DNA of 64,000 bases from Bacilli bacterium. GTDB taxonomy: Bacteria > Bacillota_I > Bacilli_A > RFN20 > CAG-826. The position numbers and the translations under genes are program-made. How positions within the stretch are numbered: the first letter of the stretch is position 1; each line of letters starts with the position of its first letter. This document shows positions 1-64,000 of the stretch, piece by piece. The stretch is from contig JAFUEZ010000008.1 in assembly GCA_017470115.1 (NCBI GenBank), positions 104-64,103 on the forward strand, in the 5' to 3' direction. The notes below the pieces were generated by a model. It was not told the origin of the DNA, ran no database searches, and worked only from the letters and a program-made list of their open reading frames with translations.

Positions 1-1939
1 ACATCTTTATAAGATTTATGATAATGGCACTAAAGCCGTAAATGATTTTAATTTAGAAATTGGTGAAAATGAGTTCATCGTTTTCGTTGGTCCTTCTGGA
101 TGCGGAAAATCGACAACTTTAAGAATGATTGCTGGACTTGAAGATATTACAGCAGGAGATTTTTATATTGATGGAATATTAGCTAATAATTTAGAACCAA
201 AAGATAGAGACATGGCAATGGTTTTCCAGAATTATGCTTTATATCCTCACATGAGCGTTTATGAGAATATGGCATTTGGTTTAAGAATTAAACATGTTCC
301 TAAGGATGAAATTGATTCACGTATCAAAGATGCAGCAAAAATTTTAGATATTGAGAATCAACTTGCTAAAAAACCTAAAGAAATGAGTGGAGGTCAAAAA
401 CAACGTGTTGCTTTAGGTAGAGCAATCGTTAGAAAACCAAAAGTATTCTTACTTGATGAACCATTAAGTAATCTTGATGCAAAACTAAGAAGTTCCATGC
501 GTAGCGAAATTACACGTTTACATAATGTTCTTGGAACAACATTTATTTACGTTACCCATGATCAAATTGAAGCTATGACTATGGGAACAAAGATTGTTGT
601 TATGGAAAAAGGCGTCATTAAACAAGTTGATACACCAATGAATTTATATGATTATCCAGCAAATGAATTTGTTGCAGGATTCATTGGAACACCTCAAATG
701 AATTTTTATAAAGCAAAATTGCATCAAGAAGGAGAAGAAATTATTATTTCATCTTCATTTAAAGATGTAAGAACTAATTTGGAAGCAATTAAGCGTATCG
801 ATATCTTAAATATAATAAAAGAAAGCAATGTTGTAATTGGCGTTAGACCAGAACATATTAAGATCTGTGAAGAAAAAGATGTTAATTCAATTGAAGCTGA
901 AATTGTTGTTGTTGAAGCATTGGGTAATGAATCAAATATTATTGTCGAAACATTAAATGGACGAACAAGATTTGTAATTAGAACTCCAAGAAATGATACA
1001 TATCTTGTAGGTCAAAAAATCTTCATTTCTTTTGATTTATCTCATGTTCATATTTTCGATGAAGATACACAAAATACATTGCTTCCACGTAATCAATTAA
1101 CATCAACTTTTAAGGCAAAATTAGTTGATGACTTACATGTTGAAGTATTAGGTAAAACATTTGAAATTACTCCTTATATTAAAGAGGCATTAGGAGAGAA
1201 TAAAGAGCTTTTAGTTAGAATAAATCAATCCTCTATTAAAGAAGGAAAAACCTTCTCTTTAGATTTCGAAAGTAAAGAAAAAGTAGGAGATTTGCGGATT
1301 TATTGCTTAAAACACGCGAAAGAATATCTTTTCTATTCTTCTAGAGATTATATAGAAGGAACTGTTTTTGAGTTCGATTTAAGACTTAGCGATTTAGCTT
1401 TTTACGATTTAAAAGGTAATCTTTTACTTGATAAATTTAATCCATTAAATGAAGTTGATGGTGCTCTTGAAAAGGCAAGAAAAGAGTTACCTGTTTTATC
1501 AAAATCTTTAATTGAAGAAGAAGTTTATGAAGAGCTCAAGAAGAATAATTTTATTGGAAAAGGCGGCAAAAAACTTAAAGCAAAAATAAAGAAGATTAAT
1601 GTATTTAATTATAAGATTTTTGAAAAAACTGTTGAGCCAATCAATAATCACATAATTAAAATATATTCTCTTTTAGGCAAGCGTTTCGCTGAACATCACA
1701 TTAAATTTATTATCGATGCAAATAAGATAAATATATCTGAAGAAGGTATGTTTGGAGGAATAGTTAGCAAAATTTTAGATTACATCGATGAAAAATATTA
1801 CTTTGTTCAAGTCGATAATAAAGAAATCTTAATTAATGCTAAAGAAACGAGTTTTAAGGAAGGTGAAACAATTAAATTTGATCTCATTAATAATGAAATC
1901 GGATTAATTGATACTGATTTTGGAGTGAGAATTATCTAA
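1..1939 (+). CDS. Sugar ABC transporter ATP-binding protein (MalK/MsmX-like), 5'-partial, with an extra ~240-aa C-terminal extension
   Basis: The frame is open from position 2 and reads ...VFVGPSGCGKSTTLRMIAGLE (Walker A) upstream of the listed ATG. LSGGQKQRVALGRA signature, Walker B FLLDEPLSNLD, H-loop. A canonical MalK regulatory/TOBE region is followed by ~240 further residues ending in a second TOBE-like segment. Confidence 0.9.
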   Translation, partial: HLYKIYDNGTKAVNDFNLEIGENEFIVFVGPSGCGKSTTLRMIAGLEDITAGDFYIDGILANNLEPKDRDMAMVFQNYALYPHMSVYENMAFGLRIKHVPKDEIDSRIKDAAKILDIENQLAKKPKEMSGGQKQRVALGRAIVRKPKVFLLDEPLSNLDAKLRSSMRSEITRLHNVLGTTFIYVTHDQIEAMTMGTKIVVMEKGVIKQVDTPMNLYDYPANEFVAGFIGTPQMNFYKAKLHQEGEEIIISSSFKDVRTNLEAIKRIDILNIIKESNVVIGVRPEHIKICEEKDVNSIEAEIVVVEALGNESNIIVETLNGRTRFVIRTPRNDTYLVGQKIFISFDLSHVHIFDEDTQNTLLPRNQLTSTFKAKLVDDLHVEVLGKTFEITPYIKEALGENKELLVRINQSSIKEGKTFSLDFESKEKVGDLRIYCLKHAKEYLFYSSRDYIEGTVFEFDLRLSDLAFYDLKGNLLLDKFNPLNEVDGALEKARKELPVLSKSLIEEEVYEELKKNNFIGKGGKKLKAKIKKINVFNYKIFEKTVEPINNHIIKIYSLLGKRFAEHHIKFIIDANKINISEEGMFGGIVSKILDYIDEKYYFVQVDNKEILINAKETSFKEGETIKFDLINNEIGLIDTDFGVRII

Positions 1940-2955
1940 TGTCAAAAATTACTATTAAAGACATAGCTAGAGAAAGCGGCGTTTCTATTACATCTGTTAG
2001 TTTTATATTAAATGGAAAGACAGATTCTGTTTCAAAAGAAACTAAAGAAAGAGTATTAGATGTTTGCAAAAAATATAATTACCAACCTAATTATTTAGCT
2101 GCTGCTTTAAAGAGCAAAAGCACGCATTTTATCGGCATTTTAGTTCCTGACATTGAAAACAGTTACTATTCTAGAATCTTAAAAATTTTAGAAGATATAT
2201 TTGATAAAAAAGGTTATTCACTTTTGATTTCTTCTTCGGGTTATGATCTTGAAAAATTCATGGGTAACATTCGTAATTTAGTCTCAAAAAGTATCGACTA
2301 TTGTATTGTAATTCCTCCATCAAGTTTCCAAGAACAAAATAAAGAAGAACTAGCAAGATTAAGTGAACACATAAATGTAAGTTTTGTAATTTTTGATAGA
2401 AAAATTAATTATTGCAATTGTCCTGTGATTGTTAATGATGATATTCAAGGAGGATATTTAGCAACCAATTATTTGATCAAAAAAGGTCATAAAAAAATTT
2501 ATTGTATTACTGGTTCAAGATTAGTTTCATCTTCAATTGATAGATTAACAGGCTATAAAAAAGCACTTGAAGAAAATAACATTAAATATGATGAAAGTTT
2601 GATTTATGAAGGTGATTATAAATATGCAGATGCACTTGATATTGCATCAAAAATCTTAAAAAAAGATAAGAACTGCAGCGTTTTTGCCTTTAATGACCTT
2701 ATGGCATATGCTGTTTATAAGGTTGCAAATGAATTAGGTCTTAAGATTGGAAAAGATGTTTCTGTTGTTGGATTTGATGATAATAATTTCTCAAATTTAA
2801 TTTATCCAGGTTTAACAACCATTAGACAAAATGTTCAAAAACTTTGTGAAGCTGTTGCTGAGGAACTCTTTTTAGAAGATTGCTCAGCAAGAACCATCAC
2901 AATTGAACCAGAACTAATTGAAAGAGGAAGTGTTAATGATTCCACTATTAAGTAA
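1939..2955 (+). CDS. LacI-family transcriptional regulator
   Basis: N-terminal HTH KDIARESGVSITSVSFILNG. Periplasmic-binding-fold body with the sugar-binding core typical of LacI/GalR. Start overlaps the upstream stop (taATG). Confidence 0.9.
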   Translation: MSKITIKDIARESGVSITSVSFILNGKTDSVSKETKERVLDVCKKYNYQPNYLAAALKSKSTHFIGILVPDIENSYYSRILKILEDIFDKKGYSLLISSSGYDLEKFMGNIRNLVSKSIDYCIVIPPSSFQEQNKEELARLSEHINVSFVIFDRKINYCNCPVIVNDDIQGGYLATNYLIKKGHKKIYCITGSRLVSSSIDRLTGYKKALEENNIKYDESLIYEGDYKYADALDIASKILKKDKNCSVFAFNDLMAYAVYKVANELGLKIGKDVSVVGFDDNNFSNLIYPGLTTIRQNVQKLCEAVAEELFLEDCSARTITIEPELIERGSVNDSTIK

Positions 2956-3928
2956 GAAGAAAATAAATCCTTATCAAGCTGCTTTAAGTGAGATTTCTCC
3001 TCTTGCAGCTAGACATAAGAAGAAGAAAATAACTCGTAGTAATATCGAGCTTCTTGTCATGGTTTCGCTTGGAATCATCTTTATTGCTGTTTTTGCTTAT
3101 CTTCCTATGTTTGGTCTTATTCTTGCTTTTAAGAGCGGTGATGGTTATTTAAACATAATGGATGCTATCTTCAAGAGTCAATGGGCAGGATTTGACAATT
3201 TTGCAGCTTTCTTTGAAGATCCAGATTTTAAAGATGTCATTTTAAATACAATTGGACTTAATACTCTTCAACTTTGTATTAACTTCCCACTTCCTATTAT
3301 ATTTGCAATTCTTCTTAGCGAATTACCTTGGAAGAGAATTAGAAAAGTTATCCAAGTTATTACTTATTTCCCATATTTCCTTTCTTGGATTATTTATGGT
3401 GGTATTATTCTTGCTCTTATTAATAGTGATGGAATTGTAAATACTATCCTTATTAATTTAGGAATTGTCGATGAAGCGGTTAATTTTGGTGAAGCACAAT
3501 ATTTCTGGGCAACAATCATTATCACATCTCTTTTAAAAGGAATGGGATGGGGCTCAATAATTTATGTTGCTGCAATTGCAGGAATTGATCCTCAACTTTA
3601 TGAAGCAGCAGATATGGATGGAGCTACAAGATGGCATAGAATTATCCATATTACAGTTCCTTCAATTGCACCAACTATAGTTTTATTCTTTATTCTTTCA
3701 GTAAGTGGAATTCTAAATAATGGTTTTGATCATATTTGGACATTCCAAAATCAAATTAACTTAGCTCGAAGCGAAGTTTTAGACACGTTTATTTATAAAT
3801 ATGGTGTTGTTAATCTTCAATATTCATATACTACAGCAGCAGGTTTCTTTAAATCTGTTGTTGCTATCGTTTTACTTGGTGTTGGCAACTTTATAGCTAA
3901 AAAGACAACAGGAAATGGTGTTTTCTAA
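2936..3928 (+). CDS. Carbohydrate ABC transporter permease (CUT1, LplB/YtcP-like)
   Basis: Six or more transmembrane segments. EAA-like loop EAADMDGATRWHRIIHITVPSIAPT. The ATG at 2936 is preceded by RBS AGAGGAAG, so it is preferred over the TTG at 2918. The start overlaps the LacI 3' end. Confidence 0.85.
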   Translation: MIPLLSKKKINPYQAALSEISPLAARHKKKKITRSNIELLVMVSLGIIFIAVFAYLPMFGLILAFKSGDGYLNIMDAIFKSQWAGFDNFAAFFEDPDFKDVILNTIGLNTLQLCINFPLPIIFAILLSELPWKRIRKVIQVITYFPYFLSWIIYGGIILALINSDGIVNTILINLGIVDEAVNFGEAQYFWATIIITSLLKGMGWGSIIYVAAIAGIDPQLYEAADMDGATRWHRIIHITVPSIAPTIVLFFILSVSGILNNGFDHIWTFQNQINLARSEVLDTFIYKYGVVNLQYSYTTAAGFFKSVVAIVLLGVGNFIAKKTTGNGVF

Positions 3929-3930
3929 TT

Positions 3931-4854
3931 ATGGTAGTCAAGAAAGTATATAAGAAAAAACAATTAATGATTGGAAGTAGTGGCAGAAAACAAAAGAAGC
4001 ATATCTTCGATTGGATAAATGTCATCATTCTTCTTATTTTTGCTGGAATTAGTGTCTATCCATTATTTTATGTTTTAGCTGGTTCATTTTCTGAAGGTGC
4101 TGACTATATTAATGGTGGAATATGGCTCTTCCCAAGAGTTTGGTCTACTGAAAATTATCAAGTTGTTTTAAACGATGCAAGACTTTGGAAAGCATATGGT
4201 ATCACGATTTTAAGAACAGTAGTTGGAACTGTTACGGCTTTAATTTATACAGCAGTTGTTGCTTATGCAATGAGTAGACCATCTTTAATTGGTAAACCAT
4301 TAATTTATAGATTCTTTATCTTCACAATGTTTTTTGGAGGAGGACTGATTCCTTATTTCTGGGTTATTAATTTACTTGGATTATTTGATAATTTCATGGT
4401 TTATATCATTCCTGGATTATTCTCGGTTTATAACATGCTCGTATTTGTTAATTTCTTTAAAACAATTCCAGAAGAAATTCATGAATCAGCGGTAATGGAT
4501 GGGGCAAGCGAATTTAAGATTCTATTTAGAATCATTTTGCCTCTTTCAGGTCCAGTTGTTTCTACAGTTGCTCTTTGGATTGCTGTAAGTCATTGGAATT
4601 CATTCTTTGACACTATGATTTATACATCAAGCGAGAATCTATGGACACTTCAATATTATTTAATGAAAGTTATTAATGAATCATCTATGCCTGCAGCTGG
4701 CGTATCTTTGCCTTATGAATTACTTCAAAAAGTAGCTCCAGAAACAGTCTCTTTAGCAGCAATTATTATTTCAGTTATTCCAATTTTTGTTTTATATCCA
4801 TTAATTTTAAAAACACTTACAAAAGGTGTTGTTATTGGAAGCCTTAAAGGATAG
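3931..4854 (+). CDS. Carbohydrate ABC transporter permease (CUT1, LplC-like)
   Basis: Polytopic membrane protein. EAA motif ESAVMDGASEFKILFRIILPLSGP. Adjacent to the partner permease. Confidence 0.85.
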   Translation: MVVKKVYKKKQLMIGSSGRKQKKHIFDWINVIILLIFAGISVYPLFYVLAGSFSEGADYINGGIWLFPRVWSTENYQVVLNDARLWKAYGITILRTVVGTVTALIYTAVVAYAMSRPSLIGKPLIYRFFIFTMFFGGGLIPYFWVINLLGLFDNFMVYIIPGLFSVYNMLVFVNFFKTIPEEIHESAVMDGASEFKILFRIILPLSGPVVSTVALWIAVSHWNSFFDTMIYTSSENLWTLQYYLMKVINESSMPAAGVSLPYELLQKVAPETVSLAAIIISVIPIFVLYPLILKTLTKGVVIGSLKG

Positions 4855-4863
4855 GAGGGTAAT

Positions 4864-6618
4864 ATGAAAAATTTAGTTAAACGAATGTTATTAATGCTTG
4901 TATTCTCTACATCTTTAATTTCTTGTGGAAGCGAAACTGGTGGAAATGGTAGTGCAGATCTTCCTGATTTTCCTGCTACTCCAGGGGATAAAGATTCTTG
5001 GGAATATTTAAAAGATGAAACAGGTAAAGTTGAAGAATGGGACTTAGAATGGTACGTTAACGATTCAACTTTTGCTTGGAATAGTTATGGAAGCGATAGA
5101 GTTAGCCAAGTTTTAAAAGAAAAAACTGGTGCAAATATTAAATTTACAGTACCAGTAACTGATGATGGGCAAAAGCTCTCAACTCTTATTTCTGGAAATA
5201 AACTTCCTGACATAATTTCAGTTCAATGTTGGTATTCACAATGTTCACAACTTGCTAGCCAAGGTTATTTATATGCTCTTGATGATTTAATTGAGAAATG
5301 GGCTCCATCATTTAAAGCAAAAGAACAAGAAGATATTTGGTCTTATTTTACTGAAGGTGATGGGAAGTGTTATGGAGTTCCAAATTTTGCATATTCAACA
5401 AAATATGTTAACGATACAGATAAAATGGAACCTAATGGCTGCTTGATGGTTAGAGAAGATTGGTACAATGAAGCACTTGCTGAAGGCTATGATATGACAA
5501 GTGCTACATCTTTCATTAATGGATGTAAATTCATCCAAAGTAAGCATACAGATTGTATTCCTTTTCAACTTGATGCATTTACCAATGAAGGAAACGAATC
5601 AATTGATTGGTTAAGTCAATATTTCTGTGCACCATTTGAAGATAAAGATGGAAATTATTTAGACACAAGAACAACTGAAAGATATCAAGAAATGTTAGAG
5701 TTTTTAAATAATTGTCATAAACAAGGAATTATTAAATCAGCAAACTATTCAGATAAAGCAAGTGCAATTAGAACAAATATTTCTAGAGGTAAATGTTTTG
5801 TTACAGCAGTAACTCCTCAAGATTATCAAACAGCTTATTTGAATGCTTATGGATCAAATATTAATTATGTTCCTTTGATTTTAAGAAATAAGGATAATCA
5901 AGCTCCAATTTTACAAGATATTTCTGGTAATGGTTATTTATTAACGATGATTACTAAAAACTGTAAAAATCCACATAAAGCAATTAAATTACTTGAATAT
6001 TTATATAGTGAAGAAGGACAAAGATTAGTTGCTTTTGGAGTTGAAGGAGAATCATATCAATGGGATAATCCTGAACATACTTCACTTTCTTGGACTGATA
6101 GATATGTAAGTGGCGTAAATGGAAATACAGAAGATCAAGCTTGGATCAATACACTTGGTTTATTTAGCATGACTCTTCAAATGAATCTTGCTTATATCAA
6201 TAAATATAAGCCATTAAATGGAAGAAAAGACACTGATATTTATATTGATAATATGAAGCGACCATTAACTCCATATTCATATAATTTCAAGCCTACTTTC
6301 TTAAAACACGATACTTCAAAACCAAATTATTTCCAAACAATTACAAATTACAACAAAATTAAAACAAAATGGGCAGAAGCTCTTGTTGAAATCATAAGAA
6401 GTAATAATTGGAAAGAAACTTATGATAACGCTATTAATTATGCAAAACGACAAAAATTAGATGATGTTATTAGTTTTTATAGTGAATCATATAAGAACAC
6501 TAAAAAATTACTTAATGTTGAATTTGGCTATCCTCAAAATAGACCAGATTATCATGAACCAACTTGGAAAGGTCCTCATGGAGATTTCTCATATTGGAGA
6601 AGTAAAACTCACGAATAA
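4864..6618 (+). CDS. Extracellular solute-binding lipoprotein of sugar ABC transporter (large LplA-like SBP, 584 aa)
   Basis: Signal peptide with lipobox LISCG. RBS AGGAGGG. Size and position match the substrate-binding partner of the LplBC permeases. Confidence 0.75.
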   Translation: MKNLVKRMLLMLVFSTSLISCGSETGGNGSADLPDFPATPGDKDSWEYLKDETGKVEEWDLEWYVNDSTFAWNSYGSDRVSQVLKEKTGANIKFTVPVTDDGQKLSTLISGNKLPDIISVQCWYSQCSQLASQGYLYALDDLIEKWAPSFKAKEQEDIWSYFTEGDGKCYGVPNFAYSTKYVNDTDKMEPNGCLMVREDWYNEALAEGYDMTSATSFINGCKFIQSKHTDCIPFQLDAFTNEGNESIDWLSQYFCAPFEDKDGNYLDTRTTERYQEMLEFLNNCHKQGIIKSANYSDKASAIRTNISRGKCFVTAVTPQDYQTAYLNAYGSNINYVPLILRNKDNQAPILQDISGNGYLLTMITKNCKNPHKAIKLLEYLYSEEGQRLVAFGVEGESYQWDNPEHTSLSWTDRYVSGVNGNTEDQAWINTLGLFSMTLQMNLAYINKYKPLNGRKDTDIYIDNMKRPLTPYSYNFKPTFLKHDTSKPNYFQTITNYNKIKTKWAEALVEIIRSNNWKETYDNAINYAKRQKLDDVISFYSESYKNTKKLLNVEFGYPQNRPDYHEPTWKGPHGDFSYWRSKTHE

Positions 6619-6629
6619 GAGGTAAAAGT

Positions 6630-7550
6630 ATGCTAGAAGAAAAAAGAAAAGTCATTTTAGATACTGATATTGGTGATGATATAGACGATTCTTTTGCTTT
6701 GCTTTTGCTACTTGAAAGTAAGAAGTTTGATGTGCTTGGAGTAACAACTGTATTTAGAAATTCAAAAAAACGTGCCATGATGGCTAAAGAAATCATTGAT
6801 TCACTTGGCTATGATGTGAAAGTTTATCCTGGAAGAGATGAACCATTACGTGTAAAGGTTGATAAATTAATTTCTCCTGAAATAAAAGAAAGAGAAAAAC
6901 TAGATGAAGAAGGAAAATATTTAATTCCTCAATGGGACGAATCGATGCGAAATCACAAAATTGAAGATAAAGATGCGGTCGATTTCATCATTGAAATGGT
7001 TCATAAATATCCTGGAGAAGTTACTTTAATTCCTATTGGTCCTATGACTAATATTGCCTCAGCTATAACTAAAGACCCTAGCATTATTCCTTTAATTAAA
7101 GAAATTCGTTTTATGGGTGCTGGATTAGATTTATCTTTTGTTGAATGGAATGTGTTTTGTGATCCTGATGCTGCAAAAATTGTTTTAAGCAGTGGAGTTA
7201 AAAAGATTGAAGCGATAACTTTTAATGTTACTAGTAAAACTGAAATGTCTAATGAACTTATTGAAAGTCTAAAAAATAGTAACGCTAAACCTATTAAACT
7301 AATTTATAAAGCTATGCTTAAATGGTTTGATCACTATAAATTTAGTGTCCCAGTAATGCATGATCCACTTTGCGTTGTCTCTTTGCTTAAAGAAGACGTC
7401 GTTGAATGTAAGTTATTAAAGATGGATGTTGACTTATCTCAAGATGGTTACACATTCATCAATGATAAATGCAACAACATAATTAATGTTGCGATTTCTG
7501 TGAAAACAGATGACTTTTACAGTATTTTCAAGGAAATATTGAATGTTTGA
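6630..7550 (+). CDS. Inosine-uridine-preferring nucleoside hydrolase family protein
   Basis: N-terminal DTDIGDDIDDSFALLLLL matches the IUNH DXDXXXDD Ca2+-binding fingerprint. 306 aa, no signal peptide. RBS AGAGG. Confidence 0.8.
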   Translation: MLEEKRKVILDTDIGDDIDDSFALLLLLESKKFDVLGVTTVFRNSKKRAMMAKEIIDSLGYDVKVYPGRDEPLRVKVDKLISPEIKEREKLDEEGKYLIPQWDESMRNHKIEDKDAVDFIIEMVHKYPGEVTLIPIGPMTNIASAITKDPSIIPLIKEIRFMGAGLDLSFVEWNVFCDPDAAKIVLSSGVKKIEAITFNVTSKTEMSNELIESLKNSNAKPIKLIYKAMLKWFDHYKFSVPVMHDPLCVVSLLKEDVVECKLLKMDVDLSQDGYTFINDKCNNIINVAISVKTDDFYSIFKEILNV

Positions 7551-7583
7551 TTTTTTACATTTTCACTATAAGGAGGAAAGAAG

Positions 7584-10115
7584 ATGAAGAAAATTGTTAA
7601 TTGCAGTTTATGTCTTGCCGCATCAGCGCTACTGACCTCTATTGCACCTTCTGTAAATCGCCTTGCAGAAGATGCTTGGAAAAGCGGTGACTTATATGGA
7701 GCTGCAAAAATTACCTGCACTAAAGCAAGAGATGCAGATGTTGGTAACGTTACAGAAATTAATTTAAATGGTAGCGGAAATGGCAGTTTAGCTGGAAATG
7801 GTATCTATTTCAGAATCAAAAACTATACTGCAGTTGATACACCACTTACTGTTAAACTTAATTCGACAAATGGCGCTGGTATTGCTCCAAAAACAAATGT
7901 TAAGCAAACCTATTTCGATGCAGATGGCAATCCAGTTGATGGAATAGCCGCTCGTAGTTGGGGAAATTATATGATGTTACCAGCCAGTTTTGATGGTTTC
8001 ATCTATATGAATTATGCAGAACAAATGACAAAGATTTTTGGCGATGAAGATTTTAATCCATCAAGCATCTGGAGAATTTATATCGAATATAGTGGTAGTT
8101 ATGATTCATATGCAAGTTTTGCAATTGGCGATATTTACACCGACCAAGTTCAATCACTTGATACATCAGCAATAACAGAAGAAAACTTCTCAAATTATTT
8201 CATAAATACTGCCAGTGAGTTCCAATCTGTAACTCAAAATCCTAGAGCAGAAGAGTATGTTCCAGAAGGCGACTTAAAAGGCGGTGTTAAATGTGAATTA
8301 ACCGGTTATGGTGGATTCATGGTTAAATTTGGTGCTGAAATTAATTTAAGCGATGGATTATATGTTCGTATGAAAAATGATTTAGATAGAGAGATCTATC
8401 CTATGATCCATGTTGCTAGTGATTGGTTCACATATAGAGTTGTAACTGCTCAAAATCAAATAATTAATCTTTATAATAATGATGGCACTTTTAAGTCAAC
8501 TGTTACTGTTAATGAGTGGGGATATTTTGCTTTACCTGCTAGTTTTGATGGTTTCATTGGCTTTAAAGATTACACTGGTTTTAAAAATGACTGGGGTGAA
8601 GGCTTCGATCCTGCAAAAGTTGTAGCAGTCTATTTTGAAGCTGATTCAGTTAATTTCTCAGTTGGTGATATTTTCTCTCCTACAGTAAAAGCTTTTGATG
8701 GTTCAGAAAAATATGAAACCGACTTTGCTAATTTCACTGAAACATGGACACCAGATGTAATTAAGTTGACTCAACTTGAAGGTTATAAAGAACCAGAAGT
8801 AGTTTTATTTGATTACACACAAGTTACTTATGGTGGCTCACTTGAAGGTGGTGTCACAATTAAAGCTTCAAAAAATGAAGACTCTTCAGTATTTTCAAGC
8901 GCACTAATAAATTTTGCTGAGAAGATTGATTTAAGTGCTGGAGAAGCAGTTGCTATTAACTTTAAAGGTGTTGGCTCATATGCTTTCCAAATGGAATTTA
9001 TTGATGGAAATGGAGCAAAAGCAATTCTTCCTGCAGCAAGTGATAGTGCCGTAAAACCTATTTGGATGATTAAAGATGGCGTTGCTACAGCTATGAACCA
9101 TACAACTGGTGATCCAAATACAATTCATACTGTTGAAGGTGAAGGCGTTATAGTTTTAGAAAAAGGATTCTTAGCTTTAAGTAGTGCAGAATTTGATTGG
9201 AGTAAGATCGCTCAAATTAAAGTTAACGTTCATACTTTCTATGATAATGGCATTAACATTACACTTGGTGATATTGGAACAGTTAAACAAGATGGGCTTA
9301 TTCATACAGTTGTTTATAAAGCAAGTGAAGTTACAGCATGGTCAAGCGTTTATGAGGCTGGAGATGAATTTATTAAAGTTTCTAAATTCTTTACACCTAA
9401 ACCATCTCAATGGATTGGTGATGTTAAATTAATCGATTCACTCAATTATAGAAGTGATGAAGAATTAAAAGAAAACGTTACATATGATATTGGCGACAAT
9501 GCATGTTCATATAAAAAAGAAAATGATGGCATGTTCGTCCATATTGGACCATATGAAACTGGACATACTTATGGCAATTATATGTGTCTAGGTATGTTTG
9601 ATAAAGGCGTAACAACCGATAGAAAAGTTGCTTATAAAGAAGTTGAAGGCAAAAAAGAATACGCAAAAGGTATTACTTTCTACGCTGAAAATAGATCAGT
9701 TAAAGAAATTGGTCTAACATTACAATTTGATGAAAAGATTCCTGGTAAAGGACATACTGAAAGATGGTGTGTCACTGGATATCCTGCAATGTATTATGCT
9801 TGGGATGTTGAAACAAATGCTGAATATATGTTCTATGCAAAATCAGACCAAGTTCAAATCCCTGTTGGATTCAAAGGTTATATTAGAGTTCCATTTACAT
9901 CATATTCAGTACCTGCATGGAATGCTGGATTAGAAGGCGTTGATGAAGTTCTTGATTTAGATAATTTCAGTGGAAACTTCTTCTTAACAAGTGATAATAC
10001 AAGATTCGAAGATCTTGAATACTTCATTAAAAACGTTGGTCTATACTTCAATGAAACTGCTAAAGGTAGTGTTTTCAATAGTGAACATACTATCAAAGCA
10101 AACATGGGTCTTTAA
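7584..10115 (+). CDS. Secreted 843-aa protein with three tandem ~250-aa repeats; probable carbohydrate-binding or glycan-active protein of unknown family
   Basis: Type I signal peptide, no lipobox. Internal repeats are marked by LPASFDGFI (occurs twice) and by recurring xxGDIx module endings (AIGDIY, SVGDIF, TLGDIG). Strong RBS AAGGAGG. Confidence 0.55.
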   Translation: MKKIVNCSLCLAASALLTSIAPSVNRLAEDAWKSGDLYGAAKITCTKARDADVGNVTEINLNGSGNGSLAGNGIYFRIKNYTAVDTPLTVKLNSTNGAGIAPKTNVKQTYFDADGNPVDGIAARSWGNYMMLPASFDGFIYMNYAEQMTKIFGDEDFNPSSIWRIYIEYSGSYDSYASFAIGDIYTDQVQSLDTSAITEENFSNYFINTASEFQSVTQNPRAEEYVPEGDLKGGVKCELTGYGGFMVKFGAEINLSDGLYVRMKNDLDREIYPMIHVASDWFTYRVVTAQNQIINLYNNDGTFKSTVTVNEWGYFALPASFDGFIGFKDYTGFKNDWGEGFDPAKVVAVYFEADSVNFSVGDIFSPTVKAFDGSEKYETDFANFTETWTPDVIKLTQLEGYKEPEVVLFDYTQVTYGGSLEGGVTIKASKNEDSSVFSSALINFAEKIDLSAGEAVAINFKGVGSYAFQMEFIDGNGAKAILPAASDSAVKPIWMIKDGVATAMNHTTGDPNTIHTVEGEGVIVLEKGFLALSSAEFDWSKIAQIKVNVHTFYDNGINITLGDIGTVKQDGLIHTVVYKASEVTAWSSVYEAGDEFIKVSKFFTPKPSQWIGDVKLIDSLNYRSDEELKENVTYDIGDNACSYKKENDGMFVHIGPYETGHTYGNYMCLGMFDKGVTTDRKVAYKEVEGKKEYAKGITFYAENRSVKEIGLTLQFDEKIPGKGHTERWCVTGYPAMYYAWDVETNAEYMFYAKSDQVQIPVGFKGYIRVPFTSYSVPAWNAGLEGVDEVLDLDNFSGNFFLTSDNTRFEDLEYFIKNVGLYFNETAKGSVFNSEHTIKANMGL

Positions 10116-10128
10116 GGAGGGCTAAACA

Positions 10129-11307
10129 ATGAGAAAAACAAATATTTTATTAGCAGCATGTGGTTTATTACTTTCTAGTTGTTTACTTTGTGCTTGTGGC
10201 TCAAATGAACCAGTAAATCCTGATAATCCTGATAATCCTGATAACCCAGATAACCCAGATACACCTGATACAACTGAAGTTCCTATTTATGAACAAGGCG
10301 ATAAAAAAGCTGTTAATGGTGCAGGATTACTCTTCTTTGAAACGATGGGTTTCAATACAAAAGATGCTTCTATTTTTGAAGAAAACAATGAAAGATATAT
10401 TGTTTATGCTGGTCAAGAAGAAGCAAAAGGTGCTCAAGTATTTGCCGCACGTAAAGGCACATTAAAAGATGGTGCTTGGGTATATGGTGAAAAGAAAGTA
10501 ATCTTAAAGGGTGCAACTGGGGATAGTGCATGGGATAAATTCATTTATCAACCATCAGTTGTAAAAGGTACATTCAAATACAATACAAAAGATTACAAGT
10601 ATTTAATGGCCTACCAAGGAAATAGTGACGGAAGTAACTTCAATAATAATATTGGTTTAGCCGTTTCAAATGATATTCTTGGTTCATGGGAAAGAGTTGG
10701 TACAGCTCCACTAATTAAAAACCCTGAAATTTATGAAGCTTCATATGGATTTGGTTCACCAATTCTTTTAAACGTCGATCAAAAAGGTTCACTTTTAATC
10801 GCTTATTCATTTGGTGAAACTTTACTTTCAGGTGAAAGAGTTAAATCACTAAACGCTCTTGATTTAAATTCACCAGTTCTTGAAAGTGGTTATGCTGAAT
10901 TACCAACTGCAGGATTACTCGGTCGTGATGATGGAATTATTACAAATGCTGGATTAGCATTAGGCAAAAATAATGATTTCTATATTGCAAACGATGGAAT
11001 GACTTCAAGTAACGCACCTGGTAATGCTACATCATTTGAAGTTGCAAAAGCAGGTTCAGGTCTAATTAGTGATGTTTCAACAACATGGGCACAAATTAAA
11101 AAAGTAACTGGAAATGATACAATCGATCCAAAAAATACTGAATCCTTAGGTTGGGATGAATTATGTTCTGCAGATTTTGTAACTGATGCTTATGGAAGAG
11201 TTGATGATACAAAAGAAAAACTCGAAATAGTTTATACTTCATTTAATGAAGGTGTAGGCGATGCAGCTTATAGTGGACAACTTTGTTCAATCGAGGTCGC
11301 AAAATAA
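10129..11307 (+). CDS. Lipoprotein with Pro/Asp-rich stalk and beta-propeller glycoside-hydrolase-like body (paralog 1)
   Basis: Lipobox LLCACG. (PDN)4(PDT)2 linker. Shares YQPSVVKGTFKYNTKDYKYLMAYQG-type blocks with the other two paralogs. The DPS/GPW-type signatures are reminiscent of the GH43/GH32 propeller clan. Family assignment is tentative. Confidence 0.5.
   Translation: MRKTNILLAACGLLLSSCLLCACGSNEPVNPDNPDNPDNPDNPDTPDTTEVPIYEQGDKKAVNGAGLLFFETMGFNTKDASIFEENNERYIVYAGQEEAKGAQVFAARKGTLKDGAWVYGEKKVILKGATGDSAWDKFIYQPSVVKGTFKYNTKDYKYLMAYQGNSDGSNFNNNIGLAVSNDILGSWERVGTAPLIKNPEIYEASYGFGSPILLNVDQKGSLLIAYSFGETLLSGERVKSLNALDLNSPVLESGYAELPTAGLLGRDDGIITNAGLALGKNNDFYIANDGMTSSNAPGNATSFEVAKAGSGLISDVSTTWAQIKKVTGNDTIDPKNTESLGWDELCSADFVTDAYGRVDDTKEKLEIVYTSFNEGVGDAAYSGQLCSIEVAK
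10219..10272 (+). repeat. Six tandem 9-nt units (cctgataat-like) encoding the (PDN)4(PDT)2 linker
   Basis: Tandem units were read directly in the sequence at 10219-10272. Confidence 0.8.
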
Positions 11308-12551
11308 TGAAAAATAAATACTTAGCTTTAATAAGTTTAGTATTTTTAACTGCTTGTACATCTGGAGGTGGTTCAACATCTCCAGATGAACCAACTGATC
11401 CAGACACTCCTTACGTTGATCCAGATACTCCTCAAGAAAAACCTGTATCTTATATTCCTGATGTAGGGGAAGTTAGGTTACTTTTTTCAACCGGAGAAGC
11501 TGGAAAAACTCAAATTTATAATTATTGTCCTTCAATATTTATTGAAAATAATGAAGAGCATGTTTATTTTTGTACAAACAAAGATGAAGGAAATGTTACA
11601 GATTATGTTGGATATCGAAAAGGCACAATTTCTGACAATAAAATCAATTTCCCTCTTCAAAGTGATTTTGTTTTAAGTCATGGAACTAGTTCGACTAGCT
11701 GGGATTATCGTCACGCTTGCGATCCTAGTGTCATTAAAGGTGAATTTAAATTTCATGGGGAAACTTATAATTATTTAATGGCATATTTAGGATGTGTTCC
11801 TAGTGATTGTACTTTAAATGAAACAGGTATTGCTGTTAGTAAATCTCCACAAGGTCCATGGATTAAATGTGATTTTAAAGAAGATGGTGTTACCAAAATT
11901 AATCCAATAGTTCCTTATAAAGATTTCCAAGTTGGTGAAAATAATTGGGGAACAGGTCAACCTTCATTATTCTCAGTTGATAAAAAAGGAAGAGTAATTT
12001 TACTTACGACAGTTGGCGCTCAAAATGGCACATTTACCAATGCAAGAGAATATGATTTTTCTGATATTGATAATTTTAAACTCATTAGAGAGAAGAATAA
12101 TCTCCCAATAGATGGTATTAAGGGAACAAGAACTGGAGCCTCATTTATTAATAATGCTGACTTTGGTTATGATTATCAAAAAAGAAGAGTTATTTTAGCT
12201 AAACCAAGGCAATTCTTTGGAACAGATGGAAAATCTCCAGATTTTATTGCTGATACGATAGATGTTTATTATATCGACGATACTGAAGGTAGTGGAGTTG
12301 GTGATATTCTTTTTGCAGGCAATAATACTGTTAAAATCTGGAAATCAATCGGTTCAATAGATTCTAAACTAACTGGATTTTTAAGAAACCATAATTGTGG
12401 ATTGATTACTGATGCTTATGGTGGAATTGATTCAAGTCTTAATTTAGGAGTCGCATTCACCAGAAGTGATGAAGCTAGCGGAAATAACTGGACTTATCTT
12501 TCAACTTATAGAATTTATGCTACTGCATTTAATTTCCCTAAAAATTATTAA
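11307..12551 (+). CDS. Lipoprotein, beta-propeller glycoside-hydrolase-like (paralog 2)
   Basis: The ATG at 11307 overlaps the upstream stop (taATG) and has GAGG 10 nt upstream. Lipobox LTACTSGG. P/D/T-rich linker. Blocks NYCPSIFIENNEEHVYFCTN and ACDPSVIKGEFKFHGETYNYLMAYLGC are shared with the 14149 gene. Confidence 0.5.
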   Translation: MKNKYLALISLVFLTACTSGGGSTSPDEPTDPDTPYVDPDTPQEKPVSYIPDVGEVRLLFSTGEAGKTQIYNYCPSIFIENNEEHVYFCTNKDEGNVTDYVGYRKGTISDNKINFPLQSDFVLSHGTSSTSWDYRHACDPSVIKGEFKFHGETYNYLMAYLGCVPSDCTLNETGIAVSKSPQGPWIKCDFKEDGVTKINPIVPYKDFQVGENNWGTGQPSLFSVDKKGRVILLTTVGAQNGTFTNAREYDFSDIDNFKLIREKNNLPIDGIKGTRTGASFINNADFGYDYQKRRVILAKPRQFFGTDGKSPDFIADTIDVYYIDDTEGSGVGDILFAGNNTVKIWKSIGSIDSKLTGFLRNHNCGLITDAYGGIDSSLNLGVAFTRSDEASGNNWTYLSTYRIYATAFNFPKNY

Positions 12552-12573
12552 TCAATCAGTATAAAATCTATAT

Positions 12574-13278
12574 ATGGCAAAAAGTTTTGAACAAAAATTA
12601 AATAGTCCATTCTATAAATATTCAAAGAGAGTGGTTGATTTAGTAGCTTTAAATATAATTTTTATACTAATGTCAGCCCTTTCTTTGATGGTATTGTTCT
12701 TTCCAGGATTAGTAGCTTTACATACAGTCATCTTTAACATGGTGCATGAAAAAGATATTCCTCCTTATAAGACATTCTTTTTAGAAATAAAAGAAGAGTG
12801 GAGTTTTTGTTGGAGACTTGAAGTCTTAGGCATGAGTGTTTTACTTATTACTGGGACGCTAATATATTTTGATTTAGTTTACATCAGAGCAACTGAATAC
12901 AATTTAATAGCATGGTTTTCGTTGGTTTTTGTAATTTCAGTCTTTATTATATTATTTATTGTTTATGAAAATTTGATTGTCTTTAATAATTATTTTAAAG
13001 ATGACACATTTAAAATGATGATTAAAAAATCTGCATTAATTTCTTTAAAAAGGAAGTGGATGTCAGTATTAAATTTAATTATCTTTATCGTATTTGGAGT
13101 AACTCTTTTCATCTTTCCTTATATAATTCCTTTTATCTCTTTTACAGCATATATTTATATCGTAGAAACTTTATCTAGAAAGAGATTTACAGAAATAGCT
13201 GTTGAAGAAAACGAGAGAGCTCTAATGGCGGAAAATTTATTTCTTCCAATGGTAATTGAGGAGCAAGATTCAAAATGA
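12574..13278 (+). CDS. YesL/DUF624-like polytopic membrane protein
   Basis: N-terminus FYKYSKRVVDLVALNIIFILMSALSL followed by several transmembrane helices. This matches the YesL-type proteins that commonly accompany LplABC-type transporters in Firmicutes. No obvious SD. Confidence 0.5.
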   Translation: MAKSFEQKLNSPFYKYSKRVVDLVALNIIFILMSALSLMVLFFPGLVALHTVIFNMVHEKDIPPYKTFFLEIKEEWSFCWRLEVLGMSVLLITGTLIYFDLVYIRATEYNLIAWFSLVFVISVFIILFIVYENLIVFNNYFKDDTFKMMIKKSALISLKRKWMSVLNLIIFIVFGVTLFIFPYIIPFISFTAYIYIVETLSRKRFTEIAVEENERALMAENLFLPMVIEEQDSK

Positions 13279-14156
13279 AAAATATCTTAGTAGTTGGTTC
13301 GCTTAATATGGACTACACAATTTATGTAGATGAATTTCCTCTTGAAGGGGAAACAATTTATGGTGTAAATAGATATATTCAACCAGGAGGTAAAGGAGAA
13401 AATCAAGCTGTTGCTTTATCAAAATCTAAACTTGTTAATTCTCATTTACTTGGTGCTATTGGAAGCGATAAAGATGGTAGTGAAATCGCAAATGTTTTAA
13501 AGCAAAATAAGGTAATTTCTCATTTAGTTATTAAAGAGAATGCAGAAACTGGAAACGCCACAATTACGGTAAACGGGAAAAGTGAAAATGAGATAATAAT
13601 TATTGAAGGAGCAAATGGAAAACTTTTGCCAAACGATATTGATATATCTTTAATTGAAAAAGTTGATGCTGTTTTGCTTCAAAACGAGATTCCAGAAGAA
13701 ACAAATGCTTATGTTATTAAAAAAGCTAAAGAATTAGGTAAAGTGGTTTTTTATAACCCAGCTCCTTATAGAAAAGTTAGCGATGACATTTTAGCTAAAG
13801 TAGATTATTTATTACCTAATCGAGTTGAATTTAAAAAATTGACTGGAGAAGATGATTTAGCTATAGGCGCAAGAAAATTATTAGATTTAGGAGTTAAAAA
13901 TATTCTTGTTACTTTAGGGACTGAAGGATCAATTCTTTTTAATAAGAATGAGAAAATAAAAGTCAATGCTTATAAAGTTAATGCAATTGATACTGTTGCA
14001 GCTGGAGACACTTTTATTGGTTATTTTGTTGCTAATTTAATTAATGGGAAAAGTGCAAAAGAAGCCATGGATAGAGCGTCAAAAGCAAGCTCAATTTGCG
14101 TTTCAAGAAAAGGAAGTTTAATATCAATTCCTTTAGGAGAAGAACTCGATGATTAG
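13275..14156 (+). CDS. rbsK: Ribokinase (PfkB family)
   Basis: GG motif region GGKGENQAVA. C-terminal AAGDTFIGYF anion hole and catalytic Asp motif. 293 aa. RBS GAGGAG. Confidence 0.85.
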   Translation: MKNILVVGSLNMDYTIYVDEFPLEGETIYGVNRYIQPGGKGENQAVALSKSKLVNSHLLGAIGSDKDGSEIANVLKQNKVISHLVIKENAETGNATITVNGKSENEIIIIEGANGKLLPNDIDISLIEKVDAVLLQNEIPEETNAYVIKKAKELGKVVFYNPAPYRKVSDDILAKVDYLLPNRVEFKKLTGEDDLAIGARKLLDLGVKNILVTLGTEGSILFNKNEKIKVNAYKVNAIDTVAAGDTFIGYFVANLINGKSAKEAMDRASKASSICVSRKGSLISIPLGEELDD

Positions 14157-15390
14157 TAAAAAACCTTGCAAAACCCTTATATTTTCCTTGCTTTTTGCTG
14201 GTTTCTTATCGCTTTCTAGTTGTGGAGGACCTTCAAATAACAACAATAAGGAAGATGAAACTATGGCAAAAGTTAAAGGTGATGTAATGCATGATTTTTT
14301 ACCTGAAGTAGGTGAAGTAAAATTACTTTTTAAACATTCAAGTGAAGAAACCGTTGGTGATGATGGAGAAGATTATTTTTATAATTATTGTCCTTCAATT
14401 TTTATAGAAAATAATAAAGAACATATTTATTATTGCACTAACAATAATCGGGGAACTGTAATTGATCATATCGGGTATAGAAGTGCAGAAATGGAAAACA
14501 ATATTTTAATCTATTCAGATGAAGATATTGTTTTATCACCAACTGCAGATACATGGGACCAAACGCATGTCTGCGATCCAACAGTTATAAAAGGTGAATT
14601 CAAATATAATAATGAAGATTATCCTTATTTGATGGCTTATCTTGGTTGCGTACCATTAAATTGTAAATTAAATGAAACTGGAATTGCTGTTGCTAAGTCT
14701 CCTAATGGTCCATGGATTAAATGTAATGGACTTAAAGTTGATGGAGAAACAAAGATTAATCCAATTGTTCCTTATAGTGACTTTCATTGTACAGAAACTA
14801 ACTGGGGAACTGGTCAAGCTTGTTTGATGAGTGTAGATAAAAAAGGTAGGGTTTTACTTTTTACAACAGTAAGTGCCCCAGAAGGTGGCTTTACTGATGT
14901 TAGAGAATACGATTTTTCTAATATCAACGATTATAAACTCATTAGAGAAACAAAATTATTTAAAGATGGCGGAACACAATATGGTACAAACTGGATTGGA
15001 AACGCTGAATATTGTTTTGATTCTAAAAATAAGAAATTTATCATGTCGAAACCAAGAGGTGGATATGGAAAAGATGGAGAATATCCAGATTTTATAGCCG
15101 ACACAATCGATGTATATTATGTTGATGCATCAAGTTATGAAAATCCTTTTGATATTTTCTTTGATGAAGCAAGAAGCGAGAAGTGGAAATACATCAATTC
15201 TATAAATAAAGAATTATCTGGATATCCTAGAAATCATAATAATGGTATGGTGACTGATGAATATCAACATTTATATAGAGAAGGAAAAATCGGAGTTGCA
15301 TTTACATCAAGTCAATATGGCACGATATCAGCTATGACTTATTTAAAAACTTATAGAATATTTTTAACAACATTTGATTTACCTTATTAA
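14149..15390 (+). CDS. Lipoprotein, beta-propeller glycoside-hydrolase-like (paralog 3)
   Basis: Lipobox LSSCGG. Blocks NYCPSIFIENNKEHIYYCTN, VCDPTVIKGEFKYNNEDYPYLMAYLGC and SPNGPWIKC are shared with paralog 2. Confidence 0.5.
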   Translation: MISKKPCKTLIFSLLFAGFLSLSSCGGPSNNNNKEDETMAKVKGDVMHDFLPEVGEVKLLFKHSSEETVGDDGEDYFYNYCPSIFIENNKEHIYYCTNNNRGTVIDHIGYRSAEMENNILIYSDEDIVLSPTADTWDQTHVCDPTVIKGEFKYNNEDYPYLMAYLGCVPLNCKLNETGIAVAKSPNGPWIKCNGLKVDGETKINPIVPYSDFHCTETNWGTGQACLMSVDKKGRVLLFTTVSAPEGGFTDVREYDFSNINDYKLIRETKLFKDGGTQYGTNWIGNAEYCFDSKNKKFIMSKPRGGYGKDGEYPDFIADTIDVYYVDASSYENPFDIFFDEARSEKWKYINSINKELSGYPRNHNNGMVTDEYQHLYREGKIGVAFTSSQYGTISAMTYLKTYRIFLTTFDLPY

Positions 15391-15540
15391 AGCACCTTGA
15401 TTAAGCTTTTTAAAATTGAAGTTTTGAAGTTTTTTAAACTTATTAGTTTTTAGTTTGATATATTATTTTATTAGATTAATATTTAATTCAATTACTAAAT
15501 GAATTAATGTAAAATATTTAAGAATTAAAGGAGGGTCGAT

Positions 15541-15885
15541 ATGCCTAAATATTGTTCAAATTGTGGTGCAGAATTACATGAAAACGATTCATTCTGTGCA
15601 AGTTGTGGTGCAAAGATTGATAATAATCAAATATATATGGGAGATAGTAAGAAAAAAGAGGAAGGCAAGAAAACTCTAAGAACGGTTGCTTTAGTTTTTA
15701 TGATTATTAATACAGTAATTTTTGGTTTTGCACTTATTCCTTTAGCATGGATGATTCCTATGTGTATTCATGTAAATGAAAAACTTAAAACTGGTGAAGA
15801 AATAAGTATTGGCTTTAAAATTTGTACATTACTTTTCTGCAGTACGATTGCAGGAATTCTTTTACTTGTTGATGATTTAAATTAA
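15541..15885 (+). CDS. Zinc-ribbon membrane protein (114 aa)
   Basis: N-terminal CxxC-x14-CxxC (CSNCGAELHENDSFCASCGAKI) followed by two or three hydrophobic helices. RBS AAAGGAGGG. Confidence 0.6.
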   Translation: MPKYCSNCGAELHENDSFCASCGAKIDNNQIYMGDSKKKEEGKKTLRTVALVFMIINTVIFGFALIPLAWMIPMCIHVNEKLKTGEEISIGFKICTLLFCSTIAGILLLVDDLN

Positions 15886-15910
15886 TTTAAAATTTATCAA
15901 ATTTAAAGAA

Positions 15911-15936
15911 AAAAGCCTCGTTTTAGAGGCTTTTTG
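15911..15936. terminator. Bidirectional intrinsic terminator between convergent genes
   Basis: Hairpin AAGCCTC-gtttta-GAGGCTT flanked by an A-run and a T-run. Confidence 0.7.
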
Positions 15937-15951
15937 CTTTAAATTGAGAGT

Positions 15952-16656
15952 TTATTGTATTTTTGTATCGCAATAATTTTGATACGCAATAACAACATTT
16001 TTCTTTTTAGAGCGAGATATTTGAAGCTTTTCAGTATTGTTCATTATTGCGTATCCATTTTCAATTGAAGTTATGTATTTCATATTTACGTAATAGCATT
16101 TATTAATCAAAACAAAAGAAGGAGAAGCAATTTCATCCATTAACTTTTTAAGTGAAGTATAAGTTGTATATGTTTTGGTGATTGTATGAATTTGACATAG
16201 ATGAATTGATATTTCAATGAATGTAATATTTTTGATCTCTATATCAAAGACATCTTTAGAGCTCTTAATCGAAATCTTTCGATCTTCACAAAATTGCTTA
16301 TATTTAAACAATCGTTTTAATGTATCTTCGATTAAGTTATAAGGTAGAGTTATTGGAAGATAATCAAAAGCAGATACTTTATATCCTTCAATTGCATAAG
16401 TTTTTGCATCAGCTAAAAAGATAATTGGTGTTTCTAGATTCTTTTCTCTAATCTTATGAGCTAAATCAAATGCTTTTTGATCGTTGTTAACAGGAATAAA
16501 AACTATATCATCATTTTTTAGTTCATTTAGATTGGCAGGAAGTTGCTTCTTTAACTCAAAACTAAAATTAAAGGCATTTTCTTCCTGAAATTTATTAATG
16601 GAATTTTTTAATGAGTCTAAAAAATTAATGTCGTTAGTTATCAGGTAAATTCGCAT
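15952..16656 (-). CDS. LytTR-family DNA-binding regulator with aspartate-less (pseudo-)receiver domain
   Basis: The C-terminal LytTR domain and the N-terminal receiver-like domain are clearly paralogous to the response regulator at 23691-24404. The phospho-acceptor position reads FIPVNN instead of FLDIKL, and the acidic pocket reads ITND instead of VEDD. Confidence 0.7.
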   Translation of the reverse strand: MRIYLITNDINFLDSLKNSINKFQEENAFNFSFELKKQLPANLNELKNDDIVFIPVNNDQKAFDLAHKIREKNLETPIIFLADAKTYAIEGYKVSAFDYLPITLPYNLIEDTLKRLFKYKQFCEDRKISIKSSKDVFDIEIKNITFIEISIHLCQIHTITKTYTTYTSLKKLMDEIASPSFVLINKCYYVNMKYITSIENGYAIMNNTEKLQISRSKKKNVVIAYQNYCDTKIQ

Positions 16657-16700
16657 GTTTTTATTATATATATTAATTTTTCTTGAAAAATTTAAACGGA

Positions 16701-16730
16701 TTACCGATGGTGATGTGAATTTGACCGTTC
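16701..16730. promoter_or_regulatory. Candidate LytTR operator: imperfect 9-bp direct repeats TTACCGATG / TGACCGTTC separated by 12 bp
   Basis: The repeats sit in the divergent intergenic region between the orphan LytTR gene and LRR-lipoprotein/GH3 cassette 1. The 21-nt periodicity is typical of LytTR sites. A second, weaker copy (ATACCGATA-N12-TGACATTTT) lies at 16777-16806. Confidence 0.4.
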
Positions 16731-16918
16731 GTGAAAAAATAGAGATAATTATGCAAATTTAAATACAAAAGTTGCAATACCGATAATGATTTAAATTTGA
16801 CATTTTGTGATTGATTTTGATATCTCTCTTTATTTTGTAAATATAATAACGACGTTAAAGCCGCTCTTTATGAGGGCGAACGTTTTAATCGAATAATAAA
16901 AATATTAAGGAGGGAATT

Positions 16919-17647
16919 ATGAGATTAACAACACGCAGTGCACTTTTAGGTGTCGCTTTATTAATGGCTTCAGTTACAAGTTGTGGTGGTAATAACGCAG
17001 CAAAAGAAATCGATTATGCTGAAGGTTTAACACCATCAAAAGGATTAGCTTTCAAACTTAATTCAGAAATCGAAGGTGGTTTCTCATTTGGAAAATACGT
17101 TGAAGGTGAAGAAGATTATTATGTTTGTACAGGTGTTGGTACATGTGAAGATGAATATATTGTCGTTCCATCAACATATGAAGGCAAACCAGTTAAAGCA
17201 TTAGGTGATCAAGCTTTCACATCAAAATCAGCTCCAAAGATGAAAGGTATTACACTTCCAAATTCAGTTCAAGCAATTGGTTCACTTTGTTTCAGAAACT
17301 GGGATGGTTCATATGAATACATTCACGCTAACGGAATTAGAGGTTATGGTGATGGTTCAGTCACAGCTACATTAGAAGATACATTTGTCGCTTCTCAAAA
17401 AACAGTTTACATTGCAAGTATGACTTTCTTCCATGGTAAAGAAGGTGCTTCAACAAAAGTTTGGTTACCAAAGACAGTTCAAACAATCGATGCAAGTGTT
17501 TTCCTTGATACCTCATATAAGAAAGTTTTATTTGAAGGTTCAGAAGAAGATTGGAAGAAGATTACATTCTCAGCAGGTGAATTCGATGGCGAAGGCGTTG
17601 AAATCGAATATAACGTTGCTTATCCAGGAATCCAATCAAAGAAATAG
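16919..17647 (+). CDS. Leucine-rich-repeat (BspA-type) surface lipoprotein
   Basis: Lipobox VTSCGG. LRR-like segments. The C-terminal EEDWKKITFSAGEFDG tail is shared with the paralog at 24699. Confidence 0.6.
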   Translation: MRLTTRSALLGVALLMASVTSCGGNNAAKEIDYAEGLTPSKGLAFKLNSEIEGGFSFGKYVEGEEDYYVCTGVGTCEDEYIVVPSTYEGKPVKALGDQAFTSKSAPKMKGITLPNSVQAIGSLCFRNWDGSYEYIHANGIRGYGDGSVTATLEDTFVASQKTVYIASMTFFHGKEGASTKVWLPKTVQTIDASVFLDTSYKKVLFEGSEEDWKKITFSAGEFDGEGVEIEYNVAYPGIQSKK

Positions 17648-17662
17648 AAAACTAAACTTATC

Positions 17663-17696
17663 GAGCAATGAGCAGTTTTGTTCATTGCTTTTTTTA
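17663..17696 (+). terminator. Intrinsic terminator between the LRR lipoprotein gene and the GH3 gene (cassette 1)
   Basis: Hairpin GAGCAATGA-loop-TCATTGCTT followed by TTTTTTT. Confidence 0.65.
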
Positions 17697-17711
17697 TAGG
17701 AGAGATAATAA

Positions 17712-20681
17712 ATGAAGATAAAGAAAAATCTATTATTAGGTGTTACAGCTTCATTAGCTTTCTTACTTACACTCATGTCAGTTGCTTCCGCTTATTCTTT
17801 AGAATGGGAAGGAAAAATCAACGAGACTTTAGGAATTGAAGGATCATCAACTTCAGATGAAGGAGATACAGATACTCAATATTTTAAGAGTGAATTTGGT
17901 GATGGAACTATTAGTGAAGCAAATCAAGCCTTATTAGTTGCTGAAAGTAAAAAGCAATGTTATAACGAAGTCGCTGAAGGTGCAACACTTTTACGTAATC
18001 GTCATAATGCATTGCCACTTGCTCAAACAGAAAGAAAGATTTCTATATTTGGTAATAATGCTACTAATTTTGTCTATTTACCAAGTGGCGGCGGCGAAGG
18101 AAATAGTGTTAGTGCTGATAATAGTGCAAATTTTAAAGCATGTTTTGATGAAGCCGGTTTCCAAGTTAATCCAACGCTTTGGAATGCTTATGTAAATAGT
18201 GGAGTTAAACGTGCTTATAGTGGAACAAATGCTAGCGAAGATGATATTGGTGAAGTACCTTTAAGTTTCTATACAGATCAAATCAAGTCTTCTTTTGATG
18301 AATATAGTGATGCAGCTATTATTGTCATCACTCGTGAATCAGGTGAAGGTGCTGATATGTTCATGAATTATAGAGATGGAAAGAGCAAATTAGCACTTAC
18401 AGATAATGAACGTGACATGATTAATATGGTCACAAGTAGTGGAAAATTTAGCAAAACCATCGTATTAATTAATACAACTAATCAACTTGAACTTGATTGG
18501 GTAGAAGAATATAATATCGATTCAGTTTTGTGGGTTGGCTCAGTTGGTCAATGGGGTGCTTTAGCTATACCTGATTTATTAACAGGTAAAGTAAATCCTA
18601 GCGGAAGAACTGTTGATACATGGGCTGCAAATTCACTTTCTGCTCCAGCATGTGTTAACGCAGGAACAAATACTCCTCAATATTTAAATGTTGATGAAAT
18701 TGGACAATCTATTAAAGATTCAGTTAATACATATGCTTATATGCAAACACAAGTTGAATCAATTTATGTTGGATATAGATATTATGAAACACGTTATGAA
18801 GATGTCATCTTAAATCAAGGTAATGCAAATTCAACTAAAGGTGCAATTCAAGGCTCAACAAATTGGGATTATGCAAAAGAAATGTGTTATCCATTTGGAC
18901 ATGGTTTAAGTTATTCAACATTTTCAGAAACTCTTGAAAGCGTGACTGAAGATAGTGAAACAGATACTTTAAAAGTAACTGTTAAAGTTAAAAATACAGG
19001 AACTACAGCAGGAAAGCACTCAGTCTTAGTTTATGCACAAACTCCTTATGGTACATATGAAAAAGAACATAAGGTTGAAAAGAGCGCTATTCAACTTGTT
19101 CAATATGGAAAAACTAAACTTTTAGAGCCAAATGAAGAAGAAACTCTTGAACTTAAAGTAGATAAATATTTACTTGCATCTTATGACCAATATGAAGCAA
19201 AAACTTATATTAGATCAGCTGGAAATTATTATTTAGCTCTTGGAAATAATATTCATGATGCACTAAATAATATTTTAGCCAAAAAAGGTGCCTCTAATTT
19301 AGTTGATGAAGAAGCAAATCCAGTTACAGGAGATACTTCCCTAGTTTATGAATGGGCTGAAACATTTGATAAAGAAAAATATAGTGTCACTGATTATACA
19401 GGTGCAAAAGTAACAAATGTATTTGAAGAATGTGATTTAAATCATTTCTTTGATACTCCTGTTGTTACATATTTATCAAGATCTGATTGGGACGCTACTT
19501 ATCCTGTTAGTCAAACTAGAGTTGCAGCTACAACAGAAATGATTCGTCTTTTAAAAGGTGACTTATATAAAACACCTGCTGATGCTCCTAAATTCACTGA
19601 TTTAAAGATTGGTGTAAATAAAGGCATCAAAATGATTCAACTTAAAGATAAAGAATATGATGATCCTATGCGGGAAGAATACTTAGCTCAATATTCTCTT
19701 GATGATCTTGCTGCAATTACAGCAGAAGCATCAGGTACAAAACCAATTGCTGATTTCGGCGTTCCACATTTAGGATTCGTTGATGGACCAATGGGTGTTT
19801 GTTCAAAAATGCAATTTGGTTCAGTTAAATGTACAACTTTCCCATCAGTTCCAATTTTAACAGCTGCTTATAATAAAGATTTGCTTAAAAGACGTGGTGA
19901 ACTCATGGGTGAAGAAGCAGTGTTTGCTAAAAAACATGTAGTTAATGGCCCTGGATGTAATTTACATAGAACTCCATTCAATGGAAGAACATGTATTTAT
20001 TATTCAGAAGATGCTAACTTAACATATTTAGCTGTTGAAGCTGAAAATGCTGGTATGTTATCAAAAGGAGTAACAACAGCTGTTAAACACTTTGTTGGAA
20101 ATGATCAAGAATTCATGAGAACTGGTGTTTCAGTATTCTTTGAAGAACAAGGTATGAGAGAAATTGCTATGAGAGCATTTGAATCATCCTTAAATTCAAC
20201 TGATAACACTTTAGGAAGTATGATGTCCTTTAATAGACTTGGTTGTGTTTCTGATAATAACGCAAGTTATGCAAAAAAATTAACCAGAAACGAATGGGGC
20301 TTCCATGGTTTCTATCAAACTGATGCTGCTCAACATTATTCAAGTTATTTTGTTACTGAACTTGATTCAGGTACAGATATTTTCTCAACTGATACAACAG
20401 GTCGTGGTGGAGTAGCTATAGCAAAATATATTAAAGATAATAACGATGGTTATCTTTATAATGAATTAAAAGAAACAGTTCATCATATTCATTATATGAT
20501 GTGTAAAGGTCATGCAATGAATGGCTTATCATCAACTGCAAAAATCGTTATTTCAACTCCATGGTGGCAAGTTGCTGAACTTTCAGTGATTATTGCTCTT
20601 GGTGTATTAACACTTGGTGGCGCTGCTCTTTTAGCTTTAAATGAATTCAAAGCTATTAAAGGTGCAAAAGTAGAAGGATAA
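17712..20681 (+). CDS. Glycoside hydrolase family 3 beta-glucosidase-like enzyme with circularly permuted domain order and C-terminal transmembrane anchor (989 aa)
   Basis: Signal peptide. The GH3 C-domain start ATLLRNRHNALPL and FGHGLSYSTF lie near residue 395. KHFVGNDQEF and the GFHGFYQTDAA nucleophile region lie near residues 790-850. The C-terminus is hydrophobic: IIALGVLTLGGAALLAL. Confidence 0.8.
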   Translation: MKIKKNLLLGVTASLAFLLTLMSVASAYSLEWEGKINETLGIEGSSTSDEGDTDTQYFKSEFGDGTISEANQALLVAESKKQCYNEVAEGATLLRNRHNALPLAQTERKISIFGNNATNFVYLPSGGGEGNSVSADNSANFKACFDEAGFQVNPTLWNAYVNSGVKRAYSGTNASEDDIGEVPLSFYTDQIKSSFDEYSDAAIIVITRESGEGADMFMNYRDGKSKLALTDNERDMINMVTSSGKFSKTIVLINTTNQLELDWVEEYNIDSVLWVGSVGQWGALAIPDLLTGKVNPSGRTVDTWAANSLSAPACVNAGTNTPQYLNVDEIGQSIKDSVNTYAYMQTQVESIYVGYRYYETRYEDVILNQGNANSTKGAIQGSTNWDYAKEMCYPFGHGLSYSTFSETLESVTEDSETDTLKVTVKVKNTGTTAGKHSVLVYAQTPYGTYEKEHKVEKSAIQLVQYGKTKLLEPNEEETLELKVDKYLLASYDQYEAKTYIRSAGNYYLALGNNIHDALNNILAKKGASNLVDEEANPVTGDTSLVYEWAETFDKEKYSVTDYTGAKVTNVFEECDLNHFFDTPVVTYLSRSDWDATYPVSQTRVAATTEMIRLLKGDLYKTPADAPKFTDLKIGVNKGIKMIQLKDKEYDDPMREEYLAQYSLDDLAAITAEASGTKPIADFGVPHLGFVDGPMGVCSKMQFGSVKCTTFPSVPILTAAYNKDLLKRRGELMGEEAVFAKKHVVNGPGCNLHRTPFNGRTCIYYSEDANLTYLAVEAENAGMLSKGVTTAVKHFVGNDQEFMRTGVSVFFEEQGMREIAMRAFESSLNSTDNTLGSMMSFNRLGCVSDNNASYAKKLTRNEWGFHGFYQTDAAQHYSSYFVTELDSGTDIFSTDTTGRGGVAIAKYIKDNNDGYLYNELKETVHHIHYMMCKGHAMNGLSSTAKIVISTPWWQVAELSVIIALGVLTLGGAALLALNEFKAIKGAKVEG

Positions 20682-20693
20682 GGAGGAAAAATT

Positions 20694-21119
20694 ATGAAAT
20701 TTAATGAAGTTTTTAAAGCTCACAAATTTGCTTTAATTTTCCAAGGTGTTTCTTTCTTACTTGGCTTAGTTGCCTTTCTATATACAGCAAATGTTTTAAA
20801 TTTGATGAAGCTTGTTCCTGAACAATATACTCCATCATTTATATTCATTATTGTTACTTTACTCTTGCAAGTTGGCTATGTAGTAATGTTAATTAAAAAC
20901 ATTAAATTTGCTGAATACTTAAAATTTTTAATCGTTATTTTTGGAGCACTTGGCTTATCTTATTTTGTAACAGGATCAATGCTTTCAATTATTGATAAAA
21001 TCTATAATATCGTCATGTGGGGTGATATTACTCAATTCCCAGCAATTATGGTTTTTGGAGCATTTTTACTTGCTGCAGAAGGATTAAATATTGCTACCTG
21101 CTTCTTAAAAAACGAGTAA
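20694..21119 (+). CDS. Small four-helix membrane protein co-encoded with GH3 (141 aa)
   Basis: Four hydrophobic helices. RBS AAGGAGG. Same relative position as the 28409 gene in the paralogous cassette. Confidence 0.55.
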   Translation: MKFNEVFKAHKFALIFQGVSFLLGLVAFLYTANVLNLMKLVPEQYTPSFIFIIVTLLLQVGYVVMLIKNIKFAEYLKFLIVIFGALGLSYFVTGSMLSIIDKIYNIVMWGDITQFPAIMVFGAFLLAAEGLNIATCFLKNE

Positions 21120-21140
21120 GATTTGTTTTTTAATCCCTCA

Positions 21141-21173
21141 AAAACCTGAGTTTCCGGACTCAGGTTTTTTCTT
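21141..21173 (+). terminator. Intrinsic terminator
   Basis: AAAACCTGAGT-ttccgg-ACTCAGGTTTT hairpin followed by a T-run. Confidence 0.8.
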
Positions 21174-21278
21174 TAAAAAAATGTTAATTATGCCACTAAA
21201 TAAGCATAAAATGTATTTATTTTTATAAAAATAGAACTTTTATAAACACAAAATCTATTATTTAAACGAGGTAAGTTT

Positions 21279-22418
21279 ATGAAGATCAAAAATATAATTT
21301 TTAGTTTACTAGCTATTTTTAGTTTAGTAAGTTGTGCAGATAAAGTAGAACCAATCATAGAAGGATATAGATATCCTGATGATGGACTTCCAAAAGAGAT
21401 TGATCCAGAAACTATAGTTTTAAAAGAAGGTTGCACACATACAAAACTTCAAATGGCTTATTTAGAGTCAACTTATAAATCGATTGAAAAATACGCTAAT
21501 GGGCAAAAAGAAAATTCAATTCCTAATCCAATAAAGATTGATTATTCATCTTTGAATTTATCAAGCGTAGATAACTATAAAATTGAATTTTCTACATCAG
21601 CAACATTTGAAAATTCATATGTAGATAATTTATATGATTTAAAAACTTATGATTTTTATAACGGATTAACTGATACAAAATATTATTGGCAAATTAAGGA
21701 TAATGAAGGCAATATTTTAGATTTAAAAGGAGACTTTAAAACATGTGAGCATCTTCCTAGAATGTTAAAAGTTGAAGGTGTCACCAACGTAAGAGATTTA
21801 GGCGGATATAAAACTAAAGATAATAAGAAAATAAAACAAGGGCTCCTTTATAGAGGTGGAAGATTAAATGATTCTTATACTTATGAGCCAAAACTTGGAA
21901 TCAGTGAAAAAGGAATTGAAGTTTTAACTAAACAACTTGGAGTAAAGTCTGAACTCGATTTAAGAAGACTTGAAGAAGATGATAAAAATGCTCAAGAAGC
22001 AGGGCATAGAAACGAAATTCAAATACCAGGAATTTCTCTTAAATCAGTGTCTTTAGATTATTCAATTAAAAGTGAATTACAAAAAGAATTATTTGTTGAA
22101 ATATTTGACTATTTAGCAGATGAAAATAATTATCCATTATATTTCCATTGCAATATCGGAACCGATAGAACAGGGTTGATCGCTTTTTGGCTTTTAAATT
22201 TAGTTGGAGTAGAAGAAACAACAATTTATAAAGAATATTGTATGAGTGCATTAGCTAATATTGGTCAACCAAGAACTCATAAGAGTTTACAAAAAGAGTG
22301 GCTTGCTCTTTATGAATATGATCATGAAGATTTTACTAAAGCCACTGAACTATATTTAAAAGATTTAGGAATAAAAGAAGAAACTTTAAGTAAAATAAAA
22401 TCAATTATTCTTGAGTAG
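21279..22418 (+). CDS. Lipoprotein with protein-tyrosine-phosphatase-like CX5R active site
   Basis: Lipobox LVSCAD. FHCNIGTDRTGLIAF matches the HCxxGxxR(T/S) P-loop of PTP/dual-specificity/PTP-like phytase enzymes. RBS GAGGT. Confidence 0.6.
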   Translation: MKIKNIIFSLLAIFSLVSCADKVEPIIEGYRYPDDGLPKEIDPETIVLKEGCTHTKLQMAYLESTYKSIEKYANGQKENSIPNPIKIDYSSLNLSSVDNYKIEFSTSATFENSYVDNLYDLKTYDFYNGLTDTKYYWQIKDNEGNILDLKGDFKTCEHLPRMLKVEGVTNVRDLGGYKTKDNKKIKQGLLYRGGRLNDSYTYEPKLGISEKGIEVLTKQLGVKSELDLRRLEEDDKNAQEAGHRNEIQIPGISLKSVSLDYSIKSELQKELFVEIFDYLADENNYPLYFHCNIGTDRTGLIAFWLLNLVGVEETTIYKEYCMSALANIGQPRTHKSLQKEWLALYEYDHEDFTKATELYLKDLGIKEETLSKIKSIILE

Positions 22419-23694
22419 AAGAAGTTTCATCTTTTAAAGGAAGCATAATTGTTGCTTGAAATACATTTTGTTTTTGAGAAAGAAGCAATTCTCCATCATA
22501 TTTTTCAAGTGTCTTTTTGACGTTTCTTATGCCAAAACCATGATTGTATTTATCTTTCTTAGTCGTTTTAGGCAAGTCGTTTTTAAATTCAATTTGATGG
22601 TCTAAATAATTTTCAATCAAGATAAAAACAATATTCTTTTCTTTTTTAGAGTGAATTGTGATGTAGCGCTTATCTTGAGGAACTAGTTTTTGTGATTCGA
22701 TTGCATTATCAAGTAAATTTCCAAAAATAATATAAATATCAATAGAATCCATGAATGATAAGTCACTTAAATTTGAAGAAATGATGAATTTAATTTTGTA
22801 ATTTTCACAAACAACACTTTTTTCAGATAGAATTGAATCAATAACTGAATTACCAGTATAGATTAATTTTTCAAAATCTACTGTACCTTCTTTTAAGGTT
22901 GCAGCAATCTTTTTTCTTTCTTCATTATCGCCATTTTCAATTGCGTTTACGTAATACTTTAAATCGTGCATTCTTCTATCAATAGCATCAAATGATGCTA
23001 ATAAGAATTCATATTGTTCGTTTTGCTTCACAATAGAAGCTTCATACATTTTTTGAGAAACATAAGTTTTATTTGTATAGATATTAATAAATAGAAGTGT
23101 CAAACAAAGTAAAGTATCGTAAATGATTTCAATTAATGCATAACTTCTATCAAAAGAAAGGAATATTACAGCTAATAAACCAGCTACAGCAAATAAAACA
23201 ACAAAATAAGACTTATAACTAATTTCATCTAAGCTTGAATTTGATAATTTTAAAATCATAGTTATTATGAATATTTGTAAGGCTAAAATAGCATAATCAA
23301 CAAGTTTACCAATATAATAAATCCAATCAAACGAAAGAGCTTCGTTTAATCCTGTTTCTTCAAATAAAATCATTCTTAAATTGTAGCCAATATGTTGAAG
23401 TAAAGCAGAAGTAAGAACGATAATAATCGTTGTTTTTAGATTTGTATTATAGCTAAATAAAATGACTCCAACAACAAGAGAGTATAAAAGAAATACTTGT
23501 GGAGAAAATTTAAAAACAGCTAATTCAACTCTTTGTGGAATAAAATATATGATTGCCATTCCTGCAATTAAAGGAAGGAAAAATCTTAATAAAAAATATT
23601 TCTTTCTAGATGTTTTTCTTAAAAGAAATACTGAAGGAATTACATAAGTTGCCGTTAAAGAGATTAACGAAATTAACGATTTTACAGGTGTCAT
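22405..23694 (-). CDS. Membrane sensor histidine kinase, AgrC/ComD-like (HPK10, GHKL ATPase domain)
   Basis: About six N-terminal transmembrane helices. H-box RRMHDLKYYVNAI. N-box GNLLDNAIES. G-box HGFGIRNV. The start overlaps the stop of the response regulator gene. Confidence 0.8.
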   Translation of the reverse strand: MTPVKSLISLISLTATYVIPSVFLLRKTSRKKYFLLRFFLPLIAGMAIIYFIPQRVELAVFKFSPQVFLLYSLVVGVILFSYNTNLKTTIIIVLTSALLQHIGYNLRMILFEETGLNEALSFDWIYYIGKLVDYAILALQIFIITMILKLSNSSLDEISYKSYFVVLFAVAGLLAVIFLSFDRSYALIEIIYDTLLCLTLLFINIYTNKTYVSQKMYEASIVKQNEQYEFLLASFDAIDRRMHDLKYYVNAIENGDNEERKKIAATLKEGTVDFEKLIYTGNSVIDSILSEKSVVCENYKIKFIISSNLSDLSFMDSIDIYIIFGNLLDNAIESQKLVPQDKRYITIHSKKEKNIVFILIENYLDHQIEFKNDLPKTTKKDKYNHGFGIRNVKKTLEKYDGELLLSQKQNVFQATIMLPLKDETSSTQE

Positions 23695-24404
23695 TCTCTA
23701 AACCCATTCCATGAAGCAACTTGAATGTAGAAGCTCTTTTTAAAAGATCTTCCTAAAGGAAAAGATGTATCATCATCTAAAATGATTGATTTGCCTGACC
23801 ATGATTTTAAATATGCGATATTAATTAGTGTAGACCCATTAACTTTTGCAAAACCTTGAGAGAGATAATTTGCTTCAAGTTGTTTAAGAGGGATTTGTTT
23901 TTTATATTCATTTCCATCATTAGTTTTTAAGTAGCAATAATGGCCAGAAGATTCTATATAAACAACATCTTTAAGAGCAATTGAAATATTATTGCTATCT
24001 TGTTTAACAGCTATTTTAATTGAATTATTTCTTGAACGTTTTTCAATTATGAAATCGAGTTTACGTTTGAGTACTTTAGGATCGTATGGCTTTAAAACAA
24101 ATGCAGAAGCACCAATTTCATATCCATCAATTGCATATTTTTCTAAAGCAGTGATTAAAATAATATCTGTATCAGTGTTTATAGTCCTAAATTTTTTAGC
24201 AATGGAAATTCCATTTTCAAAAGGAAGTTTAATGTCTAAAAAAACAATATCGAAATTCATATATGACTTTTCTAAAAATAGTAAGCCATCTTCAAATTTA
24301 GAAATATTGATCTTTTGTTTGATATCTTTTTGATATTCAAGTAAAAAATTCTTTAAATCATTTAAGAAATTCTTATCATCTTCGACTATAGCTATGTTAA
24401 TCAT
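23691..24404 (-). CDS. Response regulator, LytTR family (AgrA/ComE-like)
   Basis: Receiver domain with IVEDD and the phospho-acceptor in FLDIKLP. C-terminal LytTR DNA-binding domain. Lies upstream of the histidine kinase in the same operon. Confidence 0.85.
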   Translation of the reverse strand: MINIAIVEDDKNFLNDLKNFLLEYQKDIKQKINISKFEDGLLFLEKSYMNFDIVFLDIKLPFENGISIAKKFRTINTDTDIILITALEKYAIDGYEIGASAFVLKPYDPKVLKRKLDFIIEKRSRNNSIKIAVKQDSNNISIALKDVVYIESSGHYCYLKTNDGNEYKKQIPLKQLEANYLSQGFAKVNGSTLINIAYLKSWSGKSIILDDDTSFPLGRSFKKSFYIQVASWNGFRE

Positions 24405-24465
24405 ATTTATATATTAATAATATTAATATCAACTCGCAAAAATCTATAAAAAATTTATTCATATT

Positions 24466-24495
24466 TTGCATGTTTTAAGCAAAAAATTGCATTTA
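24466..24495. promoter_or_regulatory. Candidate LytTR operator: 9-bp direct repeats TTGCATGTT / TTGCATTTA separated by 12 bp
   Basis: The repeats are in the divergent intergenic region between the response regulator gene and cassette 2, about 60-90 nt upstream of the response regulator start. Confidence 0.4.
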
Positions 24496-24698
24496 TGTAG
24501 ATCTAAAAAAAGAAAAATATCGATTGTTATCGAATCTCTATTTTTAAGGATATACAAATAATGCATGTATTTAAATAAGTTGCTCAGTTTTAATAAAAAA
24601 TCAGCAATAAATCTTTTAAAGTTCATAAAATGAAGCCATAAATACTAAAAATGACCATAATTAGCGTTTTTAGACAATAAAAATTTTGGAGGGAATTT

Positions 24699-25271
24699 AT
24701 GAAATTAAAATTTTTATTAAGTGCAGGTGTTCTTTTGGCATCAGTTGCAGCTTTAGCTTCATGTGGTGGCACAAAGGATAATCACGTTGCTGGATCAGAA
24801 GGTTTAGTTTATACCTTATCAGATGATGAAGATCATTACATTTTCACAAGTATCGGAACATGCACAGATGCGACAGTCACTGTTGGAAACTGGTACAATA
24901 ATCTTCCTGTTACTGAATTTGGTGAAGCTCCTTTAGGTGATGGAACAACATTAAAGAAATTAATCGTTTCTGAAGGTATCACAAAATTAGCTTTCAGAGC
25001 ATGCAGAAGTTTCTCAGTTGAAAACGTTGTTCTTCCAAACGGAATCGCAGAATTACCAATGGGTACATTTGTCCGTTGTGATAAATTAACCGAAATCACA
25101 TTAGGAACAGGTTTAACAAAATTTAATGAAGGTGGTGCTTTAGCATCAACAGCAATTAAAAAGATTAACTTCCGTGGTACAGAAGAAGAATGGAAGAAAA
25201 TCGAAATCACAAACGAAGGCGATATTGCAATTATTGCAGCAGCTCAAGTCGTTTATAATTTTAAAGGTTAA
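24699..25271 (+). CDS. Leucine-rich-repeat (BspA-type) surface lipoprotein (paralog)
   Basis: Lipobox LASCGG. LRR segments. C-terminal EEEWKKIEITNEG tail. The RBS/5' region GGAGGGAATTtATG is nearly identical to that of the 16919 gene. Confidence 0.6.
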   Translation: MKLKFLLSAGVLLASVAALASCGGTKDNHVAGSEGLVYTLSDDEDHYIFTSIGTCTDATVTVGNWYNNLPVTEFGEAPLGDGTTLKKLIVSEGITKLAFRACRSFSVENVVLPNGIAELPMGTFVRCDKLTEITLGTGLTKFNEGGALASTAIKKINFRGTEEEWKKIEITNEGDIAIIAAAQVVYNFKG

Positions 25272-25284
25272 TCTAAAATTGTTT

Positions 25285-25326
25285 CGGCCCTTAGTTCGTC
25301 TAAGGGCCTCTTTATATTTAAAGAGG
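25285..25326 (+). promoter_or_regulatory. Structured leader: terminator hairpin overlapping an SD-sequestering hairpin upstream of the GH3 gene (cassette 2)
   Basis: The first hairpin, GGCCCTTAG-ttcgtc-CTAAGGGCC plus a T-rich tract, shares its last two nt with a second hairpin, CCTCTTTA-tatt-TAAAGAGG. The second hairpin contains the GAGG of the ribosome-binding site. Confidence 0.5.
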
Positions 25327-25333
25327 GCAAATT

Positions 25334-28300
25334 ATGAAAAATAACTTAATGAGAGGACTATTTGCTACCAGCCTTTTTGTTCTTGCGTTTTCACTTGTTG
25401 GCAATTTGTCTACTAATGCATATAGACAAGACGTAAATAGATTCTTAGGAACATCAAATTATAAAATCACTATTGATGGTGAAGTTAGTGGTGGCGATAT
25501 AGATAGTTTATATCCTTATAAATCCGATTATTCTTCAACGAAAGAATTAGTTCAAGCTTTCGCTGATGTTGGAGAAAGAATGGGTGAAGAAGGTACAGTT
25601 TTACTTAAAAATGAAAATAATTGTTTACCTTTAGATGCAAATCACAAGAAAGTAACCTTACTTGGTACAATTGCATATAATCCTTATCAAGGTGGACAAA
25701 TGGGATCTGGTTACCAAAAAAATGTTGGTACAGATGCCGATACAGTTTCTTTTGTTAACGCGTTAAAAGAAAGAGGTTTTGAAGTCAATAAAGATGTTCA
25801 AACAGTTTTTAAAGGCGGAAATCAACATGCTGCTCCAGCAGCTTCCTTGCAAGCACAATTTCAAAATAAAGAATTAAGCGTAAGTGAACTTGATAGTCGT
25901 AGCGCAAATTGGAAAGATTCATTTGCTAATTACAACACAGCAATTGTTGTTTTTGGCCGTAATGGTGGTGAAAATGCTTCATATTTACCTGGGCTTGATG
26001 GGGTAAGCGAAGCTGATAAAGCATTACATCAAAGTGATCCATTAGGATTAAACGATAATGAAAGAGATATTTTAAAAGTTGCTACAGACGCTAAAAAAGC
26101 AGGTAAATTTGATAAAGTCATCGTCATTTTAAACACTTCATCAACAATGGAAATTAAAGAAATTAAAGAAAATGAAGATGTTGATGCAATGATGATGGTT
26201 GGTGTACCTGGTGGATATGGCTTTAGAGGTGTTGTTGATGTCATGATGGGTGCTGATAATTTATCACCTTCTGGACATTTAACTGACACATTTGTAACAA
26301 AGAACTCACTTTCTCCAGCAGCTCAAAACTATTCATTATACAAATTTACAAATTACGATGAAATTAATGCTCAAGGCAGCGAATATGCTGGAAAATTAAT
26401 TAACTCATATTTAGTCGAGGCTGAAGGCATTTATACAGGCTATTATTACTATGAAACTAGATATGAAGATGCAGTTAGAAATAGAAATAATGCAGATTCA
26501 GTAAAAGGGTCAGTTAGTGGAGCTTGGAAATATGAAAACGAAGTTGTTTATCCATTTGGTTATGGGTTAAGTTATACAACATTTGAGCAAAAGCTTGATA
26601 GTGTTGAAGTTGATTTAGCTGCTAAAAAAGTTAGAGCTTCAATTACTGTTAAAAATACTGGATCATATTCAGGAAAGAGCGTTGCAGAATTATATGTTCA
26701 TGCACCTTATATCGATGGTGGATTAGAAAAAGCATCAATTAGACTTATTGATTTTGGAAAAACCAAATTACTTGCTCCAAATGAATCAGAAGTAGTCAAT
26801 TTAGAAGCTGATTTACAAGATGTAGCTACTTGGGATAGTAGTTGTGATAATGGAGATGGAACAAAAGGAAGCTACGTACTTGATGCAGGTAAATATTATT
26901 TTGCATTAGGAAATGGTGCTCATGAAGCTTTAAATAATGTTTTAGTTGCAGATGGAGTTGATTCTAGTTTATTAACTGGCTCATTTACTCCAAATTGTGT
27001 CCAATCTTATGTAGTTGACGCAAAAGATACAACATCTTTAAGAGAATCATTTAGTGGAACAAAACTAGAAAATCAACTTGAAGATGCAGATTTAAATTAT
27101 TATCAACCTGGAACAGTTACTGAACTTTCTAGATCAAATTGGGACCTTACTTTCCCTAAAACTTACGATAATATTGCAGCTGATGCAGAAATGTTAAAAG
27201 TTTTAAAAGGCGATATTACTGATATTAGTGTTGATGATGGCTGGCCAGAAGTTAAATGGGATCAAAAGAACGGACTTACACTTTTAGATTTAAAAGATGT
27301 ACCTTTTGAAGATCCTAGATGGGGTCAACTCATTGAGCAACTTTCATTTGATGAAGCACTTAAATTAGTTGCTTTTGGTGGAGTTGTTACTCAAGCAGTT
27401 GATTCGATTGGTTCGCCACAATTGCTTCAAAACGATGGTCCTAATGGCATCAATAATAACGCTTTAGGACATAATGTTGATGCATTTTCAACAATGCATG
27501 ATATAGATCCATATTATTTTGATAGTTCAGATAAGAATTTCTTATATAAAGGTGGATGTATGGCACTTGGTGTTACAATTGCTCAAACATTTAATAAAGA
27601 ATTATCTTATGAACAAGGAAAAATTTATGGTAACTACGCTATTTGGGCGCATGTTCCAATTCATTGGAGTTGTGGATTAAATACACATAGATCACCATAT
27701 AATGCAAGAAATCACGAATATTACTCTGAAGATGGAGTTTTAGGCGGATATCTTGGTGCAAATATGATTAGAGGTGGAAGAGAAAAGGGATTTATTATTT
27801 CTCCAAAACACTACGCATTTAATGATACTGAACTTAATAGAAGTGGTGTTGCTCCATTTATGAGTGAACAAAAAGCAAGACAAATCGAATTAAGAAGCTT
27901 CCAAATTGCTATTGAAAAAGGTGAAGCTCTTGGAATTATGACTTCAATGTCAAGAATTGGAGCAACTCCAATTAATGCTCATGAAGGAGTCATGTATAAC
28001 GTTTTAAGAAAAGAATGGGGCTTCCATGGATTAAACAGTACAGATGCTGCATCAAATAAATATTATTTCTCAGCAAAAGAATGTGCTATTAACTGTGTCA
28101 CCATGACTACACAAAACAAAGTAGATTATTCAAATGGTTGGGAATATTTCCATCCTGAGAACTTATCAAAAGCTAAAAAATTACAAGCAAGACTTCAAGA
28201 AGGTATGAAATGTCAATATTATGCAGCTGTTCATTCAAATGCTATCAATGGTTATAGTAAAAATATGAAAGTTGAAAAGATAATGACTTGGTATGATATG

Positions 28301-28393
28301 GCATTTATTGGAATTGATATTGGAGCTGGTTTAGCAGCTTTAGCAGCAGGATTCTTCTTTGTTAAAGGCGTGCTTGCCAAAAAAGAAGGTTAA
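25334..28393 (+). CDS. Glycoside hydrolase family 3, domain-permuted, C-terminal membrane anchor (1019 aa; paralog of 17712 gene)
   Basis: Signal peptide. TVLLKNENNCLPL and FGYGLSYTTF in the N-terminal half. KHYAFND and GFHGLNSTDAAS in the C-terminal half. Hydrophobic C-terminus IGIDIGAGLAALAAGFFFV. Confidence 0.8.
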   Translation: MKNNLMRGLFATSLFVLAFSLVGNLSTNAYRQDVNRFLGTSNYKITIDGEVSGGDIDSLYPYKSDYSSTKELVQAFADVGERMGEEGTVLLKNENNCLPLDANHKKVTLLGTIAYNPYQGGQMGSGYQKNVGTDADTVSFVNALKERGFEVNKDVQTVFKGGNQHAAPAASLQAQFQNKELSVSELDSRSANWKDSFANYNTAIVVFGRNGGENASYLPGLDGVSEADKALHQSDPLGLNDNERDILKVATDAKKAGKFDKVIVILNTSSTMEIKEIKENEDVDAMMMVGVPGGYGFRGVVDVMMGADNLSPSGHLTDTFVTKNSLSPAAQNYSLYKFTNYDEINAQGSEYAGKLINSYLVEAEGIYTGYYYYETRYEDAVRNRNNADSVKGSVSGAWKYENEVVYPFGYGLSYTTFEQKLDSVEVDLAAKKVRASITVKNTGSYSGKSVAELYVHAPYIDGGLEKASIRLIDFGKTKLLAPNESEVVNLEADLQDVATWDSSCDNGDGTKGSYVLDAGKYYFALGNGAHEALNNVLVADGVDSSLLTGSFTPNCVQSYVVDAKDTTSLRESFSGTKLENQLEDADLNYYQPGTVTELSRSNWDLTFPKTYDNIAADAEMLKVLKGDITDISVDDGWPEVKWDQKNGLTLLDLKDVPFEDPRWGQLIEQLSFDEALKLVAFGGVVTQAVDSIGSPQLLQNDGPNGINNNALGHNVDAFSTMHDIDPYYFDSSDKNFLYKGGCMALGVTIAQTFNKELSYEQGKIYGNYAIWAHVPIHWSCGLNTHRSPYNARNHEYYSEDGVLGGYLGANMIRGGREKGFIISPKHYAFNDTELNRSGVAPFMSEQKARQIELRSFQIAIEKGEALGIMTSMSRIGATPINAHEGVMYNVLRKEWGFHGLNSTDAASNKYYFSAKECAINCVTMTTQNKVDYSNGWEYFHPENLSKAKKLQARLQEGMKCQYYAAVHSNAINGYSKNMKVEKIMTWYDMAFIGIDIGAGLAALAAGFFFVKGVLAKKEG

Positions 28394-28408
28394 GAGGAGG
28401 TAAAAGTT

Positions 28409-28867
28409 ATGAAAAAATTATTAGCTAGTCTTAACGTTCAAACTTGTTTGTTATTATCAACTTTTGTTTTCACTTTGGTCGCTCTTGTTTCTTATATTAT
28501 TAATATAAGCACAGAGTATTTCCAAGCGTATGCACCTTCAGGAGCTTATTTTGCCTTTTTAATCTTAAGTCTTGTTTTTGCAGCAGGATTTATCGTATTA
28601 AAAATATTAAAAGAAAATAAGATCTTCAAAATTGCTGAAAATGTTATTCTTGCAGTTTTACCAGGCTTATTAATGGCAGCTGTTATGTTTCTTTTCCTTG
28701 ATAGAATCTATTATGTTTTAGTTATCTTTACTTATGAAAAGAATGAGACAAATATGGCCGCTCTTATGCCAGCTTTAGTTTCGTTTGCTGCTGCAGCTTT
28801 AGCGTCCATTATTGCTTTAGCAAGTTCATTTATGAAGGATAAAGAAATAGGACAAGTTAAAGAATAA
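28409..28867 (+). CDS. Small polytopic membrane protein co-encoded with GH3 (152 aa)
   Basis: Four hydrophobic helices. RBS AGAGGAGG. Positional counterpart of the 20694 gene. Confidence 0.55.
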   Translation: MKKLLASLNVQTCLLLSTFVFTLVALVSYIINISTEYFQAYAPSGAYFAFLILSLVFAAGFIVLKILKENKIFKIAENVILAVLPGLLMAAVMFLFLDRIYYVLVIFTYEKNETNMAALMPALVSFAAAALASIIALASSFMKDKEIGQVKE

Positions 28868-28894
28868 CGAATTATTGAACAAAAAATTTCACTA

Positions 28895-28921
28895 AAAACC
28901 CTGTTTTTGCAGGGTTTTTTC
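28895..28921 (+). terminator. Intrinsic terminator
   Basis: AAAACCCTG-tttttg-CAGGGTTTT followed by a T-run. Confidence 0.8.
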
Positions 28922-28955
28922 TTGAAATAATATATTTTTCGTTCATAATGATTAT

Positions 28956-29471
28956 ATGGATAAATTTTATAGATTAGCAAAATTAGAAGATATTGATGAA
29001 ATAATGAAGGCTGTTGAAGACTCTCGAGAAATCTTAAGGCTACAAGGAAATGGCCAATGACAATTTGGTTATCCTAATAAGGAAGATTTTCTTAATGATA
29101 TTAAAAATGAGAATCTATATGTCGTGTTAGATAAAAACGATGAGACTAAAATCGCAGGAGTTTGTGCTTTAACATACTATGAAGAAGATTATCATCATCT
29201 TTATGAAGGAGCTTGGTTAACTGATTTAGATTATATGGTGATGCATAGAGTTGCTCTTAAAAAAGAATACGCTCATCAAGGGTATGGCGATTTGATTTTC
29301 AAGTCATTTATCGATGTAGCCAAGTCTAAAGGATATCTTTCCTTGCGTATTGATACGCATGAAGGCAACCAAATAATGAGGCATTTAATTATTAAAAATG
29401 GTTTTAAATACTGTGGAAGAGTGATTTTGCCACCAAATAAAGACAGAATGGTATTTGAAAAAGTGATTTAA
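28956..29471 (+). pseudogene. GNAT-family N-acetyltransferase disrupted by an in-frame TGA at a conserved Trp position
   Basis: Translation from the ATG at 28956 gives MDKFYRLAKLEDIDEIMKAVEDSREILRLQGNGQ, then TGA at 29058-29060, then QFGYPNKEDF... in the same frame. The frame continues into the 29124-29471 ORF, which has the GNAT acetyl-CoA motifs QGYGDLIF. The expected reading is GQWQFGYP. Confidence 0.6.
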
Positions 29472-29483
29472 TATATATTAGGT

Positions 29484-30335
29484 ATGAAAAATAAGCCACA
29501 AGAATATTTTGATCCTAAACCAACTAAGTATCCATTTCCTGAACAAACTGATCAACATTATTTAAAAGTCAAAAAGGATAATGGTTTAGTTTTTGATGAA
29601 AAATATCCTTATATTGATAGATCAAAGCGGTTTCGCTTTCAAGATAAATTCGTTAGATTCCTTTTATATTTTGTAGGATTTTTGATTGCTAAAATTGCTT
29701 TAGGATTAAAAGTTAAAGGCAAAAAATATATTAAGGAACATAAAAAAGAACTAAAAAAAGGAGTTGTTTCTGTTTCAAATCATATAAATTTATTCGATTA
29801 TATGGCTATTTTATATATTGCTAAACCAATAAAACCAAGAACTCTTGTTTGGGCAAAAAACATTAAGGGTGAAAATAGTTGGTTTATCCGTCACGTTGGT
29901 GGAATTCCTATCCCAGAAGATAATTTGAAGGGTGGATTATGCTATTATAAAGTTGTAAATGAATTTCTAGCTAAAGAAAATGGATGGCTACATATTTATG
30001 CTGAAGGCAGTATGTGGGAATATTATAGACCTATTAGACCATTTAAACGTGGCGCTGCATTTTTTGCAGTTAAAAATAATAAACCAATATTACCAATTGC
30101 TTTTACATATAGAAAATGTGGATGGTTAAGGAGATTTTTATTTAAAACAAATGCTAGTGTTACTTTAAATATAGGAGAATTAGTTTATCCAAATTTAGAA
30201 TTAGACGAAAAAGAAGCAATAAAAGATTTAACTATTAGAGCTCATGATGAGGTATGTAAACTTGCTGGCTTTAAGCCAGGTGAAAATATATATAATCCAA
30301 TATTTAATAATGATAAAAAGATTAATTATTATTGA
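29484..30335 (+). CDS. Lysophospholipid (1-acyl-sn-glycerol-3-phosphate) acyltransferase family protein
   Basis: NHxxxxD motif VSNHINLFD. YAEGSMWEY block. One N-terminal transmembrane segment. Confidence 0.65.
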   Translation: MKNKPQEYFDPKPTKYPFPEQTDQHYLKVKKDNGLVFDEKYPYIDRSKRFRFQDKFVRFLLYFVGFLIAKIALGLKVKGKKYIKEHKKELKKGVVSVSNHINLFDYMAILYIAKPIKPRTLVWAKNIKGENSWFIRHVGGIPIPEDNLKGGLCYYKVVNEFLAKENGWLHIYAEGSMWEYYRPIRPFKRGAAFFAVKNNKPILPIAFTYRKCGWLRRFLFKTNASVTLNIGELVYPNLELDEKEAIKDLTIRAHDEVCKLAGFKPGENIYNPIFNNDKKINYY

Positions 30336-30886
30336 GCAATAAATGATTCAATAAAATAAGTGGCGATATCTTCTGGTGTTTCTTTGAAGTCGTTTTCAAT
30401 CCGATATTTTAAGATAACAATGAAGTTTTCTATAACAATAGCTTCTTTTAAATTTAAAGGAATGTTGTTTTTATAAGGATAATTTGAAAAATAAGATTCA
30501 ACAAATATTTTTATCTTTTTTCTAAATTCATTTAAAAATAAATCCATTCCATTAGATTTAAAGATACCTTTAAATAATGATTTTTCATCAAGAACATGAT
30601 AGAAAAAATGTGTAACTAAATGTCTATAATTAAAAATTTTATCTTTTGAGAAGTCGTGTGTTTTTTCTTCTTCAAGAGTATGAGAGAAGATGTGTTCAAA
30701 TATGTGATTAGATATGTTAAGTAGAAGTTCATCTTTTGTTTTATAGTGAGAATAAAATGTTGATCTGCTGATTTTTGCATTATCAAGAATTTCTTGAATT
30801 GTAATTTCTGCATAATCCTTTTCACTAATAAGTTTAGTAAAAGCTTTATGAATTGCTTGCAATGTTTTTTCTTCTCTTTTATCCAT
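30329..30886 (-). CDS. TetR/AcrR-family transcriptional regulator
   Basis: HTH AEITIQEILDNAKISRSTFYSHYKTKDEL. The start is trimmed to the ATG at 30884-30886 (MDKREEK), which has GGAG 9 nt upstream. Confidence 0.75.
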   Translation of the reverse strand: MDKREEKTLQAIHKAFTKLISEKDYAEITIQEILDNAKISRSTFYSHYKTKDELLLNISNHIFEHIFSHTLEEEKTHDFSKDKIFNYRHLVTHFFYHVLDEKSLFKGIFKSNGMDLFLNEFRKKIKIFVESYFSNYPYKNNIPLNLKEAIVIENFIVILKYRIENDFKETPEDIATYFIESFIAQ

Positions 30887-31050
30887 AATATACTCCATGT
30901 TTGATATTTCTTTAATTATATTAATTTTATCAAACAGTATGTTTTTTATCAAAAGATATCGAACAAATATTACAAAAATATTTGATAATTCATTTGTTTA
31001 TTGTGCTTTTATTTAATAAAATAAATATAACTTACAAAGGAGAAAATAAT

Positions 31051-31470
31051 ATGGGATGTTTTGTAGTTTCTACAGTTGCTGCCCTTGGTGTTGCTGCAGC
31101 TAAATACGTTGTTAGACATAACGAAAAGAAAAAAGCGCTTCAAGTAGAAGTTGAACCAAAAGAATATAAATTTGGTAGCGAAACAAAAATGAGTAAGAGA
31201 TTAGGCTATCTTGAAATGATGCTTTGGGGAGGATCATTCCTTTTAGCAGGTGAACATTTATTACATGGAGAAGTTAGCTTAACATGGCCATTTTTAACAG
31301 CAGTTACTGAAGGGCCAGAAGCTGTAAGTGAAATGTTAACTGAGATGGGGACAGTTGGTGTAGCAATGTTTGGTGCAATTGTTGTTGCATGGGCTGTTGC
31401 TATGTTTGTTGTTGATTTTATTAAATTTAGAAAACATAAAGAAAACAAAGTTGTCTCAGAGGTTAAATAA
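31051..31470 (+). CDS. Membrane protein of unknown function (140 aa)
   Basis: The start at MGCFVV has RBS AAAGGAGAA. Three hydrophobic helices. Divergent from the TetR gene. Confidence 0.5.
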   Translation: MGCFVVSTVAALGVAAAKYVVRHNEKKKALQVEVEPKEYKFGSETKMSKRLGYLEMMLWGGSFLLAGEHLLHGEVSLTWPFLTAVTEGPEAVSEMLTEMGTVGVAMFGAIVVAWAVAMFVVDFIKFRKHKENKVVSEVK

Positions 31471-31760
31471 TGTATTTTATCACTGCAGTTGCTTTAACTC
31501 TTGTTGCAACGTTGCTCTGGTTTATTTTTAGAAAGAAAAAAATATTACATTTTAATTATTTAACAATGATTTTTGGTGCCGCTAGTTTAATGTGGCTCAT
31601 AGATGTGATATTTAGTGCTGCAAAGGGAGAAGAACCATTTGGATTTGAAGCTCTTGATCGGTGGATTTCATTATGGACTTTACTTGCTGGATTTGCTTTA
31701 TGGGGAATTATTGTGTTAATTCTTTATAGATTAGAAAAGAAAGAAGTTGAGTCAAATTAA
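31470..31760 (+). CDS. Small membrane protein (96 aa)
   Basis: Three transmembrane helices. The start overlaps the upstream stop. Confidence 0.5.
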   Translation: MYFITAVALTLVATLLWFIFRKKKILHFNYLTMIFGAASLMWLIDVIFSAAKGEEPFGFEALDRWISLWTLLAGFALWGIIVLILYRLEKKEVESN

Positions 31761-31781
31761 TAAAAATTTTTATAAATAATT

Positions 31782-31810
31782 GCTCTTGCATCTGTAAGAG
31801 CTTTTATTTT
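31782..31810 (+). terminator. Intrinsic terminator
   Basis: GCTCTT-gcatctgt-AAGAGC followed by TTTTATTTT. Confidence 0.7.
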
Positions 31811-32105
31811 ATCCAAAATCATTTATTGAAAAAATATTCAAATTTTGCAAGGTTTTTTGTTTAAATCCATTGTAAATTGTAGTAAAATAAAGTCAATAGA
31901 GAATAAAGCAAAATTATTATATGCATCTAAATAAGCCTAACGACTATATTTGAAATTAATATTCTTTTAATGCCCTCTATAAGTCAAAGAGTTTATAATA
32001 AGATACGGTAATAAAAGAAAAGGTGAGCAATCAATTAATTGATTGGAGAAATTATTAGTTATTAAAATTCTTAGCCTATTTCTTTATAAATAAAAGGAGA
32101 GGAAA

Positions 32106-33206
32106 ATGAAAAAATCAAAAATTTTAGTTGCCATTGGTGGCGCTAGCATGATTCTTGCAGGATCATTAGTTGCATGTGGAAGTAACAGTGCTGAAATCGC
32201 TGTTGTTACTGATGTTGGATTATTAATGGATGGTGGATTCAACCAAGGTACATACGAAGGTGCTGAAGCATATGCAAAAGAAAACAATAAAACATATAAG
32301 TACTATCAACCAGCAAATGGTAGTGATGCCACAGATGCTGATAGAGAAGCTGCTATGAGATTAGCTGTCAAGAATGGTGCAAAAGTTATTGTTGCTCCTG
32401 GTTTCTTACAACAAGCAGCTATGGAAAAAGTTGCAAAAGAAAGCCCAGATGTTAAATTTGTTTTCGTCGATGGTTGGAATTTTGGATTAAGCAACGTTAC
32501 AGCTATTTCATATAAAGAACAAGAATCAGGCTTTATGGCTGGTTATGCTGTTGTTAAAGAAGGCTATACAAAATTAGGTGGTACATTCGGTGGTGCAGGA
32601 AGTAACCCAGCATGTAACAGATTCGCTTATGGTTTTGTTCAAGGTGCTAATGCAGCAGCTTCAACTATGAGCAAAAATGTCGATGTTAAAATTAGCTTCC
32701 AATATGGCGCAACATTTGGTGCTTCAAACGAATTAAAGACACAAATGTCAGGCTGGTACAGTGCAGGTACAGAAGTTGTCTTCGCTTGTGGTGGTTCAAT
32801 GGTTAATAGTGTCATTTCAGCCGCTGAAGGAACAACAAATGGTAAAGTTGTTGGTGTCGACGTCGACCAATCAAATCTCTCACAAAGAGTTATTACATCA
32901 GCAGTTAAAGGCTTAGCAGCATCAGTTAAACAAGTTTTAGGTCAATTCTATGCAAATGAATGGGATAGCAAACTTGCTGATAAAACACAAAATTTAGGCG
33001 CTAAAGAAAACGCAACTGGTTTACCAACAGCTGAAAAGAGCTGGAGATTCTCTACTTTCACAAAAGAAGAATACACCACATTATTTAATTCAATCGCAGC
33101 TGGTACAACTCCAATCCTTAGTGATCTTCCAGCAGATTGTAACTCATCAGCTGTTTGGGCAGGATTTGATCTTGCTTTAACAAATACAACAATTAGTTTT
33201 GAATAA
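32106..33206 (+). CDS. BMP-family (PnrA/TmpC/Med-like) nucleoside-binding lipoprotein, substrate-binding protein of ABC transporter
   Basis: Lipobox LVACGS. BMP signature AVVTDVGLLMDGGFNQGTYEGA. RBS AAAGGAGAGG. Confidence 0.85.
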   Translation: MKKSKILVAIGGASMILAGSLVACGSNSAEIAVVTDVGLLMDGGFNQGTYEGAEAYAKENNKTYKYYQPANGSDATDADREAAMRLAVKNGAKVIVAPGFLQQAAMEKVAKESPDVKFVFVDGWNFGLSNVTAISYKEQESGFMAGYAVVKEGYTKLGGTFGGAGSNPACNRFAYGFVQGANAAASTMSKNVDVKISFQYGATFGASNELKTQMSGWYSAGTEVVFACGGSMVNSVISAAEGTTNGKVVGVDVDQSNLSQRVITSAVKGLAASVKQVLGQFYANEWDSKLADKTQNLGAKENATGLPTAEKSWRFSTFTKEEYTTLFNSIAAGTTPILSDLPADCNSSAVWAGFDLALTNTTISFE

Positions 33207-33224
33207 AAACTAACTTTAAAATTT

Positions 33225-33250
33225 ATATGTCCCCCTATTTTGGGGGACAT
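33225..33250 (+). terminator. Hairpin (attenuator or partial terminator) between SBP and ATPase genes
   Basis: ATGTCCCCC-tatttt-GGGGGACAT followed by ATTTT. Confidence 0.5.
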
Positions 33251-33267
33251 ATTTTAGAGGAAATAGT

Positions 33268-34821
33268 GTGAGCGAAAATTACATCATCGAAATGCGCAAT
33301 ATTCGTAAGGAATTTCCTGGAATTATTGCTAACGATAATATAACTTTAGGTCTTAAAAAAGGCGAAATTCATGCTTTACTTGGTGAAAACGGAGCAGGAA
33401 AATCGACTTTAATGAGCATATTGTTTGGACTATATCAACCTGATCAAGGTTCTATTTTTTATAATGGAAAAGAAGTCAAAATTAGAAATCCAAATGATGC
33501 AACAGCTTTGAAAATTGGTATGGTTCATCAACATTTTAAGTTAGTTGAAGTTTTTACCGTTCTTGACAATATCATTTTAGGCGCTGAAGACAGCAAATTT
33601 GGTTTTGTAACTAAAAAAGCTGCAAGAAAAAAAGTTGAAGATCTAATGGAGAGATATCACTTACACGTTGACTTAGATAAAAGGATAGATGAAATTTCAG
33701 TGGGTATGCAGCAACGTACTGAAATTTTAAAAATGCTCTATCGTGATTGTGAAATTTTAATTTTTGATGAGCCTACTGCAGTTTTAACTCCTCAAGAAAT
33801 TGATGAATTGATAAAAATTATTAAAAACATGGCTAAAGAAGGCAAGTCAATTCTATTTATTTCACATAAATTAAATGAAATTATGAGTGTTTCTGATGTA
33901 TGCACTGTTTTACGTAAAGGTAAATACATAGGAACAATTAAAACTTCTGAAACAACCACAACTGAACTTGCAAAAATGATGGTTGGACGTAATGTTTCTT
34001 TTAAAGTTGATAAAACAAAAGCTAACCCAAAAGAAGTAATTTTTAAAGTTAAAAATCTATGTGTGTTAGATAAAACAACCAAGAAAAATGTCGTCAATAA
34101 CGTTAGTTTTGAAGTTAGAAAAGGTGAAATCGTCGCAATTGCTGGAATCGATGGAAATGGTCAAAGTGAACTTGTAAAAGCAATCACTGGATTAGATCAT
34201 TCAACAAGTGGAACCATTGAATTTAATGGTGTTGATATCACTAAAAAATCAATAAAAGAAAGAATTGAATTAGGAATGAGTCATATTCCTGAAGATAGAC
34301 ATAAACATGGTTTAGTTTTAGATTTTAATCTTTCTGAAAATTTTGTTATTCAAAGATATAGAAATAACGAATTTTCGAAATTAAGAAGAATTTTTATTAA
34401 TTTTGCAGCAAGAGATAAATATGCTGAAAGATTAATTGATGAATATGATGTTAGATCTGCTGAAGGTATAAGCACGGTTACGAGATCTATGAGTGGTGGA
34501 AACCAACAAAAAGCTATTGTTGCTCGTGAACTTGATAGACCTCACAATTTCTTACTTGCTGTTCAACCAACTCGTGGATTAGATGTTGGTGCAATTGAAT
34601 CAATACATAAAAAGATTATTAAAGATAGAGATAATGGCTACGGAGTCCTTCTCGTATCTTTAGAATTAGATGAAGTTTTAAATTTAGCCGATACAATTTA
34701 TGTCATTTATGATGGTGAATTGGTTGGTAAATTTGAAAACGATAACATTGCTCCTGAAGAATTAGGTCTTTATATGGCTGGTGGCAAACGTATGGATTTA
34801 GAAGAAAACAAGGAGGAATAA
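33268..34821 (+). CDS. Nucleoside/sugar ABC transporter ATP-binding protein with duplicated ATPase domains (NupA/RnsB-like)
   Basis: GTG start with AGAGG upstream. Two Walker A motifs (GENGAGKST, GIDGNGQSE). Two signature and Walker B regions. 517 aa. Confidence 0.85.
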   Translation: MSENYIIEMRNIRKEFPGIIANDNITLGLKKGEIHALLGENGAGKSTLMSILFGLYQPDQGSIFYNGKEVKIRNPNDATALKIGMVHQHFKLVEVFTVLDNIILGAEDSKFGFVTKKAARKKVEDLMERYHLHVDLDKRIDEISVGMQQRTEILKMLYRDCEILIFDEPTAVLTPQEIDELIKIIKNMAKEGKSILFISHKLNEIMSVSDVCTVLRKGKYIGTIKTSETTTTELAKMMVGRNVSFKVDKTKANPKEVIFKVKNLCVLDKTTKKNVVNNVSFEVRKGEIVAIAGIDGNGQSELVKAITGLDHSTSGTIEFNGVDITKKSIKERIELGMSHIPEDRHKHGLVLDFNLSENFVIQRYRNNEFSKLRRIFINFAARDKYAERLIDEYDVRSAEGISTVTRSMSGGNQQKAIVARELDRPHNFLLAVQPTRGLDVGAIESIHKKIIKDRDNGYGVLLVSLELDEVLNLADTIYVIYDGELVGKFENDNIAPEELGLYMAGGKRMDLEENKEE

Positions 34822-34824
34822 AAG

Positions 34825-36198
34825 ATGGAAGTTGATGGTAAATATATCGTTGGTTTACGTCATAGCAAATTAAGAGATACATCAATATCAGTCTTTTCAT
34901 CTGTAATTTCTGCCTTCATTGGTTTAATTGTTGGCTTCTTACTCATGCTATTTGCAATGATTTTTACAAATGGAGCAAATGCATTTGCTGGATTAGGAAT
35001 TATGTTTGCAGGTCCATTCAATGGAACTTATGTTGCTCTTGAATTTGGAAACATGATTTTCTATTCGGTCCCTATTATTTTTACAGGTTTATCTATAACT
35101 CTTGCTTATAAAACTGGTTTATTTAATATCGGTGCTCCTGGTCAATTCTTTATGGGTACACTTGGATGTTTACTTGTTGCTCTAAATATAAACACTGTTG
35201 GAAATAGATTTTTAGGAATTCTAGTTTGGATATTAGCAATTATAGTCGGCTTAATATTTGGAATGATTTGGGGATCACTTGCTGGTTTACTCAAGGCATT
35301 TTTTGGAATTAATGAAGTTATTGCTTCAATTATGCTCAACTGGATAAGTGCAAATATTGTTACCTGGGTATTTTCTTTAAATAGTTCGATCATTAATTCA
35401 GATGCTGGTAAGAGTGGGTATCTTATTAAAACAGCTCAAACTGGGAATTTTTCCCCATCTTTAGGGTTAGATCAACTCTTTAGTGGAGGAACAAGTAAAT
35501 CTTATCTTGATATAGGTATTATCTTTGCTATTTTGATGTGCGTTATAGTTTGGGTTTTATTGAATAAAACAACAATTGGTTATTCAATGAAAGCTTGTGG
35601 ATCAAATAGAGAAGCAGCAAAATATGCTGGAATAAACGACAAAAAGAATATCATTTTTGCTATGACATTTGCTGGAGGACTTGCTGCTCTTGGTGGATGT
35701 TTCTATTTCTTAAATCCAAATATTGAATTCGCATTTAATTCTGCTTATCAAAATTTACCTGCTTGGGGATTTAATGGAATTCCTGTTGCTTTCTTAGCAA
35801 ATTGTCACCCACTTGGTGTTTTAGTTTCTGCACTTTTTGTTAGATATTTAAATTCTTCAGGAACATATCTCCCTGTTGCAGGTTACAATCAATATTTCGC
35901 TGATATTATCATTGCAGTTATCATTTATCTTTCAGGTTTTACAAGATTCTTTAAAGAAAGAATTGATAGATTCGTTTTACGTAGAGAAGAGAAACGAGCC
36001 CAAGCAAGTAAAGAAATTGAAGGCGTTGTTGCTGAAGTTACAAGCAAAAAAGAACCAAATGCATTTGTTAAGTTTTTTATTAATGCAAAAGATTATGTAG
36101 TGCATTTATTTAATAAGATATTTAAACGTGAAAAGAAGACTAGTGAAAATGAAGTAGTAGTCGAGAAAAAAGAAGAAACTGAAGGAGGAGATAAATAA
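34825..36198 (+). CDS. ABC transporter permease (NupB/RnsC-like) with ~90-aa hydrophilic C-terminal tail
   Basis: Polytopic membrane protein typical of BMP-type uptake systems. Lys/Glu-rich C-terminus. Confidence 0.8.
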   Translation: MEVDGKYIVGLRHSKLRDTSISVFSSVISAFIGLIVGFLLMLFAMIFTNGANAFAGLGIMFAGPFNGTYVALEFGNMIFYSVPIIFTGLSITLAYKTGLFNIGAPGQFFMGTLGCLLVALNINTVGNRFLGILVWILAIIVGLIFGMIWGSLAGLLKAFFGINEVIASIMLNWISANIVTWVFSLNSSIINSDAGKSGYLIKTAQTGNFSPSLGLDQLFSGGTSKSYLDIGIIFAILMCVIVWVLLNKTTIGYSMKACGSNREAAKYAGINDKKNIIFAMTFAGGLAALGGCFYFLNPNIEFAFNSAYQNLPAWGFNGIPVAFLANCHPLGVLVSALFVRYLNSSGTYLPVAGYNQYFADIIIAVIIYLSGFTRFFKERIDRFVLRREEKRAQASKEIEGVVAEVTSKKEPNAFVKFFINAKDYVVHLFNKIFKREKKTSENEVVVEKKEETEGGDK

Positions 36199-37193
36199 TG
36201 GATATATTTGTTATTTTGATACAATCAACCATTCTTTATGCTATTCCTTTGATGGTTGTTGGATTAGGCGGAGTTTTTAGTGAAAGAAGCGGCATCATCA
36301 ATCTTGCTCTTGAAGGTGAAATGATTTTTGGTGCATTCATCGGAGCAATATTTACTAAATTAATTGTTCAAGCAAATCCAGCGCTTGCTACATCTCAATG
36401 GTTATATATTTTAGGAATGTTAATTAGCGCGGCTAGTGGTTCTTTATTCTCATTACTTTTATCATTTAGTGCTATTAAATTTAAAGCTGATCAAACAATT
36501 GGTGGAACAGCATTAAATATGCTTGCTCCAGCTATCGTTTGTACATTTGGTTTATTGATTTTTAGTTCAGAAAAAGTCGTTTCTAATGCTAATTTTGTTA
36601 TCATTTCTTCATCATATGGTCCAGGAATGCAAGCAGCAATGGAAAACGATTTCTTTGGCCCTATTTTAAAAATACTTTTCGATAAGATGTTCATTTCAAC
36701 ATATATTTGTATCGCTATTTTTGTTGTATTAACGTTATGGCTTTATAACAGTAAAATTGGGACTCATTTAAGAGCATGTGGTGAACATCCTCAAGCAGCA
36801 GACTCAGTTGGTATCAATGTTTTTAGAATGAGATATTTAGGCACATCGATTGGTGGAGCTTTAGCTGGTTTAGGTGGATTTGTTTATATTGCAACTTGCG
36901 CCGCTACAACGGCAGAAAGTGGTGTTGCTGGATTAGGTTTCTTAGCTTTAGCAATTATGATTTTTGGAAACTGGAACCCATTATTCATTTCACTTGGAGC
37001 AATTTTGTTTGGTTTCCTTAAATGTTTAGGTGTTTTATACATGCAAATTCCATTCTTAAAAGCCCTTGGTTTACCATTATATTTCTATAATATTGTTCCT
37101 TATGTTGTTGTTTTAATTGTTTTAATCATTACAAGAAAGAAATCTGGTTGTCCTAAAGCTGAAGGTATTCCTTACGATAAAGGAGCTAGATAA
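36198..37193 (+). CDS. ABC transporter permease (NupC/RnsD-like)
   Basis: Polytopic membrane protein. The start overlaps the upstream stop (translational coupling). Confidence 0.8.
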   Translation: MDIFVILIQSTILYAIPLMVVGLGGVFSERSGIINLALEGEMIFGAFIGAIFTKLIVQANPALATSQWLYILGMLISAASGSLFSLLLSFSAIKFKADQTIGGTALNMLAPAIVCTFGLLIFSSEKVVSNANFVIISSSYGPGMQAAMENDFFGPILKILFDKMFISTYICIAIFVVLTLWLYNSKIGTHLRACGEHPQAADSVGINVFRMRYLGTSIGGALAGLGGFVYIATCAATTAESGVAGLGFLALAIMIFGNWNPLFISLGAILFGFLKCLGVLYMQIPFLKALGLPLYFYNIVPYVVVLIVLIITRKKSGCPKAEGIPYDKGAR

Positions 37194-37195
37194 TT

Positions 37196-37861
37196 GTGTC
37201 AAATTATAGAATAATCGACGTAAATAATTGGATTAGAAAAAGCCAATACGAACGGTTTAATTCTTTTAGCAATCCTACTTATGGGTTTTGCGTGAAAATA
37301 GATGTTACTGAAATTGTTAATTATTCTAAGAAAACCAAGACATCTTTCTTTGCAAATTTTTTATATGTAATAATGAGAGTCCAAAATGAGATTGATGCTT
37401 TTAAGTTAAGATGTTTAGGCGATAAAGTCGTTATGTTTGATCAAATTAATCCTGACTTCACGATTAGAACTGACGATGGTTGCTTCAATAATGGCGGTTT
37501 TGAATATACAAGAAATCATCAAGAATTTATTGCTAGATGTAAAAAAGTAATTGAAGAAAAAAGCAAATACGCCAATAAAGATGAATCATATAATGAAGAA
37601 AATGTTTTAGATTTAATTTATTGTTCATGCTTAACAACAATTGACATTGTTAGCATGACACATCCTATAAAAAATAATGATAGAGAATCAAATAGTGTCC
37701 CTCATATATTTTGGGATAAATATATAAAGGTTGATGACAGATATTTTTTAACGCTTAACATGACTGTAAGTCACGCTTTAGTTGATGGTGAGGAATTATC
37801 TAAAGGATTTAATCTAGTAAGAAAATACGCATTAAGTTTTGAAGAAATTATTAATTATTGA
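37196..37861 (+). CDS. Chloramphenicol O-acetyltransferase (CAT) family protein
   Basis: GTG start. IDVNNWIRKSQYERFNSF aligns with CAT DISQWHRKEHFEAFQSV. MTVSHALVDGEELSKGF aligns with the catalytic-His block IQVHHAVCDGFHVGRML. 221 aa, as for type A CATs. Confidence 0.7.
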   Translation: MSNYRIIDVNNWIRKSQYERFNSFSNPTYGFCVKIDVTEIVNYSKKTKTSFFANFLYVIMRVQNEIDAFKLRCLGDKVVMFDQINPDFTIRTDDGCFNNGGFEYTRNHQEFIARCKKVIEEKSKYANKDESYNEENVLDLIYCSCLTTIDIVSMTHPIKNNDRESNSVPHIFWDKYIKVDDRYFLTLNMTVSHALVDGEELSKGFNLVRKYALSFEEIINY

Positions 37862-37964
37862 TTCATTTATAGATAAAAACTTATTGAATTTTTGCAAAAT
37901 AAAAAGCTGCATTTTCCTAAAAATATTGAGGTTTTGCAGCGTTTTTATTAATTTAAATCGAAAA

Positions 37965-38594
37965 CTATTCTTCTTTTTTAGCGACTACAACAACTTTATC
38001 TGGTAATTTGACAAATGTTGTTACGACTTGGAAAACTGCAACTAAGCAAACGATAATTCCAAAGACGATTAATTGAGCTCCAAATTTGATAACTGGATCG
38101 TTACCAACGCAAAGAGCACCAAGTACGATTGCGACAATTGCTACTAAGCAGCCAACGATAAATGCTGGTAATGCTTTGCTCATTTCTTTTGCTTGGATTG
38201 CAAAGACGAATGTAAAAATAGCATCAAGTAAAATGACTGCGCCAATTGTAAGCATTAAATATGGAACAACTGTAATTAAAATTGTGATTAATGCAGCAGC
38301 ATATTTTGCAACAACTAAACTAATACCAAGAGCTAATATTGAAGCACCTGGAATAGCGACTGCAGCGAAACCTTTCTTTGCTAAGATTCCAGCAACTAAA
38401 GCAAGTAAAAGTGATAATGAAGCGGCAATAATAAGTGTGATACCTAAAACAAGTGAGATACCATCTAAAGCATCTGAAGCACTTGCTATATCATTACTGC
38501 CCATGACAGCACCTGCAACAATACATAAAATGCCAACGACTAAGATGATAGCAGCTTGTACCCATTTACCTAAACGTTCTTTAACAAATTGCAT
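37965..38594 (-). CDS. Polytopic membrane protein (possibly DUF308/HdeD-like)
   Basis: The start at MQFVKERLGK is preceded by AAGGAG on the minus strand. About six hydrophobic helices with Gly/Ala/Ile-rich repeats. Confidence 0.5.
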   Translation of the reverse strand: MQFVKERLGKWVQAAIILVVGILCIVAGAVMGSNDIASASDALDGISLVLGITLIIAASLSLLLALVAGILAKKGFAAVAIPGASILALGISLVVAKYAAALITILITVVPYLMLTIGAVILLDAIFTFVFAIQAKEMSKALPAFIVGCLVAIVAIVLGALCVGNDPVIKFGAQLIVFGIIVCLVAVFQVVTTFVKLPDKVVVVAKKEE

Positions 38595-38734
38595 AATTAA
38601 CTCCTTTCCGCACAATATTATAATGCTAGATAGTTTGATTTACTAGAATTTTAATAAATTAAAATTCAAATGTTTTTGAATAAAAATTTTAAATGATAAA
38701 TTAATTAGTAATACAAGGTCATCAATATTAAAAT

Positions 38735-39763
38735 ATGAGTATGAAAGCAAATTTTAGAAATGATTATTCGGTTTTGTGCCACCCACAAATCCTAAAAGCA
38801 CTTGAAAAGTATTCAAGCGAAGTAAATGAAGTCTATGGATTAGATAGACATTCAAAAAGAGCAAAACGTTATATTAGAGAAATTTTTGGCCTTCCAAAAG
38901 CAAAAGTATTTTTTGTTAATGGAGGTACAATGGCTAATTTGTTATTTATTAGCTATGTTTTAAAACCTTATGAAGCAGTAATTGCATGTAAATCAGGCCA
39001 TATTAATGTCCATGAAAGTGGTGCAATTGAAGGTTCTGGTCATAAAATAATTACAAAAGAAGGATTCAATGGAAAATTATATCCAGAAGACATTAAAGAA
39101 GTACTCGATTTCCATGTTGATGAGCATATGGTAAAACCAAAACTCGTTTATATATCAAACTCAACAGAAATTGGGTCAGTATATAGCGCAAAAGAATTAA
39201 GAGATCTTTATAAATTCTGTAAAGAGAATGGACTTTATCTATATATTGATGGTGCTAGACTTGGTGCTGCTTTAACGAGTAAGAATAATGATTTAAAAGC
39301 TATGGAAATTGGAGAAGTATGTGATGCTTTTTCAATTGGCGGAGCAAAAAATGGATTAATTAGTGGTGAAGCTCTAGTAATCAAGGATAAAGACTTAGCT
39401 AGTGATTTTAGATATCACATCAAAAATAAAGGGGCAATGGTTTCAAAAGGTTATTTTTTAGGAATCCAATTTGCTGAATTATTTAAAAACACTTTATATT
39501 TTGATCTTGCAAGAAATTCAAATGATATGGCTTATAAGTTATATAAAGGGTTAGAAGAACTTGGTGTTGATATGCTTCCATTTGAAAGTAATCAGATTTT
39601 TGTAAGAGTTGAGAATAATAAGGTTGATAAACTCGTTGAGTATTTTGGTGTTGAAGTCCGGGCAAAGGGAGAAGAGAGAACTATTCTTAGATTTGTTACA
39701 TCTTTTTCAACTACTTTAAAAGATATTGACGCAGTTATAAAAGTTTTTAAGGATTTTAATTAA
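38735..39763 (+). CDS. ltaE: Low-specificity L-threonine aldolase (PLP-dependent, beta-eliminating lyase family)
   Basis: FVNGGTMANL aligns with the TA LPTGTQANL block. The PLP-lysine region FSIGGAKNG is present. 342 aa. Confidence 0.65.
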   Translation: MSMKANFRNDYSVLCHPQILKALEKYSSEVNEVYGLDRHSKRAKRYIREIFGLPKAKVFFVNGGTMANLLFISYVLKPYEAVIACKSGHINVHESGAIEGSGHKIITKEGFNGKLYPEDIKEVLDFHVDEHMVKPKLVYISNSTEIGSVYSAKELRDLYKFCKENGLYLYIDGARLGAALTSKNNDLKAMEIGEVCDAFSIGGAKNGLISGEALVIKDKDLASDFRYHIKNKGAMVSKGYFLGIQFAELFKNTLYFDLARNSNDMAYKLYKGLEELGVDMLPFESNQIFVRVENNKVDKLVEYFGVEVRAKGEERTILRFVTSFSTTLKDIDAVIKVFKDFN

Positions 39764-39806
39764 TAAATTAAACTTAAATATTAAATACAACTTTTCTTGA
39801 AAATAT

Positions 39807-40811
39807 TTGAGTTCTGCAAGGTTTTTGGTAAAAATTAATTGTTTTAAAAGAGTATTTAACATGATTTATATTATTATTTCATCTATATTAGTGTTCATTA
39901 TATTAGTAGTGCTTATACTATCCTTTATTATATATAGGAAAGCATTTTATAACGATCGCAAAAATAAACCTAAAGCATTTCAGCCAATTTCAAAACCAGA
40001 TTATTTGCCTTTTATGGATCAAATGGTGGCGCTTTTAAATGTAGCTAAAAGCCTTGAATATAAATATGTTTATATAAAATCTTTTGATAAAAAGAAATTA
40101 GCTGCAAAGCTTTATTTACATGATTCAAGTTGCCCTTTTGTCATTGAAGTCCATGGTTATAAAGGCAGTGGAGTGAGAGATTTTAGTGGTGGTTTGACTG
40201 AGTTTTATAATATGGGTTATAACGTTTTACTTATCGACCATAGAGGACATGGTGAATCAGATGGAAGAACGATAACATTCGGAGCAAAAGAATCTAAAGA
40301 TGTTTATAGTTGGATTGAATATTTAAACAAAAATTTTAATGAACCAGAAATTATACTTTATGGGATTTCAATGGGAGGCAATACTGTTTTGAATGTTTCT
40401 AAGATGGATTTAACTAAAAATGTCTTAGCAATAATTGCAGATTGTCCATATTCGACTCCAAAAGATATTGTTTATACCGAAACAAAAAAGCTAGGTTTCA
40501 ACCTTTCTTTAGCAAAACCATTTATAAATTTGGCAGCATTATTATTTGCTCATTTTAGTTTAAATTCTGCTAACGCAGTAGAAGCAGTTAAAGAAAGTAA
40601 AGTTCCAATTTTATTAATTCATGGGAAAGCCGACCTTTTAGTGCCTTATCAAATGAGTGAAAAAATATACGATTCTAATCGAGAAAAAATAGAATTGCTC
40701 TTAGTTGAAGGTGCACCTCATGGATTAAGTTATATTCTTGATAGAGACTTAGTCATTTCAACAATTAATGAGTTTATTGCTAAAGCAAAAGGAAGCAAAG
40801 ATAATAGTTAA
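39807..40811 (+). CDS. Alpha/beta hydrolase with N-terminal membrane anchor
   Basis: GxSxG nucleophile elbow GISMGGN. HGKAD His region. N-terminal transmembrane helix. The true start may be the ATG at 39861 (MIYIIISS). Confidence 0.65.
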   Translation: MSSARFLVKINCFKRVFNMIYIIISSILVFIILVVLILSFIIYRKAFYNDRKNKPKAFQPISKPDYLPFMDQMVALLNVAKSLEYKYVYIKSFDKKKLAAKLYLHDSSCPFVIEVHGYKGSGVRDFSGGLTEFYNMGYNVLLIDHRGHGESDGRTITFGAKESKDVYSWIEYLNKNFNEPEIILYGISMGGNTVLNVSKMDLTKNVLAIIADCPYSTPKDIVYTETKKLGFNLSLAKPFINLAALLFAHFSLNSANAVEAVKESKVPILLIHGKADLLVPYQMSEKIYDSNREKIELLLVEGAPHGLSYILDRDLVISTINEFIAKAKGSKDNS

Positions 40812-40867
40812 TATTTATTACTTAAGACATTTATATTAGAATATTTTAGATTTGGAGGTAAAAAATT

Positions 40868-41422
40868 ATGGCAACATTTATAAAGACTGAAATTGAAGGT
40901 GTCGTGATTATTGATCCAAAAGTATTTGGCGATAATCGTGGATATTTTATGGAAACATATAATGAAAATGAGTTTAAAGCTAATGGCTTAAATTATGTAT
41001 TTGTTCAAGATAATCAATCGAAATCTAAAAAAGGTGTTTTAAGAGGTTTACATTTTCAAAAGACTCATCCACAAGCAAAACTTGTTAGAGTTTTAGAAGG
41101 TGAAGTTTATGATGTTGCTGTTGATTTGAGAAAGAATTCCCCAACTTATGGTAAATATGTTGGAGTAGTACTAAGTGGAGAAAATAAACGTCAATTTATG
41201 ATTCCAAGAGGATTTGCTCATGGATTTGTTGTTTTAAGCGAAACAGCAACCTTCACTTATAAGTGTGATGATTTTTATCATCCAGAAGACGAAGGTGGGC
41301 TAATGTATAATGATCCTGATATTGGAATTGAGTGGCCTCAAATTGATGGTGAAATTTTGCTTTCTGAAAAGGACAAAAAACATCCTTTGCTCAAAGAATC
41401 TAAAATAGAATTTGATTTATAA
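40868..41422 (+). CDS. rmlC: dTDP-4-dehydrorhamnose 3,5-epimerase
   Basis: IDPKVFGDNRGYFMETYNE, GLHFQ and RGFAHGF RmlC motifs. 184 aa. Confidence 0.85.
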   Translation: MATFIKTEIEGVVIIDPKVFGDNRGYFMETYNENEFKANGLNYVFVQDNQSKSKKGVLRGLHFQKTHPQAKLVRVLEGEVYDVAVDLRKNSPTYGKYVGVVLSGENKRQFMIPRGFAHGFVVLSETATFTYKCDDFYHPEDEGGLMYNDPDIGIEWPQIDGEILLSEKDKKHPLLKESKIEFDL

Positions 41423-41430
41423 AAAATATA

Positions 41431-41466
41431 AAAAACCTGCAAAATAATTGAGTTTTGCAGGTTTTT
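41431..41466. terminator. Bidirectional intrinsic terminator (perfect-hairpin copy of the recurrent intergenic motif)
   Basis: AACCTGCAAAA-taattgag-TTTTGCAGGTT flanked by an A-run and a T-run, between convergent genes. Confidence 0.75.
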
Positions 41467-41486
41467 CATAAGGAAGTATTTATTAT

Positions 41487-43460
41487 TTAACTTTGTTTTT
41501 TGTTTCCGACATTTGCTTTTTTCTTTTCCCAAGAATATGAATTACCAGTCTTATTAACATAAGTTGGATCTGGTTTTTCAACTTTCTTAATGTTGATTAA
41601 ATCAGAGAAATCTCCTGATTTTGCCTCGACTTTTAAATCTCCATTAAGAGGAACTTTAAATATAACTTTGTGATCTTTAACTGATTTTTTACCAACAGAC
41701 TTGTCATTAACAAAGAGTTCGACTTCATCTAAATTGGTGTAAACTTTAATTTCAGTTGATTTGCCAACTCTATTAACAAATCTTGAACCACAGAGATGGA
41801 CAAATGGATCTTTTGACCAATATGCTCTATAAATATAGTAAGCATCCTTTTTAATTTTTCTATCAAAAGTAACTAAACCTTTATGGTTCTTTCCTGGGTC
41901 TCCACCTTGGTTACGAGCGTCGGCACCAAAATCATACATGTTCCAAACATATGTTGACCATAAGTAGTCACGTTTTGCAATAATTTTTAATAGTTTTTCA
42001 TGATAGATAGCTTGATATTCTTCAGAGTTATCAAATCTTTTTGGTTTTGCTGAATGTAAATTTGTCATAGCTTCAGCACCATATTCTGATAAACCTAAGC
42101 ATCTCTTTGGGAAGACTGTGTGATAGAATCCAAGTCTTACATGGTTGAGCCAATAGAATGGGACATACCAACCAAAGTAGAAGTTATAAGCAAATAAATC
42201 ACAAACTTTATTTAATTTATTGAATGCACCAATTCCAGCAAATCCAGCTGTGACTGTCATTCTTGAAGGATCAAGTTTTTTAACTAAAACATTCAATTGT
42301 TCATGGAAACCTAATCTATGTTTTTTAACTGCTTTCTTCATAGTAATTTCGTTTGATAAGCATCTGAAGAAAATAGAAGTTCTGTTATATGTTTGATAGA
42401 TGAGTTCTTTCATTTGGAATTCAGCATTTTCATTTGCTTCATCAACGTGAGAAGAAATGTAAGGAATTTCACTCCAAACAACTAAACCTTTTCTATCGCA
42501 AAGTTCATAGACGTATTCATCATGTTGATAGTGAGCAAGTCTAACGCTTGTAGCGCCTAAATCGATGATAATATCGATGTCTTCTTCCATATTTTCATGT
42601 GAAATTGCATTACCAATATGGAGTCTATCTTGGTGTTTTGAAACGCCTCTTAAAGGATAAACTTCTCCATTGAGAATGAAACCTTTCTTAGGATCAACAC
42701 TAAATGTTCTAAAGCCAATTTCTTCATTGATTTGATCAACGACTTCACCATCAAGTACTAAATTTGCTTCAATTTTATATAAATATGGATTTTTAAGACC
42801 ATGCCATCTGATGACGTTAGGAATCTTTATTTCTTCATTTCCTAAACCACTAGCAACTAAATCGCCTTCTTTATCAAATACTTTAACTTCGGTTTTTGCT
42901 TCTTTATTATTGCAATAAGGAGTGACAACTAAAATACCATCATTATCGATAATTTTTGGATCAAGTTGAATGCCTTTAGCTGCATGATAATCTAAATCAA
43001 AATGTGTTTTATTAACAACAATTAAGTTAACATCTCTATAAATTCCACCATAGAAAGTGAAATCTGCTTTTTGAGGATAGATTATTCTTGTATATGCATT
43101 AGAAACTTTAACTTCAAGTTCATTTTCTTCTTCTAAGAATTCGGTGATATTAAAGCAGAAAGCTGAATATCCAGAATGGTGAGAACCAACCAAATGACCA
43201 TTTACAAAAACTTCAGCTTCTTGGTTTACGCCATTAAAACGAATGAAAACTTCTTCATTATCTTTTCTTTCGACTTTAAAATGCTTTTTATAAATGCATT
43301 CACCACGCCAGTAGTCACCGCCGCCGTCTTGTCCGTCTAAACCGTTCCAAGTGTGAGGAACATTAACCTTTTCGATTAAATCAGGGCAATCACACTTAAA
43401 AAATTGCCAATCGTTATTTATATTTATAATACGTCTCATAATTTCATTATAATTTTGCAA
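41487..43460 (-). CDS. Glycoside hydrolase family 2 (beta-glucuronidase/beta-galactosidase-like), cytoplasmic
   Basis: NVPHTWN sugar-binding-domain motif. Acid/base region CLSNEI. Nucleophile region LGLSEYGAEAM. No signal peptide. Adjacent to the hexuronate operon, which suggests beta-glucuronidase. Confidence 0.7.
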   Translation of the reverse strand: MQNYNEIMRRIININNDWQFFKCDCPDLIEKVNVPHTWNGLDGQDGGGDYWRGECIYKKHFKVERKDNEEVFIRFNGVNQEAEVFVNGHLVGSHHSGYSAFCFNITEFLEEENELEVKVSNAYTRIIYPQKADFTFYGGIYRDVNLIVVNKTHFDLDYHAAKGIQLDPKIIDNDGILVVTPYCNNKEAKTEVKVFDKEGDLVASGLGNEEIKIPNVIRWHGLKNPYLYKIEANLVLDGEVVDQINEEIGFRTFSVDPKKGFILNGEVYPLRGVSKHQDRLHIGNAISHENMEEDIDIIIDLGATSVRLAHYQHDEYVYELCDRKGLVVWSEIPYISSHVDEANENAEFQMKELIYQTYNRTSIFFRCLSNEITMKKAVKKHRLGFHEQLNVLVKKLDPSRMTVTAGFAGIGAFNKLNKVCDLFAYNFYFGWYVPFYWLNHVRLGFYHTVFPKRCLGLSEYGAEAMTNLHSAKPKRFDNSEEYQAIYHEKLLKIIAKRDYLWSTYVWNMYDFGADARNQGGDPGKNHKGLVTFDRKIKKDAYYIYRAYWSKDPFVHLCGSRFVNRVGKSTEIKVYTNLDEVELFVNDKSVGKKSVKDHKVIFKVPLNGDLKVEAKSGDFSDLINIKKVEKPDPTYVNKTGNSYSWEKKKANVGNKKQS

Positions 43461-43524
43461 TTTTTGTCATGTAATAGCAATTATTCTTTAAATAGTTTGC
43501 AAATATAGCTTTTAGATTATCAAT

Positions 43525-44334
43525 CTAATGGTTCTTATCTTTTGATGGTGGTGTGCCGATTAACTTAATATAAGTTCTATAGAAAGTTGTATAGTCATCA
43601 AAACCAAATTCCTCAGCAACCTTGGTTGGGTTTTCACCATAAATTATCTGTGTTCTTGAAAGAATTATCTTTTTATTTCTAATATAACTCATGATTGATG
43701 AGTGCATTTTACGCTTAAATTCTTTTGCAATGTACGATGTTGAATAGTTTAAATTTTTAGAAATAATATCAAGAGTTAAATGCTCTTTAATGTGGCTTTC
43801 AATGAAATTGATTATTGAAGCAATCATTGGATCGTTTGTAACGAATTTTGAATTATCAATTTTGGTCAAATTAATAATAATTTCAATTAATTTTGCTTTA
43901 TATAAATGGTATAAATCATTTTCATCGAAATATTTTTGTTCTTTGTAAAGCTCTAATTGTTTAAATAATTTTTCAAATTCGATACAGTTTGGATGGAATG
44001 AAGTAATTGTTTGCATTTTTTCAATAACTTCAACTGGAAAACCTTCATCAGTAAATTTTAAAACATATCTCTCATAAGGTAGATCACGTCTAACGCTTGC
44101 AAAATGATAGTGACCAGGCTTTATAAAAACTATGTCATAATTTGATAAAGAACGTTGCTCATCTTCAACAGTATATTTACATTCACCTTTGATAAAAAAT
44201 AGCATTTCATAAGTAAAATGCATATGTCTTCCATATTCATCTTGAGGAAAATCAGCAAAGCCTTCTTTATGTGCGAAGTCTAAATCTCGAAATTGAAAAT
44301 TGAACATACTACAATTATAATACTTATTATGCAA
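43525..44334 (-). CDS. AraC-family transcriptional regulator (cupin sensor + HTH)
   Basis: C-terminal AraC HTH LTLDIISKNLNYSTSYIAKEFK...YRTYIKLIGTPPS. Divergent from uxuA. Confidence 0.8.
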   Translation of the reverse strand: MHNKYYNCSMFNFQFRDLDFAHKEGFADFPQDEYGRHMHFTYEMLFFIKGECKYTVEDEQRSLSNYDIVFIKPGHYHFASVRRDLPYERYVLKFTDEGFPVEVIEKMQTITSFHPNCIEFEKLFKQLELYKEQKYFDENDLYHLYKAKLIEIIINLTKIDNSKFVTNDPMIASIINFIESHIKEHLTLDIISKNLNYSTSYIAKEFKRKMHSSIMSYIRNKKIILSRTQIIYGENPTKVAEEFGFDDYTTFYRTYIKLIGTPPSKDKNH

Positions 44335-44409
44335 TAAATTTGCAAATTAATTGCAATATTAATTGTGAATTTGCAATTTTATAATTTAAGTAACTGGAGA
44401 ATTTTTGCT

Positions 44410-45459
44410 ATGAAATTAATTTTTAGATGGTATGGCGATAATGACTCAATACCTCTTGATTACATCCGTCAAATTCCAAATATGACTGGTGTTTGTACTG
44501 CATGTTACGATTTTAAACCTGGCGAAGTTTGGGAAGAAAAAAGTTTACTCCATCTTAAAGATGAACTAAATGCGCATGGTTTAGAAATGGAAGTAATTGA
44601 ATCAATACCTGTCAGCGAAAATATTAAATTAAGAAATGACAAATGTGAGAAAGATATTGAAGTTTTTAAACAAAATTTAAGATTATGTGCAAAGGCAGGT
44701 GTCAAAGTTGTCTGTTATAATTTTATGCCTGTTTTTGATTGGTTAAGAACTGACATGCATCATAAAAATGAAGACGGAAGTAATTCATTAGCATATTCAG
44801 CTGATGATTTTGCAAAGATTGATCCAAAACATTTACATCTTCCTGGTTGGGATGAATCATATACAGAAGACGAACTTCAAAATTTGATGTCGATTTATCA
44901 AAAAGTTTCAAAAGAAGAATTGTTTTCAAATTTGATTCACTTCTTAGAAGAAGTAATTCCAGTTTGTGAAGAATGTGATATTAAAATGGCAATTCACCCA
45001 GATGATCCACCATGGGATATTTTTGGTTTGCCACGTGTTGTTTCAACTGAAAGAGATTATGATAGATTATTTGAAGCAATTCCTTCTATATATAATGGAA
45101 TTACATTATGTACAGGAAGTCTAGGCGCTTCAAAACGTAATGATATTTATTCAATGGCTGCAAAATATGCTGCTCAAGGAAGAATACATTTCGCTCATCT
45201 TAGAAATGTATTGTATACTGATGATAAGGATTCATTTGTTGAAATGGGTCACGCCAGTTGCGGTGGAAGTTTAGACCTCGCTAGAGTTGCGAAACTTTTA
45301 GTTGAAAATGGTTTTAATGGATATGTTAGACCAGACCATGGTAGAAATATCTTTGGCGAAAACGAAAAACCTGGTTATGGACTTTACGATAGAGCACTTG
45401 GCGCTGCCTATATTAATGGATTATTTGAAATGGCAGAAAAATTCGGAGGTAAGAAATAA
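44410..45459 (+). CDS. uxuA: Mannonate dehydratase
   Basis: MKLIFRWYGDND and CYNFMPVFDWLRTD align with UxuA. HPDDPPW region. RBS GGAG. Start trimmed from the ORF-track 44365. Confidence 0.85.
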   Translation: MKLIFRWYGDNDSIPLDYIRQIPNMTGVCTACYDFKPGEVWEEKSLLHLKDELNAHGLEMEVIESIPVSENIKLRNDKCEKDIEVFKQNLRLCAKAGVKVVCYNFMPVFDWLRTDMHHKNEDGSNSLAYSADDFAKIDPKHLHLPGWDESYTEDELQNLMSIYQKVSKEELFSNLIHFLEEVIPVCEECDIKMAIHPDDPPWDIFGLPRVVSTERDYDRLFEAIPSIYNGITLCTGSLGASKRNDIYSMAAKYAAQGRIHFAHLRNVLYTDDKDSFVEMGHASCGGSLDLARVAKLLVENGFNGYVRPDHGRNIFGENEKPGYGLYDRALGAAYINGLFEMAEKFGGKK

Positions 45460-45462
45460 CTT

Positions 45463-46317
45463 ATGAAAAGAGAAGATTTACCATTCTTTGTGGATTTAAA
45501 AGGAAAAGTAGTTGTTATTACTGGAGCGGGCGGTGTAATTTGTTCTGAACTCGCAAAAGCAATTGGTCTTTGTGGAGCTAAAGTTGCTTACGTTGATTGG
45601 AATTTAGAAGCAGCTCAAGCAAAAGCAGCTGAGGCTACAAAACTTGGATGTCGTTGTGAAGCATTTAAATGTAATGTTTTAAGCAAAGAAGATTTAGCTG
45701 AATGCCATAAACAAATTTATGAAAAATTAGGTAGAGTTGATATCTTGATTAATGGTGCTGGTGGAAATTCACCAAAAGCAACTACAACCGATGAATATTT
45801 GGGTGAAAAAGTTGGAGAAGATGTTATTGATTTCTTCGGATTAAAAGAAGAAGGCGTTCAATGGGTTTTCAATCTTAACTTCCTTGGCACATTCTTAACA
45901 ACACAAGAATTTGCTAAAGATATGTTAAATAGAAGAGGTTGTTCGATTTTGAATATTTCAAGTATGAACGCATTTACTCCATTAACTAAGATCCCTGCAT
46001 ATAGTGCTGCAAAAGCCGGTATTACTAATTTCACACAATGGTTAGCAGTTTATTTTGCTAAAGCCGAAATTAGAGTTAATGCAATTGCTCCTGGCTTCTT
46101 TGCTACAAAACAAAATAGAGAATTATTATTTAATAAAGATGGTTCACCAACAGCTAGAACTGGAAAAATCTTAGCAGCTACACCAATGAATAGATTTGGT
46201 GAAGTTAGTGAATTAATTGGTGCAACACTCTTCTTACTCGATGAGAGAGGAGCAGGATTTATAACTGGTGTTACACTTCCAATCGATGGTGGATTCTCAT
46301 CATATTCAGGAGTCTAA
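45463..46317 (+). CDS. uxuB: SDR-family D-mannonate oxidoreductase
   Basis: TGAGGVIC cofactor motif. YSAAK catalytic motif. Sits in the uxu operon. Confidence 0.7.
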   Translation: MKREDLPFFVDLKGKVVVITGAGGVICSELAKAIGLCGAKVAYVDWNLEAAQAKAAEATKLGCRCEAFKCNVLSKEDLAECHKQIYEKLGRVDILINGAGGNSPKATTTDEYLGEKVGEDVIDFFGLKEEGVQWVFNLNFLGTFLTTQEFAKDMLNRRGCSILNISSMNAFTPLTKIPAYSAAKAGITNFTQWLAVYFAKAEIRVNAIAPGFFATKQNRELLFNKDGSPTARTGKILAATPMNRFGEVSELIGATLFLLDERGAGFITGVTLPIDGGFSSYSGV

Positions 46318-47733
46318 TTGATGAAAGAATTTTTAGGAAATGATTTCTTATTAGATAATGAAATAGCAGTGAAATTGTACAAAAACGCTGCAGAAACCGC
46401 ACCAATTTTTGATTTTCACTGTCATTTATCTCCTGAAGAAATCTATAAAGATAAACATTTTGAAACTATTACCGAGGCTTGGTTAGGTAGAAATCTTGCT
46501 GGTGATCATTATAAATGGAGATTAATGAGAGAAGCAGGAATTGATGAAAAATTCATCACTGGTTCGGCTAGTGATTTTGAAAAATTTGAAAAATTTGCTG
46601 AAGTCATGCCTCTATTTATAGGTAATCCAATTTATGAATGGGCTCATCTTGAACTCAAGAGATTTTTTGGTGTTAACGAACCTTTAAATAAGGAAAACGC
46701 CAAAAAGATTTATGAAATTTGTAATGAAAGATTAAAAACATTATCAGCTAGAGAAATGTTAAGACAAATGAACGTTAAAATTGTCTTTACAACAGATGAT
46801 TTGGTTGATGATTTGAGATTCCATGAACTAATGGCACAAGATAAAACAATGCCATTTGAAGTATTTCCATGCATTAGACCTGATGGTGTTTTAAAAATTG
46901 ATGATGGTAATTTTGCTTCTTATATTGATAGATTATCTGGTGTTGTTGGCTATAAAATTGATTCAGTAAAACTATTAGAAAAAGCAATTCATGAACGTTT
47001 AGATTATCTTGAAGCACATGGTTGTAGAGCTTCAGATCACGATATTGTTTTTACTGATTTTATAAAAAAAGATGCTGATTCTGTAGACTTAATTCTCAAA
47101 AAGAGACTAAATGGCAAGGAAATAAGTTTTGAAGAATTAGTAATTTATAGATCATATTTCTTAGTATTTTTAGGAAGAGAATATGCAAGACGTGGATGGG
47201 TAAATCAATATCACATTGGTGTTTTACGTAATGCAAACGCTAGACTCTTTAAGAATTTAGGAAGAGATACTGGTATTGATTGTGGTAATGATAGAGAAGT
47301 TGTTAAAGGTTTAGCTTCACTTATGTCTGAACTAGAAACAACTAATGAACTTCCTAGAACTATAATTTATGTTATTAATGAAAAAGATTATGGAGCAGTT
47401 GCTACTTTAATCAATTCATTCAATGATGGTTCAATTAAAGGAAAAGTTCAACTTGGTTCTGCTTGGTGGTTCAATGATCACTATGATGGAATGACACGTC
47501 AACTTAAAACTTTAGGAAATAATGGATTGTTATCGTGCTTTGTTGGCATGGTTACTGATTCAAGAAGTTTCTTAAGTTATGTTAGACACGAGTATTTTAG
47601 AAGAACTTTATGTAATGTTATTTCAGGATATGTCATTTCAGGAAGATATCCTAATGATGAAAAAACTTTAGAAAAAATCGTTAGAGATATTTGCTATGAC
47701 AATTCTTATGAATATTTCTTTAAGAGAGGTTAA
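46318..47733 (+). CDS. uxaC: Glucuronate isomerase
   Basis: PIFDFHCHL, GDHYKWRLMR and SRSFLSYVRHEYFRR match UxaC along its length. Confidence 0.9.
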   Translation: MMKEFLGNDFLLDNEIAVKLYKNAAETAPIFDFHCHLSPEEIYKDKHFETITEAWLGRNLAGDHYKWRLMREAGIDEKFITGSASDFEKFEKFAEVMPLFIGNPIYEWAHLELKRFFGVNEPLNKENAKKIYEICNERLKTLSAREMLRQMNVKIVFTTDDLVDDLRFHELMAQDKTMPFEVFPCIRPDGVLKIDDGNFASYIDRLSGVVGYKIDSVKLLEKAIHERLDYLEAHGCRASDHDIVFTDFIKKDADSVDLILKKRLNGKEISFEELVIYRSYFLVFLGREYARRGWVNQYHIGVLRNANARLFKNLGRDTGIDCGNDREVVKGLASLMSELETTNELPRTIIYVINEKDYGAVATLINSFNDGSIKGKVQLGSAWWFNDHYDGMTRQLKTLGNNGLLSCFVGMVTDSRSFLSYVRHEYFRRTLCNVISGYVISGRYPNDEKTLEKIVRDICYDNSYEYFFKRG

Positions 47734-47738
47734 TAAAA

Positions 47739-48380
47739 ATGAAATCAGATGTAGTTAAAGAATTATTAGATTGTGGTGTATTTGCTGTTATTAGGGCAAA
47801 TTCAGTCGAAGAAGCACGCAAATTATCAGTTGCTGCTAGTGATGGCGGAATTAAAGGACTTGAAGTTACTTTAACTGTTCCAGGTGCTTTAGAGGTTATC
47901 GAATCACTTGCAAAAGAAAAAACAGATAAATTCATTGTTGGTGCTGGAACAGTTTTAGATGCAGCAACAGCAAGAATGGCTATTTTAAAAGGCGCTAAAT
48001 TCATTGTTGCTCCAAATTTTGATAAAGAAACATGTGAAATGTGCAATCTTTATGGAGTTCCATATGTCGCAGGTTGCTTTACAATTACAGAAATGGTTAA
48101 CGCACTTAAGGCTGGCGTTGAAATCATTAAAGTATTCCCAGGTAGTGCAGTTGAACCAAAATTCTTAAAAGCAATTCATGGACCATTACCTCAAGCAAAT
48201 GTCATGCCAACAGGTGGTGTTAATCTTGATAATGTTAAAGAATGGATTAAATGTGGTGCAGTTGCTGTTGGAACAGGAAGTGATTTAACTGCTCCTGCAA
48301 AAACTGGTGATTATGCAGCCGTTACAGCTAAAGCAAAAGAATTTGTTAGATTAGTTAAAGAAGCTAGAGAAGGTAAATAA
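47739..48380 (+). CDS. eda: KDPG / KHG aldolase
   Basis: VFAVIRA...GLEVTLTVP Eda pattern. 213 aa. Confidence 0.8.
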   Translation: MKSDVVKELLDCGVFAVIRANSVEEARKLSVAASDGGIKGLEVTLTVPGALEVIESLAKEKTDKFIVGAGTVLDAATARMAILKGAKFIVAPNFDKETCEMCNLYGVPYVAGCFTITEMVNALKAGVEIIKVFPGSAVEPKFLKAIHGPLPQANVMPTGGVNLDNVKEWIKCGAVAVGTGSDLTAPAKTGDYAAVTAKAKEFVRLVKEAREGK

Positions 48381-48381
48381 A

Positions 48382-49398
48382 ATGAAAATTGTTACTTTTG
48401 GTGAAATCATGTTAAGACTTTCTACCCCAGGGTATGAAAGATTTGTTCAATCAAAATCATTTGATGTAAATTATGGTGGTGGTGAGGCAAATGTTGCTAT
48501 ATCACTTGCAAATTATGGAATGAACGCCGCTTTTGTTTCAAAAATTCCTGATAATGATATTGGTCAATCAGCAATTAATTCACTTAGAGAATTTGGTGTT
48601 GATACATCTATGATTGTTAGAGGTGGAGAACGTTTAGGAATTTATTATCTTGAAACCGGTGATTCAATGAGACCAAGTAAAGTCATTTATGATAGAAAAT
48701 ATTCGTCAATTTCAGAAGCTGAAGAAGACGAATTTGATTGGGAAAAGATTTTTGATGGTGCTGATTGGTTCCATGTTTCTGGAATTACTCCAGCTTTATC
48801 ACTTAAAACAAGAAAATTAACCGCAACAGCTTTAAAAGAAGCTAAAAAAAGAGGTGTCACAACTTCCTTTGACTTAAATTTCCGTAGTAAACTTTGGACA
48901 AAAGCTGAAGCTCAAGCATGTTTAATTCCTTTAATGCAATATGTTGATTATTGTATTGGAAATGAAGAAGACGCCGAGGCTTGCTTAGGATTCAAGAGTG
49001 GAAGCGATGTCAATAGTGGCAAGTTAGATAAAAAGGGTTATGAAGTTATGCTTGCTAACCTTTGTAAAGAGTTTGGCTTCAAAGGTGCAATCACATCTTT
49101 AAGAGAATCAATCTCTGCTAATGATAACGGTTGGAGTGGAATGATGGTTGCTGAAGGAAAAGCATATTCTTCTAAGCACTACGATATTAGAATCGTTGAT
49201 AGAGTTGGCGGAGGCGATTCATTTGCAGCTGGCTTAATCTATGGAATTTTAAATTATAAAGATTATCAAAAAGCAATTGAATATGCAGTTGCAGCAAGCG
49301 CTCTTAAACATACAATTCCAGGTGATTTCAATCATGTTTCAGTTAAAGAAGTTGAAACATTGATGAACGGATCTGGTAACGGAAGAGTCCAAAGATAG
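48382..49398 (+). CDS. kdgK: 2-dehydro-3-deoxygluconokinase (PfkB family)
   Basis: FGEIMLRLS N-terminus. GGGDSFAAG motif. Operon context. Confidence 0.8.
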   Translation: MKIVTFGEIMLRLSTPGYERFVQSKSFDVNYGGGEANVAISLANYGMNAAFVSKIPDNDIGQSAINSLREFGVDTSMIVRGGERLGIYYLETGDSMRPSKVIYDRKYSSISEAEEDEFDWEKIFDGADWFHVSGITPALSLKTRKLTATALKEAKKRGVTTSFDLNFRSKLWTKAEAQACLIPLMQYVDYCIGNEEDAEACLGFKSGSDVNSGKLDKKGYEVMLANLCKEFGFKGAITSLRESISANDNGWSGMMVAEGKAYSSKHYDIRIVDRVGGGDSFAAGLIYGILNYKDYQKAIEYAVAASALKHTIPGDFNHVSVKEVETLMNGSGNGRVQR

Positions 49399-49412
49399 TT
49401 ACATCATTATAT

Positions 49413-49436
49413 ATATTAAGAAGGCAGTTTGAACTG
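49413..49436 (+). terminator. Intrinsic terminator
   Basis: GGCAGTT-tga-AACTGCC followed by TTTTTTG. Confidence 0.8.
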
Positions 49437-49739
49437 CCTTTTTTGTTTGGAGTTAAGCAAATTTTTATTAAAAACCATGCAAAACTCAAATATTTTCTAA
49501 AATTTCTATTGAATTTGCCCATTATTTAGTTTATTATTTAATCAAGGAAATTGATGCTAAGATTATTAGCAAAATGCATGAAATTACATAGGTGAATTAT
49601 TAATAATCAATTTTTTGATATGAAATTAGGTTTTTATATTTTGAGAAAGATTTTTAAGTAATATAATTAAAAATGATATTTTTAATTTATTGAAGTTTAA
49701 GATTCATTATAACTACGTATATAAAAGGAGGAGTCAAAC

Positions 49740-50939
49740 ATGGAAATTGCTATACTTGCTTTACTTATTGCTTGCGTTATCGGCTTAGTTATACTTATTA
49801 TTTTATCTTTTAAGAAAAAGGAAAACGTTTCAGCTCCTCAAGACTATTCAAAAGATATTGAGCTGCTCAAGGCTAAAACTGAAAGTCAAGTTAATGAAAT
49901 TGGTAAATCTTTAAGGGATGATATCTCCAAATTAAAAGATGAAGTCAATCATCAAATGGATGATATTAATGCGAAGTTTGCTAACTTTAAAGAAGGATCA
50001 TCAAAATCAATTGCTGATTCATATACAAAACTTTTAGATTCTGTTGATAATAGACTCGGTGAAATTAATAAAAAGTTAGAAGAAAAATTATCTAAAGGAT
50101 TTGAAAATAATGTTTCAAGCTTGAAAGAAGTTAGTGAAGCGTTAGGTAAAATTACTCAAGCTCAAGCAAACTTAGATAATTTAAATGAAAGTGTTAATGC
50201 TTTAAATAATGTATTAAATAATTCTCAACAAAGAGGAAGATTTGGTGAAGTTGTTCTTGAAGGCATACTTCATGATGTTTTTGGCGATGTTCATGGATGT
50301 TATGACACACAATACGAATTAAAGAATAAAGATGAAAAAGTACGACCAGATGCAGTAATTTTCCTTCCTGAACCAGATAAATTATTATGTATTGACTCTA
50401 AATTTTCATTTGAACCTTATCTTAAAATTTTTGATGAAAACACTCCAAAAAGTGAGCGTGATATAGCCAAAAAAGAACTTAAAGGAGCTTTAGTTAGCCA
50501 AGTTAATAAGATTGCTCACGACTATATAATAAAGGATGAAACAAGTAGATATGCTCTTATGTTTATTCCTAATGATGGTTTTTATGCTTTCATTCAAAAT
50601 GATGATGAACTTTATGAAGCTGTAATCACGCTTGCTAGAAAGAAGAACGTTGTAATCTGCTCACCATCAACGCTTCAACCAATAGTTGCTAACTTACAAG
50701 CTTTAAAAATTAACTTCGAAATTTCTAAAAATATCGGAAATATTATTAAAGAGATCAATATACTTGGTGAAGAGTTCGCTAGATTTGCAGATAGATGGAC
50801 TAAACTTGATAACCAATACGAAACCGCTAATAAAACTAGAAAAGAACTTAATACCACGATTGATAAGATTACAAGAAAATCTAACGATATTGTAAATGAA
50901 GCAGCAAAGAAAAAACTTATTGAGGAAGTAGAAGAGTAA
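49740..50939 (+). CDS. rmuC: DNA recombination protein RmuC
   Basis: N-terminal transmembrane helix. Long coiled coil. C-terminal RmuC nuclease-like region PDAVIFLPEPDKLLCIDSKF. RBS AAAGGAGGAG. Confidence 0.8.
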   Translation: MEIAILALLIACVIGLVILIILSFKKKENVSAPQDYSKDIELLKAKTESQVNEIGKSLRDDISKLKDEVNHQMDDINAKFANFKEGSSKSIADSYTKLLDSVDNRLGEINKKLEEKLSKGFENNVSSLKEVSEALGKITQAQANLDNLNESVNALNNVLNNSQQRGRFGEVVLEGILHDVFGDVHGCYDTQYELKNKDEKVRPDAVIFLPEPDKLLCIDSKFSFEPYLKIFDENTPKSERDIAKKELKGALVSQVNKIAHDYIIKDETSRYALMFIPNDGFYAFIQNDDELYEAVITLARKKNVVICSPSTLQPIVANLQALKINFEISKNIGNIIKEINILGEEFARFADRWTKLDNQYETANKTRKELNTTIDKITRKSNDIVNEAAKKKLIEEVEE

Positions 50940-50956
50940 TTTTAGGAGGGATCTAT

Positions 50957-52093
50957 ATGAATGTAATTTATTTCCAATCTGGTGGGCCAACTGCAGTAAT
51001 TAATTCTTCGCTTTTTGGAGTAATTTCCAAGTTTCAATCGACTCCAGAAATTGATAAGTTGTATTGCTCAAGATTTGGAATTGAAGGTATTTTAAATGAT
51101 GAGTTAATTGAGATTGAAAGAAATAAAGATTATTCATTTTTAAAAACTCTTCCAGGATCATATACAGGTAGTGCTAGATTAAAATTGAGTAGTGATTTTA
51201 ATGATGAAAAATATAACAAAATCCTTGCGACAGTTAATAAATATAAAATAGATGTAATCATTGTAAATGGCGGTAATGATTCCATGGATACCGGGATGAA
51301 ATTATCAAACTTTTTTAAGGCAAAGAATCTTAATGTTAAAGTATTTGGTATTCCAAAAACTATCGATAATGATCTAGCAAATTGTGATTTTACTCCAGGG
51401 TTTGGGTCGGCTTTAAATTATATTGTTCAATCAGTGATTGATACAAGACTTGATATGAACTCTTATAAAAAAGGAAGAGTAGTAATAGTTGAAGCTATGG
51501 GAAGAAATGCAGGATGGCTTGCAGCTTCATCAATTGTTGCTAAAAAATTTGATCTTGGACCAGATTTAATTTACGTTTCTGAAATCCCATTTAATAAAGA
51601 AAAATTTCTTAAAGACGTCAAAAAGATTTATGAAAGTAAAGGCAGTGCCTTAATTGTTACTTCTGAGTATTTAGAAGATGAAAACGGCAAATTCATCGCT
51701 GAAGCAGATAAACAAGATGTTTTTGGTCACATTCAACTTGATGGTTCTTTAAGTGAATTTTTAGCTAAAGAAGTTGAGCGTGAACTAGGCTTTAACACAA
51801 GATATATCGTCTTAAATACACTTCAAAGATCTTCAACAAAATGCATATCTTCTTTTGATTCTGATGTTGCTAGTAAGTGTGGCGAACTTGCATTATCTAG
51901 CGCACTTGAAGGAAAGAAAAACGGAACAATCAGCATTAAACTATCAAAAGATTTTAAAGTAAGTTATGTTTTAGAAGATTTTGAAAAAGCAGCGAATTGG
52001 GTTAGAAAAATGCCTCCTTCATTTATTAACGATGATAAAAATTTCATTACTGATGAAGGCTTAAAATATTTTGAATTCTTTTATAATAAATAG
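50957..52093 (+). CDS. pfp: 6-phosphofructokinase, predicted PPi-dependent
   Basis: PFK family: GGNDS in place of GGDGS, PKTIDNDL, MGRNAG. Asp at position 104 and Lys at position 124 (E. coli PfkA numbering) are the PPi-specificity signature. Confidence 0.75.
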   Translation: MNVIYFQSGGPTAVINSSLFGVISKFQSTPEIDKLYCSRFGIEGILNDELIEIERNKDYSFLKTLPGSYTGSARLKLSSDFNDEKYNKILATVNKYKIDVIIVNGGNDSMDTGMKLSNFFKAKNLNVKVFGIPKTIDNDLANCDFTPGFGSALNYIVQSVIDTRLDMNSYKKGRVVIVEAMGRNAGWLAASSIVAKKFDLGPDLIYVSEIPFNKEKFLKDVKKIYESKGSALIVTSEYLEDENGKFIAEADKQDVFGHIQLDGSLSEFLAKEVERELGFNTRYIVLNTLQRSSTKCISSFDSDVASKCGELALSSALEGKKNGTISIKLSKDFKVSYVLEDFEKAANWVRKMPPSFINDDKNFITDEGLKYFEFFYNK

Positions 52094-52131
52094 GAAATAA
52101 ATTCAAAAACACTGCAGAAAGGGCATATTTT

Positions 52132-52491
52132 ATGAGATATTGTTTTTATGATCGAAATGGAAGAGCATGTTTCTACGCAATCGATAATGGAGATATATAT
52201 TCATTTGATGGGAGTCCACTTGGCTATATTTATCAAGATAAAATTTATTCAATTGATGGCTATCTCCTTGGATTTTTAGAAAAAGGTTGGATTGTCGATA
52301 AGCGTGGCTATCCAGCTTATTTTGAAGAAAACTCAGGAAATATTGGACTTGTTAAGCCTATTAAACACATAAAATCTATACCTAGCGTTAGACATATTTT
52401 CCCTGTTAAAGGTATTAGAAAAGTTCCATCAATTAAACCGGTAACAAAGTTAAGCTGGTCAGATTGTGAAGGCACTGATTTATTTGATTAA
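52132..52491 (+). CDS. Small protein with four tandem Y-x-x-D/N-G-x-x-x-G-Y/F repeats (4-fold beta-flower-like), unknown function
   Basis: Repeats FYDRNGRACFY, IYSFDGSPLGY, IYSIDGYLLGF and IVDKRGYPAYF were read directly in the translation. Confidence 0.45.
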   Translation: MRYCFYDRNGRACFYAIDNGDIYSFDGSPLGYIYQDKIYSIDGYLLGFLEKGWIVDKRGYPAYFEENSGNIGLVKPIKHIKSIPSVRHIFPVKGIRKVPSIKPVTKLSWSDCEGTDLFD

Positions 52492-52565
52492 GTTAAATTT
52501 TATTGATTAATAAAAGTGATTTATGAAAAGTATTAGTTTATAATACTTTTAAAGGAGTTTTTCTT

Positions 52566-53588
52566 ATGGCAAAATTTTTGGTTACAGGTGGGGCTGGTTT
52601 TATTGGAGGTAATTTCCTTCATATAATGGTTAATAAATATCCAGAGGATCAATATGTGTGTATTGATGCTCTTACTTATGCAGGAAATATGGAAACACTT
52701 GCGCCAATCATGAATAAACCAAACTTTAAATTTGTTCATGAAAATATTTGTAACCGAGAAGCAGTTTATAAATTATTCGAAGAAGAAAAGTTTGATTATG
52801 TTATTAATTTTGCTGCTGAGAGTCATGTAGATAGATCAATAGAGAATCCTGAAATATTTTTAAAAACAAACATTTTGGGAACTCAAGTTTTAATGGATGC
52901 TTGTAGAAAATATGGTATTAAGAGATACCATCAAGTTTCAACAGATGAAGTATATGGTGATTTACCACTTGATAGACCTGATTTATTCTTCCATGAAGAT
53001 ACTCCAATTCACACATCATCACCATATAGCGCATCAAAAGCAAGTGCAGATTTACTTGTTTTAGCTTATCATAGAACATTTAAATTGCCTGTTACTATTT
53101 CTAGATGCTCAAATAATTATGGCCCATATCATTTTCCAGAAAAATTGATCCCATTAATGATTCAAAAAGCTTTACGTGATGAACCTTTACCAGTTTATGG
53201 AAAAGGTGAAAACGTTAGAGATTGGCTTTATGTTGGAGATCATTGCACAGCTATTGATTTAATAGTTAGAAATGGAAAAGACGGAGAAGTCTATAACATT
53301 GGTGGCCATAACGAAAGAACAAATTTAGAAGTAGTCAAAACAATTTTAAAAGCTCTTAACAAGCCAGAAAGTCTCATCACTTACGTAAAAGATAGACCTG
53401 GTCATGATTTAAGATATGCTATGGACCCTACAAAAATTGAGACAGAATTAGGGTGGAAACCTGAACATAATTTTGATACTGGAATTCAAGCAACAATTAA
53501 ATGGAATTTAGAGAATCAAAAGCGGCTAAAAAATGTTGAATCTGGTGAATATATGAACTGGATAGATAAAAATTATAACAAGAGATAA
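52566..53588 (+). CDS. rmlB: dTDP-glucose 4,6-dehydratase
   Basis: VTGGAGFIGGNF Rossmann motif. YSASKASAD catalytic YxxxK. Length 340 aa. Confidence 0.9.
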   Translation: MAKFLVTGGAGFIGGNFLHIMVNKYPEDQYVCIDALTYAGNMETLAPIMNKPNFKFVHENICNREAVYKLFEEEKFDYVINFAAESHVDRSIENPEIFLKTNILGTQVLMDACRKYGIKRYHQVSTDEVYGDLPLDRPDLFFHEDTPIHTSSPYSASKASADLLVLAYHRTFKLPVTISRCSNNYGPYHFPEKLIPLMIQKALRDEPLPVYGKGENVRDWLYVGDHCTAIDLIVRNGKDGEVYNIGGHNERTNLEVVKTILKALNKPESLITYVKDRPGHDLRYAMDPTKIETELGWKPEHNFDTGIQATIKWNLENQKRLKNVESGEYMNWIDKNYNKR

Positions 53589-53612
53589 AGGCAAAACCTA
53601 AAAGTAGTAGTT

Positions 53613-54293
53613 ATGGAAAACGAAAAACTAATTCAACTAATTGAAACTATTCAAAAACGTAAAGAGTTTAAACTCCCTGATTATAGTGAACTTCCACGTA
53701 TTCCTTTATATATGGAACAAGTCACGAATTATATTAAGGATTGTTTAGGCCCGGTTTATTCAAATCAATCAAACCAAATTATTACCCATTATATGGTTAA
53801 TAATTACGTTAAAGCTAAAATTATTGAGCCTCCAAAGGATAAAAAATACGATATTAATCACATCGGTTATTTAATTTGTATATCACTTCTTAAAAATAGT
53901 GCTAACTTAAGAAATATTGCCGCATTAATTGACATGGATAAATATTTCCCTGGAGATGAAGAAGCACTTTATAGCCTTTTTAAAGAAATCCAAGAAAATG
54001 AGATGAAGGAAGAATTTGAAATGGTTGAAAAACGTCTTTCTTATATTAGAAGGAAATATGAAAGCACTGTTAATGAAGATGAAAAAGAAAAAGGTTTCTA
54101 TGCTCGACTTGCAAATTTAATTTTAAGATTATATGTAAAAAGTGAAGTATCAAAAGCAATCGCAGATTCCATTATGGATAGTGTGGTTCAAGAAATGCTT
54201 CCAAGTGCAGTCTTAAAAGAGAACAATGCTGTTGAAAAGAAATTCGAAGAACAAAAAATGAAAGAAGAAGCTAAAAAGCTTAAATCAAGATAG
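53613..54293 (+). CDS. Hypothetical cytoplasmic protein with C-terminal coiled coil (possibly DUF1836-like)
   Basis: LPRIPLYMEQVTNYIKD...MVNNYVKAKII N-terminal block. Charged, coiled-coil-like C-terminus. Sits between rmlB and galE. Confidence 0.35.
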   Translation: MENEKLIQLIETIQKRKEFKLPDYSELPRIPLYMEQVTNYIKDCLGPVYSNQSNQIITHYMVNNYVKAKIIEPPKDKKYDINHIGYLICISLLKNSANLRNIAALIDMDKYFPGDEEALYSLFKEIQENEMKEEFEMVEKRLSYIRRKYESTVNEDEKEKGFYARLANLILRLYVKSEVSKAIADSIMDSVVQEMLPSAVLKENNAVEKKFEEQKMKEEAKKLKSR

Positions 54294-54302
54294 GAGTTGT
54301 TT

Positions 54303-55319
54303 ATGAAAGTACTTGTTACAGGTGGTTTAGGATTTATTGGATCACACACAGTTGTAAAATTAATTGAGAATAAATTTGATGTAGTTATCATTGATAATTT
54401 ATTCAATTCAAAGCTCGTTGTTTTAGACAGAATTGAAAAAATAACTGGAATTAGGCCGGTTTTTTATCAATTTGATGTTCAAAACAAAGAGAAATTAAGA
54501 GAAGTTTTCATTAAAGAAAAGCCTGAAGCAATTATTCATTTTGCAGGATATAAGGCTGTTGGAGAAAGCGTCGCTAAACCTCTTATGTACTATCAGAATA
54601 ATTTGGAATCGACCTTTGCTTTACTTGATTGCATGGCTGAATTTAATGTTAAAAATTTAGTTTTTTCATCAAGTGCCACAGTTTATGGTTTACCAGATAA
54701 AGTTCCTCTAACTGAAGATTCACCTGTTAAATCAGCAACATCTCCATATGGAGAAACAAAAGTTATGATTGAAAGAATCTTAACTGATATTTGTGCTGTA
54801 AATAAGGATTATAACGTTGCTTTACTTAGATACTTTAATCCTATTGGAGCACATAAATCTGGATTGCTTGGAGAAGATCCAAACGGAATTCCAAATAATT
54901 TACTCCCATATATAAATAGAGTTGCTACAGGTCAATTGAAAGAGCTTAATGTTTTTGGTGATGATTATGATACTCCAGATGGAACTGGCGTAAGAGATTA
55001 TATCCATGTTGTTGATCTTGCAGAAGGTCATGTTTTAGCACTTAAAAAATTAGCTACAAATTCTGGTTTAGTAATTTATAACCTTGGAACAGGTAAAGGA
55101 ACCAGTGTTTTAGAAGTAGTTCATGCTTATGAAAAAGCTACTGGCATCAAAATCCCATATATAATAAAAGAAAGAAGACCAGGTGATGTTCCTGAAAATT
55201 ATGCTGGTACTGATAAAGCAAGAAAAGAATTAGGATTTAAGTGCAAATTTAATGTTGAAGATGCCTGCTTAGATGGTTATAACTTCCAAAAAGCCGAAAA
55301 CGAAAGAAACGGAAAATAA
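54303..55319 (+). CDS. galE: UDP-glucose 4-epimerase
   Basis: VTGGLGFIGSH Rossmann motif. YGETKVMIE catalytic YxxxK. The ATG at 54303 has AGGAG upstream. Confidence 0.85.
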   Translation: MKVLVTGGLGFIGSHTVVKLIENKFDVVIIDNLFNSKLVVLDRIEKITGIRPVFYQFDVQNKEKLREVFIKEKPEAIIHFAGYKAVGESVAKPLMYYQNNLESTFALLDCMAEFNVKNLVFSSSATVYGLPDKVPLTEDSPVKSATSPYGETKVMIERILTDICAVNKDYNVALLRYFNPIGAHKSGLLGEDPNGIPNNLLPYINRVATGQLKELNVFGDDYDTPDGTGVRDYIHVVDLAEGHVLALKKLATNSGLVIYNLGTGKGTSVLEVVHAYEKATGIKIPYIIKERRPGDVPENYAGTDKARKELGFKCKFNVEDACLDGYNFQKAENERNGK

Positions 55320-55786
55320 TGAAAACTTTGTATGTATTAACTGGGCTACCTGGAAGTGGAAAAACAACCTGGGCAGCCGAATTTAAAGCTACTCATAAAG
55401 AGCCAACTTTTATCGTTGCAAGTGATGATATAAGAGTAGAACTTGGTGGATATCCTCAGTATTTTAAAGAGGAACAAAAAGTTTGGGAATTATTCTATTC
55501 AAGAATGAATGAGCCATTATTTTATGGTGATGTAAATGTAATTATGGATTCTACTTGTTTAGAAGATAAATTTAGAAAATTAATTATTGAAAAATCAGGT
55601 AAATTTGATCGCAAGGTTCTCGTTTTTTTTAACATTTCTCCTTCGATATGTAAGGCCCGTAATGAAAATAGAGAGCTTGATAGAAGGGTCAAAGATGCAG
55701 TAATGGATACAATGATTGAAAATTTCCATTATCCAAATGATGAAATAATTTCCTTATACGATTCGATTTTGGTCGTATCTTTATAA
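55319..55786 (+). CDS. P-loop kinase (AAA_33/zeta-toxin-like nucleotide or polynucleotide kinase family)
   Basis: Walker A GLPGSGKTT. Small size (155 aa). The start overlaps the galE stop. Confidence 0.55.
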   Translation: MKTLYVLTGLPGSGKTTWAAEFKATHKEPTFIVASDDIRVELGGYPQYFKEEQKVWELFYSRMNEPLFYGDVNVIMDSTCLEDKFRKLIIEKSGKFDRKVLVFFNISPSICKARNENRELDRRVKDAVMDTMIENFHYPNDEIISLYDSILVVSL

Positions 55787-55790
55787 ATAT

Positions 55791-55866
55791 TGCCCTCTAG
55801 ACTAACGGTTAGGTCACATGTCTCTGAAACATGTTATTATTGGTTCGAATCCAATGAGGGCAGCCA
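55791..55866 (+). tRNA. tRNA-Gln (anticodon CUG), CCA encoded
   Basis: Manual fold. Acceptor TGCCCTC/GAGGGCA. D-arm GACT-AACGGTTA-GGTC. Anticodon stem CATGT/ACATG with loop CTCTGAA (anticodon CTG). Variable loop TTATT. T-arm ATTGG-TTCGAAT-CCAAT. Discriminator G plus CCA. Total 76 nt. Confidence 0.8.
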
Positions 55867-55878
55867 ATGCCAATACAT

Positions 55879-55903
55879 TGCCTGATTAATTTCAGGCTTT
55901 TTT
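55879..55903 (+). terminator. Intrinsic terminator after the tRNA
   Basis: GCCTGA-ttaatt-TCAGGC followed by TTTTTTG. Confidence 0.7.
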
Positions 55904-55960
55904 GTTGATTATTATTGAAATGTATCGCAAATGTGATACAATTTAGTCGAGGAAAAATAT

Positions 55961-56278
55961 ATGGCGAAAACTGAAACTGTTCATACAAGAGTTATTGGTG
56001 AAATCAAAGAAAAAGCTGACAAGATTTTTAATCGTTTAGGATTAACAACAAGCCAAGCTATTACTCTTTTTTTGACTGCATCAGTAAACAAAAATGGGTT
56101 ACCTTTTGAATTAACATTGCCGGATGATGAGACTGATTTAACTTTCGCAAAATCAATTGCCACTGTTGACGGTGTACCTCCTTCTCAAGATGCGCAAAGA
56201 ATTATGAGATTATATTCACGTGGTGAAATTGATTATGAAACTGCAGAATTCGCTATAGCGAGATTATATAAACAATGA
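55961..56278 (+). CDS. Antitoxin with DinJ/RelB-like N-terminal domain and C-terminal extension (Fic-associated)
   Basis: RVIGEIKEKADKIFNRLGLTTSQAITLFLTASVNKNGLPFEL matches the RelB/DinJ ribbon-helix-helix region. It overlaps the downstream Fic gene by 4 nt (ATGA). Confidence 0.7.
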   Translation: MAKTETVHTRVIGEIKEKADKIFNRLGLTTSQAITLFLTASVNKNGLPFELTLPDDETDLTFAKSIATVDGVPPSQDAQRIMRLYSRGEIDYETAEFAIARLYKQ

Positions 56279-56997
56279 AGGATCCATATGTTTATGAAGG
56301 CACAAATGTGCTAAAGAATAAATTAAATATAAGAGATGAAGCAACATTAGAAAAAGCCGAGTCTGATTTTGTTGGTCTTGCAGCTAATAGATTAAGACAT
56401 AGTGATTTCGTTATAAAAAATATTCAAGATGGACTAAAAATTCATAAATTTTTATTTTCTAACTTATATGATTGGGCAGGGCTGCCGCGAACTATTGATA
56501 TTTTTAAAGGTGAATCATTATTAGGCGGTCGCTCAATTGATTATGTTTATGCAACCTATATTGATAAAGCTTTAAATGATCTAAACAAAGAATTTCAAGA
56601 AGTAGACTGGGATGCATTAGATTCAAAAGAAAAAATAGAAAAGATATGCTATTTTGTTACAGAATTTTGGCATATCCATCCTTTTAGAGAAGGAAATACA
56701 AGAACTTCAGCAATGCTCTTATATTTTCTAATCAAAAAGGCAAATTTGCATGTTAATATTGATTTTCTATCAAAAAATGGTAAGTATTTCAGAAACGCAC
56801 TAGCGTTAAATTCCTTATATAGTAACTCCAAGCCAGAATATATTTTAGGAATCGTTACAGATTCAGTAACGCTTAAAAATATATCGAGCAAAAAATATGA
56901 AACAATTGAAGGATTTGAGGTTAATAAGTATTCGTACTCAAATCACACAATAGAGAAAATTAAAACAATAGAAAAACCATCTGATTGGCATAAATAG
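56275..56997 (+). CDS. Fic/Doc-family protein with deviant Fic motif HPFREGNTRTSA
   Basis: The canonical Fic motif is HPFx(D/E)GNGRxxR. Here G8 is replaced by T and the second Arg by A. N-terminal YEGTNVLKNKLNI is typical of Fic toxins. Confidence 0.8.
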   Translation: MKDPYVYEGTNVLKNKLNIRDEATLEKAESDFVGLAANRLRHSDFVIKNIQDGLKIHKFLFSNLYDWAGLPRTIDIFKGESLLGGRSIDYVYATYIDKALNDLNKEFQEVDWDALDSKEKIEKICYFVTEFWHIHPFREGNTRTSAMLLYFLIKKANLHVNIDFLSKNGKYFRNALALNSLYSNSKPEYILGIVTDSVTLKNISSKKYETIEGFEVNKYSYSNHTIEKIKTIEKPSDWHK

Positions 56998-57051
56998 GCC
57001 TTTTTGATTGAAAGTTATGTTTCGTATCGCAAACACAAAGACAATCATAAA

Positions 57052-57090
57052 TTACAGTATCGATACAAATCGGTACTGTTTTTTGTTTTT
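57052..57090 (+). terminator. Intrinsic terminator after Fic
   Basis: ACAGTATCGA-tacaaa-TCGGTACTGT forms a 10-bp stem with one G-U pair, followed by TTTTTTGTTTTTT. Confidence 0.75.
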
Positions 57091-57782
57091 TCACATCAAT
57101 TCGCATAAACTTTGACACCAATTGAATGAAAAACTTACAGAAATATACAGATTTGTAAACAAAATATTATGTGAGTAAGAGCTAAGTAGCAAAAAATAAC
57201 GCACACATGTTGTAATGTGTACTTTTCTTTTTAATATCTTTGATATTTTCTTGACAGTTATCGATGTGTCCGATGAAAATATAAGTGTCAAGAGGGATGG
57301 GAGACAATAAAAGACCACCCAATACGTCGGGTCAGAGACCTTAAACCTGTCCAATTCGTGGTTGCGCACCTTAAAACGCTTTTTTTGTACCATGAAAAAC
57401 TATAAAGAATCTTGTTGCTTACTATTGCATAAAGATGCCGAAAAATATATAAAATTGCCCGGTAAAGATTTTATAATTGAATCTAAAGATTTTAAGAATA
57501 GGAAAAGATATATTTTGAGATTTTACAAAGGAAACTTCTTACATTTGACTGTTAACTCCGTTGCAGAAACATACATTGCATTAATAGAGGATTTCTCGTT
57601 TGAAATCCTTTTTTTATTTATAAATAAATGTAAATTAAGAAAAATTGCAGTTTTATAATATTTATTATTTCTTCATTTTAAATATAAAATGATTTTAACT
57701 ACTTTTTAAGTTAAAATTTAAGTAATCTTTAAGAATGCGAAATATATTTTAATCATAAAGGATACTTTTAGGAGGTGTATTT

Positions 57783-59951
57783 ATGAGAAGAAAAGGTTTA
57801 GGAATCGTTTTAGGATCATTAGCTATTTTAGCTATGTCTTCATGCACCCCAACATATAATCCCGATGATCAAATAGAAGGTAGAATCAAAGTAGAAGGTG
57901 TAGGATTAAATAAAAACACTTTAAGTTTAAAAGTCGGAAAAAGCTATTCACTTTATGTTTCGATTTCTCCAAGTGATGCTACAAATCAAAACGTTACATG
58001 GTCAAGCAGTAACAAAGCAGTTGCAACAGTAACAAATGGTGTCATTAAAGCTATTAAAGTAGGAACAGCAACAATTACAGTAACAACTAGTGATGGAAAT
58101 TATAAGGATAGTTGCGTTGTCACAGTTGTTGAAGAAGTTGAAGAAGAAGGCGATGATTATGTACCTCCAACCTCAGCAGATATTTTAAAAATTACTGCTG
58201 GAGGAGAATACACATTAGATAAAAATTATAAACAAGTTTATGTTGATGCTCCTGAAGCGGAAGTTATTATAAATTTAAACGGAAAAACAATTGAAAATAG
58301 CGAAAATTCCCCAATATATGTTAAAGATTGTGATTCTATTGAAATTTCAGCTTCAAAAGGAATGGTAAATACCATTAAAGACACTAGAGCCTTATATTCA
58401 ACAGATGATTCAACTCAAGGAAATGGTGCAATTTATGTTGTTAATGGAGATTTAAAACTTAAAGGCACAGGTGTCTTAAATTTAACAGCTGGTTATTATA
58501 ATGGAATTCATGCAAAAGACGATGTTAAATTACAAAAATTAACTTTAAATTTAACAGCTCCAAATCATGGTATTAGAGGTAATGATAGTATAACAGTCAC
58601 TTCTGGAACAATTAATATCAGTTGTGGAGGTGATGGGTTAACTACAACAAATAGTGATATTTCTTCAAAAGGAAAACAAAGAGGAATCGTTACTCTTAAT
58701 GGTGGAGATATAACCATTAATTCTTGGGGAGATGCTATCTCGGCTACTTATGATACTGTTGTTGAAGAACTAGATAGTACAATTCCTTTAACATTTAATG
58801 CAAATACTAACAAACTCTCATCATATTCAGGAGATTCAATCGATACAAGTACATCAAAATTCTATTTGAAGATGAATTCATCAACATATTCAAACGGAAA
58901 TTATACCTATGCTGCTTACATCAATGAAAATTGGTATAAAGCAACTTATAAAGGAACAATTACTTCTCAAAACCCTGGTGGATGGGGAGGAAGAGGTGGA
59001 ACTTCTACAACATATGCTTATGAAATTGATAAGCCAAGTGGTGCAACAAGTTTCACACTTTATAGATTCCAAGGCAGTAATGTCACTAATTTTTCGACAA
59101 GTTCATATAATGCAGTAAGTGATGCAAAAGCATTTAATGATGCATATGACTCAGTTCAAATTTCTGTTAGTAGCGGGCGAATTAATTTTGGAAGCTGGTC
59201 AAATTATTCTAGTAACGGAAGAGATACATCAGCAAAAGGAATTAAAGCCGACAATGAAATTTTAGTTAAATCAGGTAAATTAAATTTAAAAACTTATGAT
59301 GATGCACTCCATGCAAATAACGATAGTTCTCTTGATAATGGGGCTTCTCCAAAAGGAAATGTCACAATTAGTGGAGGAACAGTAAATGTCATTGAAGCTG
59401 ATGATGATGCACTTCACGCTGATAATGTTTTAAATATTAGCGGAGGAAAAGTCACAGTAACTAAAAGCTATGAAGGAGCAGAAGGCAACGTTATCAATGT
59501 TAGTGGCGGAGAAACAATTATTAATGCTACTGATGATGGTCTTAACGCTGGAAAAGGTAATTCAACTCCTTTAATTAGTGTAACTGGAGGATTACTAGAT
59601 GTTACAGTTCCTTCAAGTGGAGATACCGATGGTATTGATAGTAATGGCAATTTCACTCAAAGTGGCGGAGTTGTAATTGCTAAAGGTCCAGGAAGTGCAA
59701 GTAGAAGCACAATGGGCGCTGCGGCTTTAGATACAGATGGAGCAGTTACCCTCAATAATGGTACTTTAATTGTTTTTGGAGGTATTGAAAAAACTCCTAC
59801 AACTTCATTAACTAAAACAATTTGCTCTTCATCAACTGTTTCAACAGGCACAAAAACTGTTACAGTAGGATCAGAAAGTTATACGACAACACTCACATAT
59901 TCTACAAATGGATGCGTTGTTTATGCTTCTGGAACGGCAACATTGAAATAA
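57783..59951 (+). CDS. Surface lipoprotein with Big_2 Ig-like domain and parallel beta-helix repeats (adhesin-like)
   Basis: Lipobox AMSSCT. Big_2-like segment LSLKVGKSYSLYVSISPSDATNQNVTWSSSNKAVATV...ATITVTTSDG. Downstream repeats of the type ITVTSGTINI, GGDITINSWGDAIS, VNVIEADDDALHA and ISGGKVTV. Confidence 0.6.
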   Translation: MRRKGLGIVLGSLAILAMSSCTPTYNPDDQIEGRIKVEGVGLNKNTLSLKVGKSYSLYVSISPSDATNQNVTWSSSNKAVATVTNGVIKAIKVGTATITVTTSDGNYKDSCVVTVVEEVEEEGDDYVPPTSADILKITAGGEYTLDKNYKQVYVDAPEAEVIINLNGKTIENSENSPIYVKDCDSIEISASKGMVNTIKDTRALYSTDDSTQGNGAIYVVNGDLKLKGTGVLNLTAGYYNGIHAKDDVKLQKLTLNLTAPNHGIRGNDSITVTSGTINISCGGDGLTTTNSDISSKGKQRGIVTLNGGDITINSWGDAISATYDTVVEELDSTIPLTFNANTNKLSSYSGDSIDTSTSKFYLKMNSSTYSNGNYTYAAYINENWYKATYKGTITSQNPGGWGGRGGTSTTYAYEIDKPSGATSFTLYRFQGSNVTNFSTSSYNAVSDAKAFNDAYDSVQISVSSGRINFGSWSNYSSNGRDTSAKGIKADNEILVKSGKLNLKTYDDALHANNDSSLDNGASPKGNVTISGGTVNVIEADDDALHADNVLNISGGKVTVTKSYEGAEGNVINVSGGETIINATDDGLNAGKGNSTPLISVTGGLLDVTVPSSGDTDGIDSNGNFTQSGGVVIAKGPGSASRSTMGAAALDTDGAVTLNNGTLIVFGGIEKTPTTSLTKTICSSSTVSTGTKTVTVGSESYTTTLTYSTNGCVVYASGTATLK

Positions 59952-59970
59952 AGAAATTTAGATATTAAAT

Positions 59971-60027
59971 GGGGGTCTCCCCCTGAGCTGAAAGAGTTAA
60001 AAAATCGCCTAATTTGGCGGTTTTTTT
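59971..60027 (+). terminator. Tandem hairpins / terminator
   Basis: GGGGG-tct-CCCCC, then AAATCGCC-taatt-GGCGGTTT followed by TTTTTTT. Confidence 0.6.
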
Positions 60028-60076
60028 ACTTTTATAAAGAAAAATATTATAATTATTAGTATCAGGAGGCAATACA

Positions 60077-62302
60077 ATGAAGAAGATAAATTTAATAGCT
60101 ATTATTCCTATGATTTTAATGGGCATTGTTAGTTGCGAAGGAACTTATGATGGAACTGGAGAAGATGTCTTAACTCCTGTTGAAGTAAGCAAACTAAAAG
60201 AAAATTTAGCTAATTTACAAAGTGTGACTCTTAATCAGCATCTTAGTGGAGAAACGCTTAGTAAGCAAAGTTTAGGTGAAGGCTTGCCAAGTGTTGATGT
60301 ATTCCAATCAATGGACATTGTTCAAACCGCAGCAACTTCAAATAATGGAGATACAGCATCTCACTATGAAGGAACTTCTAAAGCTGGATATTCTAATTTA
60401 TCTAACCTTGCTAAAGAATTAAATATTTCAAGAGACACACTTATCGAGAGACTTAAAAGCAAAGTTAAATATTTTGATTTAGATCATGATCGTGCTGTTC
60501 TTGAAGAAGATGGTGGAGGCGATTATTCTTATGAATGGTTTTCATCAAAATACAATCAAAAAATTAGTTATACAGAAGGAGATAGGTATCCAACTTTCAG
60601 TCTTGATGAAGCAGGAAGTAATGCCATTAGCGAGATTAAAGATACTGTAAATAGAATTATTGATGAAGGTGTTTTTGATAAAAAGACAAGTACATATACA
60701 ATTCATACTGATGTTATTGGCGACCTTTTTGAACTTGATGTTGAAACAGTAAGTTTATATATTGAGCACAATTATCCAAAAAGATTAACTGCTGAAACTG
60801 ATGATTATAAGGTTTCAATTTCTTTAAGTGATTATAATAAAACAACAGTATCAGTTCCTTCTGATTTAGAACCAGCTCCATGTGAACATAATGGATCTAG
60901 ATTATATAAAGATTATGGCGATACTCATCGAATGTATTGCTCTTCATGTAGACAATTTTTAGCACCACAAGAAAACCATCAATTACTCGATACTCAAAAA
61001 CATCAATATTGTACAAGATGTGGTGAAATTACTCATTTAGCAGAAGCAGAAAAGGAAAAGTATTCTGTAGAAGTTGATGGAGAAAAAGTATCTTATTTTT
61101 CACTCGAAAAGAGTAAAACAAACAACAATTATTATGCTTCAAGTACGAACTTTTATTATCATAACGGATCTAAGAGACTTATCGCCACTTCGGACTTGTT
61201 AGTTGAATATTGGCCAGATGTAGAATTACTCCTTGTCAAAAAGGCTTATGATCCAAATGATAATAGTTTGACTAACGTTCATACTCCTGAAGAAATCAAA
61301 TATGCATGTTATAAAGCTACAAAATATACTTATGAAGCATTTAGTGGTGTAAAAGCAAATGAACATCCTTCATTAATGGATGGCACATTTACAAGAAGTG
61401 AATATCCTGAAATAAAGAGAACCTCTAAACTTGCCTCAACTTGCGAAGCATATCATATCGATGTTTCTCATGGACCAGCTGAAACAACAACAGATGAAAT
61501 TGATCAATGTCACTCTCACTCACATGCAGGATGTGGAATTTGTGGAGAAGAAACATATTCTTACTATGAATCTAATCATACATTTGATGATGGTCTACCA
61601 GTTAAAAAGCAAATCGATGAATGCCATTATGAACTCAATAAAAAATGTACAAAATGTAATAAATTATTTGATACAGATAATAATGGCGTAATTACTGGTC
61701 ATAAAAATGCAACATATAAACTTTTAACTTCTGATCATAGCGGATACATGGCTCTCAAATATGGAATTACTTCGATTAATAGTAGCCATAAATACATTGA
61801 AGTTAACTGTCCAACATGTAAAGAAGAAGCTTTATATGAAATCTCAAGTTCGATTTATAGCGATCATCTTAACGGCAAACCTTCACGTATTTATTATGGA
61901 TACTTTTTAAAAGATGGTAAGGTTTCAAAAATATATAACGGATACATCGAAATTCCTCACAAAACAAATGATGAAGGTATTTGTGAATTCTGTGGGAAAA
62001 ATTATCTTGTTATTGAAGTAAGTGATGGCGTTAAATTCTTGCTTAATTATTCATTAGATAGTTCAAATAACGTTACATATATTAGTTATTCTGATGTTTC
62101 ATTTAAATATGCAACTTTTGATTATCAAAATTTAGAAGATGCAAAACAAAAAAGAACATATTACAAAGATAATGAAAGAACACAAATTATTTGTAGTTTA
62201 ATTGAATCGACATATTATGGTAGATATATTGAACTCTTCAATAGTTCAGGAACTTCAGTTTATAAAGCAGAAATTAATCAACCATTACCAAAAATACGTT
62301 AA
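60077..62302 (+). CDS. Large lipoprotein with multiple CxxC / His-rich metal-binding-like motifs (741 aa), unknown function
   Basis: Lipobox IVSCEG. Six or more CxxC pairs (YCSSCRQF, YCTRCGEI, GCGICGEE, KCTKCNK, NCPTCKEE, ICEFCGKN) plus CHSHSH. RBS AGGAGG. Confidence 0.55.
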   Translation: MKKINLIAIIPMILMGIVSCEGTYDGTGEDVLTPVEVSKLKENLANLQSVTLNQHLSGETLSKQSLGEGLPSVDVFQSMDIVQTAATSNNGDTASHYEGTSKAGYSNLSNLAKELNISRDTLIERLKSKVKYFDLDHDRAVLEEDGGGDYSYEWFSSKYNQKISYTEGDRYPTFSLDEAGSNAISEIKDTVNRIIDEGVFDKKTSTYTIHTDVIGDLFELDVETVSLYIEHNYPKRLTAETDDYKVSISLSDYNKTTVSVPSDLEPAPCEHNGSRLYKDYGDTHRMYCSSCRQFLAPQENHQLLDTQKHQYCTRCGEITHLAEAEKEKYSVEVDGEKVSYFSLEKSKTNNNYYASSTNFYYHNGSKRLIATSDLLVEYWPDVELLLVKKAYDPNDNSLTNVHTPEEIKYACYKATKYTYEAFSGVKANEHPSLMDGTFTRSEYPEIKRTSKLASTCEAYHIDVSHGPAETTTDEIDQCHSHSHAGCGICGEETYSYYESNHTFDDGLPVKKQIDECHYELNKKCTKCNKLFDTDNNGVITGHKNATYKLLTSDHSGYMALKYGITSINSSHKYIEVNCPTCKEEALYEISSSIYSDHLNGKPSRIYYGYFLKDGKVSKIYNGYIEIPHKTNDEGICEFCGKNYLVIEVSDGVKFLLNYSLDSSNNVTYISYSDVSFKYATFDYQNLEDAKQKRTYYKDNERTQIICSLIESTYYGRYIELFNSSGTSVYKAEINQPLPKIR

Positions 62303-62332
62303 TTTGGCTTTTTAAACTCAAAGTGCGACCCT

Positions 62333-62370
62333 AAAATGGATAGCAAAAACGCTATCCATTTTCTCATTTT
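62333..62370 (+). terminator. Intrinsic terminator
   Basis: AATGGATAGC-aaaaac-GCTATCCATT followed by a T-rich tract. Confidence 0.7.
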
Positions 62371-62474
62371 TTATATATTTTTCTATTTTATAGAAAAGGT
62401 TGATTTTTTTTCTTAAAAGTCAAGTTTCAAAGTTGTATAATGTTTTTGCTTATTTAATTGAAGGAGATTTTTTT

Positions 62475-64000
62475 ATGGCAGAAATTAAAAAGTCAATGCT
62501 TAGTGTTGATGGTAATACAGCCGCTGCTTTAATGAGTTATAACTTTACAGAAGTTGCTGCTATTTTCCCAATTACTCCATCTTCACCAATGGCAAATTAT
62601 GTAGATATTTACTCCTCACAAGGAAAGAAAAACTTCTTTAACAGCACAGTTAAAGTTTGTGAAATGGAAAGTGAAGGCGGTGCTTCAGGTGCATTACATG
62701 GTGCATTAAGTGCAGGTGCTTTCTCAACAACTTATACTGCATCACAAGGTTTATTATTAATGATTCCTAACATCTACAAATGGTGTGGTGAATTATTACC
62801 AGCAGTTATGCACGTATCAGCAAGAAGTTTAGCAACAAGATCATTATCAATTTTTGGTGATCACCAAGATGTTTATTCAATTAGACAAAGTGGTATCGCA
62901 ATGATTTGTTCAGATTCAGTTCAAGAAGTTGCAGATTTAGCTTCAGTTGCTCATTTAGTTGCTATCGATGCTGAATATCCAGTATGTCATTTCTTTGATG
63001 GTTTCAGAACTTCACACGAAATTCAAAACGTTGAATTTATTGCTGATGAAGAATGGAAGAAATTTGTTCCATGGGATAAAGTTAAAAAATTCAAAGAAAG
63101 AGCACTCAATCCACATGGACACGCAGTCACAAAAGGTGGTGCTGAAAACGATGATATCTACTTCCAAGGTAGAGAAGCTCAAAACGCTCATTTTAATAAC
63201 GTCTTACCAGTTGCTGAAAAATATTTTAAAGTTGCAAGTGAATTAACTGGTAGAGAATATGCTCCATTTGTCTATCATGGTGCAAAAGATGCTACAAAAG
63301 TTATCGTTGCTATGGGTAGTGTCAATGAAACAGCTTTAGAAGTTGTTGACGACTTAGTCGCTAAAGGCGAAAAAGTTGGTATGATTAGAGTCCATTTATT
63401 TAGACCATTCTCATCAAAACATTTTGTCGCAGCAATTCCTGAAACATGTAAAGAACTTTGTGTTTTAGATAGATCAAAAGAATTAGGTAGTGTCGGTGAA
63501 GCACTTTATGAAGATGTTTGTGCAGCACTTAACCTCGAAGGTAAAAAAGACCTTAAAGTTATCGGTGGAAGATATGGTTTATCTTCAAAAGATACTCAAC
63601 CAAAACACATTAAATCAGTCTTTGATTTCATGTTAAGTGGAAAAGAACATCACAATTTCTCAGTCGGAATTGAAGATGATGTTACATTCCTTTCAATCCC
63701 AGTTGATGATGAATATGAAGTCAAACAAAATTACACATCATGCTTATTCTATGGTTTAGGTAGTGATGGTACAGTCGGTGCAAATAAATCATCAGTTAAA
63801 ATTATTGGTGATGCTACACATCAATATGCTCAAGCATATTTTGCATATGACTCAAGAAAATCAGGTGGTGTCACAAGAAGCCACTTAAGATTTGGTAAAG
63901 AACCAATTCACTCAACATATTATGTTGAACACGCATCATTTATTTCATGTTCACTTGATACATATCTTTTCAAATTTGATATGTTAAAGAACTTAAGTAA
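62475..64000 (+). CDS. nifJ: Pyruvate:ferredoxin (flavodoxin) oxidoreductase, 3'-partial (continues beyond window)
   Basis: An ATG at 62475 is preceded by AAGGAG. MAEIKKSMLSVDGNTAAALMSYNFTEVAAIFPITPSSPMA is the PFOR N-terminus. The frame is open to the end of the window, so this gene is absent from the ORF track. Confidence 0.85.
   Translation, partial: MAEIKKSMLSVDGNTAAALMSYNFTEVAAIFPITPSSPMANYVDIYSSQGKKNFFNSTVKVCEMESEGGASGALHGALSAGAFSTTYTASQGLLLMIPNIYKWCGELLPAVMHVSARSLATRSLSIFGDHQDVYSIRQSGIAMICSDSVQEVADLASVAHLVAIDAEYPVCHFFDGFRTSHEIQNVEFIADEEWKKFVPWDKVKKFKERALNPHGHAVTKGGAENDDIYFQGREAQNAHFNNVLPVAEKYFKVASELTGREYAPFVYHGAKDATKVIVAMGSVNETALEVVDDLVAKGEKVGMIRVHLFRPFSSKHFVAAIPETCKELCVLDRSKELGSVGEALYEDVCAALNLEGKKDLKVIGGRYGLSSKDTQPKHIKSVFDFMLSGKEHHNFSVGIEDDVTFLSIPVDDEYEVKQNYTSCLFYGLGSDGTVGANKSSVKIIGDATHQYAQAYFAYDSRKSGGVTRSHLRFGKEPIHSTYYVEHASFISCSLDTYLFKFDMLKNLS

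Follow-up and report, generated by a model that had tools for sequence, protein, structure and literature searches.

A locus in which genes for an oligosaccharide-type ABC importer stand beside those for a nucleoside hydrolase-fold (IUNH) enzyme, a ribokinase, and exported proteins raises the question of which nutrient it serves. We analyzed such a locus in a 64,000-nucleotide stretch of DNA (the window) from an uncultured Bacilli bacterium, whose habitat is probably the gut of a ruminant or another animal. The explanation that we favor, with somewhat better than even confidence, is that the locus is an ABC-transporter counterpart of the Bacteroidota rus PUL, dedicated to a ribose-containing glycan or glycoside.

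Organization of the operon

The operon comprises 13 genes (window 1-15390, with the left edge cutting the locus), all co-directional on the + strand and densely packed, with intergenic gaps ranging from -38 to +33 nt. Every gene listed in an earlier reading of the DNA made from the letters alone (hereafter, the sequence-only reading) was found. At least six related loci from metagenomes (L003, L004/L005, L006, L010, L012, and L014) have the same gene order, and with such recurrence, chance does not account for the arrangement. Export signals are present on the propeller lipoproteins, the 843-aa protein, and the binding protein, and none is found on the IUNH enzyme or the ribokinase. The transcription unit may extend to a hairpin resembling a bidirectional terminator (15910-15935; a 10-pair stem and then a run of T), taking in a gene for a small zinc-ribbon membrane protein (15541-15885, + strand; Zn_Ribbon_1, 3.5e-7). 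This 3' segment is not conserved in relatives and is missing from L003, L004, and L010.

Transporter, regulator, and accessory membrane protein

The first gene (2-1939) encodes an ABC ATPase of the MalK/UgpC/MsmK type (ABC_tran, 2.5e-31; OB_MalK; TOBE_2; NCBIfam UgpC subfamily, 456 bits). Its N terminus reads HLYKIYDNG...GPSGCGKST, with ~6-10 N-terminal residues lying beyond the left edge of the window, and its C-terminal extension (window 1082-1939) gave no match in a Pfam search. The long form of the ATPase (648-669 aa) also opens the L003 and L004 loci. The next gene (1939-2955) encodes a LacI-family repressor (LacI HTH, 7e-15; Peripla_BP_3, 2.3e-26), whose top NCBIfam matches are RbsR (NF047341, 238 bits, below cutoff), PurR, CytR, and E. 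coli RbsR; by sequence, it most resembles RbsR, PurR, and CytR and is predicted to be a LacI repressor of that type. Two CUT1 permeases follow, one LplB-like (2918-3928; BPD_transp_1, 2.7e-16) and one LplC-like (3931-4854; BPD_transp_1, 1.9e-9), which share 78-96% identity with their counterparts in the syntenic loci and 47-56% with those in the distant ABC-type loci L026, L028, and L058. The LplA-like solute-binding lipoprotein (4864-6618; 584 aa; SBP_bac_8, 3.7e-13) carries the lipobox ...SLISC/GSE. Farther downstream lies the gene for a polytopic membrane protein resembling MusI and YesL (12574-13278), which matches NCBIfam MusI_fam below the cutoff (2.8e-11) and has no Pfam match, DUF624 included. 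This gene overlaps the ribokinase start by 4 nt and is translationally coupled to it; in L012 and L014, the two products form one fused protein.

These components are shared with the LplABC/YesOPQ CUT1 importers of Bacillus and the MusEFGK2-MusI maltose system of Corynebacterium glutamicum, namely a large lipoprotein binding protein, two BPD_transp_1 permeases, a MalK/MsmK-type ATPase, and a polytopic accessory protein with a MusI_fam match. Unlike in those systems, the ATPase gene lies within the operon and its product is ~285 aa longer than usual, owing to the C-terminal extension, and the accessory protein is coupled to a ribokinase. Compared with MusI itself, the accessory protein scores only 43.6 bits against a cutoff of 160.

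The lipoproteins are predicted five-bladed propellers

Three lipoproteins with lipoboxes are encoded in the operon: LipoA (10129-11307), LipoB (11283/11307-12551), and LipoC (14149-15390; lipobox LSLSSC/GG). The ORF listing begins LipoB with a TTG at 11283, whereas the NCBI protein begins with a Met at 11307 (414 aa), which is likely the true start; LipoB is an exact match to NCBI "hypothetical protein IJ186_03320 [Bacilli bacterium]." None of the three gave anything above threshold in Pfam, NCBIfam, or PDB sequence searches. The HMM annotation that the sequence-only reading had proposed for them and the 843-aa protein thus yielded only weak GH43 matches below cutoff, for LipoA (4.7e-5) and LipoC (1.8e-3).

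Structure prediction was more informative. The AF2 model of LipoB (pLDDT 86.9) matched GH62, GH43, GH117, GH130, and GH137 proteins in Foldseek (probability 1.00, E 1e-8 to 1e-6), with TM scores of 0.47/0.61 and 10-15% identity to these propellers. The lipoproteins are thus predicted five-bladed β-propellers, only distantly like GH43, GH62, GH117, and GH130; that their nearest folds are those of furanosidases and other glycosidases favors our explanation. The sequence-only reading had described three propeller-like lipoproteins, which agrees with these predictions except that LipoB and LipoC are close paralogues of each other (50% identity), whereas LipoA has diverged (~24% identity to LipoB). 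The propeller family, which we term PROP and of which LipoB and LipoC are canonical members, comprises ~680 clusters at 50% identity. Along with the fold, PROP shares with clan GH-F and related families the blade motifs W-D...C-D-P-S-V and G-x-A-x-S-x-x-P-x-G-P-W. It differs from them in lacking a Pfam match above the gathering threshold and in having its own conserved residue set (Y79, Y81, D107, D141, H144, D147, K195, Q226, N291, and R368-N371). The blade-I Asp of GH43/GH32 is missing, with Cys or Ala at position 82 in 38 of 42 sequences, and a search of the family alignment for a conserved Glu found none; for these two reasons, glycosidase activity of PROP is not assured.

LipoC keeps every family-conserved residue except G380 (Gln in LipoC) and Y242, the latter position being Thr in LipoB and LipoC alike. 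In LipoA, Y79, Y81, D107, H144, D147, Q226, and the RNHN motif (R368, N369, H370, and N371) are all replaced, suggesting that it may be non-catalytic or of different specificity; this loss of the conserved polar set counts against a scheme of propeller cleavage.

The propellers might then not be hydrolases at all but surface binders, or phosphorylase- or lyase-like proteins, leaving the cytoplasmic IUNH enzyme to perform the sole cleavage. The missing Glu and blade-I Asp and the divergence of LipoA speak for this, as do the conserved Arg, Asn, His, Asn, and Lys, which recall the phosphate sites of GH130 phosphorylases, the name "sugar-binding protein" that one source gives to a Bacteroides homologue, and the absence of a signal peptide from one PROP of L058. 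We nevertheless consider it unlikely. The family shows no variation at D141 and almost none at D107, D147, H144, and H370; judging from the predicted strand order, we infer that these Asp and His positions lie on the innermost blade strands, a pattern usual for an active site. Moreover, loci encode two to four PROP paralogues, as is typical of enzymes with complementary specificities, and phosphorylases outside the cell are uncommon.

The 843-aa exported protein resembles a glycan binder

The AF2 model of the 843-aa exported protein (7584-10115; pLDDT 88) is all-β, with four β-sandwich domains. Foldseek matched these to laminin-G/LNS, CBM11, CBM22, CBM28, and galectin folds and found no enzyme fold; Pfam, NCBIfam, and PDB gave no sequence match, and only 30 homologues were found. 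Because it combines four lectin/CBM-like folds with no match to a catalytic fold, the modeled protein is probably a surface glycan binder. The sequence-only reading had cast it as a protein that attacks the substrate, which the fold matches do not support, and as a triple repeat, which needs correction: there are four domains, of which the first two are clearly homologous (hhalign probability 100%), the third is marginal (69%), and the fourth is unrelated in sequence.

PROP genes are linked to IUNH and ribokinase genes

The IUNH-fold ribosyl hydrolase (6630-7550; best PDB match YeiK/RihB, 3e-28) has the full-length IU_nuc_hydro fold (1.3e-56), the His-Asp pair (H239/D240 of YeiK), and the ribose/Ca-binding motifs, E-x-N among those retained, in common with E. 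coli RihA, RihB (YeiK), and RihC and protozoan IU-NH. It differs from these enzymes in its NCBIfam scores of 89-118 bits, far under the equivalog cutoffs of 382-459 bits, in a 2-residue insertion in the N-terminal DxDxxxDD motif (DTDIGDDIDD), in the lack of conservation of the base-contacting His82 of YeiK, and in the location of its gene inside an oligosaccharide-type uptake operon. A search for a signal peptide found none, and the enzyme is predicted to be cytoplasmic. The ribokinase (13275-14156; PfkB family, 4e-59) scores 283 bits against TIGR02152 (cutoff 299.65) and only 59 bits against the fructokinase model, and its sequence contains the motifs GGKGENQA and AAGDTF.

We surveyed 85 loci holding a PROP homologue. 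An IUNH homologue is present in 34 and a ribokinase in 31 of the 38 loci that span at least 12 kb, and each of these 38 has one or both. PROP directly adjoins IUNH in 42 of the 50 loci with an IUNH homologue; after dereplication at 80% identity, IUNH or ribokinase occurs in 22 of 27 groups and both in 12. Despite its synteny, L003 lacks IUNH in the 15.3 kb examined, up to the contig end. The linkage spans base compositions and transporter types, occurring in ABC-type loci both of 49-50% GC (L026 and L058) and of 64-69% GC (L040 and L056), and in rus-type Bacteroidota PULs (L072 of B. clarus and L086 of a Porphyromonadaceae member), which encode a ribokinase, RusT-like permease, SusC/D, BACON protein, PROP, NH-like protein, NH, and PROP. 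In several kinds of bacteria, PROP thus goes together with enzymes that release and phosphorylate ribose, suggesting that the nutrient contains ribose. The gene-neighborhood comparison proposed in the sequence-only reading thus backs both the link and the pathway logic put forward there.

Could the locus instead be an ordinary one for plant hemicellulose or pectin side chains (arabinofuranosides, apiosides, or similar)? The propellers would then be divergent GH43-like furanosidases, and the ribokinase and IUNH-fold enzyme would serve a non-ribose furanose or be metabolic passengers. LplABC-type systems in Bacillus serve pectin and hemicellulose oligosaccharides, the best fold matches of the propellers are GH62 and GH43 arabinofuranosidases, and the weak GH43 Pfam matches of LipoA and LipoC fit. 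Some PROP members are fused to a dockerin, and others to a GDSL esterase together with a true GH43; these fusions favor our explanation in suggesting a glycan, but the plant cell wall contexts to which they point count against it, since plant cell walls are not known to contain ribose. On the other hand, passengers would not show so consistent a linkage, the kinase fits the ribokinase model rather than other PfkB types, the GH43 blade-I catalytic Asp is missing from PROP, and Pfam/NCBIfam annotation of the operon revealed no genes for the catabolism of arabinose, xylose, or apiose. A plant side-chain locus thus appears improbable.

We assign a similarly low probability to the scavenging of nucleosides, nucleotides, or RNA, in which the propellers and the 843-aa protein would process extracellular nucleic-acid material (for example, as phosphodiesterases or nucleotidases), the IUNH enzyme would split the imported nucleosides, and the ribokinase would phosphorylate the ribose. 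Reduced-genome Bacilli rely on salvage, the IUNH enzyme has kept the His-Asp and ribose-binding motifs that are canonical in nucleoside hydrolases, the regulator is akin to RbsR, PurR, and CytR, and R368, N369, H370, N371, and K195 of PROP could bind phosphate. However, a separate Bmp/PnrA nucleoside ABC importer, encoded 17 kb downstream of the operon (32106-37193), probably gives free nucleosides an entry of their own, and a CUT1/LplABC transporter whose binding protein has 584 aa typically imports oligosaccharides. The 50 best structural matches of PROP comprise glycosidases, phosphorylases, and sialidases but neither nucleases nor apyrases, and the CBM-like, BACON, SusC/D, dockerin, and GH43 partners of PROP suggest glycans. 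The Bt rus enzymes are, furthermore, dispensable on nucleosides and RNA (10.1101/574913).

Proposed pathway

For the ribose-containing glycan or glycoside that we favor as the substrate, the following order of steps can be envisaged. The four lectin/CBM-like modules of the 843-aa protein would capture the ribofuranose-containing compound at the surface, where anchored LipoB and LipoC would cut it into transportable fragments, with LipoA helping or only binding. Import would proceed through the LplA-like binding protein, the two CUT1 permeases, the long MalK-like ATPase, and the MusI/YesL-like protein. In the cytoplasm, the IUNH-fold enzyme would take off the β-D-ribofuranosyl unit, acting as an O- or N-ribosidase, and the ribokinase would yield ribose-5-phosphate for the pentose phosphate pathway; the RbsR/PurR-like LacI repressor would control the operon. 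The export topology fits the three stages of the sequence-only reading (attack outside, CUT1 uptake, and ribose release and phosphorylation inside), apart from its choice of the 843-aa protein as attacker.

Comparison with the Bacteroides rus system

According to the sequence-only reading, no utilization locus with this combination had been described; the rus PULs are, however, the direct analogue, and PROP homologues occur in PULs of that type (L072 and L086). The rus study of Glowacki et al. reportedly appeared in Cell Host & Microbe in 2020. These PULs were described as an enzyme-diversified family of Bacteroidetes that encodes ribokinase(s), an IUNH nucleoside hydrolase, a surface lipoprotein "GH*," a regulator (RusR or LacI), and transporters (10.1101/574913). 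Bt RusNH hydrolyses pNP-β-D-ribofuranoside, whereas the surface lipoprotein RusGH has only weak, Ca-dependent pNP-ribofuranosidase activity; deletion of rusGH and/or rusNH gave no phenotype on ribose, nucleosides, or RNA, and capsules or exopolysaccharides that contain ribose are the targets suggested by the authors (10.1101/574913). Our comparison did not place RusGH (BT2807) itself in PROP: no B. thetaiotaomicron match appeared among the PROP homologues, and peptides derived from BT2807 primers do not match.

By this analogy, the operon resembles the Bacteroides ribose utilization system, with an ABC transporter as its importer. With the Bt rus PUL (BT2802-BT2809) and the wider family, it shares a ribokinase, an IUNH enzyme, a surface lipoprotein of unassigned GH-like type, a dedicated transporter, and a regulator, LacI being the second most common regulator type of rus. 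Transport differs, with a CUT1 ABC system (binding protein, two permeases, ATPase, and MusI/YesL-like protein) in place of SusC/SusD and the RusT permease, and the protein with four CBM-like domains occupies the place of the BACON protein. In addition, the IUNH enzyme is predicted to be cytoplasmic here and is periplasmic in Bt, and there is one ribokinase rather than two. The rus paper contains no occurrence of Firmicutes, Gram-positive, or ABC versions (10.1101/574913). The rus-type logic was thus already known, and what is new is an ABC-type rus-like system outside Bacteroidota.

Organization of the operon

We confirmed 13 tightly packed genes reading in one direction at window 1-15390, with intergenic gaps of -38 to +33 nt, so that the gene set proposed by the sequence-only reading was borne out with minor corrections. 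The first gene encodes a MalK/UgpC-type ABC ATPase (1-1939), whose first ~6-10 codons lie left of the window. It is followed by a LacI-family regulator, for which RbsR, PurR, and CytR were the top NCBIfam matches, and then by two BPD_transp_1 permeases and a 584-aa SBP_bac_8 lipoprotein, the binding protein of the system. Downstream lie an IU_nuc_hydro-fold hydrolase (IUNH; 6630-7550, 1.3e-56) that lacks a signal peptide, an 843-aa exported protein (7584-10115), the lipoproteins LipoA (10129-11307) and LipoB (11307-12551), a MusI/YesL-like membrane protein (12574-13278), a ribokinase (13275-14156; PfkB, 4e-59), and a third lipoprotein, LipoC (14149-15390). Judging from predicted export signals, the 843-aa protein, the three lipoproteins, and the binding protein are extracellular, and IUNH and the ribokinase are cytoplasmic.

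The true promoter and operator lie left of the window edge. A promoter scan returned fewer sites than in shuffled controls and gave no usable signal. The first terminator-like hairpin 3' of the operon is at 15910-15935, past a small zinc-ribbon membrane gene. The GC content of the window is ~30%. LipoB exactly matches a hypothetical protein of an NCBI MAG named "Bacilli bacterium," and a search of genome contigs with a single-sequence query gave Erysipelotrichaceae and Bacillales MAGs as the nearest matches, with two short loci. The ATPase carries ~285 additional residues at its C terminus (1082-1939), after the TOBE/OB domains and without a Pfam match; this long form (648-669 aa) is kept in the related metagenomic loci L003 and L004.

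The surface proteins

The lipoproteins and the 843-aa protein gave nothing above threshold in sequence searches of PDB, Pfam, and NCBIfam. The predicted structure of the 843-aa protein (pLDDT 88) contains four β-sandwich domains, for which Foldseek returned laminin-G/LNS, CBM11, CBM22, CBM28, and galectin folds; none of the matches was to an enzyme fold. The description of this protein as a triple repeat holds only approximately: of the four domains, the first two clearly repeat each other (hhalign, 100%), the third is a marginal case (69%), and the fourth is not related to them by sequence. On the basis of the model, we read this protein as a probable non-catalytic glycan binder.

We constructed a structural model of LipoB from a 34-sequence alignment (AF2; pLDDT 86.9, pTM 0.84). 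The model and the Foldseek comparison revealed a five-bladed β-propeller; we call the family of this protein PROP. The top PDB matches were arabinofuranosidases and xylosidases of families GH62 and GH43, followed by GH137 (BT_0996), GH130, GH117, sialidases, and GH32. The likeness is low, with E ~1e-8, TM-scores of 0.47/0.61, and 10-15% identity. When the PROP profile was searched against PDB sequences, only GH117 and GH43 appeared, with non-significant E-values. LipoA and LipoC reached 23.3 and 18.1 bits against the GH43 Pfam model PF04616 and so missed its gathering score of 32.2, and LipoB had no Pfam match even at E ≤ 5.

Conservation was assessed in a non-redundant alignment of 42 sequences, with residues given in LipoB numbering. 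Conserved positions are Y79, Y81, P83, S84, C97, N99, D107, W140, H144, C146, D147, P148, Y162, N179, K195, W222, G223, G225, Q226, N291, P319, W353, R368, N369, H370, N371, and Y409, together with D141, which is invariant. By the predicted strand order, these residues would lie on the first strand of each blade, the innermost one. LipoB and LipoC share 50% identity and both keep the conserved set, whereas LipoA is only ~24% identical and has most of it replaced. The blade-I motif of the family is Y-N-Y-[C/A]-P-S. At the position of the catalytic blade-I Asp of GH43 and GH32 (the "DP" motif), mapped by motif and strand order only, 38 of the 42 sequences have Cys or Ala and two have Asp. No Glu is conserved at ≥85% in the same alignment. 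Therefore, PROP is a separate family of the propeller superfamily, and a GH43-type hydrolase chemistry is not assured.

An exhaustive HMM search recovered 681 PROP clusters at 50% identity (E ≤ 1e-3), 217 of them at E ≤ 1e-30. Among the members P0321, P0329, and P0325, two carry dockerin type I modules, and one 2024-aa protein combines a true GH43 domain and a GDSL/SGNH esterase with a C-terminal PROP domain. These fusions indicate that the family belongs among the extracellular glycan-degrading machinery. We think it unlikely that the propellers are binders or phosphorylase-like proteins and not hydrolases. At L058, a metagenomic LplABC-type locus of 49% GC, one PROP (9938-10969) lacks a signal peptide, which predicts a cytoplasmic location, and therefore the family is not limited to action at the surface. 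A second PROP of that locus, on the minus strand (1073-2512), does have a signal.

The hydrolase, the ribokinase, and the membrane protein

IUNH scored 192.9 bits against PF01156 (cutoff 34.2), covering profile positions 1-296 of 297. Its His-Asp pair aligns with H239/D240 of YeiK and the ribose-binding motifs are kept, the N-terminal DxDxxxDD cluster is present with a 2-residue insertion (DTDIGDDIDD), and the base-contacting His82 of YeiK is not conserved. The equivalog cutoffs of the NCBIfam models RihA, RihB, RihC, and UriH were not reached. The altered Asp cluster and the missing His82 counterpart would fit a ribosyl hydrolase that acts on a leaving group other than a standard base.

The kinase contains the ribokinase motifs GGKGxNQA and AAGDTF and scored 283 bits against TIGR02152, just under the cutoff of 299.65, compared with at most 114 bits for the best non-ribokinase model. 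A fructan locus, which would pair a GH32-like propeller with a PfkB fructokinase, was considered and rejected, as the kinase reached only 59 bits as a fructokinase and GH32 ranked under GH43 and GH62 in the LipoB fold search.

The membrane protein matched MusI_fam below its cutoff (2.8e-11; 43.6 bits against 160) and had no Pfam match at E ≤ 5; we base its likeness to MusI/YesL on this weak match, its size, and the operon context. Its gene and the start of the ribokinase gene overlap by 4 nt (window 12574-14156). The two are a single 528-aa ORF in the related loci L012 (7552-9138) and L014 (8399-9985), with residues 1-231 YesL-like and 234-524 ribokinase. This overlap and fusion suggest that phosphorylation is coupled to the transporter, with the kinase tethered to the membrane.

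Propeller genes are linked to IUNH and ribokinase genes

The homologous metagenomic loci L003, L004/5, L006, L010, L012, and L014 have a common gene order: ATPase, LacI, two permeases, binding protein, IUNH, large exported protein, LipoA, LipoB, YesL-like protein, ribokinase, and LipoC. The position of IUNH varies in these relatives: it follows the binding protein in some and closes the operon in others. A metagenome search with the PROP alignment yielded 80 more loci, with identity down to 28%. ORFs were called in all 85 loci and labeled by BLASTP; the references were the proteins of the window together with those of the Bacteroidota locus L072, which had Pfam annotation.

An IUNH homologue was found in 34 of the 38 loci that are 12 kb or longer and a ribokinase homologue in 31, and every one of these loci had at least one of the two (38/38). 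Of the 50 loci having an IUNH homologue, 42 have PROP directly beside it. This comparison of neighborhoods supports the pathway logic of the sequence-only reading. Many human-gut loci are near-duplicates; we grouped the loci at 80% PROP identity. The 27 dereplicated groups of at least 8 kb contained IUNH in 18 cases, ribokinase in 16, either gene in 22, and both in 12, counts that are underestimates because the ORF calling was crude. By rough estimate and not from a computed background, ribokinase and IUNH genes occur in a few copies per genome, and their chance co-occurrence in a 20-kb neighborhood would be on the order of a few percent.

Loci of three architectures show the linkage of PROP, IUNH, and ribokinase. 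Bacteroidota PULs, exemplified by L072 (its proteins correspond to NCBI entries of B. clarus and Barnesiella) and L086 (Porphyromonadaceae sp. NP-X), have in their 5' part a divergent gene of ~510-540 aa with the size and position of RusR, followed by ribokinase, sugar permease, SusC, and SusD, and in their 3' part a BACON protein, PROP, an NH-like protein, NH (nucleoside hydrolase), and a further PROP. ABC operons of 49-50% GC are the second type: L026 has LacI, permeases, a binding protein, a protein related to the 843-aa one, three PROPs, and NH, and L058 has an LplABC-like system, the signal-less PROP, an NH-like protein, ribokinase, and NH. The third type comprises ABC operons of 64-69% GC, such as L040 (LacI, binding protein, permeases, IUNH, NH-like protein, and secreted PROP) and the similar L056. 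A plant furanoside locus, in which the ribose genes would have been recruited or be passengers, has to be weighed between the arabinofuranosidase-type fold matches of LipoB and this recurrent linkage, and we consider it improbable.

The NH-like protein stands beside PROP in Bacteroides PULs, and its L072 copy has a weak IU_nuc_hydro match. The copies of the ABC-type, 64%-GC locus L040 (5836-6912) and of the Bacteroides locus L072 (10939-12129) are 46% identical. The sequences hint that the PROP/NH module may have spread horizontally.

A separate nucleoside importer and other window genes

A nucleoside-type importer is encoded at window 32106-37193, with a Bmp/PnrA-type binding protein, a duplicated-ABC ATPase, and one or two BPD_transp_2 permeases; of the two putative permease ORFs, the domain match rests on the first (34825-36198). 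The LplABC-like system of the operon is therefore unlikely to serve free nucleosides. Scavenging of nucleic acids or nucleosides would also end in ribose release and phosphorylation, but this separate importer counts against it, and we give it little credence.

Elsewhere, in two similar modules (16919-20681 and 24699-28393), a gene for a BspA-type LRR lipoprotein precedes a large GH3 gene (989 and 1019 aa) whose Pfam C-terminal domain comes before its N-terminal one. A LytTR regulator lies beside each module on the opposite strand (15952-16656 and 23691-24404), the latter with a histidine kinase (22405-23694). A 379-aa tyrosine-phosphatase-family protein (Y_phosphatase3, 1.5e-30; 21279-22418) is encoded between the two modules.

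Proposed pathway

Our best reading, which we mostly infer and hold with moderate confidence, is that a ribofuranose-containing glycan or glycoside would be captured and trimmed at the surface, the trimmed material imported by the CUT1 system, ribose removed inside the cell by IUNH, and the ribose finally phosphorylated by the ribokinase. A more specific version is a tentative possibility: PROP may be a new glycan-active family without the GH43 base, acting with IUNH O-ribofuranosidases in a two-step harvest of β-d-ribofuranosyl residues from unrecognized ribose glycans, a machinery that would be distributed over bacteria of several kinds. Bacterial capsules, O-antigens, or a dietary component may be the source, with IUNH working on oligosaccharides and not as a nucleosidase. 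If true, this version would explain the enigmatic enzyme pairs of the Bacteroides ribose utilization system (rus) PULs. Should the substrate prove to be a capsule or O-antigen that contains ribofuranose, gut bacteria would be feeding on each other's surface glycans. The operon also offers candidates for simpler biochemistry, namely soluble lipoprotein ectodomains, a cytoplasmic IUNH, and just one binding protein, the ligand of which would reveal the substrate.

Comparison with the Bacteroides rus system

The rus PUL of B. thetaiotaomicron (BT2802-09) encodes RusR, two ribokinases, SusC/D, a surface lipoprotein "GH*" without an assigned family (RusGH), an IUNH (RusNH), and a permease (10.1101/574913). 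RusNH cleaves pNP-β-d-ribofuranoside and acts weakly on nucleosides, whereas RusGH shows only a weak Ca-dependent pNP-ribofuranosidase activity; deletion of either gave no phenotype on ribose, nucleosides, or RNA (10.1101/574913). Seventy rus configurations were described across Bacteroidetes, with ribose-containing capsules or exopolysaccharides proposed as possible targets (10.1101/574913). Because these PULs combine the same gene types, the earlier claim that such a combination is undescribed was wrong in general. The preprint makes no mention of Firmicutes, Gram-positive, or ABC-type versions, and our literature search returned no later paper on RusGH and none on ribofuranosidases.

We do not class the lipoproteins as homologues of RusGH (BT2807). 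RusGH homologues are not listed in Table S5 of the preprint (10.1101/574913), none of the top 120 homologues retrieved with the B. clarus PROP carries the name B. thetaiotaomicron, and four peptides translated from published BT2807 primers matched no PROP.

The rus system confers a diet-dependent fitness advantage in the gut. Like rus, the operon clusters a ribokinase with a transporter, here a CUT1 ABC system, and a LacI/RbsR-like regulator, and it contains an IUNH and surface lipoproteins whose propeller homologues adjoin IUNH genes in Bacteroidota rus-type PULs. Unlike rus, the window has no SusC/D or RusT homologues; the ABC system takes their place, and this makes the locus an analogue of a rus PUL rather than a PUL proper. 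Of the new findings, the association of PROP with IUNH and ribokinase across very different loci is the most useful. One propeller family traveling with these two enzymes defines a conserved enzymatic core and extends the rus concept past Bacteroidota. Together, these data describe a real and conserved locus that is best seen as a version of the known rus concept of the ABC type, with the uncharacterized PROP family at its center.

What the first reader, a model, noticed from the sequence alone, without database searches (positions are those of the whole stretch)
15952..28867. Duplicated surface-glycosidase cassette, each divergently paired with a LytTR regulator
Two paralogous units occupy 16919-21119 and 24699-28867. 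Each has the form LRR lipoprotein, intrinsic terminator, permuted GH3, small polytopic membrane protein. Each unit is divergently transcribed from a LytTR-family regulator gene. The first is the aspartate-less orphan at 15952-16656, with a 262-bp shared promoter region. The second is the canonical response regulator plus histidine kinase at 22405-24404, with a 294-bp shared region. A CX5R phosphatase lipoprotein sits between the two units. The symmetry suggests one duplicated regulatory-enzymatic module in which a quorum-sensing-type LytTR switch controls a cell-surface glycan-processing or adhesion apparatus. This is not a described system type and is the best candidate for an undescribed functional system in this window.
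Basis: partly seen in the sequence, partly recalled or inferred. Interest (0 to 1): 0.72.

Follow-up and report, generated by a model that had tools for sequence, protein, structure and literature searches.

The report
LytTR-controlled membrane-anchored GH3 glycosidase modules
The window holds two old, diverged copies of a widespread but functionally untested gene module in which a LytTR-type two-component regulator sits next to a membrane-anchored sugar-cleaving enzyme and a small, unannotated membrane protein; the enzyme-regulator pairing was noted once in 2010 and nobody has shown how it works.

Summary

The two cassettes are not a recent duplication. The GH3s are 30% identical, and each is closer to enzymes in other taxa. 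They belong to two old subfamilies of one module: LytTR response regulator, HPK10-type kinase, LRR_5 protein in some lineages, hairpin, C-terminally anchored permuted GH3, and a 4-TM protein from a family with no Pfam match.

The four closest orthologues of cassette 1 carry all five genes co-directionally, in unrelated flanks. Across 48 species-level loci, 24 of 31 with an anchored GH3 hold a LytTR regulator plus kinase, against 1 of 17 with unanchored GH3s only (p = 1.7e-6).

LytTR-style direct repeats with a 21-nt period lie upstream of the enzyme operon in the window and in most relatives. This points to direct transcriptional control.

No quorum-sensing peptide genes were found. The phosphatase is not part of the module, and the divergent gene order is local to this genome. 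Kelly et al. (2010) already noted the LytTR-anchored GH3 pairing in Butyrivibrio, and the permuted GH3 subfamily is known (GlyA1).

Apparently not reported before: the 4-TM family, the conserved hairpin, the operators and the link to the anchor. Signal and mechanism remain inferred.

The parts
15952..16656 (-). Orphan LytTR regulator with a degenerate (pseudo-)receiver domain and no adjacent kinase
   Evidence: Pfam finds LytTR only. It aligns full-length with canonical response regulators, but has Pro at the phospho-Asp position and has lost the conserved Lys. It has no close orthologue: 23-27% identity to every module RR.
16702..16810 (.). Candidate operators in the 262-bp divergent region. 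A 33-nt unit occurs twice (16702-16734 and 16778-16810). The first copy contains ACCGATGGT-N12-ACCGTTCGT (21-nt period). A TGCAA-N16-TGCAA pair lies at 16752-16777.
   Evidence: The ACCG[AT]T half-site recurs in L013, L071 and L084. Binding is inferred, not shown.
16919..17647 (+). Small LRR_5 (BspA-type) lipoprotein 1
   Evidence: LRR_5 at 31 bits. VTSC lipobox read from the sequence. 70% identical to the genes at the same position in L088 and L089.
17663..17690 (+). Hairpin followed by a U-run between the LRR gene and GH3-1 (internal terminator or attenuator)
   Evidence: z -3.7. A strong hairpin sits at this position in all 6 loci examined.
17712..20681 (+). GH3-1: secreted, permuted GH3 exo-beta-glycosidase with a signal peptide and one C-terminal TM helix (residues 953-979)
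   Evidence: D871 and E212 align with the TnBgl3B catalytic motifs and are invariant across 15 family members.
20694..21119 (+). sTM1: 141-aa 4-TM protein from a family with no Pfam match, starting 13 nt after the GH3-1 stop
   Evidence: Orthologues (41-49% identity) sit directly after GH3-1 orthologues.
21279..22418 (+). Y_phosphatase3 lipoprotein (CX5R). A local insertion between the cassettes, not part of the conserved module.
   Evidence: The jackhmmer search of 87 loci finds it only in this genome's own contigs.
22405..23694 (-). HPK10-type histidine kinase: 6-7 TM helices, no extracytoplasmic domain, HATPase_c_5 core
   Evidence: H-, N- and G-boxes are conserved while the TM half is hypervariable across 43 module kinases.
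23691..24404 (-). Canonical LytTR response regulator (receiver with the phospho-Asp present)
24466..24495 (.). Candidate operator TTGCATGTT-N12-TTGCATTTA (21-nt period). It lies 62-91 nt upstream of the RR start and 204-233 nt upstream of the LRR2 start.
   Evidence: A near-identical TTGCAT-N15-TTGCAT site lies 62 nt upstream of the RR in L022. Binding is inferred.
24699..25271 (+). Small LRR_5 lipoprotein 2
   Evidence: LRR_5 at 30.1 bits. LASC lipobox. 31% identical to a 205-aa protein in the L005 module.
25286..25308 (+). Hairpin or terminator between the LRR2 gene and GH3-2
   Evidence: z -4.2.
25334..28393 (+). GH3-2: second permuted GH3, C-terminally anchored (TM helix at residues 989-1010)
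   Evidence: Nearest relatives are L027 (Butyrivibrio sp.) at 47% and L052 at 46%.
28409..28867 (+). sTM2: 152-aa 4-TM protein with conserved motifs in the predicted outward-facing loops, starting 16 nt after the GH3-2 stop
   Evidence: AF2 model with pLDDT 88 and pTM 0.84. In 12 of 12 metagenomic clusters the homologue sits directly after a C-anchored GH3.

Best explanation
Each cassette is one copy of a self-contained module for a regulated cell-surface exo-glycosidase.

Shown by sequence:
- The GH3 is exported by a signal peptide and held at the outer face of the membrane by a single C-terminal TM helix.
- Both catalytic residues are present, so it is most likely an active exo-beta-glucosidase or -xylosidase-type enzyme of the permuted GlyA1 subfamily.
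- A 4-TM protein gene follows it tightly.

Inferred:
- The 4-TM protein is a membrane partner of the enzyme.
- The neighbouring LytTR response regulator, phosphorylated by the HPK10-type kinase, binds a 9/10-bp direct repeat with a 21-nt period upstream of the LRR-GH3-sTM operon and switches it on.
- The hairpin after the LRR gene lets more lipoprotein than enzyme be made.
- The kinase has no extracytoplasmic domain, so the cue must be read within or at the membrane. The cue is probably linked to the glycoside substrate or its product.
- In cassette 1 of this genome the cognate kinase and regulator have been replaced by a phosphorylation-independent LytTR regulator. A TGCA-N17-TGCA site shared by both promoter regions suggests that the cassette-2 regulator also acts on cassette 1.
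For: Conserved module:
- The cassette-1 orthologues at 70, 65, 56 and 53% GH3 identity all read RR(LytTR), HK(HATPase_c_5), LRR, GH3, sTM on one strand. Pfam LRR_5 hits are on record for three of the four; the fourth (L090) was recognised by BLASTP only, 32% to LRR1. The surroundings are unrelated: recombinase, toxin-antitoxin and Abi genes.
- More distant members (46% and 41%) keep RR, HK, GH3 and sTM.

Specific link to the anchor:
- In the species-level genome scan, using loci with at least 5 kb on each side, 24 of 31 loci with a C-anchored GH3 hold LytTR plus kinase. Only 1 of 17 loci with unanchored permuted GH3s does (Fisher p = 1.7e-6).
- Linked loci come from Clostridia, Bacilli, Erysipelotrichaceae, Acholeplasmataceae, Actinomycetota and Hallerella.

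Operators:
- A 21-nt spacing gives the best or tied-best 10-mer direct repeat, among spacings 12-32, in 6 of 6 promoter regions of the window and its orthologues.
- The same holds in 12 of 16 independent kinase-to-GH3 spacers from other taxa. The weighted count is 7.2 against about 0.8 expected.
- Examples: L088 TTCGTGTTG-N12-TTCGTGTTG, L019 a 10/10 match, L071 ACCGTTCACG/ACCGTTCGCG.
- This is the 9-12-9 architecture shown experimentally for LytTR regulators (PMC6193735).

Hairpin: present in 6 of 6 LRR-to-GH3 spacers, z -3.1 to -6.1.

Enzyme: permuted order, homology to the GlyA1 structure 5K6L (E 3e-52) and to TnBgl3B, with D871 and E212 invariant.

GH3-sTM coupling: 12 of 12 sTM2-family clusters lie directly after a C-anchored GH3, with start and stop often overlapping.

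Shared TGCA-N17-TGCA pair: only 4 sites in 64 kb, and 2 of them fall in the two promoter regions.
Against: - No expression, binding or enzyme data exist for any member. All regulatory steps are inferred from position and motif.
- The sTM2-type GH3-sTM pair often occurs with no LytTR regulator or kinase within 8 kb. One example is L135, a locus recovered from many gut metagenome assemblies, where the pair sits in a GH78-GH2-GH3-sTM-MFS_2-LRR_5 locus. The regulator is therefore not obligatory.
- Only about a fifth of anchored GH3s in the genome scan have an sTM gene.
- The orphan regulator cannot be phosphorylated, so how cassette 1 is controlled here is unclear.
- Individual direct-repeat matches are modest (shuffle p 0.003-0.13 per region). 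The strength of the evidence comes from recurrence.
- Substrate specificity cannot be read from the sequence. NCBIfam hits to arabinopyranosidase, glucosidase and xylosidase models are all far below their cutoffs.
Confidence: 0.6

Rival explanations
1. Enzyme-coupled sensing. The anchored GH3, its 4-TM partner and perhaps the LRR lipoprotein are the extracellular input device of the kinase. Substrate binding or turnover by the enzyme is relayed through the TM helices to the kinase, which has no sensor domain of its own. The cassette would then be both sensor and output. This extends the best explanation rather than excluding it.
For: - The association is with the membrane anchor, not with GH3 as such: 24 of 31 against 1 of 17 loci.
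- The kinase has 6-7 TM helices and no extracytoplasmic domain.
- The kinase TM half is hypervariable with no conserved polar residues. This fits lineage-specific protein contacts better than one shared ligand pocket.
- The conserved sTM motifs lie in the two loops predicted to face outward, where the GH3 ectodomain would be.
- A TPWW motif next to the GH3 TM helix is conserved.
Against: - No contact is shown.
- GH3 tails from regulator-linked and unlinked loci show no distinguishing motif.
- Most regulator-linked GH3s lack an sTM gene.
- A secreted enzyme may simply need tighter induction than a cytoplasmic one, which would also explain the link to the anchor.
- Hypervariable TM sensors are equally typical of peptide-sensing HPK10 kinases.
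Confidence: 0.25
2. Quorum-sensing control. An Agr/Com-like peptide pheromone activates the HPK10 kinase and the enzyme cassette is a density-dependent output.
For: HATPase_c_5 kinases with polytopic, hypervariable sensors paired with LytTR regulators are the classic peptide-pheromone architecture, as in AgrCA and ComDE (established knowledge).
Against: - No AgrB-, AgrD- or ComC-like gene and no C39-peptidase ABC exporter is present in the region or travels with the module in any of the loci examined.
- The five-gene unit moves between unrelated contexts without such genes.
- Recurrent pairing with one enzyme architecture across phyla points to a cue specific to the enzyme.
Confidence: 0.08
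3. Adjacency without regulation. The LytTR systems control something else and sit next to anchored GH3 genes through shared mobility or chance.
For: Some anchored GH3-sTM loci lack any LytTR system within 8-10 kb. The flanks of several modules carry mobile-element genes.
Against: - Association odds ratio about 55, p = 1.7e-6.
- The kinase gene usually ends 50-300 nt before the GH3 or LRR gene on the same strand.
- LytTR-type repeats with a 21-nt period are enriched in exactly that spacer.
Confidence: 0.07

Closest known systems
LytTR regulators next to secreted GH3 enzymes with a C-terminal TM helix in Butyrivibrio proteoclasticus B316 (PUL7, 21, 33; Kelly et al. 2010, PMC2914790)
   Same: Same pairing of a LytTR response regulator with a secreted, C-terminally anchored GH3. 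Butyrivibrio loci are among the relatives found here (L027, L040).
   Different: The 2010 note is one sentence of genome description. It does not mention the HPK10 kinase class, the 4-TM partner, the LRR protein, the hairpin, the operators, the link to the anchor or the spread across phyla. No function was tested.
GlyA1-type GH3 beta-glycosidases with permuted domain topology (PDB 5K6L, PMC5104943; BrGH3A, PMC11233000)
   Same: Same domain order, with the (alpha/beta)6 sandwich and Fn3-like domain before the (alpha/beta)8 barrel. Clear sequence homology (E 3e-52). Gut and rumen Firmicutes origin.
   Different: The papers on the characterised enzymes mention no signal peptide or membrane anchor. 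The window enzymes have a signal peptide, a C-terminal TM helix, a dedicated 4-TM neighbour and a two-component system.
AgrCA / ComDE / VirSR-type HPK10-LytTR two-component systems
   Same: Kinase with a polytopic sensor and HATPase_c_5 core. Regulator with receiver plus LytTR domain. Direct-repeat operators with a spacing of about 21 bp.
   Different: No pheromone precursor or processing genes. The output is a glycosidase operon rather than toxins, bacteriocins or competence genes.
LytTR Regulatory Systems (HdrRM / BrsRM of Streptococcus mutans, PMC6193735)
   Same: A LytTR regulator that works without phosphorylation, small polytopic membrane proteins, and 9-12-9 direct repeats.
   Different: LRS regulators lack a receiver domain and are co-transcribed with their membrane inhibitor. 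The window orphan keeps a degenerate receiver and is followed by a terminator, not a membrane-protein gene.
Accessory-protein-dependent, intramembrane-sensing kinases (BceS with BceAB, LiaS with LiaF; from general knowledge)
   Same: A kinase without an extracellular sensor domain, encoded beside membrane proteins that could supply the stimulus.
   Different: This is only an analogy for the co-sensor reading. The kinase family, the output domain and the partner (an enzyme) are all different, and no interaction is shown.

Membership tests
GH3, permuted (GlyA1-like) subfamily | Domain order: GH3 C-terminal sandwich, then Fn3-like, then GH3 N-terminal barrel | tested here: met
   Pfam coordinates: 92-401, 438-512 and 685-873 in GH3-1; 88-414, 450-527 and 748-911 in GH3-2.
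GH3, permuted (GlyA1-like) subfamily | Sequence homology to the solved permuted enzymes | tested here: met
   5k6l_A at E 2.9e-52 and 5wug_A at E 1.1e-58. In both chains the barrel domain lies in the C-terminal half.
GH3, permuted (GlyA1-like) subfamily | Catalytic Asp nucleophile and Glu acid/base present | tested here: met
   D871 (in WGFHGFYQTD) aligns with the TnBgl3B GFVMSDW motif, and E212 (in SGEGAD) aligns with its SGEGYDR motif. Both are invariant in 15 members, including GH3-2.
GH3, permuted (GlyA1-like) subfamily | Exo-beta-glycosidase activity and substrate range | not testable with these tools
   All NCBIfam equivalog models score far below their cutoffs.
HPK10-LytTR two-component system | Regulator with a phosphorylatable receiver plus a LytTR domain | tested here: met
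   Met for 23691-24404. Not met for the orphan 15952-16656, which has Pro at the Asp position.
HPK10-LytTR two-component system | Kinase with a polytopic N-terminal sensor, an H-box His and a HATPase_c_5 core | tested here: met
   HATPase_c_5 at E 3.9e-27. 6-7 TM helices. H-, N- and G-boxes conserved.
Peptide quorum-sensing system (Agr/Com type) | Pheromone precursor plus a processing or export gene (AgrB/AgrD, or ComC with a C39 ABC exporter) linked to the kinase and regulator | tested here: not met
   None found among the ten genes or in the annotated module loci. Very small unannotated peptide ORFs cannot be fully excluded.
LytTR Regulatory System (LRS) | LytTR regulator without a receiver domain, co-transcribed with a membrane inhibitor | tested here: not met
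   The orphan keeps a full-length degenerate receiver. A bidirectional terminator at 15910-15935 follows its gene, and the next gene is convergent.
LytTR operator architecture | Two 9-10-bp direct repeats separated by 11-13 bp, upstream of the promoter | tested here: met
   The 21-nt period is best or tied best in 6 of 6 and 12 of 16 spacers. Protein binding was not tested.
BspA-type LRR_5 surface lipoprotein | LRR_5 repeats and a lipobox | tested here: met
   31.0 and 30.1 bits against a cutoff of 27.7, a marginal pass. VTSC and LASC lipoboxes.
Gram-positive polysaccharide utilisation locus (gpPUL) | Glycoside hydrolase, carbohydrate transporter and regulator in one locus | tested here: inconclusive
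   The conserved five-gene unit has enzyme and regulator but no transporter. A separate LacI-linked ABC sugar operon lies upstream in the window, and some relatives carry an MFS_2 gene after sTM.

The most novel reading that the evidence does not exclude
A surface glycoside hydrolase acts as the ligand-recognising half of a two-component sensor. The C-terminally anchored GH3, with its 4-TM partner and in some lineages an LRR lipoprotein, reports substrate binding or turnover through the membrane to an HPK10 kinase that has no sensor domain of its own. This would be an enzyme-coupled carbohydrate sensor spread across Firmicutes, Actinomycetota and Fibrobacterota.
Probability: 0.25. Interest if true: 0.8.

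Novelty: new variant of a known kind. Interest (0 to 1): 0.55.

Why it matters
How Gram-positive gut and rumen bacteria sense complex glycans is much less well understood than the Bacteroidetes Sus-like systems.

This module is very common.

It uses a regulator class normally linked to peptide signalling. It is tied specifically to a membrane-anchored enzyme.

If the kinase reads the enzyme or its product, this would be a new route for sugar sensing. It would also give a compact, portable, inducible surface-enzyme cassette. Even on the conservative reading, the 4-TM family and the operator and hairpin layout are concrete, testable additions to a pairing that has gone unexplored since 2010.

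Tried and rejected
- **Close relatives of cassette 2.** A metagenome scan with GH3-2 alone found nothing. The allowed second scan used the sTM2 alignment instead.
- **sTM1 homologues.** The word-indexed search returned only the protein itself. Exhaustive phmmer found 21 hits. One of them (P0241, 3832 aa) is a repetitive, unrelated protein and was discarded.
- **sTM2 fold.** The AF2 model is confident, but Foldseek against the PDB gave no hit with E <= 0.001, only generic 4-helix membrane bundles. The afdb50 library was not available.
- **GH3 tail motif.** I compared C-terminal tails of regulator-linked and unlinked anchored GH3s and found no distinguishing motif.
- **Kinase ligand pocket.** I looked for conserved residues in the kinase TM domain that might mark a shared pocket and found none.
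- **TGCA-N17-TGCA as a general operator.** It occurs upstream of only 3 of 46 LytTR genes. It is therefore specific to this genome and L022, while the 21-nt periodicity is the general feature.
- **Rfam.** A scan of 15000-29500 found nothing near any gathering score.
- **Phosphatase.** Rejected as a module component.
- **NagZ-like or cell-wall role for the GH3.** Rejected. All best matches are beta-glucosidase or xylosidase-type enzymes, and the KHF..NDQE motif, read from the translation, fits that type from general knowledge.
- **Literature.** Eight full-text searches found no functional study of the pairing.
Full report
**What is in the window**

The source is a roughly 30% G+C metagenome-assembled genome labelled 'Bacilli bacterium'.

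- 15952-16656(-): a LytTR protein with no Response_reg hit.
- 16919-17647 and 24699-25271: two small LRR_5 lipoproteins.
- 17712-20681 and 25334-28393: two proteins of about 1000 aa whose Pfam order is GH3_C, Fn3-like, GH3_N, which is the permuted order.
- 20694-21119 and 28409-28867: two proteins of 141 and 152 aa with no Pfam hit and four predicted TM helices.
- 21279-22418: a Y_phosphatase3 lipoprotein with HCNIGTDR.
- 22405-23694(-): a HATPase_c_5 kinase with 6-7 TM helices.
- 23691-24404(-): a receiver plus LytTR regulator.

Hairpins with U-runs lie at 17663-17690 and 25286-25308. Both GH3s have an N-terminal signal sequence and one C-terminal TM helix. This gives an exported ectodomain tethered by its tail.

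The orphan regulator aligns full-length with canonical regulators. It has Pro where the phospho-acceptor Asp should be and lacks the conserved Lys.

**The 'duplication' is old**

- The GH3s are 30% identical, the LRR proteins 29% and the regulators 26%.
- The small membrane proteins are related only at profile level (BLASTP E 0.006; hhalign 97% probability, E 9e-11 over the full length).
- GH3-1 is 70, 65, 56 and 53% identical to orthologues in other metagenomes, and 41-47% identical to Clostridia enzymes.
- GH3-2 is 46-47% identical to a Butyrivibrio enzyme and a Eubacteriales enzyme.
- Each GH3 carries its own subtype of 4-TM partner. sTM1 orthologues are 41-49% identical and sTM2 orthologues 24-30%.

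The window therefore holds members of two ancient subfamilies of one module. It is not a recent tandem copy.

**The synteny is conserved, in a different order from the window**

The four closest orthologues of cassette 1 (L088, L089, L003, L090) all read RR(LytTR), HK(HATPase_c_5), LRR, GH3, 4-TM protein on one strand. Their flanks share nothing and include recombinase, toxin-antitoxin and Abi genes. Pfam LRR_5 hits are on record for three of these LRR genes. The L090 gene was recognised only by BLASTP similarity to LRR1 (32%).

More distant members in Clostridia keep RR, HK, GH3 and 4-TM protein. The divergent arrangement in the window, and the kinase-less Asp-less regulator at cassette 1, are local departures.

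The phosphatase gene is found only in this genome's own contigs. It is not part of the module.

**The link is to the membrane anchor**

A scan of one genome per species with a GH3 alignment returned 80 loci. I called ORFs, detected LytTR and kinase homologues by iterative HMM search, and predicted TM helices.

I then restricted the set to loci with at least 5 kb on both sides. Of 31 loci with a C-terminally anchored GH3, 24 contain both a LytTR regulator and an HPK10-type kinase. Of 17 loci with only unanchored permuted GH3s, 1 does (Fisher p = 1.7e-6).

Linked loci come from Oscillospiraceae, Lachnospiraceae, Christensenellaceae, Bacilli, Erysipelotrichaceae, Acholeplasmataceae, Coriobacteriia, Bifidobacteriaceae, Microbacterium and Hallerella.

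**Operators**

LytTR regulators bind two 9-bp direct repeats separated by about 12 bp, just upstream of the promoter (shown experimentally in PMC6193735).

- I tested spacings of 12-32 nt in the two window promoter regions and in the kinase-to-LRR spacers of the four orthologues. A 21-nt period gives the best or tied-best 10-mer repeat in 6 of 6.
- Examples: L088 TTCGTGTTG-N12-TTCGTGTTG; window ACCGATGGT-N12-ACCGTTCGT at 16703; window TTGCATGTT-N12-TTGCATTTA at 24466.
- In 16 further kinase-to-GH3 spacers from other taxa, 21 nt is best or tied best in 12. The weighted count is 7.2 against about 0.8 expected.
- An ACCG[AT]T half-site recurs in L013, L071, L084 and window region 1.
- Both window promoter regions also share a TGCAW-N16-TGCAW pair, at 16752-16777 and 24467-24492. 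Only four such sites exist in the 64 kb.
- L022 has the same site 62 nt upstream of its regulator gene.

I take this as good in-silico evidence that the regulator acts directly on the enzyme operon. It also hints that the cassette-2 regulator reaches cassette 1. Binding itself is not shown.

**Hairpin**

A strong stem-loop sits between the LRR gene and the GH3 gene in all six loci examined (z -3.1 to -6.1; none of 200 shuffles folds as well). The sequences are unrelated, and most are followed by a U-run. The position is conserved while the sequence is not. This fits a partial terminator or a stabilising 3' end that uncouples lipoprotein and enzyme levels. That role is inferred.

**The enzyme**

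- The best solved relatives are beta-glucosidases. They include the permuted GlyA1 (5K6L, E 3e-52) and 5WUG.
- D871 and E212 align with the nucleophile and acid/base motifs of TnBgl3B. Both are invariant in 15 family members, including GH3-2.
- The permuted subfamily is already described (PMC5104943, PMC11233000).
- Specificity cannot be assigned, because all NCBIfam equivalog hits are far below cutoff.
- The upstream part of the window is a LacI-linked ABC sugar operon with a ribokinase, a nucleoside hydrolase and a GH43-like gene. This fits a carbohydrate-scavenging setting.

**The 4-TM partner**

- A profile search found at least 259 homologues, none with a Pfam domain and all named 'hypothetical'.
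- The sTM2 subtype has conserved motifs (Y..N..T.YF and SRI.G.A.IMTF.NNA.NM.D) in the two loops predicted to face outward, and a C-terminal FF.VKK.
- The AF2 model is confident (pLDDT 88, pTM 0.84). It is a plain four-helix membrane bundle with no significant PDB neighbour.
- Searching from the sTM side gave 80 metagenomic loci in 12 clusters at 80% identity. Every cluster has the gene directly after a C-anchored permuted GH3, 7 have an LRR_5 protein nearby, and about 5 have a LytTR regulator, a kinase or both within 8 kb.
- The largest cluster (63 of the 80 loci, many from human gut assemblies) has GH78-GH2-GH3-sTM-MFS_2-LRR_5-MBOAT-LRR_5-GH43 and no two-component system within 8 kb.

The tightest pair is therefore GH3 plus sTM. 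The two-component system and the LRR protein are frequent partners but not obligatory.

**Mechanism and rivals**

The best-supported reading is a two-component-controlled surface exo-glycosidase unit, as set out under 'best explanation' (confidence 0.6).

The kinase has no extracytoplasmic domain, and its TM half is hypervariable. Together with the link to the anchor, this keeps open the more novel reading that the enzyme and its membrane partner feed the signal to the kinase (0.25). I found no discriminating motif in GH3 tails, and I could not run a complex prediction.

Quorum sensing has no support beyond the regulator and kinase family, because no peptide or processing genes travel with the module. 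Mere adjacency is made unlikely by the statistics and by the operators.

**Comparison with the literature**

Kelly et al. [quoted passage not shown] Sheridan et al. 2016 list a LytTR regulator plus kinase in one Roseburia locus.

Eight full-text searches found no functional follow-up. The pairing is therefore known as an annotation remark. The module anatomy, its breadth, its dependence on the anchor, the operators, the hairpin and the 4-TM family appear to be undescribed. The library does not cover most subscription journals, so this negative result is not absolute.

**Verdict**

This is a real, conserved and widespread module.

Novelty: a new variant of a known kind, namely a two-component-regulated glycosidase locus. 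Interest: 0.55.

Noticed in passing
L002:12983-13144 (same species, different sample); corresponds to window 20694-21119: In a second assembly of the same species, the sTM1 gene is cut to 53 aa and the distance to the phosphatase gene is 41 nt shorter. This is a strain-level deletion or frameshift in the 4-TM partner.
   Followed up: no
L029, L033, L036, L040, L041, L049, L050, L055, L056 (after GH3 genes of about 810 aa); L005:14468-15097 and L007:12213-12827 (beside GH2 genes: after the GH2 in L005, before it in L007): A different small 4-TM protein of 164-250 aa is encoded beside unanchored conventional GH3 and GH2 genes. Most carry the motif GGGGGLAYFLAVQ..INFF.QR.ITFKS, and two have a faint Pfam GtrA_DPMS_TM signal. 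This is a second recurrent pairing of a glycosidase with a small membrane protein.
   Followed up: partly
window 7584-10115, 11283-12551, 12574-13278, 14149-15390: Four proteins in the upstream LacI/ABC sugar operon have no Pfam hit: 843 aa, 422 aa, a 234-aa polytopic membrane protein, and a 413-aa lipoprotein. They sit among a nucleoside hydrolase, a GH43-like gene and a ribokinase.
   Followed up: no
window 15910-15935: A perfect bidirectional terminator hairpin lies between the convergent zinc-ribbon membrane protein gene (15541-15885) and the orphan LytTR gene.
   Followed up: no
L014, L018, L058, L064, L037, L024 (GH3 ORFs of about 1380-2060 aa): Several GH3s linked to two-component systems are much longer than the window's. 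Five of the six end in a C-terminal TM helix (not L024), and four of those have a CGS- or GCGS-like motif just before it. These look like extra surface domains.
   Followed up: no
L135:8392-9861: In the sTM2-family locus recovered from many gut metagenome assemblies, an MFS_2 (GPH-type) sugar transporter gene directly follows sTM. This hints that the enzyme's products are taken up locally.
   Followed up: partly

Follow-up and report, generated by a model that had tools for sequence, protein, structure and literature searches.

An aspartate-less LytTR-type response regulator beside a divergent LRR-GH3 operon in an uncultured Bacilli lineage

How does a response regulator work that has neither a phospho-acceptor aspartate nor a kinase gene beside it, and which genes might it control? 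The question is raised by an atypical response regulator gene on the minus strand (15952..16656, stop codon included) of the window, by which we mean the whole 64-kb stretch of DNA analysed here, taken from an uncultured gut-type Bacilli MAG. The gene encodes 234 amino acids, which the open reading frame, Pfam, AF2 and Foldseek together resolve into a pseudo-receiver and a LytTR domain. An earlier note had set this protein beside a canonical paralog encoded at 23691-24404 on the minus strand, on the strength of aligned blocks (NFLDSLKNS/NFLNDLKNF, AIEGYKVSAFDYLPITLPYN/AIDGYEIGASAFVLKPYDP, DIVFIPVNND/DIVFLDIKLP and ITND/VEDD), and had concluded that it is an orphan whose receiver lacks the acceptor Asp. 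The reading frame exists and the blocks are present as quoted, and BLASTP extends the residue-level match over the full length of both proteins, at 26% identity (E 4e-17).

By fold, the N-terminal half (aa 1-123; 16288..16656, minus strand) is a receiver homologue, and it is followed by a LytTR DNA-binding domain with a C-terminal helix (aa 126-234; 15955..16281, minus strand). The LytTR domain lies above the curated Pfam cut-off (50.3 bits vs 22.6), while Response_reg (PF00072) gives 14.6 bits over aa 63-100 only, under its cut-off of 30.2; on the paralog the same profile gives 59.1 bits. The NCBI annotation, like Pfam, misses the degenerate receiver of this regulator. AF2 predicts the structure with high confidence (pLDDT 90.7 overall, ~80-94 in the receiver part), and the pseudo-receiver has (βα)5 topology in the model (E2-5 H9-26 E32-35 E50-54 H59-71 E77-81 H86-92 E97-100 H105-123). 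The best PDB match found by Foldseek is full-length ComE (4cbv, E 5.7e-15), with a TM-score of 0.74 between the pseudo-receiver and the receiver domains of ComE and LytR, and a TM-score of 0.85 (rmsd 1.6 Å) between the LytTR domain and that of AgrA (4xqn). Sequence comparison agrees: phmmer gives full-length alignments to REC-LytTR proteins and finds the solved receiver of S. aureus LytR (6m8o) at E 1.4e-4. The earlier note's observation is confirmed.

Four of the five active-site residues of a receiver are gone, and Asp9 alone is left of the acidic pocket, the acidic pair after β1 having become Thr7-Asn8. Pro55 (CCT, codon 16492-16494) stands in place of the acceptor Asp, Ala82 (16411-16413) in place of the Thr and Ile102 (16351-16353) in place of the Lys, and no Lys is found anywhere in residues 99-113. 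Three independent alignments and the AF2 model place Pro55 at the acceptor position. It occupies this position in the BLASTP alignment with the paralog; in a MAFFT alignment (157 sequences, 148 of them database representatives) the same column holds Asp in 146/148 representatives; and the phmmer alignment to 6m8o sets YDIIFLDVN opposite DDIVFIPVN. In the model, strand β3 ends at residue 54, so that Pro55 falls precisely on the acceptor position. Pro55 is not an error, since CCT is at least two substitutions away from GAT or GAC and since it is retained in 7 of the 9 other members of the cluster, which come from several metagenomes; of the remaining two, one is a C-terminal fragment without the region and one has a local frameshift across it. 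The earlier note had named an acceptor Asp displaced by an overlooked indel as the finding that would overturn its view, and no indel rescues an Asp: Asp59 and Asp49/Asp50 are ruled out as shifted acceptors, the alignments and the model all setting Pro55 where β3 ends, with the Thr and Lys lost as well. With the acceptor Asp, the Thr and the Lys missing, and with little left of the acidic pocket, conventional phosphorylation of the regulator is, as far as residues can tell, very unlikely. Redox switching through Cys123 in the linker, on the model of RitR, was also considered and is ruled out by variants P0002 and P0003, which have Tyr there.

These losses have not released the domain from constraint: the pseudo-receiver is under purifying selection. 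Its dN/dS is 0.03-0.31 (dS up to 0.29) and lies in the same range in both domains (dS up to 0.29-0.41), where the variants compared, here as for the operators below, belong to a single species-level cluster and carry low statistical power. The reading frame is intact in full-length variants from several metagenomes, with a local, frame-restoring scramble of 7 amino acids in the L006/P0007 variant alone. In sequence the receiver is divergent, with a mean identity of 24% to the representatives vs 37% among the representatives themselves. The residues A88, G91, Y92, V94, A96 and D98 of alpha4 and the alpha4-beta5 loop, near-invariant in the family, are all kept; in ComE this region forms the receiver dimer interface (PMC4005675).

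The regulator clearly belongs to an established class of atypical regulators, of which it is a new example. A receiver that lacks the D site is termed an ALR, and one that lacks any of the five conserved residues a pseudo-receiver (PMC12632262); with a receiver fold, and with D, T, K and most of DD absent, the domain falls under both definitions. Its aspartate-less REC-LytTR kind is already known, as 117 ALRs were counted among 4007 REC-LytTR proteins in a 2015 census (Maule et al. 2015, PMC4395418). Like the ALRs RitR, HP1043, ChxR and JadR1 (PMC4395418, PMC12632262), it combines a receiver fold without acceptor Asp with further active-site losses, an orphan gene and a conserved dimerisation surface, and by analogy with them it would be expected to bind DNA independently of phosphorylation. 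It differs from the characterised ALRs, which are of OmpR, NarL or other types, in being of LytTR type, and a minireview of 2025 that treats 20 characterised atypical regulators of bacteria mentions no LytTR-type member (PMC12632262). The replacing residue differs as well: Pro is found here instead of the Glu, Asn, Ser, Gly or Ala that are common in ALRs.

There is no kinase gene adjacent to the regulator. The sole kinase in the 64-kb window (22405-23694) is paired with the paralog, and a tblastn search with six kinases found no kinase remnant near the regulator, which therefore does not form, within the window, a two-component pair with a kinase in the same operon or next to it. Directly after its stop codon lies a bidirectional hairpin resembling an intrinsic terminator (15910..15935; 10-bp stem, T run on both strands), followed by the convergent gene of a zinc-ribbon membrane protein of 114 amino acids (15541-15885); from the position of this hairpin, the regulator gene is monocistronic. 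On its other side a divergent operon begins on the plus strand. Its first gene encodes a BspA-type LRR lipoprotein (16919..17647; Pfam LRR_5), the second a GH3 glycosidase of 989 amino acids with a C-terminal membrane anchor (17712..20681; Pfam Glyco_hydro_3_C, Fn3-like and Glyco_hydro_3), and the last a small membrane protein of 141 amino acids (20694..21119), which has no Pfam match and is recognised by its similarity to counterparts in related modules. The word orphan in the earlier note is accurate in that no kinase gene stands alongside; the gene does not float free, the protein being probably the local regulator of this LRR-GH3 operon.

The relatives of the operon point in that direction. 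A word-indexed homologue search with the regulator returned only its own 90% cluster and an exhaustive phmmer search no relative above 34% identity, and orthologues were for this reason sought through the synteny of the GH3 gene; in a scan of genome contigs the regulator as query gave no match and the GH3 as query four loci only. All six orthologous modules (L008, L009, L010, L012/13, L015 and L016) carry a REC + LytTR regulator and a HATPase_c_5 kinase directly upstream, and the GH3 orthologues, 56-70% identical, all lie downstream of this response regulator and kinase. The window operon compares with that of L008 at 70% identity for the LRR protein, 70% for the GH3 and 49% for the membrane protein; the LRR protein has the same 70% identity to its counterpart encoded first in the L009 module, and the membrane protein 41-49% identical to its counterparts in L008, L009 and L010. 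In the position of our regulator, six related lineages thus encode a canonical response regulator together with its kinase.

The DNA between regulator and operon has a counterpart in these modules too. Their promoter region holds an operator in which the half-site nGTTCrTGTTG occurs twice at a distance of 21 bp, and half-sites of the same type with the 21-bp period are found in five of the six (TTCGTGTTG, TTGATGTTG, GTTCGTGAC, TTCATGTTG, TTCAAGTTG and TTAATGTTG). In the window, candidate LytTR sites of this period are present, duplicated, conserved and homologous to the operators of the orthologous modules. Putative site 1 (16705..16736, plus strand) has the 11-nt half-sites CGATGGTGATG and CGTTCGTGAAA, 21 bp apart, and putative site 2 (16781..16812, plus strand), nearer the operon promoter, has CGATAATGATT and ATTTTGTGATT at the same distance, both sites being marked by the repeat and by a weight matrix. 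The half-sites CGTTCGTGAAA, CGATGGTGATG and the related ones are oriented towards the operon, as in the orthologous modules, and half-sites of L012 and L016 match CCGTTCGTGA of site 1 letter for letter. The two sites lie in a 33-nt direct repeat (16702-16734 and 16778-16810) with 26/33 matches, a level reached in 0/300 Markov simulations; the 21-bp internal repeat, taken alone, does no better than the 30-bp offset. A weight matrix built solely from the operators of other organisms ranks site 1 first of the 127,938 positions scored and site 2 96th (score 3.8), though it discriminates weakly, the score of site 1 being 14.8 vs 14.5 for the runner-up and other spacings reaching 19.4, and we count it as supporting evidence only. 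Among the variants, sites 1 and 2 differ at 3/66 columns vs 34/200 outside (Fisher p 0.0125, within one species-level cluster).

Reading the sequence downstream of site 2 gives a putative promoter for the LRR-GH3 operon (16817..16847, plus strand) with TTGATA, a 19-nt spacer and TATAAT, the -10 box being TAnAAT in all variants. Both the distance of site 2 from the TATAAT box and the CTCTCTTTATTTT spacer are like those in L008. A consensus scan missed this promoter because it requires a spacer of 16-18 nt; the same scan listed a TTGACC-17-GATAAT match that overlaps site 1. Transcription of the operon is predicted to begin near 16854 on the plus strand, and that of the regulator, if its mRNA is leaderless, at 16656 on the minus strand. 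Rfam finds no regulatory RNA in the 5' leader, its sole match in the window being a tRNA at 55791. The arrangement is like that at agr P2/P3, with putative 21-bp-period direct repeats in a divergent intergenic region, an operator centred about -60 from the weak putative promoter, and an over-long promoter spacer; AgrA sites are centred near -60 and the spacers of their promoters measure 18-20 nt (PMC4227749).

Taken together, we consider the protein to be a phosphorylation-independent, dedicated regulator of the adjacent divergent LRR-GH3-membrane protein operon, probably an activator, that acts through a duplicated ancestral operator; we would give this reading a probability of roughly 0.55. 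In the related lineages the operon would be driven by the canonical LytTR regulator and its AgrC-like kinase through the two nGTTCrTGTTG half-sites, and in the lineage of the window the kinase gene would have been lost and the regulator gene turned round, with the operator kept and duplicated. We infer that the regulator most likely binds the repeats of sites 1 and 2 as a dimer without phosphorylation, and dimerisation may proceed through the conserved surface of alpha4 and alpha4-beta5 in the pseudo-receiver. With its site centred near -60, the regulator could activate, rather than repress, the operon promoter, whose -35 box is weak and whose spacer measures 19 nt, in the way that AgrA acts at agr P2/P3. 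It may also regulate itself through the upstream copy of the operator, which lies about 60 bp from the start codon of the regulator gene. The output of the operon would then be set by the abundance of the regulator, or by a new input to the pseudo-receiver, and not by a phosphorelay.

Such an input is the subject of the first alternative, in which the pseudo-receiver responds to a signal, switched either by a small ligand in its remodelled pocket, for example a glycan breakdown product, or by a protein partner. With the sensing kinase lost, the operon would lack an input if none had newly arisen, and atypical regulators controlled by ligands or partners exist, such as JadR1, Rem-MirA and FrzS (PMC12632262). 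Purifying selection likewise implies that the pseudo-receiver does something, but a domain that served purely as a dimerisation scaffold would be expected to show it just as well, and no ligand-binding signature was found in the regulator. One candidate partner would be the zinc-ribbon membrane protein, acting as membrane inhibitors do in LytTR regulatory systems; its gene neighbours the regulator in all variant contigs, although this synteny says little, as the contigs all come from one species-level cluster, and the gene is convergent, behind a bidirectional terminator, and outside the module in other lineages. We regard a signal-responsive domain as rather unlikely, if worth keeping in mind. 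Further still, one may speculate that a two-component glycan-degradation module has been rewired into a kinase-free circuit, with the receiver turned into a sensor of sugars, glycans or a partner and the duplicated operator forming a self-activating, possibly bistable switch for a surface glycosidase. This bolder proposal seems to us a long shot; if true, it would give LytTR-type pseudo-receivers their first mechanistic case, and canonical kinase-dependent orthologues would be at hand as natural controls.

A second alternative concerns the descent of the regulator. Its identity to the syntenic regulators is 23-29%, and theirs to one another 36-52%; in a ranking of 155 sequences against it, L012_RR comes 31st and L008, L009, L010 and L015 at 151-154, below the database top 150, and the identities taken domain by domain show no special closeness. 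Given such identities and ranks, the protein need not descend from the regulator that the module originally had and may have replaced it. Low identity does not exclude orthology either, because the syntenic LytTR domains of L010 and of L008/L009 are themselves only 25-29% identical, and so the protein may, judging by sequence, be either an accelerated orthologue or a replacement from another LytTR lineage. In its fuller form this alternative holds that regulator and kinase were deleted and that an unrelated LytTR regulator, already aspartate-less, was inserted in the inverted orientation, the operator being a relic or in use by a regulator elsewhere; it could, for instance, be used by one encoded outside the 64-kb window. 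The lack of closeness to the syntenic regulators beyond that to many database proteins, the inverted gene and the absence of a kinase remnant in the tblastn search would all fit. Against this, the operator is not decaying but duplicated, with the better copy adjoining the regulator gene, and it is conserved among the variants. The recognition loop of the regulator, INK (Ile184-Asn185-Lys186), is moreover common to the module regulators of L008, L009 and L015 and found elsewhere in 4/149 representatives; together with four rare residues it is common to the regulator and those of L008/L009, a degree of agreement that ~3% of random control pairs match. We therefore consider a non-orthologous replacement improbable.

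The earlier note had further suggested that the regulator competes with its paralog at shared promoters, and this part found no support. Two REC-LytTR proteins in one genome, encoded 7 kb apart next to paralogous operons, could conceivably interfere with each other, whether by competition, by anti-activation or by poisonous heterodimers; LytTR-only anti-activators are described, for example in the S. gallolyticus gallocin system (PMC8545106), and the alpha4-beta5 segment is similar in both proteins, though that similarity is family-wide. Their operators and DNA-recognition loops differ, however, and competition is for this reason not supported: the 21-bp-period repeats are of the GTTCGTG/GATGGTG type at 16705-16812 and of the TTTTGCAT type at 24464-24590, the LytTR domains share 26% identity, and the loops read INK in the regulator and VNG in the paralog. 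The operator beside the regulator matches those of its own operon's orthologues and not the paralog's, and the weight matrix gives no high-scoring match for a GTTCGTG-type operator on the paralog side, in 24405-24698. We judge this scenario to have little chance of being right.

That the regulator is a decaying, non-functional remnant left by the loss of the kinase is hardly credible, for although its receiver is unusually divergent and has lost most of its catalytic residues, the reading frame is intact with one exception, dN/dS is low in both domains, the fold is predicted with confidence, and the protein still has the alpha4-beta5 and LytTR residues that are invariant in the family.

As far as is known, the regulators of LytTR regulatory systems consist of little more than a LytTR domain and are co-transcribed with a membrane inhibitor. 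Our regulator resembles HdrRM and BrsRM of Streptococcus mutans (PMC6193735) in that control would proceed without a phosphorelay and that a small membrane protein is encoded nearby, but it is neither LytTR-only nor co-transcribed with such an inhibitor: it has a pseudo-receiver of 123 amino acids and a monocistronic gene, and the membrane-protein gene is convergent behind the terminator. With the class of AgrA, ComE and LytR it shares the two-domain architecture and the fold; it differs from them in lacking the acceptor Asp, the Thr, the Lys and a cognate kinase, in having no peptide-pheromone genes, and in its presumed target, a glycosidase operon. CdtR of Clostridioides difficile is another LytTR-family regulator that has no adjacent kinase and lies next to the genes it controls, as is presumed here; that protein keeps a predicted phospho-acceptor, Asp61, tested by mutagenesis (PMC6699598), where our regulator has Pro.

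The 2025 minireview (PMC12632262) counts the switching of bacterial pseudo-receivers on and off among the major unknowns, and the locus offers a clean comparative system for this question, in that the same operon and operator stand under a canonical pair in six lineages and under a kinase-less, aspartate-less regulator here. In other respects it is a case of ordinary lineage-specific regulatory rewiring. Pfam-based censuses of ALRs are likely to undercount, since degenerate receivers fall below threshold and the proteins are annotated as LytTR-only.

The open reading frame at 15952-16656 (reverse strand) encodes a 234-residue protein annotated as LytTR-only by NCBI and by precomputed Pfam. In our own Pfam search the LytTR domain covers residues 136-221 (50.3 bits), and a Response_reg fragment at residues 63-100 stays below threshold (14.6 bits against a cut-off of 30.2). 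Its paralogue in the window (23691-24404, reverse strand) has both a complete receiver (59.1 bits) and a LytTR domain, and the gene after it (22405-23694) encodes a HATPase_c_5 histidine kinase. By BLASTP the two proteins align over their whole length (26% identity, E 4e-17), with all the peptide blocks quoted in an earlier, sequence-only note present. That note had argued that the phospho-acceptor aspartate is lost, provided that no indel had shifted it. Pro55 (DIVFIP) indeed lies opposite the paralogue's acceptor (DIVFLD), in a column that is Asp in 146 of 148 database representatives (MAFFT, 157 sequences), phmmer likewise places it at the acceptor position of the solved S. aureus LytR receiver 6m8o, and no indel-shifted Asp was found in these alignments. 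The other receiver residues are replaced too: Ala82 occupies the position of the Thr after β4, Ile102 that of the Lys after β5 (residues 99-113 are devoid of Lys), and the acidic pair is Thr7-Asn8, Asp9 being the sole survivor. The Pro55 codon, CCT, is two substitutions from an Asp codon. The protein's 90% cluster has nine further members, from several metagenomes: seven keep Pro55, one is a C-terminal fragment and one has a local frame scramble. In the last of these (P0007, L006 2176-2874) FFFFIYL replaces the IPVNNDQ of the other variants exactly over the former acceptor site and the frame is then restored, reflecting either two frameshifts that compensate each other or misassembly of a T-rich run.

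The AlphaFold2 model (pLDDT 90.7, 119-sequence alignment), a check proposed with the same claim, arranges the N-terminal half in the classical β1-α1...β5-α5 succession, in which residue 54 is the last of β3, and places a β-rich LytTR domain after it. Foldseek against the PDB returns full-length ComE as best match (4cbv, E 5.7e-15), together with the AgrA LytTR domain (TM-score 0.85) and the ComE and LytR receiver domains (TM-score 0.74). Fold and matches mark the modelled N-terminal half as a genuine receiver homologue, albeit one failing on four of five diagnostic residues, and it is an aspartate-less pseudo-receiver by published definitions (PMC12632262). Across the six variant loci recovered from its species-level cluster (L001-L007), pairwise Nei-Gojobori dN/dS is 0.03-0.31 for the pseudo-receiver (dS up to 0.29) and similar for the LytTR half. 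The protein also keeps A88, G91, Y92, V94, A96 and D98, near-invariant family residues in helix α4 and the α4-β5 loop, the region that forms the receiver dimer interface in ComE (PMC4005675). The pseudo-receiver is therefore maintained by selection, its interaction surface kept and its phosphorylation chemistry lost.

Aspartate-less receivers are a recognised class, of which this regulator is a new, rather degenerate member. The Asp is independently absent from two others of the 149 nearest representatives, P0033 (Ser) and P0127 (Asn), which both have Ala in place of the Thr. As generally described, LytTR regulatory systems have no receiver and share a transcript with a membrane inhibitor, and neither feature applies here. 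In CdtR, the orphan LytTR regulator that is best known, the predicted acceptor Asp61 is retained (PMC6699598), in contrast to Pro55 here. A 2015 census counted 117 aspartate-less receivers among 4007 REC-LytTR architectures (PMC4395418, S2 Table). The 2025 minireview of bacterial pseudo-receivers discusses 20 characterised atypical regulators, contains no mention of LytTR or AgrA by text search, and calls pseudo-receiver activation mechanisms a major unknown (PMC12632262).

The regulator is also an orphan in its gene neighbourhood. A bidirectional, terminator-like hairpin (15910-15935) lies directly 3' of its stop codon, the 64-kb window has two LytTR regulators and one kinase, the latter following the paralogue, and tblastn with six kinases detected no kinase remnant nearby. 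Divergent from it are genes for a BspA-type LRR lipoprotein (16919-17647), a GH3 glycosidase of 989 residues with a C-terminal anchor (17712-20681) and a 141-residue membrane protein (20694-21119). A second, distantly paralogous trio is divergent from the paralogue and its kinase; comparison of the two trios gives E 9e-12 for the LRR proteins and 30% identity for the GH3 proteins.

A search with the window's GH3 protein recovered orthologues at 56-70% identity in contigs (L008, L009, L010, L012/13, L015, L016) with one common layout on a single strand: a REC+LytTR regulator, a HATPase_c_5 kinase, an LRR gene, a GH3 gene and a small membrane-protein gene. With L008, the window shares 70% identity for the LRR and for the GH3 gene and 49% for the membrane-protein gene. 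The ancestral state of the LRR-GH3 module, given this common layout, is therefore a canonical LytTR two-component system, and of the lineages compared only that of the window has lost the kinase, its regulator being inverted and aspartate-less. The locus is a natural comparison of kinase-dependent and kinase-free versions of one circuit. More broadly, a module of LytTR response regulator, AgrC-like (HATPase_c_5) kinase, BspA-LRR lipoprotein, GH3 and a membrane protein of about 140 residues recurs in uncultured Firmicutes-type MAGs (window copies at 16919-21119 and 24699-28867; L008, L009, L010, L012, L013, L015 and L016; more distant versions in L017 and L019). Its GH3 has about 1000 residues, with the domains in the order C-domain, Fn3, N-domain, and is anchored to the membrane at its C terminus. 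Control of anchored GH3 glycosidases by a LytTR two-component system has, to our knowledge, not been described.

The 262 bp between the orphan and the LRR gene hold a 33-nt direct repeat (16702-16734 and 16778-16810) with 26 of 33 matches, a number reached in none of 300 Markov-1 simulations (mean 21.0, sd 1.1). Each copy is made up of a pair of 11-nt half-sites at a distance of 21 bp, and the orthologous modules also have half-sites with this 21-bp period, located between their kinase and LRR genes and in the same orientation towards the operon. The half-sites are CGATGGTGATG and CGTTCGTGAAA in candidate site 1 (16705-16736), CGATAATGATT and ATTTTGTGATT in candidate site 2 (16781-16812), TTTTCGTGTTG and AGTTCGTGTTG in L008, ATTTCGTGTTG and CGTTGATGTTG in L009, CGTTCGTGACG and CTTTCATG(T/C)TG in L012 and L016, and AGTTCAAGTTG and AGTTAATGTTG in L015; the window's CCGTTCGTGA is identical to an L012 and L016 half-site. 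A weight matrix built exclusively from the eight foreign half-sites puts site 1 at the top of the 127,938 dimer positions in the window and site 2 at rank 96, with weak discrimination (14.8 for site 1 against 14.5 for the runner-up, and up to 19.4 at other spacings). The two sites are also less variable than the remainder of the spacer, with 3 of 66 columns differing among the variants compared with 34 of 200 (Fisher p 0.0125).

Downstream of site 2 lies a putative operon promoter, TTGATA (16817-16822) and TATAAT (16842-16847) with a 19-nt spacer, whose -10 box is TAnAAT in all variants; the operator centre falls near -60 relative to it. The CTCTCTTTATTTT stretch and the operator-to--10 distance of 28-29 nt resemble L008, and the AgrA sites at agr P2/P3 have comparable geometry and likewise over-long promoter spacers (PMC4227749). 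A second promoter, which the orphan would block or activate, could lie at 16721-16749 (forward strand): TTGACC-17-GATAAT there is the region's best sigma-70-like match (10 of 12 positions), faces the operon and coincides in part with the second half-site of site 1. Site 1 is 46-80 bp upstream of the orphan's ATG, which has no Shine-Dalgarno sequence and a TATAAT box 6 nt upstream (16657-16672), an arrangement that suggests an autoregulated, possibly leaderless transcript. The paralogue's gene also lacks a Shine-Dalgarno sequence (24405-24420); neighbouring genes have GGAGGG. We give a probability of roughly 0.55 to a reading in which the orphan, independently of phosphorylation, would bind the retained, duplicated ancestral operator as a dimer and so activate the adjacent LRR-GH3 operon, and possibly its own gene. 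Abundance, a ligand or a partner are candidates for the control of its activity.

The LytTR loop aligned with the family CNxCY consensus, presumably DNA-contacting in AgrA, is INK in the orphan, L008, L009 and L015 (and in only 4 of 149 representatives), INR in L012 and L016, VNG in the paralogue and CNV in L010. The repeats of L010 (4040-4075, preceding the LRR gene) are of a different type, AAATTGCC/ATTTTGCC, as are those near the paralogue, TTTTGCATG/AATTGCATT (24464-24496 and about 24558-24590), which are similar to the L010 type. Across modules, the recognition loop thus seems to vary together with the type of operator, judging from sequence, and the orphan groups with its own module.

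How the module came by this regulator can be read in two ways. The orphan is 23-29% identical to the syntenic regulators, which share 36-52% among themselves, and its receiver half is unusually divergent (mean identity to representatives 24%, against 37% among these), its LytTR half ordinarily so (30% against 32%). Placed by phmmer score among the best database hits to the orphan, L012_RR, the L012 regulator, would come 31st and the other four syntenic regulators below 150th, so replacement by another LytTR lineage may have occurred. Four rare residues (F12, I156, I184, K186) are shared with the L008/L009 regulators; about 3% of random control pairs share as many. Strongly accelerated descent in situ appears somewhat favoured because the operator and recognition loop are conserved. 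Competition with the kinase-controlled paralogue at shared promoters, which the earlier note had also envisaged, is argued against by the differing repeat types and loops (INK versus VNG). The note's interpretation is partly supported, loss of phosphorylation and orphan status holding.

Three further loci in the window deserve mention. Convergent with the orphan, 15541-15885 (forward strand) encodes a 114-residue protein that has a zinc ribbon at its N terminus and segments predicted to lie in the membrane, a conserved neighbour in all variant contigs that could be a candidate partner. Between both GH3 modules, 21279-22418 (forward strand) encodes a 379-residue protein whose signal peptide resembles that of a lipoprotein and which has a domain of the tyrosine phosphatase family (Y_phosphatase3). 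Three consecutive large ORFs at 7584-12551 (forward strand; 843, 392 and 422 residues), with no Pfam match at E 1e-5, lie within a sugar-utilisation cluster that also has a MalK-like ATPase, a LacI regulator, a solute-binding protein, a PfkB kinase and a GH43-like lipoprotein.
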